Below, piece by piece: positions 1-64,000 of a DNA stretch of 64,000 bases. The DNA comes from Zancudomyces culisetae HAW-14-8 (taxonomy: Eukaryota; Fungi; Kickxellomycota): positions 558,001 through 622,000 of the forward strand of contig JBNJNM010000009.1 of the NCBI GenBank assembly GCA_052426225.1, read 5' to 3'. Within the stretch, counting starts at the first letter, position 1; each line of letters begins with the position of its first letter. The notes under the pieces are model-generated. The model was given only the letters and a program-made list of their open reading frames with translations. It searched no databases and was not told the DNA's origin. Position numbers and translations under genes: made by a program.

Positions 1-54
1 GATACCACCCCTCTAGTAGAACCAGTTAGAATTCATAATAAATTGAATCTAACA
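1..54 (+). repeat. Probable 3' end of an LTR of an element lying upstream of the window (outer member of the tRNA-Ser(TGA) stack)
   Basis: Ends ...CTAACA like other LTR ends here and is followed by AATTC, the same sequence that precedes tRNA-Ser at 13839-13843. Confidence 0.55.
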
Positions 55-517
55 AATTCTGTTATATAGTGGCTAGAGCTACCTCTAGTCATTATATAAT
101 TTTAACTTACCAATTACATATTTATTTCTATATATTAATATTTAGGTTTATCAATTAATATAAGTTAATATTTATTATAGGTTATTTAGTATATTATGTG
201 TTGCCTAGTTTTTTTTAGCCTTCTGGATTTTTTCTACAGCAACATCCTAGATTATTATTAATAATTAGTATAGTTTTAAGTTTAAAATATATTTAGGTTT
301 TAAGTTTAATAGTTGTTTTAAAAAAGTATAAATATGATAGTTATTCAGATAGTTTAAACATCATCAAATAAACACGTAAAATACAAGTTTGGTCTATTTA
401 TTAAAGTTATAGTTAATATAGTGAAAACTTAACAACATTAGTACATAGTATAGTTTTTCTATCAAATAAATATATTTTTTACACAATAGCGAACTGGAAC
501 CTGGAATTCGCTAACAG

Positions 518-535
518 TGGCGTCAGCGACAGGAT
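518..535 (+). promoter_or_regulatory. Primer-binding site of family A, complementary to tRNA-Ser(TGA) 3' end
   Basis: TGGCGTCAGCGACAGGAT is the exact reverse complement of CCA plus the last 15 nt of the tRNA at 13846-13927. Confidence 0.95.
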
Positions 536-570
536 ATCGGAAGTATCCTGATATTTTAGTAACTGAATTA

Positions 571-3500
571 ATGTACAAAATGAATACTCCTACTGTATTT
601 GTTGCAAGTAATGGTTTAGAGCCAGATGAGTGGTTGGAAGAGTTCTGCCTTATGGCTAAGTTAAATAAATGGGATTCAGAGGACTATACCGATCTGGTCA
701 AGCTATACTTGGGCAACAACGAAAAGATGTGGTATAAAAAGAATAAATCATCTTTTACAAGTTGGGAAAGTTTTGCTACATTATTTAAGAAGAAATTTAA
801 ACAAGTAAAACCAAAATCGCAAATCTGGGAACGCCTCCGTTCAATTAAACAAATTGATTTCGATACTATTAAAGAATTCGAACTTGAATTAGTAGCTTTG
901 TTTCAAAGTGCCGAGATATCGGATGAGAAGATCCGTACTGACTGGCTTATTAGTACACTTAAACCAGAGCACAAGAAGATTGTAGAGGAAGAGCAACTGA
1001 GTGAGTGGGATAAATTAATAACAAGGGTGATAACAGAGGAACAATCGTTGCGCACAAACCAAAGGAGAAGCAAGCTATCAGAAGTGGATCCTAAGCAAAA
1101 GGAATACAATCGCAATGCAGCGAGCAAGTCTGGAAAAAACGTTAAAGACTTAGTAAAGGACCAGAAACCTTATGGTCAATTTTTGAAGAAGTTTGATGAG
1201 ATGAGTGTGAATTTGTTAAATAAAGTCGAGGAGGTTGTAGACAAAAAGTTAAAAGAAGCAGAAATAATCAAACAACGTAGTTTCGGACCAAGAAAATTGA
1301 TATGTTATAACTGTCAACAGGAGGGGCATACAAGAAATGATTGTCCCCAGTTAGTCAAAAAACCTAAACCATACGTTCAACCTGAAGATGTGGCTAAGAC
1401 AATTAACTATATTCAAATTTCAGATGATGTAGAACCAATTCAACAAGATATATTTTCCGTCGAAAAGCGTAAATCCACCACTGAACAGGATAACGATGCA
1501 CCTAGAAGAGTTGGAAGACCTCGATTACAAGAACAAGCACAAGTTCGCAATACCAGGGTTGAAAATCAACAAGGTAGTTTAGGGGCAGAAAATATTCAGG
1601 CAACGGTTGGTAGAACGGTAAAAGAGTACGCTAAACCATTTTCGCTGATCGAGGAGCTAGAGAAGATGTCTCTTAAGGTGAATGTATTGCAGCTTTTGGA
1701 CTGTTCGACTACAATGTCTAAAGAATTAATCGAGTATATTAATAAACAAAAATTACCTGAGGTTAACGAACTAGATGTTGAAGAAAAAAGGTTATCAAAC
1801 TGTAAAGCACTAGTTAAGGTGTTTGGGCAGAACCTCTGGGCAGTTGTGGATACTGGCGCAGCATGTTCTGTGGTTTCCTCAAGTTTAATAGAGGAATGGG
1901 ACCTAGAACTAGATACATATAATAAACAAACTATAGTTACTGCAGACGGAAAACGTCATACCACGTTGGGTAAGGTGACTGACATACCATTAAAAATATC
2001 ATCTTTTGTATTTCCAGTAAACCTGTGGGTTATGGAGCGTAAGGAAGATATCTTGATTCTAGGCACAGACTGGTTGCTGGAACATAGAGTTTCGCTTAAC
2101 CTGCGTATCCCAGAACTTCGTTTACCTATTGAAAATGCGGAAATTACAACTAAGTTAGCAATGTTCACAAATAAAAGTGTGTTAAGAGAAGAACAAGAGA
2201 TATATTTATTGTGTAAAGAAGAAACAGTTGGTAAAAATTATAATGAAACTATGGTGTTCAAAAAAGTTATGGAAGAATTCGCTGACATTTTTGTGGATGA
2301 TATTTCTCAATTAACTCAAACAAATGTTATGGAACACAAGATTGATTTAATTGAAGAAAAACCAATAAAGTTACGGCCATATCGAATGCCGCAGAAAACT
2401 CAAGAAGCCGTTAGGCAAGAGTTAAAAGAGATGGAGAAGAGGGGAGTTATTTCACCTTGCATTTCAGAGTGGTGTGCTCCGGTAGTCGTCGTGCACAAGA
2501 AAAACGGCCAGTTAAGGATCTGTGCCGACTATCGTAAACTGAACGCTGTAACCAAAAAAGATTCCTATCCCTTACCCTTAATTGACGATCTGTTTATGTC
2601 TTTATCTGGATCAACTGTGTTTACTTCGCTTGATGCCCTCAGTGGCTTCTGGTAAATTAAAATGTATGAAAACGACAAATGCAAAACTGCCTTTTCAATT
2701 CCAGGCGGAGGTAGCTATCAATATAATGTAATGCCTTTTGGGCTTATAAATAGTCCTGCTACATTTCAACGAGCAACGGAGATTGTTTTAAAGGATGTTT
2801 TATGGAAAAAGGCAGTGGTGTTCGTGGACGACATTATAATTTATTCAAAAGATATCAAACAGCACATAACTGATTTAAGAGAAGTATTTTTATTGTTAAG
2901 AACAAATGGGATACAGTTACATAAACAAAAATGCGTAATAGGTCAAAGAGAGTTAGAGTATCTTGGACACACTATTTCTGAAAAAGGAGTCGGTACTAGC
3001 CCTTCAAAGATTGAGACAATAAAAAAGATACAGCCGCCAACTTGTGTCAAAGAATTACAATCTATATTAGGATTAACAGGATATTATAGAAGGTACATTG
3101 AAGGATATTCAAAAATTACATCACCTTTAAATAAACTCTTACGCAAGGAGACCAAATGGTGTTGGGAATCGATTCATGACGATGCAATAAATATATTAAA
3201 ATAAAAATTGATAACTGCTCCGATACTAGGATTCCCTATTTGGACTGAAGAATTTGTGCTAACTACAGACGCCTCAGTGACTGGAGTAGGCGCTGTACTT
3301 TCACAAGTTGTTAACGGTGAAGAGAGAGTTATTGAATTTGCTAGTCGTACTACCAACAAAGCAGAACAAAACTATTCTATATGTCATCTAGAAGCGTTAG
3401 CAGTTATTTGGAGTGTTAAAAAGTTTAAATATTATCTATGGGGACGATTTAAAATACGCACTGATCATAAATCTTTGTTACAAATATTCAATGGATCCGA

Positions 3501-4957
3501 GCTTACAGGTAGAATTGCCCGTTGGGCAATGATACTTAGAAGCTATGACTACTATATTGAACACTTACCCGGTAAACACAATCCTGCTGATGCCTTGTCT
3601 CGAAATATATTAAATGAAGATCATCCTAAAGCAAATATTGAATTGGATATTTATTCTATGGATATATTAGAATATGTGGATACAGTACAATATCTTACAT
3701 CTATGCAATATCCTACTGGTGGTAATGACAAAATGAGAGAAAAAATTCGCAATAGAGCACGTCGATATTATTTAAAAGATGGGAAGTTATTTAAAAAGGT
3801 AAATAAGATATTTAAAGAGGTTTTGCACGAAAGGAATTTTAAAGAAATTATAACTAATATACACAACGAGGGACATGAAGGTATTGAAAATACGTGGCGT
3901 AGGGTAACCAGTAAATATACAGGAAAAAATTTGTATAAGGATGTTTTAGGGATTGTCAAATCATGTCACATTTGTCAAATTCATAAAGACGGCAAAACAA
4001 AGAAAAATTATCTGGTGCCTATTATTACTTCAAAACCATTTGAAATTTTTGGTATTGATGCAATTGGACCGATTTCACCAATATCGGGAAATGGAAATCG
4101 CTACATTTTAACAGCCGTTGACTATTTTACAAAATGGCCAATCGCCGTGCCTGTTACAAATTTATTGAGTGAAACAATAATAAATTTTATAGTTAACGAA
4201 ATTGTTGCAAATTATGGCGTTCCACAACAAATAATAAGCGACCGCGGTTCAAGTTTTGTTTCAGATAGTACAACAAATGTTTTCGAGTGGTTGGGATTAA
4301 ACCATAGACCTACAACTTCTTATAGGCCACAAAGTAACGGCCAGGTAGTACGATATAACAGAACTTTAATTAATATACTTATTAAACAATGCAAATACGA
4401 TAAAGCAAATTGGGATTCTTATATTTGGAAAACATTGTTAGTGGTAAGGTCATTAAAAAATAAATCGACAGGTTATACGCCTTCTGAGTTGTTATATGGA
4501 GTAAATATTTGTTTACCTTCTACTTGGACTTATAACGGTGAGATTGAAGATGTAGAAGAAAATATTAGTAGTAGAATTAATAGCTTTAAAATAGATTTGC
4601 CTGAGTTAAGAAATCTTGCATTACGAAATTCGATAAAAGCGAATAATATTATGGAAAAACGATACAACGAAGATGTTAGACATTAAATTTCGAATTGGAG
4701 ATACAGTATTGAAGCGAGTCGAAATGGAAAGAAGCAAATTCGAAAGTTATTGGGAAGGCCCCTATACGGTTCAAAGAGTATTCTCAAAAGGAGCTTATAT
4801 TATTAACGATCATCAAGGTAACCGAGAAATAGTAAACGGTGACATGTTAAAAATGTACTTCACAAATAAGAACATGATACCCGAAGTAACAACTACGCTT
4901 AAATCAAAACTAAAAAGGTTTAAAAATAGAGAACGGGATGAGGGCATCCACGCTTAA
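571..4957 (+). pseudogene. Family A single-frame gag-pol, disrupted by stops at 2653-2655 and 3202-3204 and a frameshift near 4680
   Basis: CYNCQQEGHTRNDC zinc knuckle, VDTGA protease, FVDD RT, TDAS RNase H, HHCC/DDE integrase, GPY motif. Confidence 0.93.
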
Positions 4958-5428
4958 GGGAGGAGGTTCTGTTATATAGTGGCTAGAGCTACCTCTAGTC
5001 ATTATATAATTTTAACTTACCAATTACATATTTATTTCTATATATTAATATTTAGGTTTATCAATTAATATAAGTTAATATTTATTATAGGTTATTTAGT
5101 ATATTATGTGTTGCCTAGTTTTTTTTAGCCTTCTGGATTTTTTCTACAGCAACATCCTAGATTATTATTAATAATTAGTATAGTTTTAAGTTTAAAATAT
5201 ATTTAGGTTTTAAGTTTAATAGTTGTTTTAAAAAAGTATAAATATGATAGTTATTCAGATAGTTTAAACATCATCAAATAAACACGTAAAATACAAGTTT
5301 GGTCTATTTATTAAAGTTATAGTTAATATAGTGAAAACTTAACAACATTAGTACATAGTATAGTTTTTCTATCAAATAAATATATTTTTTACACAATAGG
5401 GAACTAGAACCTGGAATTAGCTAAGAAT

Positions 5429-8400
5429 TGTTGCATAATTAATTATATATTATAAAAAATACGAATTGACAAAGTCAATTCTGATAAATTACTATATTAA
5501 AATTAGTGGAAAAATTGGACTCTTTTTTCCCTAACAATTTGGGTTTTTTTAATGAGCCAAGAAATTACAAAACAAAAATTGATAACACAAAAAAATTGAG
5601 ATAACAAAATAGATGGAAAAAAAATAGTTTATATATAAATTTTATTTATAGTTTGGAAGAATAACTTTTAGGATAACAACTTTTTAGCAATAAAAAATAA
5701 AGAATAATAACCAAAATAATAAGCAAGTCTTAATAGTTAGTTAGAGTTTCGAACAAAACAAGTAGATAATTAACTTTTCTATTAAATTTTAAACCAACTA
5801 AATACGAATAACTACGACTACTAGCAGAAAAGGGTCGAAAGTTAACAGTGGTGATCCAGCCAGGACTTGGAGTCCGTTTTATAGCTAAAATATTAAATAA
5901 ACACCTTTAAATCAAACATGACACTAGTTGAAAAGTTTAACTCAGAAATTGACAACCCAGAAGATTGGATTGATTCGTACAGTTTGAGTGCCAGACTCAG
6001 AAATTGGTCTGACGAAGATCTAATAAAATATTTACCTGCACATCTAGGTAACCGTGAAAAGATTTGGTATATTAGGCAAAAGAGTACATTCACCGATTGG
6101 AATTCTGTCGATTCTTCATTCAATAAAAAGTTCATAAATAAAATCAAAGCTCATCAGTCAATCGAGACACTAAAAAGCATTTGTCAGTCAGGTTACAATT
6201 CTGTTGACGAATTTGAGTATGCTTTAGAAATAGCTCTACAAAAATCTGGTATAACAGATGACAAACATAAGGTCAATTGGTTAATCAGTGCATTGAGTCC
6301 AAAATATAAAGCAAGAGTCCTAGAATCAAATTATCAAGAGTGGGATACTATCATAAATGCCATAAATCTGGATATAGATACCCCTAGTTACAATTCTACA
6401 GACATCGCAGAGACAAATTCATCTACATCAAAATCTTACAGACTAACCGGACCTGGCAAACCAATAAAAGAAATGACTGATCAAAAGATTGGTTATGATG
6501 AGATGATATCCAAGATGGAAGAATGGAGTATAAACTTACTTTCAAAAGTCGAAGAGGTTGTTGAAAAGAAAATTGACATTGCTATAAGTAAAAGTATGCA
6601 ACAGCGTTATCAAAGGCCACCGTACTGTTCTATCTGTAGAACAACAGGACACTATAAGAGTCAGTGTACAAAGATTGGAACTACCAAAACAGATGAGGTA
6701 CAAAGTAAAAAAGAAATCAGCACTATTGAGTTACTACCAGTCGATGACACGGATATTGACACTGATGACACGCCAGATAATGATGTTTACTTAGTGCAAA
6801 GGCAAAAAGCTAAATCAAATATCAGTAAGCCATATATAAGTGATAATAAACCAGTTAGAAAGATGAAACCTGTTATTATAAAACCTGAGGCAACTATAAC
6901 AGATAATGTTGTGGACATGGATATGGAAGTTACACCTGAAGTCACTATAGTGAATAAAAAACAGAAAACCATCCAGCGCATTATCGAAAACGTCGAGCCA
7001 TTCAATCTACAATCTGAATTTAACCAGTTTTATCCAAAGATTAGTCTACCTCAGTTAATAGCCGTTTCTCCTACCATAGCAACAGAGTTTAATAGTCTTT
7101 CTAAAAAAATAAAAAAAACAAGAAGTAAATGAAATCAGGATATTACCACAAAAAATCAGCAACTGCCGGGTCATGGTCACGGTATTCAACAAAAACTATT
7201 GGGCTGTTGTTGACTCTGGAGCCGCTTGTTCTGTAACTACACCAAGCATGGTTGAGCAGTGGGGCATAGAACCAGAGGGTTGGCACAGACAAGTGTTGGT
7301 AACAGCTGATGGAACAAAACATCTCACTGAAGGTGTTATGAACAAAGTACCTATAACTATAGGAAATCACTTACTAGAAGCAGAGCTCATAGTTATGAAT
7401 CGCAAAGGAAGTACTTTAATTCTCGGCACAGATTGGTTGTATAGGCACCACGGGATTATAGATCCAAGAAGCAGAGAACTAAAGATACACACACATTCAG
7501 AAATATTAGTTATACCAATGAAAATACTTGCAGAAGATACGACTTACTGGCCACAAGAAACTGAGCTATATTTTATGGTGAAGAGTGAAAATGGTGTTGA
7601 AAGTGATAACAAGCAAATCGAGAATGAAAGGTTTATCAAACTACGAGAGCAATATGCTGATATCTTTGTTGAAGACATAGGGGAGCTTACCCAAACTAAT
7701 CTCACAGAGCATAGTATTGAACTAACAGATCATACACCGATCAAGCAGCGCCCATACAGAATTCCCTATCATATGCAAGAAAAGGTTAGAAATGAGTTAA
7801 TTGAAATGGAGAATAAAGGAATAATTTCACCGTGTTATTCAGAGTGGTGTTCGCCAGTCGTAACAGTTTATAAAAAGAATGGCAGGTTAAGGATATGTGC
7901 AGATTATAGGAAGCTGAACCAGGTAACCAAAAAGGATTGTTATCCGTTACCTACTATAGATGATATATTTATGTCGCTTGCCGGAAGCAAAATATTTACC
8001 AGCTTAGACGCGCTATCTGGGTTTTGGCAAATAAGAATGGCAGCCAAAGACAGATTAAAAACCGCGTTTGCAATCCCTGGAGGCGGTAGCTACTGCTACA
8101 ATGTCATGCCGTTTGGGCTGACAAACAGCCCGGCCTCTTTTCAACGACTTATGGAGAAAGCCCTTTCGCCAGTACTTTGGAAGATCGCAGTCGTTTTTAT
8201 TGACGACATTATTATTTACTCTCAGTCAGTTGAGCAGCATGTGGAGGATTTAAAAAAGGTATTTGAGCTACTTAGACAACATAAAATTCAACTGCATAGT
8301 GATAAGTGTTTATTAGGAATGAATAAATTGTGTTACTTGGGACATACCGTGTCTTCTGAGGGAATTGGTACTACAAATGATAAAATAAAAGCAATTACAG

Positions 8401-10746
8401 AAGCAAAGGTACCTAATAACGTCAAGGAACTACAATCTTTTCTCGGTCTAGTCGGGTATTATCGCAAATTCGTGGACCGTTATGCATTGATTTCCGCGCC
8501 TTTAGTCAAACTACTTAGGAAAGAAAACACTTGGAAATGGTCTATTGAACAAGAAAATGCAGTTAATTTATTAAAACAAAGCCTTTGTACCGCACCCACA
8601 TTAGCTCATCCAAATTGGGATTCAGAGTTTATACTTACCACTGACGCTTCAATTGAAGGCGTTGGTGCTATACTTTCACAATCTTCGGAACTTGGCGAGA
8701 GACCTATTTGTTTTGCTAGTAAAACCACAAACAAGCATGAGAGAAATTACTCTATTACCCATCTCGAGGGTTTAGCTGTAATTTGGGGCGTAAAAAAATT
8801 CAAACATTACCTGTGGGGACGCCATTTCACTATACGTACGGACCATAAAGCTTTACTGAATTTGTTCAATGGAAAAGATATAGCCGGAAGAGTAGCCAGG
8901 TGGGCTATGATTCTTCGAAATTATGACTATACAATTGTCCATTGCAAAGGAAAGTCAAACCCCGCTGATGCCCTATCAAGATTAGAACCTACTACATCGG
9001 TTGAGGAAGTTATAGATGTATTTTCTGTAACAAAAATATCTAACGAAACTATTTTAGAATATTTACTAAATAATAGGTACCCAGAGCAAAGCGACGAAGT
9101 GTCAAAGAAAAAGATTAATTATTTATCTAAAAAATTCAAGCTTATCAACAACAAATTATTCAAATTATGTAAGGAAGTTTGGAAGGAAGTTTTATTAAGA
9201 AATAACATAACTGAAAAGGTTAAAGAGATTCATGACGAGTCTCATCAAGGAATCGAGAATACGTGGAGGAGAATCGCAGAGAAGTATACAGGAAACGATT
9301 TATTTAAAACTGTTAAAAAAGTAGTAAAAGAATGTCTAGTATGTCAGAGATATATTGGAAATCGCAATAGGAACAACGAGCTTCAGCCGATATACGTCCA
9401 CAAACCTTTTGGCATCTTTGGACTAGATGCAGTTGGCCCTATTAGTCCAGTATCTGCTCAAGGAAACCGTTACATTCTCACGGGCATTGACTATTTTACG
9501 CGCTGGCCTGTAGCTGAGGCCGTAGAAAATATAAAATCGGATACTATAATTAACTTTATAATAACTCACATAGTTCAGTACTACGGTACCCCCGATCAAA
9601 TAATCACTGATAGAGGCTCGGGTTTTATCAGCGAAGCAGCAGACACAGTTTATAAGTACCTCGGAATTAAACATACACCATCCACACCGTATCGCCCGCA
9701 GTCAAATGGTCAGGTCGAGCGCCTGAACCAAACCCTAAAAAATACGTTAGCAAGACAATGCAAAGCAGACAAAAACAATTGGGACTCTTACTTATGGAAG
9801 TCGCTACTGGTTATCAGGACAATGAGAAACAGAAGCACAGGCATGAGCCCGGCCGAACTACTATACGGAGTAAAGTTAAGTACGCCTGCGTTATGGTCTC
9901 CGCCGGCCGAAATCAGCGATTTAGATCTCGCCATCCAGGAAAGAATTGCAGCCATAAACACCAGTATACCCGAACTACGAAGCATAGGCTATCAAAAAAG
10001 TGTCAAAGCAAAGCAAAATATGAAGTTAATATATGACCGAAGAGTAAGATTAGTAAATTTCAAAGTTGACGAAATGGTCTTAAAACTGATTGAACACGTT
10101 ACCGACAAGTTTCAGGAGGTATGGGAAGGTCCATACCGAGTGTTGAAAAAACTAAATTTAGGTGCTTACCTGATCGCAGATTCGGATGGAAATCGTGACA
10201 TTGTGAATGGCGATTCACTGAAAAGTTTTTTCCATAGTAATCGAATGGTTCCTGAAGTTACTACACAGCTTAGATCGAAGTTGCAGCGTTTTAAAAACCC
10301 TGTACGTCCAATTTGGGATGGGGGTTCTGTTGCATAATTAATTATATATTATAAAAAATACGAATTGACAAAGTCAATTCTGATAAATTACTATATTAAA
10401 ATTAGTGGAAAAATTGGACTCTTTTTTCCCTAACAATTTGGGTTTTTTTAATGAGCCAAGAAATTACAAAACAAAAATTGATAACACAAAAAAATTGAGA
10501 TAACAAAATAGATGGAAAAAAAATAGTTTATATATAAATTTTATTTATAGTTTGGAAGAATAACTTTTAGGATAACAACTTTTTAGCAATAAAAAATAAA
10601 GAATAATAACCAAAATAATAAGCAAGTCTTAATAGTTAGTTAGAGTTTCGAACAAAACAAGTAGATAATTAACTTTTCTATTAAATTTTAAACCAACTAA
10701 ATACGAATAACTACGACTACTAGCAGAAAAGGGTCGAAAGTTAACA
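5429..10746 (+). mobile_element. Ty3/Gypsy LTR retrotransposon, family B copy 1, full length and young (419-bp LTRs 5429-5847 and 10328-10746)
   Basis: Apparently identical LTRs TGTTGCA...TTAACA; PBS TGGTGATCCAGCCAGGAC 5849-5866 (resembles a tRNA-Arg 3' end, unconfirmed); PPT near 10314-10324; TSD GAAT at 5425-5428 and 10747-10750. Confidence 0.97.
5918..10337 (+). CDS. Family B gag-pol polyprotein, split only by one extra A in the A-run near 7111-7118
   Basis: CSICRTTGHYKSQC knuckle, VDSGA, FIDD, TDAS, HHCC-DDE; copy 2 has one fewer A and is continuous here. Confidence 0.9.
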
Positions 10747-10751
10747 GAATT

Positions 10752-13700
10752 TGTTGCATAATTAATTATATATTATAAAAAATACGAATTGACAAAGTCA
10801 ATTCTGATAAATTACTATATTAAAATTAGTGGAAAAATTGGACTCTTTTTTCCCTAACAATTTGGGTTTTTTTAATGAGCCAAGAAATTACAAAACAAAA
10901 ATTGATAACACAAAAAAATTGAGATAACAAAATAGATGGAAAAAAAATAGTTTATATATAAATTTTATTTATAGTTTGGAAGAATAACTTTGAGGATAAC
11001 AACTTTTTAGCAATAAAAAATAAAGAATAATAACCAAAATAATAAGCAAGTCTTAATAGTTAGTTAGAGTTTCGAACAAAACAAGTAGATAATTAACTTT
11101 TCTATTAAATTTTAAACCAACTAAATACGAATAACTACGACTACTAGCAGAAAAGGGTCGAAAGTTAACAGTGGTGATCCAGCCAGGACTTGGAGTCCGT
11201 TTTATAGCTAAAATATTAAATAAACACCTTTAAATCAAACATGACACTAGTTGAAAAGTTTAACTCAGAAATTGACAACCCAGAAGATTGGATTGATTCG
11301 TACAGTTTGAGTGCCAGACTCAGAAATTGGTCTGACGAAGATCTAATAAAATATTTACCTGCACATCTAGGTAACCGTGAAAAGATTTGGTATATTAGGC
11401 AAAAGAGTACATTCACCGATTGGAATTCTGTCGTTTCTTCATTCAATAAAAAGTTCATAAATAAAATCAAAGCTCATCAGTCAATCGAGACACTAAAAAG
11501 CATTTGTCAGTCAGGTTACAATTCTGTTGACGAATTTGAGTATGCTTTAGAAATAGCTCTACAAAAATCTGGTATAACAGATGACAAACATAAGGTCAAT
11601 TGGTTAATCAGTGCATTGAGTCCAAAATATAAAGCAAGAGTCCTAGAATCAAATTATCAAGAGTGGGATACTATCATAAATGCCATAAATCTGGATATAG
11701 ATACCCCTAGTTACAATTCTACAGACATCGCAGAGACAAATTCATCTACATCAAAATCTTACAGACTAACCGGACCTGGCAAACCAATAAAAGAAATGAC
11801 TGATCAAAAGATTGGTTATGATGAGATGATATCCAAGATGGAAGAATGGAGTATAAACTTACTTTCAAAAGTCGAAGAGGTTGTTGAAAAGAAAATTGAC
11901 ATTGCTATAAGTAAAAGTATGCAACAGCGTTATCAAAGGCCACCGTACTGTTCTATCTGTAGAACAACAGGACACTACAAGAGTCAGTGTACAAAGATTG
12001 GAACTACCAAAACAGATGAGGTACAAAGTAAAAAAGAAATCAGCACTATTGAGTTACTACCAGTCGATGACACGGATATTGACACTGATGACACGCCAGA
12101 TAATGATGTTTACTTAGTGCAAAGGCAAAAAGCTAAATCAAATATCAGTAAGCCATATATAAGTGATAATAAACCAGTTAGAAAGATGAAACCTGTTATT
12201 ATAAAACCTGAGGCAACTATAACAGATAATGTTGTGGACATGGATATGGAAGTTACACCTGAAGTCACTATAGTGAATAAAAAACAGAAAACCATCCAGC
12301 GCATTATCGAAAACGTCGAGCCATTCAATCTACAATCTGAATTTAACCAGTTTTATCCAAAGATTAGTCTACCTCAGTTAATAGCCGTTTCTCCTACCAT
12401 AGCAACAGAGTTTAATAGTCTTTCTAAAAAAATAAAAAAACAAGAAGTAAATGAAATCAGGATATTACCACAAAAAATCAGCAACTGCCGGGTCATGGTC
12501 ACGGTATTCAACAAAAACTATTGGGCTGTTGTTGACTCTGGAGCCGCTTGTTCTGTAACTACACCAAGCATGGTTGAGCAGTGGGGCATAGAACCAGAGG
12601 GTTGGCACAGACAAGTGTTGGTAACAGCTGATGGAACAAAACATCTCACTGAAGGTGTTATGAACAAAGTACCTATAACTATAGGAAATCACTTACTAGA
12701 AGCAGAGCTCATAGTTATGAATCGCAAAGGAAGTACTTTAATTCTCGGCACAGATTGGTTGTATAGGCACCACGGGATTATAGATCCAAGAAGCAGAGAA
12801 CTAAAGATACACACACATTCAGAAATATTAGTTATACCAATGAAAATACTTGCAGAAGATACGACTTACTGGCCACAAGAAACTGAGCTATATTTTATGG
12901 TGAAGAGTGAAAATGGTGTTGAAAGTGATAACAAGCAAATCGAGAATGAAAGGTTTATCAAACTACGAGAGCAATATGCTGATATCTTTGTTGAAGACAT
13001 AGGGGAGCTTACCCAAACTAATCTCACAGAGCATAGTATTGAACTAACAGATCATACACCGATCAAGCAGCGCCCATACAGAATTCCCTATCATATGCAA
13101 GAAAAGGTTAGAAATGAGTTAATTGAAATGGAGAATAAAGGAATAATTTCACCGTGTTATTCAGAGTGGTGTTCGCCAGTCGTAACAGTTTATAAAAAGA
13201 ATGGCAGGTTAAGGATATGTGCAGATTATAGGAAGCTGAACCAGGTAACCAAAAAGGATTGTTATCCGTTACCTACTATAGATGATATATTTATGTCGCT
13301 TGCCGGAAGCAAAATATTTACCAGCTTAGACGCGCTATCTGGGTTTTGGCAAATAAGAATGGCAGCCAAAGACAGATTAAAAACCGCGTTTGCAATCCCT
13401 GGAGGCGGTAGCTACTGCTACAATGTCATGCCGTTTGGGCTGACAAACAGCCCGGCCTCTTTTCAACGACTTATGGAGAAAGCCCTTTCGCCAGTACTTT
13501 GGAAGATCGCAGTCGTTTTTATTGACGACATTATTATTTACTCTCAGTCAGTTGAGCAGCATGTGGAGGATTTAAAAAAGGTATTTGAGCTACTTAGACA
13601 ACATAAAATTCAACTGCATAGTGATAAGTGTTTATTAGGAATGAATAAATTGTGTTACTTGGGACATACCGTGTCTTCTGAGGGAATTGGTACTACAAAT

Positions 13701-13838
13701 GATAAAATAATAAGCAAGTCTTAATAGTTAGTTAGAGTTTCGAACAAAACAAGTAGATAATTAACTTTTCTATTAAATTTTAAACCAACTAAATACGAAT
13801 AACTACGACTACTAGCAGAAAAGGGTCGAAAGTTAACA
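10752..13838 (+). mobile_element. Family B copy 2, internally deleted (5' LTR 10752-11170; RT joined to the distal part of the 3' LTR)
   Basis: Nearly identical to copy 1; junction at AAAATAA 13704-13710; TSD AATT at 10748-10751 and 13839-13842. Confidence 0.93.
11241..13724 (+). pseudogene. Truncated family B gag-PR-RT (no RNase H or integrase)
   Basis: 827-aa ORF matching copy 1 up to ...GTTNDKI, then reading into LTR sequence. Confidence 0.9.
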
Positions 13839-13845
13839 AATTCAA

Positions 13846-13927
13846 GTCAGTGTGTCCGAGCGGTTAAGGAGATAGACTTGAAATCTATTGGGCTATGCCC
13901 GCACAGGTTCAAATCCTGTCGCTGACG
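13846..13927 (+). tRNA. tRNA-Ser(TGA)
   Basis: Acceptor GTCAGTG/CGCTGAC, anticodon arm ATAGA-CT-TGA-AA-TCTAT, long variable arm, GGTTCAAATCC. Confidence 0.97.
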
Positions 13928-13929
13928 TT

Positions 13930-14000
13930 GCGTAGATGGTTTAGTGGTATAATTGCCGCCTGCCACGCGGCAGACCCGGGTTCGATTCCCGGTCTACGCA
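13930..14000 (+). tRNA. tRNA-Gly(GCC)
   Basis: Acceptor GCGTAGA/TCTACGC, anticodon arm GCCGC-CT-GCC-AC-GCGGC, GGTTCGATTCC. Confidence 0.97.
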
Positions 14001-14005
14001 TTGTA

Positions 14006-14010
14006 TTTTT
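14006..14010 (+). terminator. Pol III oligo-T terminator for the Ser-Gly pair
   Basis: First T-run of 4 or more after the pair; none between the two tRNAs. Confidence 0.7.
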
Positions 14011-14179
14011 AGTATGTAATGTTTACTAAAAGCTTTTATATATATACTTTTTATAACTGATAGATTATATAATTTACTAATAGATCGCAATAAATACATA
14101 ATTTATAAATAACATCTTGATTTTTGATTCAATAGCTTTTATAACATTTTAATTATATATTGTATATTATTTGACCTAA

Positions 14180-15729
14180 TAATGTGAATTCAAAAATTCT
14201 TTAAATATTGAAAATTAATATCATAGCGAATTATCAATTTCAATACTATCCTGAAATCATTCACTTTATTATTAAACTATGCACACTATACTATCTATAA
14301 TTTGTTTAATATATAAAAATATTGGTAAATAATTCATTAAGAAATTTTATATTGAATATAATATAATAATAAGACAATTTTGGGAAATTTTCAAAAAAAA
14401 ACTTTAAAATTCTGTCCACCTTCCTTTAGACTTGATAACTGCCTCAACTCTTTTGGGCAATCTATCTATAAGTCCAAGTATTAATTCCACTATAATTCGA
14501 TGCCATTCCGTTTCTATTCGCTCCCATAATTCGATCATCCCGAACGGAGGTTTACTGTACCTATTTAGGCGTCTTACGGTGATTGCCCATATAGTTTCGA
14601 TTGGGTTTAAGTCTGGAGATTGTGGTGGCCAGTCCAATGTATTATATTTCTGGTTTTCAAGCCAGTATGTAACTAACTTTGCGGTATGTTTAGGATCATA
14701 AACATGTTGAAATATTATTGACTTGGGATCCAACTTGTAGTACTTTATTGTATTGCTAAGCTCGTCTTTTAAAATGTTTAAATAATCTTCCTTGTTTCAC
14801 ATTCCTTCTATTCGGCACATGTAGCCAGTTCCAAATGCTGTGATGCATCCCCAAATCATTAATGATCCACCACCGTGTTTTACGGTCTGGTTAATATTGT
14901 GCGGCTGTAGACTCACACCATCACGAACCCAAGTCCATACATTTCCATCAGATCCAAATCGGTTGATTTTAGTTTCGTCGGACCAAAATACTAGTCTCCA
15001 ATCATTAGTAGTCCAGTGGCGATGAGATTTTGCGAATCTCAACCTTTGTACAATATTTTTAAGGCTCAGTTTCGGTTTGGAGGTTTTTTTATTTGCAACG
15101 GCTTATAAATCATTTAATGCCCTATGTATTGTAGACTTACTAGCACTAACAATATATCGATTTCTAACTTCCATTGTATTGAAGTAGCAGATCGTTACTC
15201 TCCAGATAATATTTTCAAGTACATATGCTTGCTTTGGGGTGAAAGCTTTGTTGGACGACCTCCTGAGTTAGATGAGTTTTTTTTCTGAATATTAGCTAGA
15301 TTCTTTATATTGTTGACTTGCTGACTCAACATGATTTTGAGATCTGGCTATAACTTTGTTCTTCAAATAGAGCATTTTGGATTTTACTATTTTTCTGGCT
15401 AGATAACTTTTACATATATGGAGTTTAGGATTTAATTTATATAATGTTGTACAATATGTGTTACAAGTTTAAATGAATTTATTATTATTCCTATATTAAT
15501 AGAATTTTTATTTATGTTTAGAAAAAGTCTTAAAACTGTTACAATGTTTTAATTTTTATAATATAAATTTCTTGATGTTATATAAACCAATTAAAATTAC
15601 TAATTTTATGTAATTGGGCCTTTATTATATAATTCATATGTATAAATTTAGTTACAATGTATATTATTGGAGGAATAAATTTCATTGGAACATTTTTTAT
15701 TATACATTGAAACAGTATTGAGTATATTG
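14180..15729 (-). mobile_element. Degenerate Tc1/mariner DNA transposon
   Basis: WSDETKINRFG, VKHGGGSLMIWGC and WPPQSPDLNPIE fragments (14404-15042); eroded ends resemble the TIR at 29940-29996; boundaries approximate. Confidence 0.85.
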
Positions 15730-16440
15730 TAACTAGATTAAAGAAATTAAATTATTATAATTATATCTATATATAATTTTGTAATAATATATATTTTAAA
15801 TTTTGATAAATTTTAATAGAACAATAGTACAAATTTGTTAATAGTTAAATAATAAAATAAACCCGATAACTGTGCGAGGAGAATCAAACATGATATTACA
15901 TATGAGGCTAGTTTATAAATTAGCTGATTCTACTGTTATTCGAACTAGTTTAAAATAGATTTTACCTTATAGAATTACAATGTAGTATTAATGACAATAT
16001 ATTACCTGTTTGTGGTTATAAATTATATGCAACATATATCTCCACATGACATGTATCATTTAATTTATCGATTAAAACAATAACATTTTCCAACCTCCAC
16101 ATTAATATATATAATGTTAAAAATATTATTAGATTAATGTTAGAATTTTGTTGAATATAACAATATCGTCCCATATAGCAGAATAATCATTATACATATT
16201 TTATGATGGAAAGATAAGTTTTACAACGAGTTTAGTTTGTATAGTATATTTAATTTGATTCCAGTATTTTAAAAATTAATTTTTCCAAGACTAGATCTTG
16301 CATATCAGATTTTGACTGACATAATAATGTATTTATAAAGAGAATGGTTAAATATTATCAAAAATATTAATAAAAAATAACAATGCATAAAAAATATATA
16401 TATGGGTATAAATTATAAAGAGTTGCATTACATTTGCAAA

Positions 16441-16512
16441 AGGAGCGACCGGGAATTGAACCCGGGGCCATTCGATCTGCAATCGAATGCTCTGCCGCTG
16501 AGCTATCACTCC
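16441..16512 (-). tRNA. tRNA-Cys(GCA)
   Basis: Acceptor GGAGTGA/TCGCTCC, discriminator T, anticodon arm TTCGA-TT-GCA-GA-TCGAA. Confidence 0.96.
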
Positions 16513-16514
16513 AT

Positions 16515-16586
16515 GGGCTTGACCGGGGATTGAACCCGGGGCCTCTCGCACCCAAAGCGAGAATCATACCACTAGACCATCAAGCC
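16515..16586 (-). tRNA. tRNA-Pro(TGG)
   Basis: Acceptor GGCTTGA/TCAAGCC, anticodon arm CTCGC-TT-TGG-GT-GCGAG. Confidence 0.97.
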
Positions 16587-16594
16587 GTTGTTAT

Positions 16595-16816
16595 TGTTGT
16601 ATAATACATGTTTAAGGTCCTACTGAGTAATATAATTACCCAGTATTATACAGGACGGGACTTTTATTATTATATAATAGTACTATAATTATTGTGGGAG
16701 AAAAAGACAATTTATTAATTAATTCAAAACTAGACTATTTAATGCATAAAATAATGCTATTTAAATTAACCAATAAAATACAAGGAAATACAGGTATATA
16801 TTTCTACTATATAACA
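16595..16816 (-). repeat. Solo LTR 1 of the tRNA-Pro stack (same family as 17279-17499 and 45186-45408)
   Basis: TGT...ACA ends; perfect TSD TTAT (16591-16594, 16817-16820); 8 nt from the tRNA. Confidence 0.9.
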
Positions 16817-16821
16817 TTATG

Positions 16822-17274
16822 TGTTAGCGAGTTGGTTTTTTATCCTCGCTTAATTAAAAACTGTTATTTACTTTGATAACTAAATATGTATTTTACTATA
16901 TTTGTTCAAGTTTAAAATATATATAAGTTATAGACTTCTAGTAAATAGATCAAAACGGAATTTATTGATATCATTCGACTTACTGAAACACTTCAAGTAT
17001 TTATAACCTAAAAACTAACTAATACTTAATAAACTACTATAAAACTATATAATAATTAAAACCTATTTTTTTATTATTAATTCTAATCTAGAAAAAACCC
17101 GAAGATCAAAAAAACTAAACTAGAACCTTGTAATGTTAAATAAACTAATTATAAACCTTAGCAGATCATATATTAAGACCTACAATATTAATAATCTAAA
17201 TATTATAAATAAACTAACCTAATTGGAGTGCCGATTATATTGTGGTTAGAGGTGATCTACGCCACTATATAACA
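16822..17274 (-). repeat. Solo LTR 2 (distantly A-like)
   Basis: TGTTAGCGA...CCACTATATAACA ends; flanks TATG/TGTG. Confidence 0.85.
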
Positions 17275-17278
17275 TGTG

Positions 17279-17499
17279 TGTTGTATAATTACATGTTTAA
17301 CTTCCTACTGAGTAATATAATAACCCAGTTTTTACAGGACGGGACTTTTATTATTATATATTAGGTCTATAATTATTTTCGGAGAAAAAGACAATTTATT
17401 AATTAAATCAAAACTAGACTATTTAATGCATAAAATAATATCATTTAAATTAACCAATAAAATACAAGGTAATACAGGATATATTTCTACTATATAACA
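17279..17499 (-). repeat. Solo LTR 3
   Basis: Close direct repeat of 16595-16816; flanks TGTG/AGTG. Confidence 0.9.
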
Positions 17500-17503
17500 A
17501 GTG

Positions 17504-17938
17504 TGTTAGCGAAACACAGGTTTACATCACAATATTGTTTATTATATATTTATTTTGATTGAAATACTATACATAGTACTATGTTTAAAATTGTTTTCAC
17601 TATAGTAATTAGCTAAATTAAATAGACCAAACTTAAATAAACTATATTTATTTGGTAATGATATACTAAATGAATATCTAGCCATATTTATACATTTTAA
17701 AGATGACAAATACAATATTCTGAAATCATTTTATACTAATTAATAAAAAAATCCTATAATGTATATAATAAATTGAACTAGAGTGTTGCTGTAGAAAAAA
17801 TCCGAAGGATAAAAATACTAGGCAACACATAATATCTTATATTATATGATAAACCTAAATATTAATATAATAGTATATATATAATTGGTAAGTTAAAATT
17901 AGAAAATGACTATAGGTAGCTCTAGCCACTAGATAACA
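17504..17938 (-). repeat. Solo LTR 4, family A-related
   Basis: Reverse-complement similarity to 60-516 and direct similarity to 63361-63823; flanks AGTG/CGTG. Confidence 0.9.
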
Positions 17939-17942
17939 CGTG

Positions 17943-18394
17943 ATTTAGCGATTTATGTTTTTAAATGCTATATTATATACTTATTTTGTTAACTAATATA
18001 TATTAGGAAATATTTTTAATCTAGTTTTCATTATATATATTAATGACTTTAGATAATAGACCAGACAAATATATGTGATTTATTTGATAACGCTACTACA
18101 ATATAAAAATATGTAGTATTTGTAATATTAGAATATACTATAATTTACGTATTAATATACCTAAACTACTAATAAACCAATAACTATTTTTTATATATTT
18201 GTTCATGCCTATAAATAATCCTAAAATGAAAAAAACTCTGCATGCACCTAGAGTTTATGAATAAACTAATAATGTACTATACAGATCAAATATTATAATC
18301 TACAAAAAGTTTTATGAAATTAATATAATAAAACCAATATTATTAGAAGTTAGATTATATAGTGACTAAAGGTGATATGCGTCGCTATATAACA
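17943..18394 (-). repeat. Solo LTR 5 (distantly A-like, eroded proximal end)
   Basis: Ends ...CGCTATATAACA; TSD CGTG (17939-17942, 18395-18398). Confidence 0.8.
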
Positions 18395-18398
18395 CGTG

Positions 18399-18759
18399 TA
18401 TTAACGAATTTATATTATATATAGAATATCCGTATATTTATAGTTATATTGATTTATATGGATATAAGTGGCGTAGAATCTACTTGTAGCTTCGATTACT
18501 GGGCTCACTTAATTCGTTATAACGATCTTAAAAATATCTACTAATAGTTAAATACAGCAAACTCTTAGTATGTTTTTATTAATTTGTAAACTGATATGAT
18601 AAGAACCTAAACATACAATCTTTTTTCACTATAAAAAATCCTTACTAAAATAGCCAAATTAAAAAGATTCCAAATTTTAAAATAATTTTGATTACGTATT
18701 TCCATGAATTTTTTCAATTTCCATACACTATTTTTATAAAGTATAAAAATTATACGACA
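18399..18759. repeat. Solo LTR 6
   Basis: TATTAACG...TATACGACA ends; TSD CGTG (18395-18398, 18760-18763). Confidence 0.7.
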
Positions 18760-18761
18760 CG

Positions 18762-21700
18762 TGTTGTAAAATTCGTTTTCATTTTTTAGTATAGTCCAAT
18801 AGGATTTTTTCAAAAAACTTCCTCTAATATCAATCACGGGTATCTAGAAGGGTGGTTATTACTGATACTGGATTTACTATTTCTAGCCAGTTAACCACTA
18901 TCGTTAAAACCCATTCGGAAAGAACACTTCTGGACAATTACCACAATTTTTGGTAAAAATAATTTTATTTAAAAGAATTCCTCCCAAAACCTGGATAATA
19001 TAGACAAAATGGCCCATTCCTTACACTAAAAAAATAGTATTTCTCCGCTTTATATATTTTTATTTTTACTTTTAGTGTGGTTATGGTCGGATTTACAAAT
19101 ATTTCAATTTATACTAATAATTTACTAATAAAATTGATTAAAAATAAATCCACTAATAAATTATAAAATCGATTCGACTAAAAAATAAATCGATTTGTAC
19201 TATTAAAATGGCTGTAAAGTTGACAAAAATTTATGACATGGTCATAATTTTTGTACTCTAAATTGAATTGCGCAGGAAACAATTTTTTCAAAATTGATTT
19301 CTCTGCTATTTTGCTGCAATGAAAGCGGTAAATTTAAGTTGATGCTTTTGCATACAACAATGTCCCCCCTCCAGCTTTCGCTCCGTGATTAATTCCTGTA
19401 TCTTCTGATCTTAGTTCTTAAAGAACTTGGAACTACTTCGGGGACCATTCTTTCTGAACACTTGTAGGCCTTTAATCTATCGCCGTTCACTGTATCCATG
19501 TTTCCGTCTGGGTCTTTGATCAAATACACGCCTTTTGTGTAACACTTGATGATTTCGTAAGGACCTTCCCAGATTGGGTCAAACTTGCCTCCAGGTCCAC
19601 TTATTCTTTTTAATAATAGGTCTCCTTCTTTGAACTGATAACGCTTTACCACTTTGTCGTATCTCTGCTTCATTACTGACTTTGACTTTGCGTTATTTTC
19701 CATAGCTTTTTCTCTCATCTTTGGAATACTGATCTGCACGACTCTCATTCTCTGCAATATCTCTTCCTCTAAGTTATCAATTTCAGCCGGCGGCATCCAA
19801 GTTGATGGTGTTTGCATTTTTACACCATATAACATCTCTGATGGACTGAACCCAGTAGATCTGTTTTTCATTGATCTAACAACCAGTAGGGCTTTCCAAA
19901 TATAACTATCCCAGTTGTCTCTGTCCATTACGCATATTTTTGCTAAGACATTCTTAAATGTTCTATGAAATCTCTCGACTTGCCCGTTAGTCTGAGGCCT
20001 GAAAGCAGTGGTTGGTGTGTGTTTTATTCCCAACTGCTTGTATAACTCCGTAGTTATTTCTGATACAAATGAACTGCCTCTGTCTGAAATTAACTGAGTT
20101 GGTACTCCAAACTCCTGTACTACCTTACTTAACAGAAATTCTACAATGGTTTCTGACTGGAAATTTGTTACTGGTACCGCAATGGGCCACCTAGTAAAAT
20201 AGTCTATCACCGTGATGATAAATCAATTCCCAGAATTTGATATAGGGTTAATGGGTCCTACTACATCTATACCCATGATTTGGAATGGTGCAGGCGCAAT
20301 TATCGGATGCATTTCCGTTCTTCTAAATTCGCCTTCTTCAAATTTTTGGCACCGTTCGCATTCTTGTACCACTTCTTCTACAATTTTACGCAAGCCTCTT
20401 CCTACATATTTATTTTTCACTCTATTGAGAGTGTTTAGAATCCCTTCGTGTCCTTCTTCATGAATTTCTCTTATCATTAACTTAGCATTGTCGCTGTGTA
20501 ACACTTCTCGGATTCCTGATTCCCTAGAGTACTTGCATACTTTACCGTTTACTAGTTTATACGGCTTTGTTCTTTTTCTTAGCTTGGCTCTGAACTCCTC
20601 ATCAGCTCGTAGCGGGTAGCTGAAATCTCTGAGGTAGTTCTCAATGGCTTTATGATGTAAGACATCGATTACCATTAGTTCCTCATACTTTGTTATCTTG
20701 TTTTCCTTTTCTCCGGTCTCTACGTTCCTGAATAAATAATCAGTAGGATTATTTGGACCGCGGCAATGCTCCAATTCAAAGTCGTACTCTCTTAGGAACA
20801 TGGCCCATCTAGTGACTCTTCCATTTAACTCTTGAGAATCAAAAACTTTTAACAATGCCATATGGTCGGTTCGAATCTTGAACCTCTTTCCCCACAGGTA
20901 GTGCTTAAACTTTTTGACTCCCCAAACTACTGCCAATCCTTCCAAGTGTGTGATTGAGTAGTTCTGTTCATGCCTGTTGTTTGTTCTACTGGCATATGCT
21001 ATGGGTCTTATTTCCCCATTTTGTACTTGAGATAGAATTGCCCTCAATCCAATTCCAGATGCATCCGTTGTGAGTATAAATGCCTGTTCCCAATTTGGGT
21101 GTGCCAGAGTCGGTGCTTCTGTTAGTTTTTTAATTAGTGTTTTAACCGACTCTTCACAACTTGCGCTCCATGTCCAGGGTACGTCCTTCTTTAATTGCTC
21201 TGTAAGCGGCTTTACTATCAATGCGTATCCCTCTATAAATTTTCTGTAGTAACCTGTGAGCCCCAAGAACAATTGAATCTCTTTGACGTTCCTTGGTGCG
21301 GTTACTTTTTCCATGGCCTCTATTTTATCCTTGTTGGTAGAAATGCCATGTTTAGAGACCGTATATCCCAGATACTTGATTTCGGTCTTTGCAAACTCAC
21401 ATTTTTCTTTGTGGAGTTGCACCTTGTGTTGCTTCAATAACTCAAACACTTCTCTAAGATGTTGAGTGTGGTCTACTGTGTTCTTTGAATAGATGATTAT
21501 GTCATCTACAAACACAATAGCAAACTTCCAGAGTACTTTTGCCAGTACTCGTTCCATCATCTTTTGGAATGTTGCCGGACTATTGCATAATCCAAACGGC
21601 ATTACATTATAGCAATACATACCATCACCTGGTAATGCAAACGAGGTCTTGTGTTTATCCGCGCTGTTCATACGTACCTGCCAGAATCCACTCATGGCAT

Positions 21701-22853
21701 CGACTACACTGAATACTCCTGCTTCTCCGAATGCTGCCAGTATGTCGTCAATTATGGGTAGAGGATAAAGATCTTTTCTGGTAATCATGTTGAGTTTGCG
21801 GTAGTCAGAACAGATCCGAAGTTTTCCGTTTTTCTTTTTGACTACAACTACCGGTGCGCACCAGTCTGATTGACATGGCTCTATGATCCCTCTTTGTTCC
21901 ATAATTTTTAGTTCTTCCCTCACCTGTTCCCTTAGGTGGTGAGCTATTCTGTATGGTCGCACTCTTACTGGGTTTGAATCTCCAGTATCAATACTGTGTT
22001 TCAACACATTTGTTTGCTGGAGTTCTAGCAAGTCATCCACGAATATCTCTGCATACTCTTTGAGCACTTCTGCAATATTTTCTGGTAGTTTTTCTTTCTG
22101 TTCGCGGTTATCGACTTCCTTGATCATCGAGTAGTATTCATACTCGTTTGTCTGTTTTGGACCATCTGTTTCAGTTATCATCAGTGAAACTACAACGTCC
22201 CCTTCTACCGTTGGTAAGAGCAGCTCCATGTTGCACAAATCGATGTTGGCCTGGTGTTTCAGTAACCAATCTGCTCCCAACACCATCCGGTTTAATCCTC
22301 CTTCCATAACTACTAAATCTCCTGGGAAGATGAACCCTGCTATAACAAATGGAACATCTCTGATTATTCCCAGTGTCTCATGCTTGGTGCCATCAGCGGT
22401 TATGAGCATTGAGTGATCTTTTTGCTCAATCTTTAAACCTAACATTCTACAAATTGCTCTGAGATTACTGATCATGCTGCACCTGTATCAATAACTGTGA
22501 GCTGGTGCTTTCCAAATACTTCAATATAAGCTTTGCAGTTTGTGGTGGTTGTCCTATCTTCTACAATGGTGTTCAGCTCCTTGGCTTCTATCTTCTTAAA
22601 GAGATCGACCAACTCTTTCCTGATTTCGGGTGAAGACTGTAACAATTGACCAAGTGAAATATCTGGTTTTAATTTATCCAACTCTGAACCTATCGAAAAC
22701 TTTTGAATGTTCTCCGATAGTTTAATATCCATTTTCTTCCTAACTCTTAGGGTAGCTGGTTTGATTACTGGTCCCGTCTTGTTAGGTTCTTTTTGTGCCA
22801 CACGGATTTTTGCATGAGCTGGCTGAAAATCCAAGCCATTGTTTTCGTCTCTC
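18762..22853 (-). mobile_element. Ty3/Gypsy family C, 5'-truncated (3' LTR 18762-19359; degenerate gag end and pol 19389-22853)
   Basis: PPT GGAGGGGGGA just before TGTTGTATGC on the minus strand; IDTGAA, FVDD, TDAS, integrase and GPY motifs. Confidence 0.92.
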
Positions 22854-23066
22854 TGTCATGGCCAATCAGGTGACATTTAACCTCCCATAACAATTATTCT
22901 TATATTTACTTAGTATTTAATTAATATCATTTGCCTAGCTGTAATTCCATAAGAATTACAACCTGTTTAACTAATAAAACTCGTTCTGTGACATTTTGTA
23001 ATTCTTCTAACTCCTAGTTAGTCAGTCTAGTTTAGTTAGAAAAATTAATTAAATAATCTTAAGATT

Positions 23067-23978
23067 ATGGGTGAAACAGAACCAAAGACACCCGAAATTG
23101 ATAAGTTTTCCGGAGACGCGGAACAATTTGTTCCCTTCATGGCTCAGATCCGCAGACAGTTTTGGGCAAAATCAGATGCTTTTCCTACAGAAAAGAAAAA
23201 GATTGCTTTCATCAGTGCTCACTTCTCAGGTCATGCCGCCACTTGGTTTGACGATATACTTGAATCCGAAGCCCAGCTCCCAGAAACCGCACCTAAACTC
23301 TTGTCCTCATATGAAGAGTTCATGAAAAGTTTCAAGCTCAGATTCTCAGACCCCGGCCACAAGTCACGTGCAGTTCAGCAGCTCCACCAACTCAAGCAAG
23401 GTACTCTTTCCATTATGGCTTACGCAGTGGACTTTAGGAACTTGGCCAGAATATGTGATTTCGGTGAAGCCGCCAATATTGACATATTTAGGCGAGGTCC
23501 TAGTAACAGGATTACCCGACATCTGATCGCTACCAAAATGCCAGAAAAGTTGGATGAAGTAATATCTCTAGTAGTTGAGTTGGAAAACACAATTAATTCA
23601 AACCTCAGCTATATGAACAGATCCGAGTTCAGAAGTCCATATCCAGCAGCAAACCCGCTTCCAAGACAGCCCAGACCATTTCATCCAATGAACAAGCCGT
23701 TCCCAAATTACCAGCAAAATCAGTTTCAGCAACACGCGTACCAGAACCAGAACTTCCAGCGCCAGCCAAGACAGTACCACACTCAGACCCCAGAACCAAT
23801 GGATATTGATGTCGTTATCCCAAAGCCTAGAGGACCGTTAACAGCCGAAGAGCGCCAGAGACGTATCCTCAATAGCCTTTGCATTTATTGTGGTCAACCC
23901 GGCCACATATTGAGAAATTGTCCGTCACGTATCCCAAGACCTTCAGAGCCTAATTTAAAAGTCGAACCCCAGGAATAA
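23067..23978 (+). CDS. Chromovirus D Gag
   Basis: 303-aa ORF with PEPMDID motif and CIYCGQPGHILRNC knuckle. Confidence 0.92.
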   Translation: MGETEPKTPEIDKFSGDAEQFVPFMAQIRRQFWAKSDAFPTEKKKIAFISAHFSGHAATWFDDILESEAQLPETAPKLLSSYEEFMKSFKLRFSDPGHKSRAVQQLHQLKQGTLSIMAYAVDFRNLARICDFGEAANIDIFRRGPSNRITRHLIATKMPEKLDEVISLVVELENTINSNLSYMNRSEFRSPYPAANPLPRQPRPFHPMNKPFPNYQQNQFQQHAYQNQNFQRQPRQYHTQTPEPMDIDVVIPKPRGPLTAEERQRRILNSLCIYCGQPGHILRNCPSRIPRPSEPNLKVEPQE

Positions 23979-24010
23979 CCGGCAAGGTATTACTGGGGCT
24001 AACCGTATAA

Positions 24011-27000
24011 GGATTTCATGCTAATAAATTTTTAATAAAGTTAATAATTAATAATTCGATAGTTGTTAATGCACTAATTGATTCAGGTGCATCAGAAAAT
24101 TTTATTAGTTTAAACCTTGTAAAGCAACTAGACTTGCCCACTGAAGATCTATCAAGTCCGATACCTGTTGAAACTATTGACGGAAAACCGCTCACAAATA
24201 CAGGTATCAATGCAGTAGCCCGCAACATCAAGCTCAGTACCAAGGATAAATACCACTTTAACTCGGACCTATACGTGATACCCGCCACTCATGCCGAAAT
24301 TGTATTAGGTCTCCCATGGTTACAAATACATAACCCTGATATCAACTGGAAAAAGCTGACAATGAATACCAAAACCCACACTACTAAGCCTATAGCCGTA
24401 AACTATCTTAATATTGATCCGAACCGCAGAATTTCAAAAAACGATATCAAAAAACTAAGTCAGCTGATGGATGATAAATTAGTATTAGATGAAGAAAATA
24501 AGGTTGACAGAATGAGCGTATCAGAATCAGATTACAGCATGGACTCAGAAGATATAAGCCAAGATGATTCGGATGGCTATTCGGAAAATGATACATCTTC
24601 AGAGAGCGAATCCGATGATGATCTCGGAAGATATTATGATACTCAACCTGAAGCAATACATTGGCAAAATTTGAACCCAAGCAACGTATTACAGCAAATT
24701 ACCGAAATAACCGCATCACTCAGGCAGCCACAAGTCCCAATCCAACAGACAAACCATAATTTGGAAGCCTACCAGTCAGATGACAGCCATTTATCCGCAT
24801 ACCATTCTGATTCCGATTTCGAACGTTCATTGACTTCCACCGTAACCTCACCTCAAATCCGTTATTACCACACTCGCGAGAGTATTTCACCTCGCCTGGG
24901 ACGTCCCCCACCAATGGTAAATTTACCACCTCCAGTAACTTTTTACCCAAGTACACCTATTACTCCTGAGATTCTCAGTACACCAGCTCACGATATTTCC
25001 GCCCAACCAGATTTGACACCACCTGAACCTGTTTCTTCCGAATTTGACATAGGAATGCCACTGCTTACTATTCCGATTCAACCAAATAATTTTATAAAAA
25101 AGACAACAAAAAAACCAGTAAACAAAAAATCATTAAGAACAAAAAATTTTAAACCAATCAGTCGCGTAATTTCTGAAATTCCGCCGTTACAGCCAATTCC
25201 TGAATAAAAATCTGCAGATAACAATCTCATTCCTGAAATCCCACCTGAACATGCCTCCCTAGCCAAGGTATTTGACCTATCCCTAGCCACCAAACTCCCT
25301 CTTCGCAGATCATATGACTGCCAAATTGACATCAAAAAAGAATCTAAACCACCATGGGGCCCTATTTACCCATTATCTGAAAGGGAACTCCAGACTCTTC
25401 GTGACTACATTACTGAAAACTTAGCAAATGGATTCATCAGAAAGTCCAAATCCTCTGCTGGTGCTCCAATCATGTTCGTTAAGAAGAAATCTGGTGACCT
25501 CCGCCTCTGTGTAGACTATCGTAAGCTCAACGATATGACTATAAAAAACAGATACCCTTTGCCCAGGATCGATGAAGCCTTTGATAGGCTTAGATCTGCC
25601 AAATATTTCACCAAACTAGATTTGAAAGGTGCTTATAATCTAGTGAGGATAAGGAAGGGGGATGAATGGAAGACCGCGTTCAGATGTCGTTACGGGCATT
25701 TTGAATACAATGTCATGCCTTTTGGCTTGACAAATGCGCCCGCGACCTTCCAACATTTCATCAATGATGTTCTAAGAGATGAGCTTGACCGCTACGCCAT
25801 CGCTTACCTTGATGATATTCTGATATTTTCTGATAATTTCCAGGACCACATCAGCCATGTAAACAAAGTTTTAGCAAAATTGTTATCAAATGGATTGTAC
25901 TGCGACTTGGAAAAATGCGAATTCCATAAGCAGGAAGTGGATTTCTTAGGCCATCGCGTCACTTCAAATGGAATCAGTACCGATCCCGCCAAGATTCAGT
26001 CAATCCACAAATGGAAGGTTCCAAAGGATTGCAAGGATATCCAATCTGTCCTGGGATTTGCTAACTACTATAGGAAGTTCATCCCTGAGTATGCTCAAAT
26101 CACGTTGCCGATGACAAATCTGCTGAAAAAAGACATCAAGTTCATTTGGGGTCCTGATCAGCAAAAGTCATATAACACCCTGAAAACCATGCTTACGACT
26201 TCACCCGTGTTACAGTATCCTGACCCCGGTAAGCAGTTCATAGTTGAGACTGACGCATCAGACTATGCCATTGGTGCAATTCTGTCGCAAGCCGACGAGA
26301 AAGGTGAATTCCGCCCCTGTGCTTATTATTTCTACAAACTCAAGGCAGCCGAGCTTAATTATAATGTTTATGACAAGGAATTACTAGGAATAGTGAAGGC
26401 TCTTAAGGAATGGAGACACTACCTAGAAGGAGCTCAACACCAGTTCATTGTTCTAACAGACCACAAGAACCTGGAGACTTTCAAAACCAAAAAGGTACTC
26501 AATAGGCGCCACGCAAGATGGTCATTGGAGTTCAGCAGATACGACTTTGTGATCACCTATAGGCCTGGAAAGCTTGGTGGAAAGCCTGACATTTTATCGC
26601 GTTACTTGGATCATGACCGCGCCTTACAAGACAAAACAATACTCCCAGCCTCAGTTTTTATCGACAGTCTAATAACCACCAATCCGTTTCTCCTAGATGA
26701 TCTCGTCCTACAAACACAAAACGAGCGAATAGAATTAACTAAAAGGGCAGAAACAGAAGCAGCTAAAAAACATCTCGCTGTAGGATCAACACCAGACAAT
26801 CTCATTACTCTTGGTAATTTAGTCGTTGTGCCTAAAGCGTCAGTGTTTAAAGTGATCAGTTCAAGGCATGATAGCAAGTTACAGGCCACTATGGATACAA
26901 AAAGACAGTAGAACTACTGAAAAATGACTTCTGGTTCCCACATATGCACCGTTCAGTCAAAGAATTCATCGCAGGTTGCGACAGATGCAACCGATCCAAG

Positions 27001-28113
27001 ACATCAAGGAAGAAAAAGCAAGGACTTCTTCAGCCACTACCCGCTCCTGATTCACCATGGAAATCTATTTCAATGGATTTCATCACAGATTAGCCCCTTT
27101 CAAAAGGGAATACTACAATTTTAGTGGTTGTAGATCGGTTCAGTAAAATGAGCCATTTTATACCACTAAAGAAACTGCTTTAATCTATGGAAACTTCTGA
27201 AATCATCTTCAATAACATCATCAGACTCCACGGTTTACCTGAAGAGATCATCTCTGATCGAGGCTCTCAGTTTGCATCAAAGTTTTGGAAAGCTCTTTTC
27301 AACACTTTAGGTGTCAAAATTAAGCTCTCAACAGCGTTCCATCCTGAAACTGATGGACAAACCGAAAGAGTCAATCAGACTCTGGAACAGTATCTCCGTT
27401 GTTTCTTGTCATATCAACAAGATAATTGGACAGATCTTCTTCCATTAGCAGAATTTGCCTATAACAACTCTACTCACGAATATACTGGATCATCCCCGTT
27501 CTTCATCATCTATGGATACCACCCACGCTTTGATCCACCTTTAATCAATAGCCATGTTATGCCTTCTGTGGAAGAAAGAATCAACCAAATCCATCATATT
27601 TGGAAAGAAACCAATAAGCAAATCACTCTCGCTTCATCAACATTCAAAAAATCTGCAGACAAGAAAATAAGAAAAAACCCTGAATATACTATAGGTGAAA
27701 AAGTATGGCTTCTAACAAAGAATATTCAGACTACTAGGCCTAGTAAAAAGCTGGATTATAAGAAAATTGGACCATTCAGAATCAAATAAAAGCTCAGTGA
27801 TTTAGTCTACAAACTTGACCTCCCCGTCTCAATGAAAATACATCCAGTCTTTCATGTTTCACTATTGGATAAATACTCACCTCCAGTGATTTCTGATCAA
27901 CCAGCCACGCCGGAACCCGTTATTATCAACAATGAATTAGAGTATGAAATTGAGGAAATAATCGATTCAAAGCTTATAAGAAATAAACTTTATTACTTGA
28001 TACATTGGAAGGGATACGATATAAATGAACAAACTTGGGAACCAAAAGAACATATATCTGCAAATCAACTCATAAAAGAATACCATTCTCATTATCCTTC
28101 AAAGCCAACATAA
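24011..28113 (+). pseudogene. Chromovirus D pol (PR-spacer-RT-RH-IN-chromodomain) with several stops and a frameshift
   Basis: LIDSGA near 24074, YLDD, ETDAS, SDRG...ETDGQTER, chromodomain within 27832-28113. Confidence 0.92.
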
Positions 28114-28715
28114 CTATTATTTTTAATAAAAAAACCAAAAATTAAAAACAAAAATTAAATCAAAAATATAAGAATAACATTGAACACTGAAATATAATTC
28201 ATAAAAAAGACAAAAAAAACAACAACTTGAATAACAAAAATGGGATATAATGTAACAAAATATATATATAACATATTAAAAATAATTTATAAGTACTATT
28301 ACCGATAAGGAACCGTCTTGGGCCATGTGAAACACAATTTGGGTTTTATCACCATAGCGGTCATTTATTGGATGAGCCAGATTGTAACTATGACACTGAA
28401 ACCCACATACACCATTAAAATTCCTGCCGATGACTAAACCACTTCTCAATTACGATAATTAATTACACCGAGGATCGTACTACGGGATTCGAACCCGGGC
28501 CACTAGGGCAAAGTGCGAGAAGCCTACGTCTAGGCCAAACACAATTACTTTTGTAATGGTTTTAAAAGGGGGATAATGTCATGGCCAATCAGGTGACATC
28601 TAACCTCCCATAACATTTATTCTAATATTTACTTAGTATTTAATTAATAACATTTGCCTAGCTGTAATTCCTTAAGAATTACAACCTGTTTAACTAATAA
28701 TCTCGTTCTGTGAAA

Positions 28716-29996
28716 AATAATTATAAAATTTTAATACTAATCAAAAGAATAATTTTTAAAAAATTGATATCTGAACAACGTAAACTGGATATTAAAAACG
28801 CGTTACTTGAAGGCAGAAGCATTGACCAAATCATTATAGAACATGGAGTTAGTGAAGTAACAATATACAGATTAAAAGCAGCAATATGTATCAATTTACC
28901 GGCTAATAAACGCGGTCGTCCAGCGAAGCTTTCACCCCAAAGCAAGCGAATATGTACTAGGATGATATTATCTGGAATGTATCGAACTGCTATTTCGATA
29001 CAATTGAAGTTAGAAATGGATAATGTTGTAAGTGCTAGTAAGTCTACAATATATAGGGCTTTTAATGATCTAAAAGCCGTTGCAAAAAAGAAGGCATCCA
29101 AACCGAAACTGAGCCTTAAAAATATTGCAAAAAGGTTGAGATTCGCAAAATCTCATCGCCACAGGACTACTAATGATTGGAGACAAGTATTTTGGTCCGA
29201 CAAAACTAAAATCAACCGATTTGGATCTGATGAAAATGAATGGACTTGGGTTCGTGATGGTGTGAGTCTACAGCCGCACAATATTAACCAGACCGTAAAA
29301 CACGGTGGTGGATCATTAATGATTTGGGGATGCACCACAGCATTTGGAACTGGCTACATGTGCCGAAATGTAGGAATGTTAAACAAGGAAGATTATTTAA
29401 ACATTTTAAAAGACGAGCTTAGCAATACAATAAAGTACTACAAGTTGGATCCCAAGTCAATAATATTTCAACATGTTTATGATCCTAAACATACCGCAAA
29501 GTTAGTTACATACTGGCTTGAAAACCAGAAATATAATACATTGGACTGGCCGCCACAATGTCCAGACTTAAACCCAATCGAAACTATATTGGCAATCATC
29601 AAAAGACGCCTAAATAGTTACAGTAAACCTCCGTCCGGGATGATCAATTATGGGAGCGAATAGAAACGGAATCGCATCGAATTATAGTGGAATTAATACT
29701 TAATCTTATAAATAGTATGCCCAAAAGAGATGAGGCAGTTATCAAGTCTAAAAGAAGTTGGACAGAATTTTAAAGTATTTTATTGAAAAATTCCCAAAAT
29801 TGTCTCATTTTTAAAATTTTTTCAATTTATCTTTTCATGTTGAATTTTTAACCAATAATATTACAGTTAATATAAAACTTTATATATAATTTGTGCATTA
29901 TATAATATAAAAACATATATTTTCTGGATATTATTGAGCGAGATATTACACTTTGAAAATATTTTCAATATTTTGAGACAGTTTTGAAACTCACTG
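28716..29996 (+). mobile_element. Tc1/mariner transposon with degenerate transposase; left TIR missing
   Basis: 317-aa ORF with GRP, WSDKTK, VKHGGG, DLNPIE; right end ...CTCACTG followed by TA (29997-29998). Confidence 0.9.
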
Positions 29997-29998
29997 TA

Positions 29999-31764
29999 AT
30001 TCAAAACTAATGCCATCCGGACCGGGAAACTTATTGTATGGTATCTCCCTGATTACCATTAGCACCTCCTGAAGTGAGATTGGTGCCTCCAACATATCTG
30101 ATTGATCCTCTGAGACCCTAGATGTTACTCTTTCTAGCATATAATTGTCAAAACTGGTTTAGGAATATTTAGCTTAGTACTATTTTATTTATTTATATAA
30201 GACAATTGTTGTCAGATAAGGAATAGAAATTTTTAGGAAAAAACTAGGGTTTTTATACTTATAAAAAAGTTAGAAACTTGAATAAAAATTATTGCGTCTA
30301 TCGCTTGATTACTAATCAAAATGTTCTAGACAGGAATTTATTATTAAAATCATTAAGTAATAATAAACTTTCCAGTATGTTCTTAGAAAATCATGAAATG
30401 ATAATTACGAATTTATTAATTAAAATTCGTAATTTAAACTTACCAATAAATATAAATAGACACAACGGTCTAGAATTTAATTATATTTTATGGTTATGAC
30501 AATAATCCTGTGATACTTCATCAGTTGGCTCTGATGAGAACAGATTATGATAGAATTGACTGGCTATCCTACTGATATCATCCAAACTGTCATCCGGATG
30601 GCCTTCCTCATCCAATAATGATGTCATAATTTGGCATTTTTCTCTGGATTTAAGCCTAGAGAAGAAATATTTGTTAGACATTTCTCCTTTTTCGGCCCAT
30701 TTAGCTCTGGATCTGACCATTATGCCCTGCATTTTGGCATCATAGTGCTCCCGGATCTTCCCTTCAGTAATATCTATTTGCCTGTAAACCTCCCGGATGG
30801 CATCTATGTCTTTTGTCCTATGAAGTAGATGTTTTTGCTTGGATAATATATCTTTTAATGATGATATATCATTGTCAGATGCGTATTTTCGGCCACATCT
30901 GATGCTTATTTTTTTAATATATTGCTTAATGATGCTCCATCTGGTGAGGATTTCGCCATCATTATTACAATCCATGTCCTCCAACAATTCAGTAATCTCA
31001 TCAATAAACTATGGATCGGTCAGATGCCTGCAGTTTAGCTTCCATAAAGGTTTAATTTTCATTTTTGGCTCCAAAATCTCTCTTTCAACACATAAAATCT
31101 TGTGATCAGAATAAAGTCCGCTCTCTATAGTCATGTTTTTAAAGAGATTGGATGTGTCTTTAGAGACAAGAATATGGTCAATTCTTGCTCTAGATTCCCT
31201 TCCTTCGCCCTTCCAAGTGTAATGAAACTCATCAGGGTTTAATATAGAGTATATATTAACCAAGTCCAGCCTGTGGATGGTGTTTTTTAGATACCTCCAA
31301 TCACTAATGTCATTTCTTGGAAGCCATCTATCCTTATTATTGTCTTCTGCCATGTTGAAATCCCCCATTATAATCATATTTTCATTTTTCTCCAGAAGGT
31401 GGAGGTATTTAGCCATGAATTTGTATCTTTCCCGGTGGGTAGCTGGGAAATATACACATAATATATTCAATGGTTTTTCTAACTCCTGTCCTTCAACAGT
31501 AGCCTTTATTACTCTCCCCTCTGCTAATATATTGCTGTCAGTAATATTCAACCTTGTATCATTAATTAGTAATGCACAATGTTTACTCCACATAGACTGG
31601 CCGCCCCATTGTTCGGTCCAAAAATTAATTTTTTCATCTTTTATGAGCACCTCTTGTAAACAAATAGTTTTTCCATTTGTTATTTGTTTCAAGTGTGCAA
31701 AAATTTTTGTCCTTTTTTGTGTGGTTGACAATCCACGGACGTTCCAACTACATAAAATTAACAT
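29999..31764 (-). pseudogene. L1-like ORF2 N-terminal half (endonuclease to start of RT region), with a stop near 31010 and interrupted by a solo LTR and Tc1
   Basis: APE motifs; PISLQEVLMVIREIPYNKFPGPDGISFE resumes beyond the solo LTR. Confidence 0.87.
30146..30501. repeat. Solo LTR family F inside L1 ORF2
   Basis: TGTCA...TGACA ends; 5-bp TSD ATAAT (30141-30145, 30502-30506); inverted copy at 35259-35612. Confidence 0.9.
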
Positions 31765-32159
31765 AAAATCTATTTAAAATCAATGATATATCAATTTCTT
31801 ATGACATTTTTTTTGTTATCAAAATGAAAAAACAAAAAAAAATTGAAGAAATTTTTCTCCAATATTTTTTCCAATTTTTTTTCCATTCTGAATTTCTTTA
31901 AGCATTTTTTTTTTGAATTTCAGTTTATTTTCTTTTTCTATTTTTTTTAGTCCTAACATAATGAAATATTATCATTGTAACTATTCTATAAAATAAAACG
32001 GAAACGACTAAACGACTAAATCTATTGTTAAGATTCAAGGTAAAATATATAATATTTATAGTTTAATGATATTTGTTTTTATTGTTTTTCTCTTTTATAA
32101 TTTTTTTTGGTTTTTCAATTTTTTATTTGAAATAAACATTAATAATTCTTATATGTTTT

Positions 32160-33373
32160 TTAGGACTTATTGGCGTTTCTAAGTGAACGCCGTAGCTGGT
32201 TATCATTTGTTATTATGGGTGGTGTGTTTGGTTGTATAGTGGTATTGTTGTTTAATGTATCCACTACCATCCCATTTTCATTGTTTTGTGTTGATTGATT
32301 TTCTTCGTATGTGGTTTGGTTTTCTGTATTGTTACTTGTTTCGGTTGTTTCGTCTTCCATTACTTTATCTTTGTATGTATAAGTGTGACTCTGTGTACTG
32401 TTTACATCTATATTGTTTAACGTGATAAAGACTGATTCTCCCTTAGCAGTATTTATAGCTTCACTATCCACGTCATCGTCTTTGTTTTTTTGTTTATCTT
32501 GGTTTTTGGTAGCCGCATTTTGATCTGGATGTGTTGTTGTTCTTGCTGTTGTTGTTCTTGCGCTTGTCGAGAGTTTATTTGTGGTACTGGTAGAAGGTTT
32601 TTTTCTCTTGGCTCTATTTTCTGAGCCTGAGCCAAACGCCTCTGCTATCCAAACTGGGCATTCTGCCCTTACGTGTCCAAATACTTTGCAATGGTTGCAC
32701 TGTTTTGGACTGCCCTTCCAGAACCATCTCAATTCCTTGTCATTTACTTTTAGTGTTGGGGGATCTTTTCTTTTTACCCCACCTCTGGCTCAAAAAGTAT
32801 GTTGGTGTAGTTTGCCGCAAAAAAATTAGCTTTTTTTGACTTCCATGCTTTGATGTCGTGTATTGTTCCTAGACCTCCAAGGGTATTCTTGATTGCCAAC
32901 AGTGTGTCTGGCAAAGTACTACCCAGTCTAGTTGGTATGGTGATGTTTAAGAGCCTATCACTAAGCTCTGCAGTTCTTATTTTTTCAACAGTTTTTCCAT
33001 TATATTTCAGATCTTTGGATCTGAATTCATCAGCATGCTTTTTTTCATAAAAGGTGATGAACAGGGCATTTGTCTGTGGATTCATATCGAAGTCCGCATA
33101 CGCGTTGTTAATTGCCTGACCGATGCATTCAAAAGACTCATCGCGATTGCATGCAAAGTGTTCGAGGCTAATTCCAATTTTGCATTCTCCTCCCCCTATC
33201 CGGAGAAGGAGGTCTTGTGGTTTCTCTCCTGTTAAGTGGTGGAGAACCGAGACTCTCTCTAGATCAGACTGAGCTGAGTTAGAGGGTTTAAAAAAACTGC
33301 TGTACTTCGGCAGCGTGGTTTGGATACTGCCTTTAGCAGGTCCTACAGTTGTTGTTTGGTTGTTGGTATTCAT
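32160..33373 (-). pseudogene. L1-like ORF1 (frameshift near 32770-32830)
   Basis: Two consecutive ORFs; CNHCKVFGHVRAEC zinc knuckle; directly upstream of the endonuclease ORF. Confidence 0.8.
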
Positions 33374-33747
33374 TTTTTTTTCATTTTTTTCGTTTTTATT
33401 AATTTTTTTTTTAAACTTTTAACTTTTTAGATATTTTTTGTTACTTTGACTGTATTTATAAATAATTGTGTAAGTTGATAGTAATAGCTTTGTGAGTCCA
33501 CTACGACCCAGTCGAGCTGGTTTGAAAGATTTAAAAAGAAACTATAGAACAGAAAAATAGTGAATTTTAAATCACAATCTCTAATCTATAAGCTAATTTC
33601 GAATCTCAGTCAATCTCGGGTGGTCTTATTATAGTACAGTACTGGAGGTTGTAGTACTCAGATTGTTTGTTGTGTGTTCGTGTTTTCGTTCGTTATATTT
33701 AAGTTTTGATCGTCAGTGGTGATATTAGATCTGTTGGGTACTGGTAC

Positions 33748-33954
33748 TTTTATACAAACTATTTTTTTCCAACTATTTTGTTATCTCAATTTTTTTTTGT
33801 TATCAATTATTGTTATTAATTTCTTGGCTCATTAATAAAACCCATATTGTTCGGTAAAAAAAGAGTTTAATTTTTCACATATTTTAATATAGTAATTATC
33901 AGAATTGACATTGTCAATTTGTATTTTTTTATATTATTAATTAATTTTGCAACA
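33748..33954 (-). repeat. Partial family B-like LTR, cut by the L1 insertion
   Basis: Reverse complement of the first ~210 nt of the B LTR (5429 onward), diverged. Confidence 0.85.
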
Positions 33955-33959
33955 GACTT

Positions 33960-35258
33960 TGTTATATTTAAATTTTAACTTATAACTTAACTATGTATTT
34001 CTAAATAACTAACGATATATTTTGTTTATTGTATATACATTGTTAAAACTTAGACTTATAATTTGTGTGTTAAGAGTTACTAAATTTCAATTCTGTGGGC
34101 GTTGTCTTAAACCCCGAAACATTCACGTTAATACATATCTAATAAAACAATACAATTATAACAAATAGCTGGACAAAAACCACGAGGGGAAAAAAGTCCA
34201 ATCTAAATAAAACGATAAAATAAATAACTCGTAACTATATAAAAATTGAGATAAGAATTCTCAATGATTTTGGCTCACATCGTAAATTATACGACAGAAC
34301 CCCCCCTCCAGATTGGACTAGCAGGTCTAGGTCTCGAAACCTTTGAAGTTTAGACTTTAGTGTGCTGCTAACTTCTGGTAACATGTATTCTTTCTGATTG
34401 TACAGCTTCAACATGTCTCCATTTACAATATCCCTGTTTTCTTCTCTGTCAGAAATTACGTATGCTTAAGTCTCAATCTGCGTTGCACCTGATATGGTCC
34501 CTCCCAATCTGCTCAAGCTTTGGCTGTGGCTGCTCGGTTAATTTAGTATTACATCCCCTTCCTTAAATGTTGATATTCTTACCTCTTTGTCATATCTTAT
34601 TATTCTTTAATTTTTCCTACTATACTTGATTCAAATCCGAGTGATCTCAGTTCTGGGATGTCCTTTCGCATTGCCGCTATTTGTTCTTGTATTGCAAATT
34701 CTAAGTCACTTGCTTCAGCCGGAGGTATCCAAACGGTAGGCGTGGCTAGTTTTGTACCATATAAAAGCTCTGCAGGGCTATAGTTAGTTGTCCGATTCCG
34801 CATCGTTCAAATAGCTAAATGTGTCTTCCATAAATAAAGATCCCAATTTTCTTTATCTTGGTAACATTGTGTCAGAATCGCATTATTTATCCATAAGTTT
34901 TAATATTATTTTTAATCATATTTAATTACCTTTGAATCCTAACTTGGGAACATTAAGTTTCCCAACTTAAATAAATTAGTTTCCTGACACATTGACGTAC
35001 GAAGACGTTTTTAAGAGATTGGTTTAACCGCTCTACCTGTCCATTACTCTGATGACGGTAGGCAGTTGTGGGAGTATGTTTGAATTCAGAAATTCATAAA
35101 CTTTACTGGTGAAGTCGCTTACAAACCCTGACCCACGATTAGTAATGATCTGATCGGATACACCAAAATTTTGCACAATATGTGTGATAATAAAATTGAC
35201 GATTGTAGGTGATTATATGTTTTCTACTGCTTGGGCCACCGGCCAATTAGTGAGATAA
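33960..35258 (-). mobile_element. Ty3/Gypsy family G remnant (3' LTR 33960-34296 plus degenerate integrase)
   Basis: PPT GGAGGGGGGG then TTC-TGTCGTATA on the minus strand; YSPAELLYG, EGPY and MLPEVSSTLKSKLQRF fragments. Confidence 0.88.
34870..34989. repeat. 120-bp solo LTR inside the G integrase
   Basis: TGTCAG...CTGACA ends; perfect 5-bp TSD CATTG. Confidence 0.85.
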
Positions 35259-35612
35259 TGTCATAACCATAAAATATAATTAAATTCTAGACCGTTGTGT
35301 CTATTTATATTTATTGATAAGTTTAAATTACGAATTCTAATTAATAAATTCGTAATTATCATTTCATGATTTATTAAGATCGTTCTAGAAATTTTATTAT
35401 TATTTAATGATTTTAATAATAAGTTCCTGTCTAGAACATTTTATTTAGAAATCGATCGATAGAAGCAATAATTTTTATTCAAGTTTTTAACTTTTTTATA
35501 AGTATTAAACCCTAGTATTTTCCTTAAAATTATTATTCCGTATGAGACAACAATTGACTTATATAAATAAAAAAATAGTACTAAGCTAAATATTCCTAAA
35601 CCAGTTTTGACA
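35259..35612. repeat. Solo LTR family F at the junction of two opposed elements
   Basis: Inverted copy of 30146-30501; flanks GATAA/TTAAC do not match. Confidence 0.9.
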
Positions 35613-38591
35613 TTAACTCAATCAGATGTGGTAGAGCATACCATTGAGTTGACTGATGAAAAGGCTATAAAGCAGAGACCCTATAGAATTCCGTATCACT
35701 TACAGCAGAAAGTTAGGGATGAGTTAAGAATTATGGAGGAGAATAAGATCATTTCTCCTTGCGCTTCGGAATGGTGTTCCCCGGTGGTAACCGTGTGGAA
35801 AAAAAATGGAAAGCTGAGTATATCCGCCGACTACAGGCGGCTGAATCTGGCAACAAAAAAAGATGTGTACCCACTCCCTACCATCGACGACATCTTCATG
35901 TCATTATCCGGGTCTATTGTGTTCAGCACTTTAGACGCACTAAACGGATTTTGGCAAATAAAAATGGCTGAGCGAGACAGAGAGAAAACTGCCTTTTCTA
36001 TTCCAGGAAGCGGTAGCTATTGCTACAACGTAATGCCATTTGGGCTTACGAACAGTCCAGCTTCCTTCCAGAGCTTAATGGAAAAGACACTAGCACCAGT
36101 CCTATGGAAGAGTGCAGTCGTATTCATCGACGATATCATTGTATTCTCAAAGTCGCTGAATGAGCACCTCATTCATCTGAGACAAGTGTTCGAATTATTG
36201 AAATCTAATAAGGTACAGTTACACAGAAACAAGACATTCCTAGCCATGCGGAAGATAGAATACCTTGGGCACGTGTTGACAATAGAAGGAATTGGTACCA
36301 GCCCAGCAAAGATTGCAGCTATTCAGAAGTTTCAAAAGCCCAATTCAGTGAAGGAATTGCAGTCATTTCTAGGACTCACCGGGTATTACCGGAAGTTTGT
36401 AAAGGGATATGCCATCATATCAGTACCCTTGCTTAAACTCCTGAAAAAGAATACGAACTGGACGTGGGATGAAGAGAAAGGCAAGGCATTCAAGCAGTTG
36501 AAAGAAGCCTTATGTTCACCACCAACCTTGGCTCATCCAGACTGGAGCCAAGAGTTCATTCTAACAACAGATGCATCCATCAAAGGGATAGGTGGAATTT
36601 TGTCGCAGTCCAATGGAGGAGAAGAGAAACCTGTGTGCTATATTAGTCGCACGACTAATAAACATGAGCAGAACTACAGCGTAACACATTTGGAAGGTCT
36701 TGCGCTGATATGGTCAATCAGAAGCTGTAGTATTACTTATGGGGACGACATTTTACGATAAGAACGGATCACAAATCGCTCATCAAGTTGTTCGAAGGAT
36801 CAGAGAATACAGGAAGAGTTGCCCGCTGGGCAATGATTCTGAGGAATTACGATTACACTATAACTCACTGTCCTGGAAAAAACAACCCCGCAGACGCACT
36901 TACAAGACTAGAACAGGAGAAAAGTGAAGAGCCAATGGAGACTATAGATATCTGCACCCTAGATTATCTCTACTATGAAGCTATTAAAAACTATCTGGGA
37001 ACATTTAGTTACCCCAATAATGCCGATGAATCATTCAGGAAGAAGTTGAGAGCTAAAAGTAGGAAATACAAACTACAAGGAGATAAGCTAGTTAGGATTA
37101 TAAAAGGTGCAACTAAAGAGGTTTTGCATGAGAAGAACGCTTATGTGATTATAAAATCTATACACGTAGAAGGGCATTTAGGCATCGAAAACTCATGGCG
37201 AAGCGTAATAGAGAAAAATACCGGAGAAGGGCTATTCGAGACTGTAGAAGCCGTGGTTAAACAATGTGAAGTCTGTCAGTTGTACAAAGGCAGCAGGGTA
37301 AAACGTATTGGGTTGCAACCGATACAGGCAACCAGACCATTTGAGATATTCGGATTAGACGCTGTAGGCCCCATATCTCCAATTTCAAAGGCAGGGAATC
37401 GATTCATTTTATCTGGAATCGATTACTTCACAAAATGGCCTGTGGCAGCCGCAGTAACATACAATCGGACACCATAATAAATTTTATAATTACTGAAATT
37501 GTCCAAAATTTCGGTGTACCAGCACAAGTGATAACGGACAGGGGGCCTGGGTTTATCTGTAATCTTTCAGAGGAACTCTACAAGGAGTTAGAAGTCTTAC
37601 ATACCCCGACTACCGCCTACCGTCCACAGAGCAACGGGCAGGTAGAAAGACTTAACCAAACGCTCAAGAACACATTAATTAAACAATGCAGGTTAAATAA
37701 AGAAAATTGGGATCAATACATTTGGAAGTCATTACTAGCTATTCGAACAATGAGAAATAGCTCTACTAAATTCAGCCCGGCCGAACTCCTTTATGGTACA
37801 AAAATAGCAACTCCAAGCACTTGGACGCCACCTCCGGATGTAGATGACATGGACCTTGCTATACGTGAAAGAATAGAAGCTATAAAATCAGATTTACCAG
37901 CGCTTACGAGTAAAGGTCTTCATAATAGTATCAAAAGCAAGGGAAAAAACAAAGTAAGGTATAATAGGGATGTCCGGATCTCAGAGTTCCAGGAAGGGAA
38001 CCTTGTGTTAAAAAAGATTGAACAGCCTCAGAGCAAACTTGAACAGCTCTGGGAAGGACCGTACCGAGTAGACCGCAAATTGAGATTAGGGACATATGTG
38101 ATATCCGATAGAGATGGAAACCGAGACTTAGTCCATGATGATCTTTTAAAGCACTATCATCAGAGCCAAGAAATGATACCAGAGGTATCTACTTCCTTGA
38201 TATCAAAGTTACAACGTTTTAGAGAAGTAGGTCCAATCTGGTGCCGGGGTTCTGTCATATAGTGGAACTAATGGACTTAATATTTATAGGTATCTATTAT
38301 GAAATTATAATTATCAATATTTTTAGATTGGACCTTTTTCCCCTCGTGGTTTATGTTCAACGATTTCATAATTAGGATAGTTTAAATTAGTAATTAGTTA
38401 GCATACAATTATAGGGAAATTTTGGGGGTTAATAGTATCGCCCACAACTTATTGAATAAAAACTACTCTTAACCAAAAATATAAATACAATAGTATACAC
38501 AGTTTATATAAAATATCAAATATTATAGTATATAACTAGAAAATAAATAGATTTAAAGGTGATAATATAAATAAATAATCATATTATAACA
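35613..38591 (+). mobile_element. Ty3/Gypsy family H, 5'-truncated (frameshifted RT-RH-IN 35613-38262; 3' LTR 38253-38591)
   Basis: FIDD, TDAS, HHCC, DDE and GPY motifs; GGGGTTC-TGTCATATA boundary. Confidence 0.92.
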
Positions 38592-38593
38592 GA

Positions 38594-38915
38594 TGTCGTA
38601 TAGAAATACGATAGAAGGATAAGGGGAATTAGTCCCCGGTTTTATATATGTTATTTTTAGTTATATTTGTATTTTTAGATTGGACCTTTTTCACCTTTTG
38701 GTTATGTCCAATAGTTTTAATTAGTTTGTTATTTTAGCTTAATTAAACAAATATTTTGGGGGATAAATGAAGCTTTCACTTGGAAGAATATATAAATCAT
38801 CTTTATTCACAATTGGAAAAACAGTCTATGCTAGTAAAAGTTTATTTTTAGTATTAAATATAATTACGATATAGTAAACCTAATTAAAACATATAAGAAT
38901 ACTTTTTATTCATCA
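38594..38915 (+). repeat. Solo LTR (H/J-related)
   Basis: TGTCGTATAG start as in the J LTR; shares the TTAGATTGGAC box; flanks CAGA/CACA. Confidence 0.8.
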
Positions 38916-38919
38916 CACA

Positions 38920-40085
38920 TGTTGTATGCTTAGTTCCATCCAAGCTAAACTATTGGGTAAACAGCATACAGCTTCTCAAACACCGAATAACCACCGTTAT
39001 CTGGGTGTTTGTGCAAGAAATCTGGGATATCTTGGGTTATATATTACCCAAATGTTGGTGAAATATACAGTTGTTAGATACCAATATTATACACAATAAT
39101 AATGGTATTAACAAACTATCACAAAGTAAGTTTTTGAAAGCTATTAATTATATGTTTATGATAACACACAGTAATTATATAATATAACTAATTAACTATA
39201 TTTGTAATTAACGAGATTGTTAAACTTAGTTGTTCATCAAAGGAAATTGTATACCCTTTTATACAACTAATTTTATAATAAAACGTAATATAAAACTAAA
39301 ACTAATATTATGATAAATATTTTAAATATTAAACTTATTTCATTAATATACATAATATTAATGATGATACATTTAATATTGATCATTGTAACAATATTAA
39401 TGATATAAACTAATTATTAAATCATAATTAAATAATATAAACTAAAAATTAATTAATATTAATAATACACGTTGAATATCATTAATATTAGTTAATACCA
39501 TATTGTATTATATACAATATTGTTATGATATATGTGTATTCATAAAATCAGTTTTAATTGTTTTATTCTAAGTTTCTATTATAAAAGTTCAAATGTAATA
39601 GCTAGTCAGGTACTAGTTATAACTTATAACTCCACCACAAGTTTGGTGGTTTTAAATATATATTTTTTAAAGTTATTCATTAAATACAATTTAAATTAGT
39701 TCTAAAATACCATATTTTACTATATAAAATTGAAATTTGTGATTTGAGCAAAAACCTATCTAAAACCAAAAAAATACATAGATAGTGAAGCGTAACACAA
39801 TTTTCAAAGGGTATCAGAAAGGTATCAGAGTCTAATTTTTCTACCAAAATTGATTGTTTTGCACACCAAATTTTAGAAGTTGGGCGTAATTTTACCCAGT
39901 TTTATCGCATTCATTGCAGTAATAAATACATAAAACTAAATTAAATATAAGCTAAAAAGGTAGGGTTGACTGGTTAAATAAAGTATAACTTTCTCCAGTA
40001 AAAATCCCCCTATATTAGCAAAACTTTTTGTAGGTTTAGTTGCGGAAATTTCCTGAGAAATTTTCTGCAAACTAAAATTACAACA
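38920..40085. repeat. Long (1166 bp) solo LTR
   Basis: TGTTGTA...TACAACA terminal inverted repeat; TSD CACA (38916-38919, 40086-40089); may contain an unrecognised nested piece. Confidence 0.72.
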
Positions 40086-40089
40086 CACA

Positions 40090-43000
40090 TGTCATATTGT
40101 ACCCTTATTTTCTAATATGTTTATTTTTATTTAGTTGTTTAGTGAAATTTTTCTAGTTAATTTTATGTTTAAATTTATTTAGTTTTTATTGGATAAAATT
40201 ACGTAAGTGGTAAACAGTCAAAATTGAATCCACTTAGAATTTTATCATAGTATGTTTAAATAGGTTTGGTAGGTTTTTGTGAGAGTTTTTCTATCAGATT
40301 TTTTCAGTTTAATTATTAGAAATAAATGATTCTAACACACAATATATCTAATAAGGCTTCTAGGCTTAAAGAGTATTTAGTTATAAGATAATACTAAGTA
40401 ATAGAAGATAGTTATATTGCTACAACATTAAAATATATAAATAAAGCTATTTATATGACAGTGGTGCCTTCTGCCGGAATCGTGGATAATATTAATTAAA
40501 AATGGATAAAGTTACAATCTTTGAGAGTGGAAATGGTACTAGTGCCGAAGACTGGTTAGAAGATTTCCAGCTCATTGCGAAAATTAACAAGTGGAATCAT
40601 GCAGATTGGGTAGGATTAGTTAATCTGTGGCTTAGGAAGTCTGAAACTATCTGGTACAAGCGGAATAAGAAGAGTTTCACTAATTGGGAGGCATTCTCAA
40701 AGGAGTTTACTAAAAAGTTTAGTTCTGTTTTAACTACTAGTAGAGCCTGGAGTAGACTAGGGACCATCAAGCGAACAGATTTCGGTAGTCTAGACGAGTT
40801 GGAGATGGAACTAGAAAAGTTATGAAATCAGGTAGGTATTAAGGAAGAAGTGACCAAGTTGGGTTCACTTATTAGCACTTTTTCGGATGATATTCGAGAA
40901 AAGCTGGCAGACAGGGACGATTTGACATTGGAGCAAGTGATTCAGTTGGTTACTAAGCTGGAGCAAGGAAGTAGTATCAAGAATGCTGTTCAGCAATCTG
41001 GGAAGCCTACTAAGGCATCAACTAAGAATGCCGCTTCTAGAGCAGGAAAATCTGTAAAAGATCTTACAACAGAATCCGCACAGTTTGGTGAATTCCTAAG
41101 AACGTTTCAAGACCTTAGTGTTAGTCTCTTAGAAAAGTTAGACAAGACAGTAGTGGCGAATATCACGTCAAGAAGTAGCGCTAAAGTCGAGCGCCCAAAC
41201 ACGTGGGAGTGTTAATATTGCCATGCAAAAGGGCATAGGAGATTCGAGTGTCCTCAACTGAAGTCAGAGAGTTCAGATAAAAAGGTGAATTATATATCAG
41301 TGGATAAAGAAGTACTGGAATCTGATGAAGTTCTTATGGTGGAAAAGAGAAAGGCAGATGAACAATTGGTGAGGGTAGGAAGACCTGTGAAATCTCGCAA
41401 TACTAGTGAACAGGAGGATAGTGGAGCTCGTATTGAAAAGGTAAACCGCCCTGGCGTGCCAAGCGTTGAAAAAAATAAAAGTTTTAATTTAAGAGAGGAG
41501 TTAGAAAAAGTTTACCCTAAGATTAGTATGATTCAGCTGTTACAAAATTCAGAAAAAATTGCTGAGGATTGGAGAAATATAGCTGAAGTAGCACCTAGGG
41601 CAGCGATTAATGAGATTAGGTTACAGGAGAAAACTACTACAAACTGTAGTATGACGGTGGAAATTTATCAGTTACAATGGAAGGCGGTGGTGGACACCGG
41701 TGCAGCTTGTTCAGTGATAACCACGGGTGCGCTGAATAAGATTGGATTGGAACCAAACCATAAGAGCTCACATGTTATTATCACTGCAGACGGTAAAAGA
41801 CATGAAACTCTAGGTGTGGTTACTGAAGTTCCTATTATGATAAGCAGGATAGAGTTTAAGGCTTCGTTGGTAGTACTAGGCAACGCGATACCAACTATTA
41901 TATTGGGTATGGACTGGCTTTTGAAACATAAAGCAAGTATAAATCTAGCAATACCTGAATTAAGACTTCCAGTTGATCGGGCTGAGGTTGTTACGCAGTT
42001 GGTAACAACTAAAGAAAGTGCCAAGCCACGGGAAGAATGGGATTTATACCTAGTCACAGAAGCGCCGGTTGGTATACAGGGAGAATTATCTAGTGGGTTA
42101 AAAGCAGTTTTACAAGATTATGAAAAATTATTTGTAGAAGATATTGATCAGCTAAAGCAAACGGACGTGACAGAACACAAGATTTTACTCACAGAAAACA
42201 GACCTATAAAGCAGCGTCCATATAGGATTCCTTTCCGTTTACAAGAGGAGGTGGGTAAAGAAATTGATAGAATGTTGGCTCAAAATGTTATAGCGCCCAG
42301 CAACGCGGAATGGTGCTCTCCGGTTGTAGTGGTTCAGAAAAAAAATGGTAAGTTGCGCATATGCGCTGATTATCGAAAACTCAACGCGGTAACAATTAAA
42401 GATTCGTACCCGTTGCCGATAATTCAAGATTTGTTTATGGCCTTAGCCGGTGCGTGCATCTTTACAACTTTAGATGCGCTCAGCGGTTTTTGGCAAGTTA
42501 AAATGGCTGAAGACGATAAAGAAAAAACTACATTTGCATTGCCAGGAGGAGGATGCTATTAATATAATGTCATGCCTTTTGGGTTGACGAATAGCCCCTC
42601 AACATTTCAGCGTACAATGGAAACGGTTCTTAAAAAAGTGTTGTGGAAGAAAGCTGTGGTTTTTGTGGACGATATTATTGTCTTTTCAAAAAGTCTTGAG
42701 TGTCACGAACAGGATTTAAGAGAGATATTAGGGCTTTTAGAAGAAGGAAAAATACAATTACATAAGGATAAATGCAAGATAGGACTAACAGAAATAGATT
42801 ACTTAGGTCATGTAATTTCTGGTAAGGGGATTGCTACAAGTACAGACAAGATTGAGGCAATAACTAAAATGAGACCACCATCTAGCGTTAAGGAAGTGCA
42901 GTCATTTTTAGGTATGACTGGCTATTATAGAAAATTTATAGAACGATATGCAGTTTTGGCAGGTCCGTTAACACAGTTGTTAAAGAAAGGAGTTAAATGG

Positions 43001-45181
43001 AATTGGGGGTCACAGCAAGAAGAAGCCTTTCAGAAAATGAAAAAAGTGATGACAGAGGCTCCTATACTCGCGCATCCAGATTGGGACCACCCGTTTATAG
43101 TTACGACCGACGCTGCAGTTAGTGGAGTAGGGGCTATATTATCTCAAGTAATAGATGGTAAAGAAAGACCAGTAGAGTTTGCAAGTCGCACGACAAACAA
43201 GGCGGAGAGAAACTACTCTATAAGTCACTTAGAGGGTTTGGCGGTCATATGGGCAGTTAAAAAGTTTAAGTTTTATTTATATGGTAGAAAAATTACTATA
43301 AAAACAGATCATAAAGCACTTTTAAATATGTTTAACGGGACAGAATTAAGTGGTAGACTCGCCAGATGGGCAATGTTCTTAAGAAACTACGAGTTTGAAA
43401 TAGTACATATAGCAGCAAAGATTAACCCAGCCGACCATTTGTCAAGAAACGGAGTTTCACAGGGGCAGGAAGAAGATTCAGTCGAGGTATTTACTATGAA
43501 GTATAACGAAGACGATTTAGTGAAACAATTTTTAGTAGAAGGTGCGCTGCCTAAGGACTTGAATGAAGAAGATATTCTAAAAATAATCAAGAAAGCAAAA
43601 TCGTATTTATTGAAGGATGGAATAATTTACAAGTGGGTCAAAGGAAAGCTTAAAAAAGTTATTTCAGAAGTCGAACGTTTGGAATTAATAAGGAGTGTGC
43701 ACGACGAAACACACAAAAGAATAGAGAATACCTGGATAAGAGTAAGTAGCGAACACGTATGTAGAGGTTTATACAAGCAGGTAACGGACTATGTGAAGCG
43801 GTGTCACACCTGCCAGGTGTTCAAGGATGGGCGAAGCAGAAAACATCCTTTGGAGCCGATTCATGCAGTGAAGCCGTTTGAAGTTCTGGGTATGGACACA
43901 ATTGGTCCTATCAACCCAGTATCAGAATCGGGAAACCGTTATATCCTAACAGCGATTAACTATTGTACTAAATGGCTTATCGCCATTCCCGTCGACAACC
44001 TACTCAGTGAGACAATAGTGGATTTTGTTATTAATAATATTGTTACGTACTATGGAGTACCCCAGAAGATCATAACGGACAGGGGATCTAGTTTTGTTAG
44101 CAACATAACAACTGAAGTATTTGAATGGCTAAAGATTAATTACAGTCCAACAACTTCATACCGTCCGCAAAGTAACGGACAGGTTAAGAGGTTGAATAAA
44201 ACATTGATGAACTTACTTCAAAAAATCAGCCGCAAGGACAAGGGCAACTGGGACCGATACTTGTGGAAGGTTTTGTTGATTATGAGGACTATGCAGAGTA
44301 AGAGTACAGGTTACACACCAGCAGAAATGATGTACGGTACGGACATGTTAATACCTTCGACTTGGCAAACGAACGGTATCATCGAGAATGAAGTAGAACA
44401 GATTGAAAGTAGGTTAAAATTGATGCAAAGTAACTTACCGCAGTTGAGAAAGATTGGAGTTCAAAAAGCCGTTGCAGCTAAAGAAGCAGAGAAAGTAAGG
44501 TATAATAAATCAGTTAAATCTACTAAATTTCAAGTTGGTGATAAGGTATTAAAATTAGTTGAGTACGAGCGTGGTAAGTTGGAAAATCTATGGGAAGGGC
44601 CTTTTACTATTCTTAAACGTTTCACGAAGGGTGCTTACCTCATTTCAGATCATCTCGGGAATCGTGATTTAGTAAATGGAGATTTACTAAAGCTATATTA
44701 TGAATCGAAGTTTATGATTCCTGAAATTACCAGTCGTCTCAGGCCCAAGTTGCATACCTATAAACAAGTTCGACAAAATGAGGACATTTTCGGTTGAGAG
44801 GGGGGGTGCTGTCATATAGTACCTTTATTTTCTAATATGTTTATTTTTATTTAGTTGTTTAGTGAAATTTTTCTAGTTAATTAAATGTTTAAAATATATT
44901 TAGTTTTTATTGGATAAAATTACGTAAGTGGTAAAAAGTCAAAATTGAATCCACTTAGAATTTTATCATAGTATGTTTATATAGGTTTGGTAGGTTTTTG
45001 TGAGAGTTTTACTATCAGATTTTTTCAGTTTAATTATTAGAAATAAATGATTCTAACACACAATATATCTAATAAGGCTTCTAGGCTTAAAGAGAATTTA
45101 GTTATAAGATAATACTAAGTAATAGAAGATAGTTTATATAGCTACAACATAAAAATATATAAATAAAGCTATTTAATGACA
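40090..45181 (+). mobile_element. Ty3/Gypsy family I, full length and degenerate (LTRs 40090-40460 and 44810-45181)
   Basis: LTR repeats; PBS TGGTGCCTTCTGCCGGAA from 40462 (possibly tRNA-Thr, unconfirmed); PPT GAGAGGGGGGG 44796-44806. Confidence 0.95.
40502..44797 (+). pseudogene. Family I single-frame gag-pol with three in-frame stops
   Basis: Collinear same-frame ORFs; VDTGAAC, FVDD, TDAA, integrase, GPF. Confidence 0.92.
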
Positions 45182-45185
45182 AGAC

Positions 45186-45408
45186 TGTTATATAGTGGAA
45201 TTATATATTTGTATTTCCTTGTATTGTATTGGTTAATTTAATTAGTATTACTTTATGCATTAAATAGTCTAGTTTTGAATTAATTAATAAATTGTCTTTT
45301 TCTCCCAAAATAATATATGACCAAATATATAATAATAAAAGTCCCGGCCTGTATAAAACTGGGTAATTATATTACTCATTAGGAGGTTAAACATGTAATT
45401 ATACAGCA
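45186..45408 (+). repeat. Solo LTR (family of 16595-16816)
   Basis: Reverse-complement similarity to solo LTRs 1 and 3; preceded by AGAC. Confidence 0.87.
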
Positions 45409-45660
45409 GTACCTTTTTCCCCTTGTGGTTTTTGTCAATCAATATTTTTAGTCATTAAGTAGAATAACATTTAGTTTTATTATCGAAGATAATTCAGGGT
45501 ATAGGAGAAGCCCTCAACAAAAAATGAATAAAATAATCTTTTAATCACATAATATAATAATAAGTTATAATAGTATTAAACAAATAAGAAAATATACAAA
45601 CCATACTTATATAAAAGATAAATAATAATCAAACATTTGAATTTTATAGATTCTACAACA
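45409..45660 (+). repeat. Distal fragment of an H/J-related LTR
   Basis: Begins within the ACCTTTTTCCCCTTGTGGTTTTTGTC box and ends ...CTACAACA. Confidence 0.65.
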
Positions 45661-47640
45661 GACTGTCGTATAGTAATACGTTTAGAACTCTTAATGCATT
45701 GAGATTTCTAATCTCAATATTTTATTGTAGTTAAATTATAGTATAGTTATCTTTATTTTTAGATTGGACTTTTTTCCTTCCGTGGTTTTGTCCATGGATT
45801 TATTACTTAGTGTTTTGAATAATAATTATCGTAAAGTTTTTGGGGTTAAAGCTCACGCCCACTTGAAATTTAAATAAAACAAGCTTAACAGAATATTAAA
45901 ATAGATATAAGTTTTAATAAGTATAAATACCAAACATACAGTAAGTTACTTATATAGTATAGTTAAGTAGTAAAAATAAACATTTTAGTTAACAGTGGCG
46001 CTCCCAGCTAGGCCCACCAGCGAATAACTGGTAATGAGCATTGAAGTGCTATTATTAGGACTCACTTTTAGTATACTGATCATTATATTAATAAGAGAAT
46101 TGAGAAAAGACAAGATAATATTAGAAATGAAACACAATACAGGAAGTTTATTCAGACAAACAGCAGCACCAGACTTATTTAGTGCAAATGCGGAAACTGA
46201 CCCCAAAGATTGGCTAGAAAGGTACGACCTTATTGCCAGAATCAATGGCTGGTCAGACGATGATAAGGTTGCGCTAGTACAACTGTACCTGGATAAGAAG
46301 GAAGTTTTGTGGTTTAAGAAAAACAAGAGCAAGTTTACCGATTGGAAATCGTTTTGTGAGGCCTTTAAAAGCAAGTATTCAGAGGAAGAAAATGAACTAG
46401 ACGCTTGGGAAAAGATAAAGACAATCAAGCTTAAGGATTACAATTAAATAGAAGAATTGGAGATAGATCTGGAAGAACTACTATTGAAGGCAAAAGTTTC
46501 AGACAAAAAAACTAAATGGAATGCTCTAGTTTCTAGCTTAGACACAAAGTTGAAAAGGAAAATACTAAAAGCAGAACTAAAGGAATGGGACGAAGTGGTT
46601 AAACACATACTCCAAAGACAAAAGTTTGAAAGATTAGCAGAAGAAGGAAGTGAAGAGGAAGCAGAAGATAAAGTGACAAACGAAAAAAAAGTGGTCAGGA
46701 GACATCCTAACACAAGTGCCGGAGAGCCTTTGGTAGAAGCATTGATTGAAAAGTTTGAAAAAGTTAGTTTAAATATGATAAATAAAATGGATCAAACGTT
46801 AGAAAGAGTTAATAGTATGAGATACTGAAATAATAATTCATCTAGAACTTCAGAGTTGTTGAGAGACGGAAGATGTTTTCACTGCCAAGAAAAAGGACAC
46901 AGGAAATTTGAATGTCCCGACCTTAGGAAACCAAACAGGAATAATGGGAAAATTCAGGAAAACCAGAAGATAAACTCATTGAATTGTTGAATACCGATAC
47001 CAATGCTGAAAAGCCAACAGAAGATAAAGAACAAGAAGTGTGGTTGGTAGACAAACGATCGAGAGAAACAAATGAGCAAGGAGATGTAAGTAAGCCTACA
47101 GCTAAGAGGTATAGAACAGAAGCAGTAAAGCAGGAGGATATTAAGATGAAGGAAATAGCTGTTAAGAGAACGAGGGTGGTTAATAAGAAGATACCAAGTA
47201 TGGCAATCGGGGTGGAGAAGTACTCGATAAGAAAGGATCTAATGGAATTTCAGCCCACAATCAAACTTCCACAACTGCTTTTGGAAGCACCAAGAATAAG
47301 AAGCGAATACTTGGAATTGGGAAAAAATGTCGAGCAGACACAAATGAATCAATTTCATGTATCTGAATTCAGGACAACTAATTGCAGAGCGTTAGTAGAA
47401 GTATACAATAAGTACGTATGAGCCGTAGTAGACACCGGAGCTGCGTGTTATAGCCAATAATATTACTTCTTAATACCCATAATTAATCTTCATATTTTAT
47501 CTTATATTTAATCATTTCGTTTATGCTTCGTTGTAATTATCTAAGAATTACAACTTGTTTATTCAATAAATCTCGTTCTATGACATTTTGTAATTCTTCC
47601 AACTCCTAGTTAATCAGTCTAGTATTGTTGGAAAATATTA

Positions 47641-48578
47641 ATCAAGATATCATAAGTATTATGAGTGAAGCCGAGCCAAAGACACCCGAAATTGATAAGT
47701 TTTCCGGAGCCGCGGAACAATTTGTTCCCTTCATGGCTCAGATCCGCAGACAGTTTTGGGCAAAATCCGATGCTTTTTCTACAGACAAGAAAAAGATTGC
47801 TTTTATCAGCGCCCACTTCACAGGTCATGCCGCCACGTGGTTTGACGATATTCTGGAATCCGAAGCCAAGCTCCCTGTAACTTCAACTGAACCCAAACTC
47901 TTGGAATCATATGAAGCGTTTATGGAATGTTTTAAGCTTAGGTTCTCCGACCCCGGCCACCAATCACGTGCCATCCAGCAGCTTCATGAACTTAAACAGG
48001 GTAACCAATCTGTTATGGCCTATGCAGTGGACTTCAGGAACCTAGCTCGGATATGCGATTTTGGCGAGGCTGCCAATATCGACATGTTTAGGCGCGGTCT
48101 CAGTACCAGAATTACCCGTCACCTGATCGCTACCAAGATGCCAAGCAAGTTGGATGAAGTAATAACTCTAGTAGTTGAGTTGGATAACACAGTTAATTCC
48201 AACCTTAGCTACATGAACAAATCCGAGTACAGAAGTCCATATCCAGACGCAAACCCGCTTCCAAGACAGTCCAGACCATTTCAGCCAATGAACAAGCCGT
48301 TCCACAATTACCAGCAAAATCAGTTTCAGCAACACCAGTACCAAAACCAGAACTTCCAGCGCCAGCCAAGACAGTACCGCCCTCAGACGCCAGAGCCAAT
48401 GGACGTTGATGCCGTAGTCCCGAAGCCAAGAGGACCGTTGACAATTGAAGAACGCCAGAGACGGATCCTCAACAGTTTATGCATTTACTGTGGACTACCA
48501 GGCCACATATTGAGAAATTGCCCGTCACGTATCCCAAGACCTTCAGAGCCTAATTTAAAAGTCGAACCCCAGGAATAA
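47641..48578 (+). CDS. Chromovirus E Gag (ATG at 47661)
   Basis: Homologous to D Gag; CIYCGLPGHILRNC knuckle. Confidence 0.9.
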
Positions 48579-48610
48579 CCGGCAAGGTATTACTGGGGCT
48601 AACCGTATAA

Positions 48611-51600
48611 GGATTTCATGCTAATAAATTTTTAATAAAGTTAATAATTAATAATTCGATAGTTGTTAATGCACTAATTGATTCAGGTGCATCAGAAAAT
48701 TTTATTAGTTTAAACCTTGTAAAGCAACTAGACTTGCCCACTGAAGATCTATCAAGTCCGATACCTGTTGAAACTATTGACGGAAAACCGCTCACAAATA
48801 CAGGTATAAAATCAGTAGCCCGCAACATCAAGCTCAGTACCAAGGATAAATACCACTTTAACTCGGACCTATACGTGATACCCGCTACTCATGCCGAAAT
48901 TGTATTAGGTCTCCCATGGTTACAGAAACATAACCCCGATATCAATTGGAAAAAGCTCACCCTGAAGACCAGGTCCTCCACATCTAAGATTGTAGCTGTT
49001 AACAATCTGAACCTTGATCCTAACCGCAGAATTTCAAAAAATGATATCAAAAAACTAAGTCAGCTGATGGATGATAAATTAGTACTAGATGAAGAAAATA
49101 TTGTTGACCGAATGAGCGTATCCGAATCAGATTACAGTATGGACTCAGAAGATAGAAGCCAAGATGATTCGGATGATTATTCAGAAAGTGATACATCTTC
49201 TGACAGCGAATCCGATGATGACCTTGGAAGATTTTATGATACCCAACCAGAAGCAATACATTGGCAAAATATGGACCCAAGCGATATATTACAGCACAAC
49301 ACTGAAGTACCCGTTTCTCACGTTCAGACACCACAAGTCCAAGTTTTAGAGACCAATCATGACCTTGAAGCCTACCAGCCAGATGACAGCCATGTATCCG
49401 CATACCATTCAGATTCAGACTCATCATATTCCGAACGCTCATTGACTTCCACCGTGACCACTCCTCAGATCAGTTATTATCAGCCTCAAGAGACATTTTT
49501 ACCCCGTCTGGGACGACCCACACCAATGGTATCTTTACCACCTCCAGTAACTCGTATTCAAAGCTTGCCTATCCAACCTGAAATTTCAAGTTCACCAGCT
49601 CCCAATATTTTACCCCAACAAGATTTGCCTCCGCCTGAACCCGTATCTACTGCATTTGACATAGGTATGCCTCTCTTGACTATTCCACAACAACCAAAAA
49701 TTTATATTAAAAAGTCATCAAAAATACCAATAATCAAAAAAACTATAAGAAAAATAAAAACTAAACCAGTCAGAAACCAAGTTCCAAATATTCCGCCATT
49801 ACAGCCAATTCCTGAACAAAAATCTGCAGATACCAGTCACATTTCTGAAATTCCGCCTGAACATGCCTCTCTAGCCAAGGTATTTGACCTATCCCTAGCC
49901 ACCAAACTCCCTCCTCGCAGATCATATGACTGCCAAATTGACATCAAAAAAGGATCCAAACCACCATGGGGCCCTATTTACCCATTATCTGAAAGGGAAC
50001 TCCTGACTCTTCGTGACTACATTACTGAAAACCTAGCAAATGGATTCATCAGAAAGTCCAAATCCTCTGCTGGTGCTCCAATCATGTTCGTTAAGAAGAA
50101 ATCTGGTGACCGCTGTCTTTGTGTAGACTATCGTAAGCTCAACGATATGACTATAAAAAACAGATACCCTTTGCCCAGGATCGATGAAGCCTTTGATAGG
50201 CTTAGATCTGCCAAATATTTCACCAAACTAGATTTGAAAGGTGCTTATAATCTAGTGAGGATAAGGAAGGGGGATGAATGGAAGACCGCGTTCAGATGTC
50301 GTTACGGGCATTTTGAATACAATGTCATGCCTTTTGGCTTGACAAATGCGCCCGCGACCTTCCAACATTTCATCAATGATGTTCTAAGAGATGTGCTTGA
50401 TCGTTACGCCATCGCTTACCTTGATGACATTCTGATATTTTCCGACAATTTTCAGGACCACATCTTTCATGTCAATAAAGTCTTGAACAAACTACTGTAC
50501 AATGGATTGTACTGCAACTTGGAAAAATGCGAATTCCATAAGCAGGAAGTGGATTTCTTATGCCATCGCGACACTTCAAATGGAATCAGTACCGATCCCG
50601 CCAAGATCCAGTCAATCCACAAATGGAAAGTTCCCAAGGATTGTAAGGATATCCAATCTGTCCTTGGATTCGCCAACTATTACCGGAAATTCATTCCTGA
50701 ATATGCTCAAATCACGTTGCCGATGACAAATCTGCTGAAAAAAGACATCAAGTTCATTTGGGGTCCTGATCAGCAAAAGTCATATGACACCCTGAAAACC
50801 ATGCTTACGACTTCACCCGTGTTACAGTATCCTGACCCCGGTAAGCAGTTCATAGTGAAGACAGACGCCTCAGACTATGCCATTGGTGCAATTCTGTCTC
50901 AAGCTGATGAGAAAGGTGACTTCCGCCCCTGCGCTTATTACTCTTACAAGCTCAAGGCAGCAGAACTAAACTACAATGTTTATGATAAGGAGCTATTAGG
51001 AATAGTAAAGGCACTTAAGGAATGGAGACATTACTTGGAAGGCGCTCGACACCAGTTCATTGTTCTAACAGACCACAAGAACCTGGAGACTTTCAAAACC
51101 AAAAAGGTACTCAATAGGCGCCACGCAAGATGGTCATTGGAGTTCAGCAGATACGACTTTGTGATCACCTATAGGCCTGGAAAGCTTGGTGGAAAGCCTG
51201 ACATTTTATCGCGTTACTTGGATCATGACCGCGCCTTACAAGACAAAACAATACTCCCAGCCTCAGTTTTTATCGACAGTCTAATAACCACCAATCCGTT
51301 TCTCCTAGATGATCTCGTCCTACAAACACAAAACGAGCGAATAGAATTAACTAAAAGGGCAGAAACAGAAGCAGCTAAAAAACATCTCGCTGTAGGATCA
51401 ACACCAGACAATCTCATTACTCTTGGTAATTTAGTCGTTGTGCCTAAAGCGTCAGTGTTTAAAGTGATCAGTTCAAGGCATGATAGCAGGTTAACAGGCC
51501 ACTATGGATACAAAAAGACAGTAGAACTACTAAAAAGAGACTTCTGGTTCCCACATATGCATCGTTCAGTCAAGGAATTCATCGCAGGTTGTGACAGATG

Positions 51601-52724
51601 CAACAGATCTAAGACATCAAGGAAGAAAAAGCAAGGACTTCTCCAGCCATTACCTGCTCCTGATTCGCCATGGAAATCTATCTCAATGGATTTCATCACA
51701 GAGTTACCCCCTTCAAAAGGGAACACTACAATTTTAGTGGTTGTAGATCGGTTCAGTAAAATGAGCCATTTTATACCACTAAAGAAGCTCCCTTTTTCTG
51801 TAGAAACCGCCGAGCTCATCTTGAATAATATCATTAGACTCTACGGTTTGCCTGAAGAGATCATCTCTGACCGTGGCCCCCAGTTTGCATCAAAGTTTTG
51901 GAATGCTCTTTTTAACACTTTAGGTGTAAAAATCAAGCTCTCAACAGCTTTCCACCCCGAAACTGATGGACAGACCGAAAGAGTCAATCAGACTCTGGAA
52001 CAGGATCTCCGTTGTTTCTTGTCATACCAACAAGATAATTGGACAGACCTTCTTCCATTGGCAGAATTTGCCTACAACAATTCTACTCACGAATCTACTG
52101 GATCATCCCCGTTCTTCATTAACTACGGATTTAACCCACGCTTTGATCCACCCTTAATCAAAAACCATGTTCTGCCTTCAGTTGAGGAAAGGATCAATCA
52201 AATCCACCAGATTTGGAAAGAAACTAATAAGCAAATCACTCTCGCTTCATCAGCCTTCAAGAAATCTGCCTACAGGAAAAGAAGAAAAAATCCTGAATAT
52301 ACTATAGGTGAAAAAGTTTGGCTTCTAACTAAAAAATATTCAGACTACAAGGCCTAGTAAAAAACTTGAATATAAGAAAATTGGACCATTCAAAATTAAA
52401 GAAAAGCTTAGTGATTTAGTTTACAAACTTGACCTCCCCGCCTCTATGAAAATTCATCCAGTATTTCATGTTTCACTATTGGATAAATACATACCGCTTA
52501 TGAATTCTGTTCTTCCCGAACCTCCTGAACCAATAATCGTCAATAATGAACTAGAATACGAAATTGAAGAAATCCTGGACTCAAAAATCTTAAGAAATAA
52601 AAAATACTATTTAGTACATTGGAAAGGATACGACATCACCGAAAGAACTTGGGAGCCAATTGAAAACATATCCGCTGAGCGATTGCTGAAAGAATTTCAT
52701 GAAAAATATCCTAACAAAATTTAA
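48611..52724 (+). pseudogene. Chromovirus E pol; open to about 52340, then an A-run frameshift before the GPF and chromodomain tail
   Basis: LIDSGA, YLDD, KTDAS, HHCC, DDE; chromodomain within 52446-52724. Confidence 0.92.
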
Positions 52725-55700
52725 GAAGTTTTGAAAAATTTAACTCAAAAAAAATAAAAAAAACTAACAAAAACAAAATCAAATTAAAATCAAAATCAAA
52801 ATTAAACAAAATTTACCCATAACCGAAAAAACTTTTGAAAAAAAATTTCAAAATTTTCAAAATTTTTAAAAAAGTATAAATTGTCAGAATGACATATCTC
52901 CACACTTTCCCCACATAAGTAAGATTATATTTGTCTCACAATATTATGGAGTTAATTTCAGACACATAGTATTGGTTATAAATAACCACATATAAATTAT
53001 ATAAGATACTACACCATTAATTGTTATAGTAAATTTCATATATAACCCTAGCTAAAAGATTTTATCGCAACTCAGCGATAAAATCATATTTCATAGTCCA
53101 TAGTAATTTAAGCTTAAATTTTAAAGTTACCTTAATATATTCTTGACATAAATATGCCAACTTCCCCCTGACAAAATGAAAAATTAAAATCGAACCAACT
53201 CGCTTAAAAATAAAGAGAGTTTGCTGTAAGATCGTCAGGGAGAAGACGAATCAGCTGGTAAGAATGTGGGGTTATAGGCGGCCAATGTGCGCAAGCGCAA
53301 GCGAGCACCGGAGCCTCCCACCTCTTCTAAATTTCCATTAGGAAGCCGGTATTGATTCGCGAATTACCGAATGGTATGGCTCTCAACGTTAGCTTCGATA
53401 AATAAATTCAAGTCGAATATCCCTTTATTCGATTGTTATATATTTTTATATATAACAAAATATATATATAAAAAAAAAAATAAATAAAAAAAATATATAT
53501 ATATATTAATTTAATACAAAGTTTCTCTACTTGACTGGTAGTTTAAAAGAAAACTTTTAATACTTTTTTGGGATGGGGATAATGTTATAGCCAATAATAT
53601 TACTTCTTAATACCCATAATTAATCTTCATATTTTATCTTATATTTAATCATTTCGTTTATGCTTCGTTGTAATTATCTAAGAATTACAACTTGTTTATT
53701 CAATAAATCTCGTTCTGTGACACTGCGTGCTCGGTGATCAACCTTGGGCTACTTGAAAGACTAGGACTACAAGTGGAACAAAAAAGTAAGCAGATATTGG
53801 TGACAGCAGACGGAGGAACTCACGAGACAGCAGGAAAAGTGTTTAGAGTGCCAATATCTATAGCAGGTTATAAATTTCCAGTTGATCTGCTGGTGATAGA
53901 AAGAAAGGATGACTTTTTGGTTTTAGGAACGGATTGGTTTGTTGAGCACCAAGTGAAGTTGGACATGTCTACAAAGGAACTGACATTACCCAAGGAACAA
54001 GCAGATGTCATCATTTCAATATCCACCAAGTTACCTGACGTACCACAAGGCGAGCTTACTGAGTTGTTCATTATTTTCAAGGAAAACATAGATATCAACA
54101 TGACTGACCAATTTGATGACCCCAGAATACAAGAAGTGAAAGAAAGAAACAAAGACTAATTCATTAGTGAGATAGAGGAATTAAAACAAACCGACTTGGT
54201 TGAACACACGATTACCTTGACAGAAGAGAGACCAATCAAGCAAAAGCCCTATCGCATTCTCCACCATCTCAGGGAAAAAGTGATGACAGAATTAGAGGTT
54301 ATGGCAGCAAATGGAGTGATAACGCCATGTATGTCAGAATGGTGTTCTCCTGTAGTCGCAGTCTGGAAAAAAGACGGGAAACTCAGAATCTGTGCAGACT
54401 ACAGGAAGTTGAATAGTGTGACGAAGAAAGATTGCTATCCTCTGCCAACCATCGAGGACATATTTATGACCCTTTCAGGATCAATAATATTCAGCAGCCT
54501 CGATGCGAGAAGCGGGTTTTGGCAAATCCGAATGGCTGCAGCAGATAGAGATAAAACAGCCTTCTCAATCCCTGGAAGTGGTAGCTATTGTTACAACGTC
54601 ATGCCATTCGGTTTGACTAATAGTCCAGCTTCCTTCCAGAGATTGATGGAGAAAGCCCTAGCACGTGTGTTATGGAAAACAGCCGTAGTTTTCATTGATG
54701 ATGTGATAGTTTTCTCCAAAACAATTGACCAACACTTGGAGGATTTACAAGAAGTGTTTTGCCTACTTAGAACTAGCCAGATACAGCTCCATAATGATAA
54801 GTGTAAACTAGGAATGAAAAGGCTAGAATATCTTGGACACGTCATTTCTAGTCAAGGGATAGGTACAAGCCCCATTAAAATCCAAGCAGTTATGAAGACT
54901 AAAAACCCAACAAGTGTCAAAGAACTTCAGGCATTTCTCGGACTTACAGGATATTACCGTAAGTTTGTAGAAGGTTATGCAACGATAACATCTCCTCTAC
55001 TGAAGTTATTGAAAAAAGGAAGTGTGTGGAATTGGTCACAGGAATGCGAAGAGGCCGTAAAAAAGCTGAAGGATATGCTCTGTAGTGCCCCCACCTTATC
55101 ACATCCTAACTGGGATAAGGAGTTCATTTTGACTACAGATGCCAGTGTGAATGGTATTGGAGCCATTTTATCCCAATTATTTGAAGACGGGGAGAAACCG
55201 ATTTCGTACATCAGCAGGATCACCAACCAGCATGAAAGAAACTATTCTGTATCACATCTAGAAGGACTTGCTGTCATATGGGCAGTAAACAAATTTAAGT
55301 ACTATTTGTACGGAAAACATTTTACTATAAAGACTGACCATAAGTCTTTGATGAGCTGTTCAATAGTAAAGATATTACGGGAAGAATTGCGCGATGGGCT
55401 ATGATTCTCAGAAATTATAATTATACTATTGTCCATATAGCAGGTAAGACAAATCCGGCAGATGCACTATCAAGACTCGAAAATGTAGTAGAAGCAAAGG
55501 AAGAAGAACCCATAGACATCTTTACGTTGGATTATCTATATTTCAGCGCGATAAAAGAATATTTACAAAACTTCAATTATCCATCGGGTGCCGATGAAGC
55601 TTTTCGTAAAAAGTTAAGAAATAAAGCTAGAAAATACACATTGAGAGGAGAAACGCTATACAAAAGGTCTAAAGGAACTTTAAAAGAAGTATTACATGAG

Positions 55701-57162
55701 CGTAATATACATGATATAGTAAAGACAGTGCATGAGGAATCACACCATGGGATCGAAAATACGTGGAGGACAGTAACACAAAGATATTCAGGAGAAGGAT
55801 TATATGAGGTGGTAAAGAACGTTGTGATCGAGTGTTTGAAATGCCAATACTATAAGGGAAACAGAGTCAAGAGGAGTAAACTAACTCCTATAGTTGGACG
55901 AAGACCATTTGAAATTTTTGGGTTGGACGCAGTTGGACCTATAAACCCTGTTTCTAAATCGGGAAATAGATTTATCTTGACGGGAATTGATTATCTTACA
56001 AAATGGCCCGTTGCACAAGCAGTAAGTAATATCAGATCAGAAACTGTGGTTAATTTTATTATTACTAAAATAGTTCAAGAGTTCGGAGTTCCAGCACAAA
56101 TAATAACTGATAGAGGAGCAGGATTCTTAGGAGAGGTGGCACAAAACGTGTATGAGTTTCTACAGATAAAACACACGCCGACGACTTCATACAGGCCACA
56201 ATCTAATGGCCAAGTAGAACGTTTCAACCAGACCCTGAAAAACGTTCTGATTAAACAATGCATGAAAGACAAAGACAACTGGGATGCATATTTATGGAAG
56301 TCACTTCTTGCAATACGTACCATGAGAAACCGTGCTACAAAATATAGCCCAGCCGAACTTCTCTATGGCGTAAGACTCGCTACACCATCTATCTGGACTC
56401 CGAAGCATGAAACTGACAATTGGGAAATTGCAATTCGTGAAAGAATAGAGAGCATGAATACAGAAATTCCTGAAATGAGAAACAACGGATTAGAGAATAG
56501 TATACAGGCCAAAGAAAGTGAGAAGCTTGCCTATAACAAAAATATAGTAGAGTCACGATTTAAAATTGGCGATATGGTAATGAAAGCGAATGAGCAACAG
56601 TTGAGCAAACTGGAACGGATATGGGAAGGCTCTTATCAGGTAGAGAGGGTACTCAATTATGGAACCTACGTCATAGCTGATAACGAAGGAAACCGTGACC
56701 TTGTGCACGGCGATATGTTAAAGAAGTTTCACCACAGTCAATACATGGTACCTGAGGTTTCAAATACACTCAAGTCTAAGTTAAGAAGATTCAGAGAGAA
56801 GGTAAGCCCAATCTGGGGCCGGGGTTCTGTCGTATAGTAATACGATTAGAACTCTTAATGCATTGAGATTTCTAATCTCAATATTTTATTGTAGTTAAAT
56901 TATAGTATAGTTATCTTTATTTTTAGATTGGACTTTTTTCCTTCCGTGGTTTTGTCTATGGATTTATTACTTAGTCTTTTGAATAATAATTATCGTAAAG
57001 TTTTTGGGGTTAAAGCAAACGCCCACTTGAAATTTAAATAAAACAAGCTTAACAGAATATTAAAATAGATATAAGTTTTAATAAGTATAAATACCAAACA
57101 TACAGTAAGTTACTTATATAGTATAGTTAAGTAGTAAAAATAAACATTTTAGTTAACCGAGA

Positions 57163-57416
57163 TGTTGTATGCCTACAATAGGTGAAACATTTCCATTGGT
57201 TAATTGTGTTTTATAATTTTTTGTTAGATTTTTAATAGATTTTATTGTATAAAATTGATATTTTTGTTTAACTAAATAAATGTCCTCTTTTGCAAAATCC
57301 AAAGTACTATATAATAATTCGCAGCATATAGTAAAAGGTAAGTAAAATGACCCGTCCCGTGTGTTATTTGGTGTAAAAAACACTAAATGGGACGTTAAAC
57401 ATGGCAACACACAACA
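57163..57416. repeat. Solo LTR K, 8 nt upstream of tRNA-Ser(AGA)
   Basis: TGTTGT...ACAACA ends; perfect TSD GAGA (57159-57162, 57417-57420). Confidence 0.88.
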
Positions 57417-57424
57417 GAGACACA

Positions 57425-57506
57425 GTCGGTGTGTCCGAGTGGTTAAGGAGACAGACTAGAAATCTGTTGGGCTCTGCCCGCACAGGTTCAAATCCTGTCG
57501 CCGACG
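57425..57506 (+). tRNA. tRNA-Ser(AGA)
   Basis: Acceptor GTCGGTG/CGCCGAC, anticodon arm ACAGA-CT-AGA-AA-TCTGT, variable arm, TTTT at 57513-57516. Confidence 0.97.
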
Positions 57507-58149
57507 TAATCATTTTCGGTATAGTATGTTGTAATATTTAATTAATTTTAACATTGTAGTATTATGGATAATACTTTTTGCTAGCGAATCAATTACGATA
57601 CCTTAATAGAAGATAACTACCAATGATAGCTAGCAGAATATATAGTAAAAATGATCTATAATAGTAAAGTGAATAACAAACCGAATATAAGAGAGCGGAC
57701 AACGATAATAGCATCTTTAGCCTTTCTAACAAGAAAGTACTTTACATATACGTTTTATATATTAACTAATAGCAAATAGCACTTGATATTGATATATTTT
57801 AATTAGTGTTATATTAGTATTATATCAATAATATAATGTATTTAAAACTTTCTTCATACGGCAAACAGAACTAGTGAAGTAATCCGAGACCTGAGTATAA
57901 CTGACATAATCAGTGCATACCAAACTCTGCCATCATATTAGCTGAAAATTACAAAAGTTAATTTTTACATCTACAATATATCATTATATTATCTATATTA
58001 TTACTTTTTTTTTTAATTTTAAACTGTAATATAGTACATTAATAAAATATCTTATATAATTCAGTTATTGTGATGGCTTAAATGCTAAGTAAGAATATTT
58101 GTTTAAATAAGTTTCTGAATATTATAATATGACAAGAATTATTTTTAAA

Positions 58150-58920
58150 TGTCATAATTATTTGTTTATGTAATAATTAATATATATTATAGACTATTGT
58201 TGTCAGTTAATGATAAGATTTAGTGAAAAAGTAAGGGTAATGATAATTAAAAATTGCTAAAATGCATAAACATATAATATCCTAAACCATTAACCCATGA
58301 TTACTATTCAATATTTACCTATTATTATTCTAGAAGAATTTTGGATTTTCTGGAGTGACTCATTAAGTACTATTGTTCCCCAGAAATTGCGTAATAATTA
58401 ACTAATATTATGTAATAATACATATTCGGTAGGGATCTAGAATGTATGGCTTTAGTTCATGACAGTATCACCCTCCTAATAACGAACTCCGAGCGGCTTA
58501 GGTTTGTTAGGGTTTAACTGGTGGAATTTTTTAACAAGTCTTTGTGCATTCGCTAAGTTGTCTGCTGGTTCCCATGTACGTGCGCTTGGATCATACCCTT
58601 TCCAGTCTACTAGGTATTCTAGTTTTTTATTCCGTAGCCTGCTGTCTAGCACTTTGTTCACTTCGTATTCAATCTGGTTCTCGACGACTATGGGTAACGG
58701 TGGATCTTGAGTTCTTAGAAAATTTTATTTTTTTTAATCGGCTCTAGTAAAGATACGTGTAAAACGGGGTGTGTCCTCATTGATTTAGGTAAGTCTAACT
58801 TTTAAGCCAGTTTTTCAATTCTCTTTAGAATTCTAAACGGTCCAATCTTTGTGTAATCCAATATGCTGTTTGGTCGGTGGTCTTAATGAACTTACTATTT
58901 AACCAAACAGTTGATACAAT
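58150..58920 (-). mobile_element. Chromovirus 3' remnant (integrase tail and chromodomain; probable LTR 58150-58464)
   Basis: IGPF, THPVLHVS and KVLDSR...YLVDWKGY...TWEP fragments; GGAGGG then TGTCATG on the minus strand. Confidence 0.8.
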
Positions 58921-59383
58921 GGGAAGCTCCGGATTGGGTAGTCGTATTTTATTGAATTGCTTTGCATAATGCCAAGGTCTGAACTTGGATAAATTATAAT
59001 TATTAATAAACTGGAAAATAAGTGAATAAACTAAACGGAACTAAACTCGTAGTAAAACTTATCGTTTCATCATGATAATTTCATAGTTTAATACTTTTCT
59101 TGATGGGACGATAATGAAAAAATTAAACTAAATTTATAACATATTAAAACATTCCTTTAAACATTGAAATTAATAATGTGGAGGTCGGTAAATGTTATGG
59201 TTATAATTGATAAGTATATGAAAATTGTCCTTTGGAGACAAAGGTTTCATATAATTTAAAACCATAACACATATCTACTGTTTGCGTCTCGTATGTTTTG
59301 TATCATTTACTTATGTACTAGATTCAATTTATACGCGAGGTCCGTGGCTGCGGGTAAATGTGTTAGTATTTTTGGAGTATGTA

Positions 59384-60989
59384 CAGTGACTCATAAATTT
59401 GTTCAAATGTTTTTGACGTTTAATAAAAAATTATTATATCTCACTAATACAATATCGTATCACCTTAATTTTACAAATATTATACATCCATATACCATGT
59501 ATTACCTATGAAAGTATCAGATTACTATAACCAGCCAATCAACTGTAGTTATACTTTTTGTAGAAATATTTTATTTGAACAATTTTTTGGATTAATTTTA
59601 AATAATTATCAATTTTGGTGTTTTCTTTTACATTATGATAAATATCATTTACATATTTTATAGGAACTAAAAATAATTATAATTATCTACACAATGCATT
59701 ATATAGTTAAAATATAATTTTTTGATCAATTTACATACGATGAAAAAACTCAATATGAAAAAATTTAAAGTGTAATAATCTGGAGGATAATGAATTCATA
59801 TAGCCTAATTGCATCAAAACTATCTAAATATATAGGGACAATATCTAACATAAAATGAAAGTATTGACCATCAATAAAAACATTATCACATGGCAGCCCA
59901 AATAAATTATCAAAAGCAAATAAGCGATTAATAATTTGTAAAATTACGTCTGGACAATTTGATACAGCGACAGACACTACAAAATTTCTCAAGGATAATG
60001 GCCTTGTATCTGTGGTTCCTCAAACGGTGCGGAATAGCTTGAATAAATATGGTTTAAGTGCAAAACCTAAGGTCAAAAAACCTATGCTAAAATTAGGTCA
60101 TATTAAACAACGACTTGCATTTGCTATAAATTATCAGTATTGGACTGTAGAAGACTGCAAACGTGTGATATGGTCTGACGAGACTAAAATTAACAGATTT
60201 GGGTCAGATGGGCGCATGTGGTGCTGGAAAAAACAAGGTAGCCAGTTAAAACCGAACCATGTTAAAAAAACTATAAAACATGGTGGAGGTTCAATCATGA
60301 TATGAAGATGCATGACTTCAGAAGGCCCAGGATATCTTACTAAAATTGATTGTGGACTTAATGCAGAATTGTACTGTGATATTCTTGAAGACGAACAGGT
60401 AAAACCAATGGAGTGGTACGACTTAGACAGGGAAAGTACAACTTTTCAGCATGATAACGATCCAAAACACACCGCGATAATCACAAAAGCCTGGTTGCAA
60501 ATTAACTCGGTTTAGGTGCTTGACTGGCCAGCGCAGTCACCTGACCTAAATCCAATTGAACATCTATGGGTCAGTTTGAAAAGACGGCTGTCAGATCACG
60601 AAAAAGCACCAAAAGGGATGAACGAACTTTGGGACCGCGTACAAGACGAGTGGAATAAGATAACACGATGAGAGTATGTCATTTATCAGTAGCTCGCCTG
60701 CACAAATTATGCAGTAATGAAAGCCAGGGGTGGATATATCAAATATTAGTTTAATTAAGTTTATATAATTTTTTATTATTAGCAAAAAAATTGTTCAAAT
60801 ATAATATTTATACAAAAAGTATAACTACAGCTGATCGGTGGTTCAAGTAATCTAAAAATACGATAGGTGATACATGGTATAAAGATGTATTATATTTTTA
60901 AATTTTAATTTTATACGATATAGTATTCGTGAGATATATAAATTTTATAATATTTATCAAATACTTTTAAACAAATTTTTGAGACACTG
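59384..60989 (+). mobile_element. Tc1-family (DD34E) transposon with ~200-bp imperfect TIRs and a degenerate transposase
   Basis: TA-CAGTG...CACTG-TA ends; WSDETK, KHGGGS, FQHDNDPKH...WPAQSPDLNPIE with 34 residues between D and E. Confidence 0.93.
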
Positions 60990-61956
60990 TAGTGTTTATT
61001 AAATTATATTTTTTCTGTTATCATTGTCAAAGGGTTGCAAATATATAAAGATATAATAGATATTTCAATATTTGTATATACTCTACAATTACAGATTTTA
61101 TAAAAAGAATTAATATCAAATTTATATCAATTTTGATACTATTAAATAAATATATAAATACATATTCAAGCGACTTGTTATAACTAACGTACCCCATATA
61201 ACATCAAATTACTTTTTTTATTAAGAACTCATGTAATAATAATATTCATACATGATTATTAATTACCATGAAGTTTAATATATTTAATATAATATACATG
61301 TACAATTATTTAACTCACGTGTAAAATACTTTAATTATCTAATTTTAACTATAAAATAAATGTATTAATGATCACATGCGTCATTATGAAAGATTAGGTT
61401 TTTAAATCTTTGAAACTAATATAATGCATTATTATTAATCTATAATAGTTAATATAATTTCATAAGTTTGATCACAAAATTTAAATGTTAAATTAAACTT
61501 TATAACACGACTAAAACATTATAAAACTAATTTAGCAAACTATATAATATCTTGATTATTATTTATTTGGAAGTATCTACATATTAATTTAAGTAATCTT
61601 CACATGATCTGATAGCCGTTATATAAATATTTAAAATATTTTATGCAATATTATAATATTATCTATAACATATATCTTAAATGCTCTATTTTAATATGAA
61701 AGTATTGATAATATAGAAAAGTTTATCAGTTATAATAATCTATGATGGATTTACTTTTATACGCATTAGATATTATTGATAGTTTGGATTCTCAAAAAAT
61801 ATTAAGTATTATTCAAAAATAAACAACAATATAGTTAATAGAAAATAACTTGGTATAGCCAATAATAATATAAAAACTCGTTAAAATAAAAATGTAAAAT
61901 ATTAAGATAGCTTCTAAAATGACAAAATGATAAAAAAATTGGAAAGTCAAAATATC

Positions 61957-62028
61957 TAGCACCACCTAGTTTCGATCTAGGGACCTCAAGGTTATGAGCC
62001 TTGCGCGCTTCCTCTGCGCTATGATGCT
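61957..62028 (-). tRNA. Initiator tRNA-Met(CAT)
   Basis: A1:T72 pair, GATCGAAA T-loop typical of eukaryotic initiators, anticodon arm CAAGG-CT-CAT-AA-CCTTG. Confidence 0.95.
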
Positions 62029-62029
62029 T

Positions 62030-62101
62030 TTCCGCAACGGGGAATCGAACCCCGGCCACGACGGTGAGAGCGTCGGATCCTAGCCACTAGACCATTGCGG
62101 A
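62030..62101 (-). tRNA. tRNA-Glu(CTC)
   Basis: Acceptor TCCGCAA/TTGCGGA, anticodon arm CGACG-CT-CTC-AC-CGTCG. Confidence 0.96.
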
Positions 62102-62108
62102 TGTAGTT

Positions 62109-62954
62109 TGTCGTAATAATCATAATTCGTGTAACCATGATTATTAAGTTCATCATGTGTCATACCAGTTCGGGTATGACCACTTGATGAAGATGCACCA
62201 CTACCCCGTAGTGTGATGTGCATATTAGGGTGCTCGGGTGAGCTGTTTCCCCTATACAATGTCGGTGAGATACTGCTCACGGACATTGGTTCTGGGCTCC
62301 TACGGATTTGGAGTTGACGGACACTTTCTGTCAACTCCCCAAGAGTCCGAGGACTTAAAACCCCAGTCTCTTGGTCCATGCTACTAGCCGTGCTCAGGCT
62401 GGAGCTAGTTTCAGAATCCCTCTTGGATTTGCTCTTGGTATAAAAGAAATAGTTCATGATGTTTGGTTATTTATTATATGTATATACTTTTAAAGTTTGT
62501 TTTATTGAGTTTATTAACTATACTATTTAATCCGTAAAGTAGGACATGGATAAAGTTACCTAATAGACTACTCTATCAATTATATATATGATTAAAAACT
62601 TAAATGCTAACCTAGTTTTTCAATATAATAAATTAACTATAAACTATTATTATGCTGTTAAGTATGCTAATAGTTTTGTTCCATAATTGCAGCATACGTG
62701 CAATTAAGATTATGTGTGGGAACACATAATCATTAAAATTATTTGATGTTCAGTATGAAAACATATTTCGTACTAGAATCATCATTATTGAATGGACTCA
62801 GCATGTAGAATTTATTTCATGCTGAGTCGAAATTAATTTGAACAAATATTTAAACGACAATAAAAATTATAAAAATTGGCATTCCGCAATGAGTGTACAA
62901 CAAAATTTCTTGTACACTATTCGATTTTGCATTACAATTCGGCTTATTGCGACA
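62109..62954. repeat. Solo LTR L (846 bp), 7 nt upstream of tRNA-Glu
   Basis: TGTCGTAATAA...TTATTGCGACA (10/11 inverted match); perfect TSD AGTT (62105-62108, 62955-62958). Confidence 0.87.
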
Positions 62955-62958
62955 AGTT

Positions 62959-63355
62959 TGATATAGCTTTCTAAATATATGTTTAAAAATAGACTATTAG
63001 CTAAACTATTATTTAATACTTATTAATTATAACAAAATCTTTAAATATTGTTTAGATAATACTGTGTTAATTTTAATAAAAGATTGGTGTCGTTACCATT
63101 TTGGATACTAAATCCTTCTTTTTATATTGAAATGACTATAAACATAAATGTTGTATAAAAGTATTCTAAAGTATAAAATATTCTCGATATTAGAAAAAGT
63201 CTAAAAACTAATTCGAGATTCCTAGTAATAAAAACTTATATTAAATATATAATTAAACGTTATCTAGAAAGTAATTAATAAAGTTTTAATAATTTGATAA
63301 TAATTGTTGTATTAACTCAATTCTAGATGAGGTGTACTTCTCTAAAAATATATCA
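62959..63355. repeat. Solo LTR M
   Basis: TGATATA...TATATCA ends; flanks AGTT/TGTT. Confidence 0.72.
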
Positions 63356-63360
63356 TGTTT

Positions 63361-64000
63361 TGTTAGCGAAACACAGGTTTACATCACAATATTGTTTATT
63401 ATATATTTATTTTGATAGATATACTATACTAAGTACTATGTTTAATATTGATTTCACTATAGTAACTATGCTAAAACAAATAGACCAAATTTAAATAAAC
63501 TATATTTATTTGATGATGTAATACTAAATGATTATCTAGCCATATTTATACATTTTAAAAATGACTATTACAATATTCTGAAATAATTTTATACAAATTA
63601 ATAAAATAATCCTATAAAATATATATTAAATTGAACTAGTGTGTTGCTGTAGAAAAAATCCAGAATGATAAAAAAAACTAGGCAACACATAATATAATAA
63701 ATAACCTATACTAAATAATATCTTATATTAAATGATAAACTAAATATTAATATAAAAGTATATGAATAACTGGTAAGTTAAAATTATATAATGACTAGAG
63801 GTAGCTCTAGCCACTATATAACAGTACGCCCTCCCTTAAGCGTGGATGCCCTCATCCCGCTCTCGATTTTTAAACCATTTTAATTTTGATTTGAGTGTTG
63901 TAGTCACTTCGGGGATCATGTTTGTACTTGAAATATACTTCTTCAGCATGTCGCCATTGACCAACTCTCGATTTCCGTTGAGGTCAAATATTATATAAGC
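63361..64000 (-). mobile_element. Family A-related element: 3' LTR (63361-63823) and integrase C-terminus, continuing beyond the window
   Basis: Reverse-complement similarity to 4800-5426; encodes NMIPEVTTTLKSKLKWFKNRERDEGIHA. Confidence 0.92.

Follow-up and report, generated by a model that had tools for sequence, protein, structure and literature searches.

Why does an LTR retrotransposon end within a few nucleotides of each tRNA locus in a stretch of fungal DNA, with further elements queued behind it? The question is posed by the 64-kb stretch that was analysed here as a whole (hereafter, the window). It is an island of transposons in the genome of a fungus of the Harpellales, almost certainly Zancudomyces culisetae, to which a protein matches at 100% identity, and ORF and domain scans found no host protein genes in it. 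A transposon that targets the space upstream of tRNA genes is the textbook example of safe-site choice, and the answer that we regard as very probable is of this kind: Ty3/gypsy elements of one clade that lacks a chromodomain integrate upstream of tRNA genes, at a distance set by a ruler that starts at the tRNA, and their stacks are ordered by age.

tRNA genes and element stacks in the window

The tRNA genes of the window, on whose coordinates ARAGORN and Rfam agree, are as follows.

13846-13927, plus strand: tRNA-Ser(TGA)
13929-14001, plus strand: tRNA-Gly(GCC), paired with tRNA-Ser(TGA) across a 1-nt spacer
16515-16586, minus strand: tRNA-Pro(TGG), paired with tRNA-Cys(GCA)
16441-16512, minus strand: tRNA-Cys(GCA)
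57425-57506, plus strand: tRNA-Ser(AGA)
62030-62101, minus strand: tRNA-Glu(CTC), paired with tRNA-Met(CAT)
61957-62028, minus strand: tRNA-Met(CAT)

Four stacks of elements stand upstream of these genes. The LTR that closes stack 1 ends at 13838, 7 nt (AATTCAA) from tRNA-Ser(TGA); that of stack 2 ends at 16595, 8 nt (ATAACAAC) from tRNA-Pro; that of stack 3 at 57416, 8 nt (GAGACACA) from tRNA-Ser(AGA); and that of stack 4 at 62109, 7 nt (AACTACA) from tRNA-Glu. All four are real LTR ends, which terminate in ..ACA and have copies with the same boundary elsewhere in the genome. An earlier note on this DNA had given these distances as 7, 8, 8 and 7 nt, and direct reading returned the same gaps. 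Its counts of 3-4, 7, 7-8 and 3 insertions were also about right (at least 4, 7, 8-9 and at least 4 units in stacks 1 to 4), as was its figure of around a dozen LTR families. The members of the stacks and the neighbouring repeats, with target duplications (TSDs) where both sides match, are listed below.

1-54, plus strand: stack 1, 3' LTR end (..CTAACA) of an older element whose beginning lies outside the window, followed by the junction AATTC
60-5426, plus strand: stack 1, full-length element A (LTRs 60-516 and 4970-5426)
5429-10746, plus strand: stack 1, full-length element B1, gag and pol ORFs intact (TSD GAAT/GAAT)
10752-13838, plus strand: stack 1, element B2 of the same family as B1, with an internal deletion, running from RT into the 3' LTR (TSD AATT/AATT)
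16595-16816, 16822-17274, 17279-17499, 17504-17938, 17941-18394 and 18397-18759, minus strand: stack 2, six abutting solo LTRs (TSD of the first, ATAA/ATAA)
18762-22853, minus strand: stack 2, seventh member (3' LTR 18764-19359; IN, RH, RT and PR ORFs), its 5' portion truncated at the start of the chromovirus
22854-28713, plus strand: chromovirus copy of the non-tRNA clade, with 140-bp LTRs that are 95% identical
33748-35279, minus strand: fragments between two facing stacks
35256-38591, plus strand: stack 3, oldest readable member, with degenerate RT-RH-IN and a 3' LTR end ..ATTATAACA
38594-38915 and 38920-40085, plus strand: stack 3, two solo LTRs, the second with an insert of about 0.5 kb (39053-39549)
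40090-45181, plus strand: stack 3, full-length element, LTRs 96.2% identical
45186-45410, plus strand: stack 3, solo LTR of the 222-bp family
to 45660, plus strand: stack 3, unclassified unit after the preceding solo LTR, terminating in ..CTACAACA
45664-57158, plus strand: stack 3, full-length element, LTRs 98.5% identical, host to a nested chromovirus
47446-53722: the nested chromovirus, with the 5-bp TSD CTGCG
57163-57416, plus strand: stack 3, solo LTR of 254 bp (TSD GAGA/GAGA), ending 8 nt short of tRNA-Ser(AGA)
58476-58661: chromodomain fragment
62109-62954, minus strand: stack 4, solo LTR of 846 bp (TSD AACT/AACT)
62959-63144 and 63149-63355, minus strand: stack 4, two units
63361-63823, minus strand: stack 4, 3' LTR of an A-like element whose interior continues to 64000 and runs off the window

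Stack 3 thus extends from about 35.3 kb to 57416. Neighbouring LTRs within the window stacks are separated by junctions of only 2-5 nt (in the solo LTRs of stack 2, read on the minus strand, CATAA, CACA, CACT, CG and CG), and these junctions have the character of 4-bp target duplications that were reused or that overlap. A TRIM was considered for the 222-bp LTR pair at 16595 and 17279 and rejected, since what separates the two is itself an LTR with junctions of its own. Not every retrotransposon of the window belongs to the targeted clade: the two chromoviruses, at 22854-28713 and 47446-53722, stand outside the targeted series.

Distance and orientation across the genome

About 35 of the genome's tRNA loci were sampled, drawing on 20 loci chosen by tRNA score alone and on 30 short loci. 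An LTR end was found 3-14 nt upstream in 19 of the 20 sampled tRNA loci outside the window, and in 23 of 24 when the four window loci are counted with them; the arrangement that had been described from the window is confirmed and is genome-wide. With 11 further loci added, the gap is 7-8 nt at 26 of 34 loci and 6-9 nt at 30 of 34, so that the 6-9 nt proposed earlier describes most loci and falls short of the full range, which is 3-14 nt. At 13 of the sampled loci, the tRNA is faced by the 3' LTR of a full-length element with LTRs 98.5-100% identical. Judged by the sampled loci and by one family followed throughout the genome (family B, below), most copies are confined to a narrow interval upstream of tRNA genes.

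The same arrangement is present in an independent draft assembly (GCA_001969505.1), with an LTR end 7 nt from a tRNA-Val. In Smittium culicis, a Pro-Val-Glu-Met tRNA cluster is preceded on its own strand by a full element, and the LTR-tRNA junction is masked by a run of N. No tRNA was found beside the element in the relatives outside Harpellales (Calcarisporiella P0014, metagenome P0005 and Logan P0016). As to other Pol III genes, the region upstream of the single U6 gene contains a TATA box and no transposon insertion, and the 5S genes are located in the rDNA repeats.

Orientation is nearly as regular as distance. Every tRNA-clade stack member of the window whose orientation can be read has its 3' LTR toward the tRNA, and across the genome 27 of 28 tRNA-proximal elements of known orientation point in the direction of the gene (13 of 13 in family B). 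The pattern is strongly polar, and the strict polarity that the earlier note had claimed does not extend to family X, which is consistently reversed (5' LTR toward the tRNA at 3 of 3 loci), or to one element at locus L017 that also has its 5' LTR toward the tRNA. Nor is such polarity, of which that note knew no description, without precedent: a fixed orientation has already been published for Tj1 of Schizosaccharomyces japonicus, whose insertions lie 5-11 bp before the 5' end of the mature tRNA and invariably follow the direction of the gene (PMC4600332). Tj1 resembles the present elements in being Ty3/gypsy, in its short upstream distance and in its fixed direction, and families related to it cluster with tRNA genes (PMC4600332). 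The differences are that its TSD is 5 bp rather than 4 bp and that it is one tested family in an ascomycete, whereas at least 12 families in a zoopagomycote are involved here, occupying nearly every sampled tRNA gene in stacks of up to 8-9 units and including one reversed family.

Element make-up, clades and the putative tether

The targeted elements are Ty3/gypsy (Metaviridae) LTR retrotransposons: they have direct LTRs with TG..CA ends (pairs 96-100% identical), the domain order PR-RT-RH-IN in Pfam scans, a polypurine tract before the 3' LTR, and a PBS of 18-19 nt complementary to the host tRNA-Arg(ACG), tRNA-Ser(TGA) or tRNA-Pro(TGG). Element A, for example, has LTRs that are 99.3% identical, encodes gag-PR and RH-IN, and carries a PBS complementary to tRNA-Ser(TGA); element B1 has identical LTRs (100%) and a PBS complementary to tRNA-Arg(ACG). 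Targeting involves 12 or more autonomous families and at least one non-autonomous family that encodes only gag-PR. Intact ORFs of 1430-1630 aa and identical LTRs in related families suggest that a dozen or more of these families are apparently active. An exact-protein look-up with the window's pol returned no match.

In a tree built without Ty3, Tj1 or DGLT-A proteins, the tRNA-adjacent families and Smittium culicis form one clade (SH-aLRT 98-99), and the chromoviruses form a separate clade with a support of 100. The second clade carries a chromodomain (L011 has Chromo and SH3_Tf2-1), sits within other transposons, off tRNA starts, and is not tRNA-targeted. In the tRNA-clade integrases, Pfam scans returned no match to the Chromo domain. 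A hidden chromodomain of the Ty3 type was considered and ruled out, given that only a disordered tail of about 35 residues lies beyond the SH3-like barrel. This split is paralleled in dictyostelid amoebae, where DGLT-A, a chromodomain-less Ty3/gypsy element found 13-33 bp upstream of tRNA genes at low copy and in mostly degenerate form, occurs beside the differently distributed, chromodomain-bearing Skipper; unlike here, deep stacks are not reported for DGLT-A (PMC5006619, PMC6101501).

The best-understood comparison is Ty3 of Saccharomyces cerevisiae, another Ty3/gypsy element, which integrates a few bp from the Pol III start site of tRNA genes and whose vestigial chromodomain and CTD hold Brf1 and TBP (7Q5B; 10.1101/2021.07.27.453949). 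Its integrase shares the fold of the present one (Foldseek E 3e-17). The two differ in that the vestigial chromodomain that follows the CTD in Ty3 is absent from the tRNA clade, and in that wild-type Ty3 inserts about 15 bp from the mature end, with a 5-bp TSD and in both orientations. By analogy with Ty3, the insertion site would correspond to the Pol III start site, and we infer a tether between the integrase and the Pol III pre-initiation complex (TFIIIB and/or TFIIIC) on the tRNA gene. On the side of the integrase, the candidate for this contact is its conserved, disordered and basic C-terminal tail.

Targeting could also be real and follow a cue other than TFIIIB, which we consider somewhat unlikely. 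Such a cue might be TFIIIC, a subunit of Pol III, or some property of the DNA or chromatin at active tRNA genes, and the fixed polarity would then stem, with the same reserve, from a contact that is asymmetric or from selection acting on tRNA expression. Ty1 reportedly targets its sites via the Pol III subunit AC40. An integrase that lacks the domain by which Ty3 contacts Brf1 and has only a tail of about 35 aa in its place is consistent with such a cue, as are the 4-bp rather than 5-bp TSD and the opposite polarity of family X at all three of its loci, which points to an asymmetry encoded by the element. The nearest outgroups, moreover, are not tRNA-adjacent, which suggests an independent origin. 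Against this, TFIIIB is positioned just upstream of the gene, and the insertion site coincides with that region, which is used by Ty3 and probably by Tj1.

Reuse of the site and age order

Returning to integration by a tRNA-measured ruler, the clearest evidence comes from the target duplications. A 4-bp TSD is intact in 13 of 15 full-length copies and is also present in several solo LTRs; the full-length copies without matching TSDs are L008, 40090-45181 and 45664-57158. Because the target sequences vary between loci, no DNA motif is shared at the target. At L018, the TSD GCGA was carved from the end of the preceding LTR, whose last CA was left beside the tRNA, and the TSD of B1 takes in the last 2 nt of element A. 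Such split LTR ends show that the tRNA is the point from which the insertion site is gauged, and that the proximal copies are the younger ones.

Family B was traced through the whole genome, where it has 30 LTR copies, 13 of which are 5' LTRs. None of the 17 non-5' copies examined lies outside a tRNA stack: 13 adjoin 13 different same-strand tRNA genes at a gap of 6-12 nt, and in the other four, displaced from the tRNA by a later LTR, 3-5 nt intervene before that LTR begins. Identity to the reference is 94-100% among the displaced copies (median 98%) and 97-100% among the tRNA-adjacent ones, with 11 of 13 at 100%. Together with the split LTR ends, these identities bear out the proposal of the earlier note that new insertions displace older ones into age-ordered arrays.

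Mechanistically, a staggered 4-bp cut falls mostly at about -8 to -4 from the first base of the mature tRNA. Each new copy lands in the same few bases, at times clipping the end of the previous LTR. Earlier insertions are pushed upstream, with the youngest beside the tRNA, and LTR-LTR recombination converts many members to solo LTRs.

Transposons are known to find a safe haven in front of tRNA genes, and it is conceivable that integration is random or loosely regional and that selection spares only the copies in this harmless space, as the lack of host protein genes in the window might suggest. We consider this very improbable, since selection alone cannot yield a mode of 7-8 nt at 26 of 34 loci, the confinement of 17 of 17 non-5' family B LTRs to tRNA stacks with 11 of the 13 adjacent copies at 100% identity, or the reuse of the same four bases by successive insertions, and since the chromovirus clade of the same genome survives inside other transposons. 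That blocks of tRNA plus LTR were copied by segmental duplication, gene conversion or repeat mis-assembly, rather than hit by independent insertions, is hardly credible: a similar LTR pair does precede the tRNA in L017 and at 57071-57424, and short native flanks such as GCCAATT are common to tRNA families, but gaps and TSDs vary by locus, the two flanks of single elements carry matching TSDs, family B stands at 13 different tRNA genes, and the same structure recurs in the independent draft assembly and in a contig of another genus.

Insertion targeted to the front of tRNA genes is a habit already known from yeasts and amoebae, and the present case is a deep further example. To our knowledge, the mechanism is understood for Ty3 only, and a fixed orientation has been seen for Tj1 only. 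The polar, nucleotide-precise families described here, which lack the Ty3 chromodomain and include one reversed family, form a natural panel in which to look for what reads the position and direction of a Pol III gene, and their stacks supply an internal relative dating of insertions. A further question that they pose is what keeps a tRNA gene active when everything upstream of it is LTR. An element-encoded direction, with family X opposite to most, would mean that the intasome meets the Pol III machinery in an asymmetric contact. It is possible, though we would place it short of an even chance, that a chromodomain-less clade specific to Harpellales acquired Pol III targeting on its own and that the direction is set by the element through such a contact, perhaps via the integrase tail. 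If true, every tRNA gene would carry a chronological archive of transposon activity, written at a site that is reused base for base.

Retrotransposon stacks at the tRNA loci of the window

Seven tRNA genes, on which ARAGORN and Rfam agree, occur in the four tRNA loci of the window, three of which are pairs with spacers of 1–2 nt. The earlier note had described LTR stacks (abutting LTR units) just upstream of all four loci with a uniform polarity, and both held within the window: gaps of 7, 8, 8 and 7 nt separate the nearest LTR ends (13838, 16595, 57416 and 62109) from the first tRNA at each locus, unit-to-unit junctions are 2–5 nt, and every orientation-readable member of the tRNA clade (i.e., the Ty3/gypsy families adjoining tRNA genes) turns its 3′ LTR toward the tRNA. 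These are true LTR ends: all four terminate in ..ACA, and many other genomic sites hold copies with identical boundaries.

Features of the window
54: older LTR end, stack 1
60–5426: element A, stack 1, LTRs 99.3% identical
5429–10746: element B1, stack 1, LTRs 100% identical
10752–13838: element B2, stack 1, internal deletion
16595–18759: six solo LTRs, stack 2, then a 5′-truncated element to 22853
About 35.3 kb to 57416: stack 3, 8–9 units, with two full-length elements (LTRs 96.2% and 98.5% identical)
62109 to window end: stack 4, at least four units
13846–14001, 16441–16586, 61957–62101: tight tRNA pairs
14189–15260, 28710–29988, 60012–60515: Tc1/mariner copies, between and inside stacks
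31009–31764: non-LTR endonuclease, likewise

All long ORFs are transposon-derived, mostly Ty3/gypsy gag, PR, RT, RNase H and IN, together with a Tc1/mariner transposase and the non-LTR endonuclease. A 1054-aa pol ORF is 100% identical to its best protein match, a Z. culisetae Ty3-G Gag-Pol entry, with Z. culisetae and Smittium culicis supplying the next-best matches. No gene for a host protein was recognised in the 64 kb, and the window is a transposon and tRNA island; the Tj clusters of S. japonicus are centromeric. Two of the Tc1/mariner copies are 89% alike and oppositely oriented.

Tight tRNA pairs or clusters with spacers of 1–6 nt are frequent, both in the window and at other loci (L002, L008, L010, L013, L014, L016, L020 and L021:6383–6673), among them Ser-Gly, Pro-Cys, Glu-Met, Ala-Lys and Thr-Thr, and S. 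culicis has a Pro-Val-Glu-Met cluster. Such groups are presumably polycistronic Pol III units with one common, transposon-occupied upstream region.

Extent across the genome

The assembly (27.1 Mb, 25 contigs) was scanned with the Rfam tRNA model, and 20 loci were picked by tRNA score alone, each with 9.3 kb upstream. An LTR end lies 3–14 nt before the first tRNA in 19 of these, the sole empty locus being one tRNA-Met locus; Ty3/gypsy coding sequence is found upstream in 17, and 13 have a full-length element with LTRs 98.5–100% identical and its 3′ LTR against the tRNA. In a census of family B (that of B1 and B2), 30 of the 39 genomic LTR copies were examined with 1.5-kb flanks: 13 are 5′ LTRs followed by a PBS, 13 precede as many different same-strand tRNA genes at 6–12 nt, four precede 3–5 nt and then the start of another LTR, and none of the 30 lies elsewhere. 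The whole-genome picture draws on a sample of about 35 tRNA loci, and in 34 the LTR–tRNA gap is 7–8 nt (26 loci) or at least within 6–9 nt (30 loci), with a retained flank of 75% A+C and no fixed motif.

The stacks are also present in an independent draft assembly of Z. culisetae, where 7 nt separate tRNA-Val from an LTR end, and an S. culicis contig carries a full element just upstream of the same-strand Pro-Val-Glu-Met cluster, the junction itself being a run of N. From the sampled loci, the family B census and the independent assemblies, copies lying away from tRNA genes or randomly oriented are not the majority, and stacking at tRNA genes is confirmed as real and far beyond chance. The only U6 snRNA gene (L054, C21:985538–988639) carries no retrotransposon upstream; its TATA box lies near −30.

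Order of insertion and polarity

The target duplication (TSD) of the tRNA clade is 4 bp, and overlapping TSDs in stack 1 and at two other loci (L018 and L050) bear out the proposal that newer insertions displace older ones, giving an age order with the youngest at the tRNA. In stack 1, removing B2 with one AATT, then B1 with one GAAT, restores ...GCTAAGA/ATTCAA/tRNA, and thus A inserted with the TSD ATTC, which also flanks its 5′ end. The next cut, by B1, fell at GAAT and took in the two terminal bases of A's LTR; B2 then cut at AATT, one base further in. In L018, the newer element's TSD (GCGA) was cut out of the older LTR's end, and the last CA of that LTR is stranded beside the tRNA; in L050, insertion of family B (TSD TCAC), one base along, displaced the reversed-polarity family X (TSD ATCA). 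These junctions show that the cut is set by distance from the tRNA rather than by sequence, and that the tRNA-proximal element is the later insertion. Among 15 full-length copies that were read directly, 13 have matching TSDs. In three full-length copies the TSDs do not match, perhaps because neighbouring elements have recombined.

Coding sequence, PBS or family membership gives the orientation of 28 tRNA-proximal elements, and 27 of them direct the 3′ LTR toward the tRNA. The strict polarity claimed earlier therefore stands for these and for all readable window members, but not for family X or for a second reversed element, one step back in L017. The exception among the 28 is family X in L004, which carries gag, pol and PBS on the opposite strand, its 5′ LTR lying 8 nt from tRNA-Met; the same LTR end faces the tRNA in L050, and in L010 it is directed as are its neighbours' 3′ ends, so that this polarity (5′ LTR/PBS side to the tRNA) is kept at three loci. 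Polarity is thus strong and looks family-specific, though not universal; it may be set either by the integration complex or by selection. The short LTR of the reversed L017 element (L017:8860–9034) is a long, nearly perfect inverted repeat.

Family X LTRs
L004:8893–9292
L050 (C12:1870888–1871287)
L010:2285–2684

The targeting clade and known systems

Elements of the tRNA clade are bounded by TG..CA and contain a polypurine tract; their PBS, one base past the LTR, is complementary over 18–19 nt to host tRNA-Arg(ACG), tRNA-Ser(TGA) or tRNA-Pro(TGG). In several families a single ORF of 1430–1630 aa is intact. A family with 762-bp LTRs is non-autonomous, with only an 840-aa gag-PR ORF and no RT or IN; its LTR-internal-LTR-internal-LTR tandem (L009:2736–9297) lies 3 nt from tRNA-Thr (insertion at −3), with a TSD, ACTG, that takes in the first base of the tRNA.

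In an RT-RH-IN tree, all tRNA-adjacent families (44–70% identical to the window pol), two S. culicis elements and one further relative form one clade (SH-aLRT 98–99); two metagenome/Logan elements group within it, and a Calcarisporiella element falls just outside. No tRNA gene adjoins the Calcarisporiella (P0014), metagenome (P0005) or Logan (P0016) relative, the P0016 contigs reaching only ~70–260 bp past the gene. A second Ty3/gypsy clade, of chromoviruses, is separate (SH-aLRT 100), with LTRs of 140–412 bp and no tRNA-type PBS; its members lie within other transposons, at a distance from tRNA starts.

Second-clade members
Window 22854–28713
Window 47446–53722: nested copy, 5-bp TSD
L004:990–6701
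L011:2145–6950: carries SH3_Tf2-1 and a chromodomain

After its catalytic core, the tRNA-clade integrase, which shares its fold with the integrases of PFV and Ty3, has a long helix, an SH3-like barrel and a conserved basic tail of ~35 residues, predicted to be disordered. Ty3 grips TFIIIB via its CTD and a vestigial chromodomain (7Q5B; 10.1101/2021.07.27.453949), whereas no chromodomain, vestigial or otherwise, was found in the tRNA-clade integrase. The Calcarisporiella relative, which has no adjoining tRNA gene, has a diverged C-terminal tail. The tail is proposed as a candidate for targeting, and only as such.

Ty3 inserts ~15 bp from the mature tRNA end in both orientations, with a 5-bp TSD (7Q5B; 10.1101/2021.07.27.453949), and DGLT-A inserts 13–33 bp upstream of tRNA genes (PMC5006619, PMC6101501). 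The closest match is Tj1 of S. japonicus, a species in which ten families of Ty3/gypsy elements are clustered with tRNA genes: Tj1 insertions lie 5–11 bp from the mature end, all in the gene's direction (PMC4600332), so that short distance and fixed direction are common to both. The suggestion that such polarity was undescribed was therefore mistaken. The literature search turned up no paper on targeted transposon insertion in Harpellales or Zoopagomycota. New relative to the literature compared are the number of families sharing tRNA targeting, the near saturation of tRNA genes in the sampled loci, the stack depth and base-for-base site reuse, the 4-bp TSD, a targeting clade without a chromodomain, and the reversed-polarity family. 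With polarity corrected, and with the Pol III start site as a putative target, the core reading, repeated Ty3/gypsy insertion upstream of tRNA genes, is upheld; the Z. culisetae stacks are a very rich form of Pol III-directed Ty3/gypsy integration, in which, by analogy, the Pol III machinery would serve as the tether.
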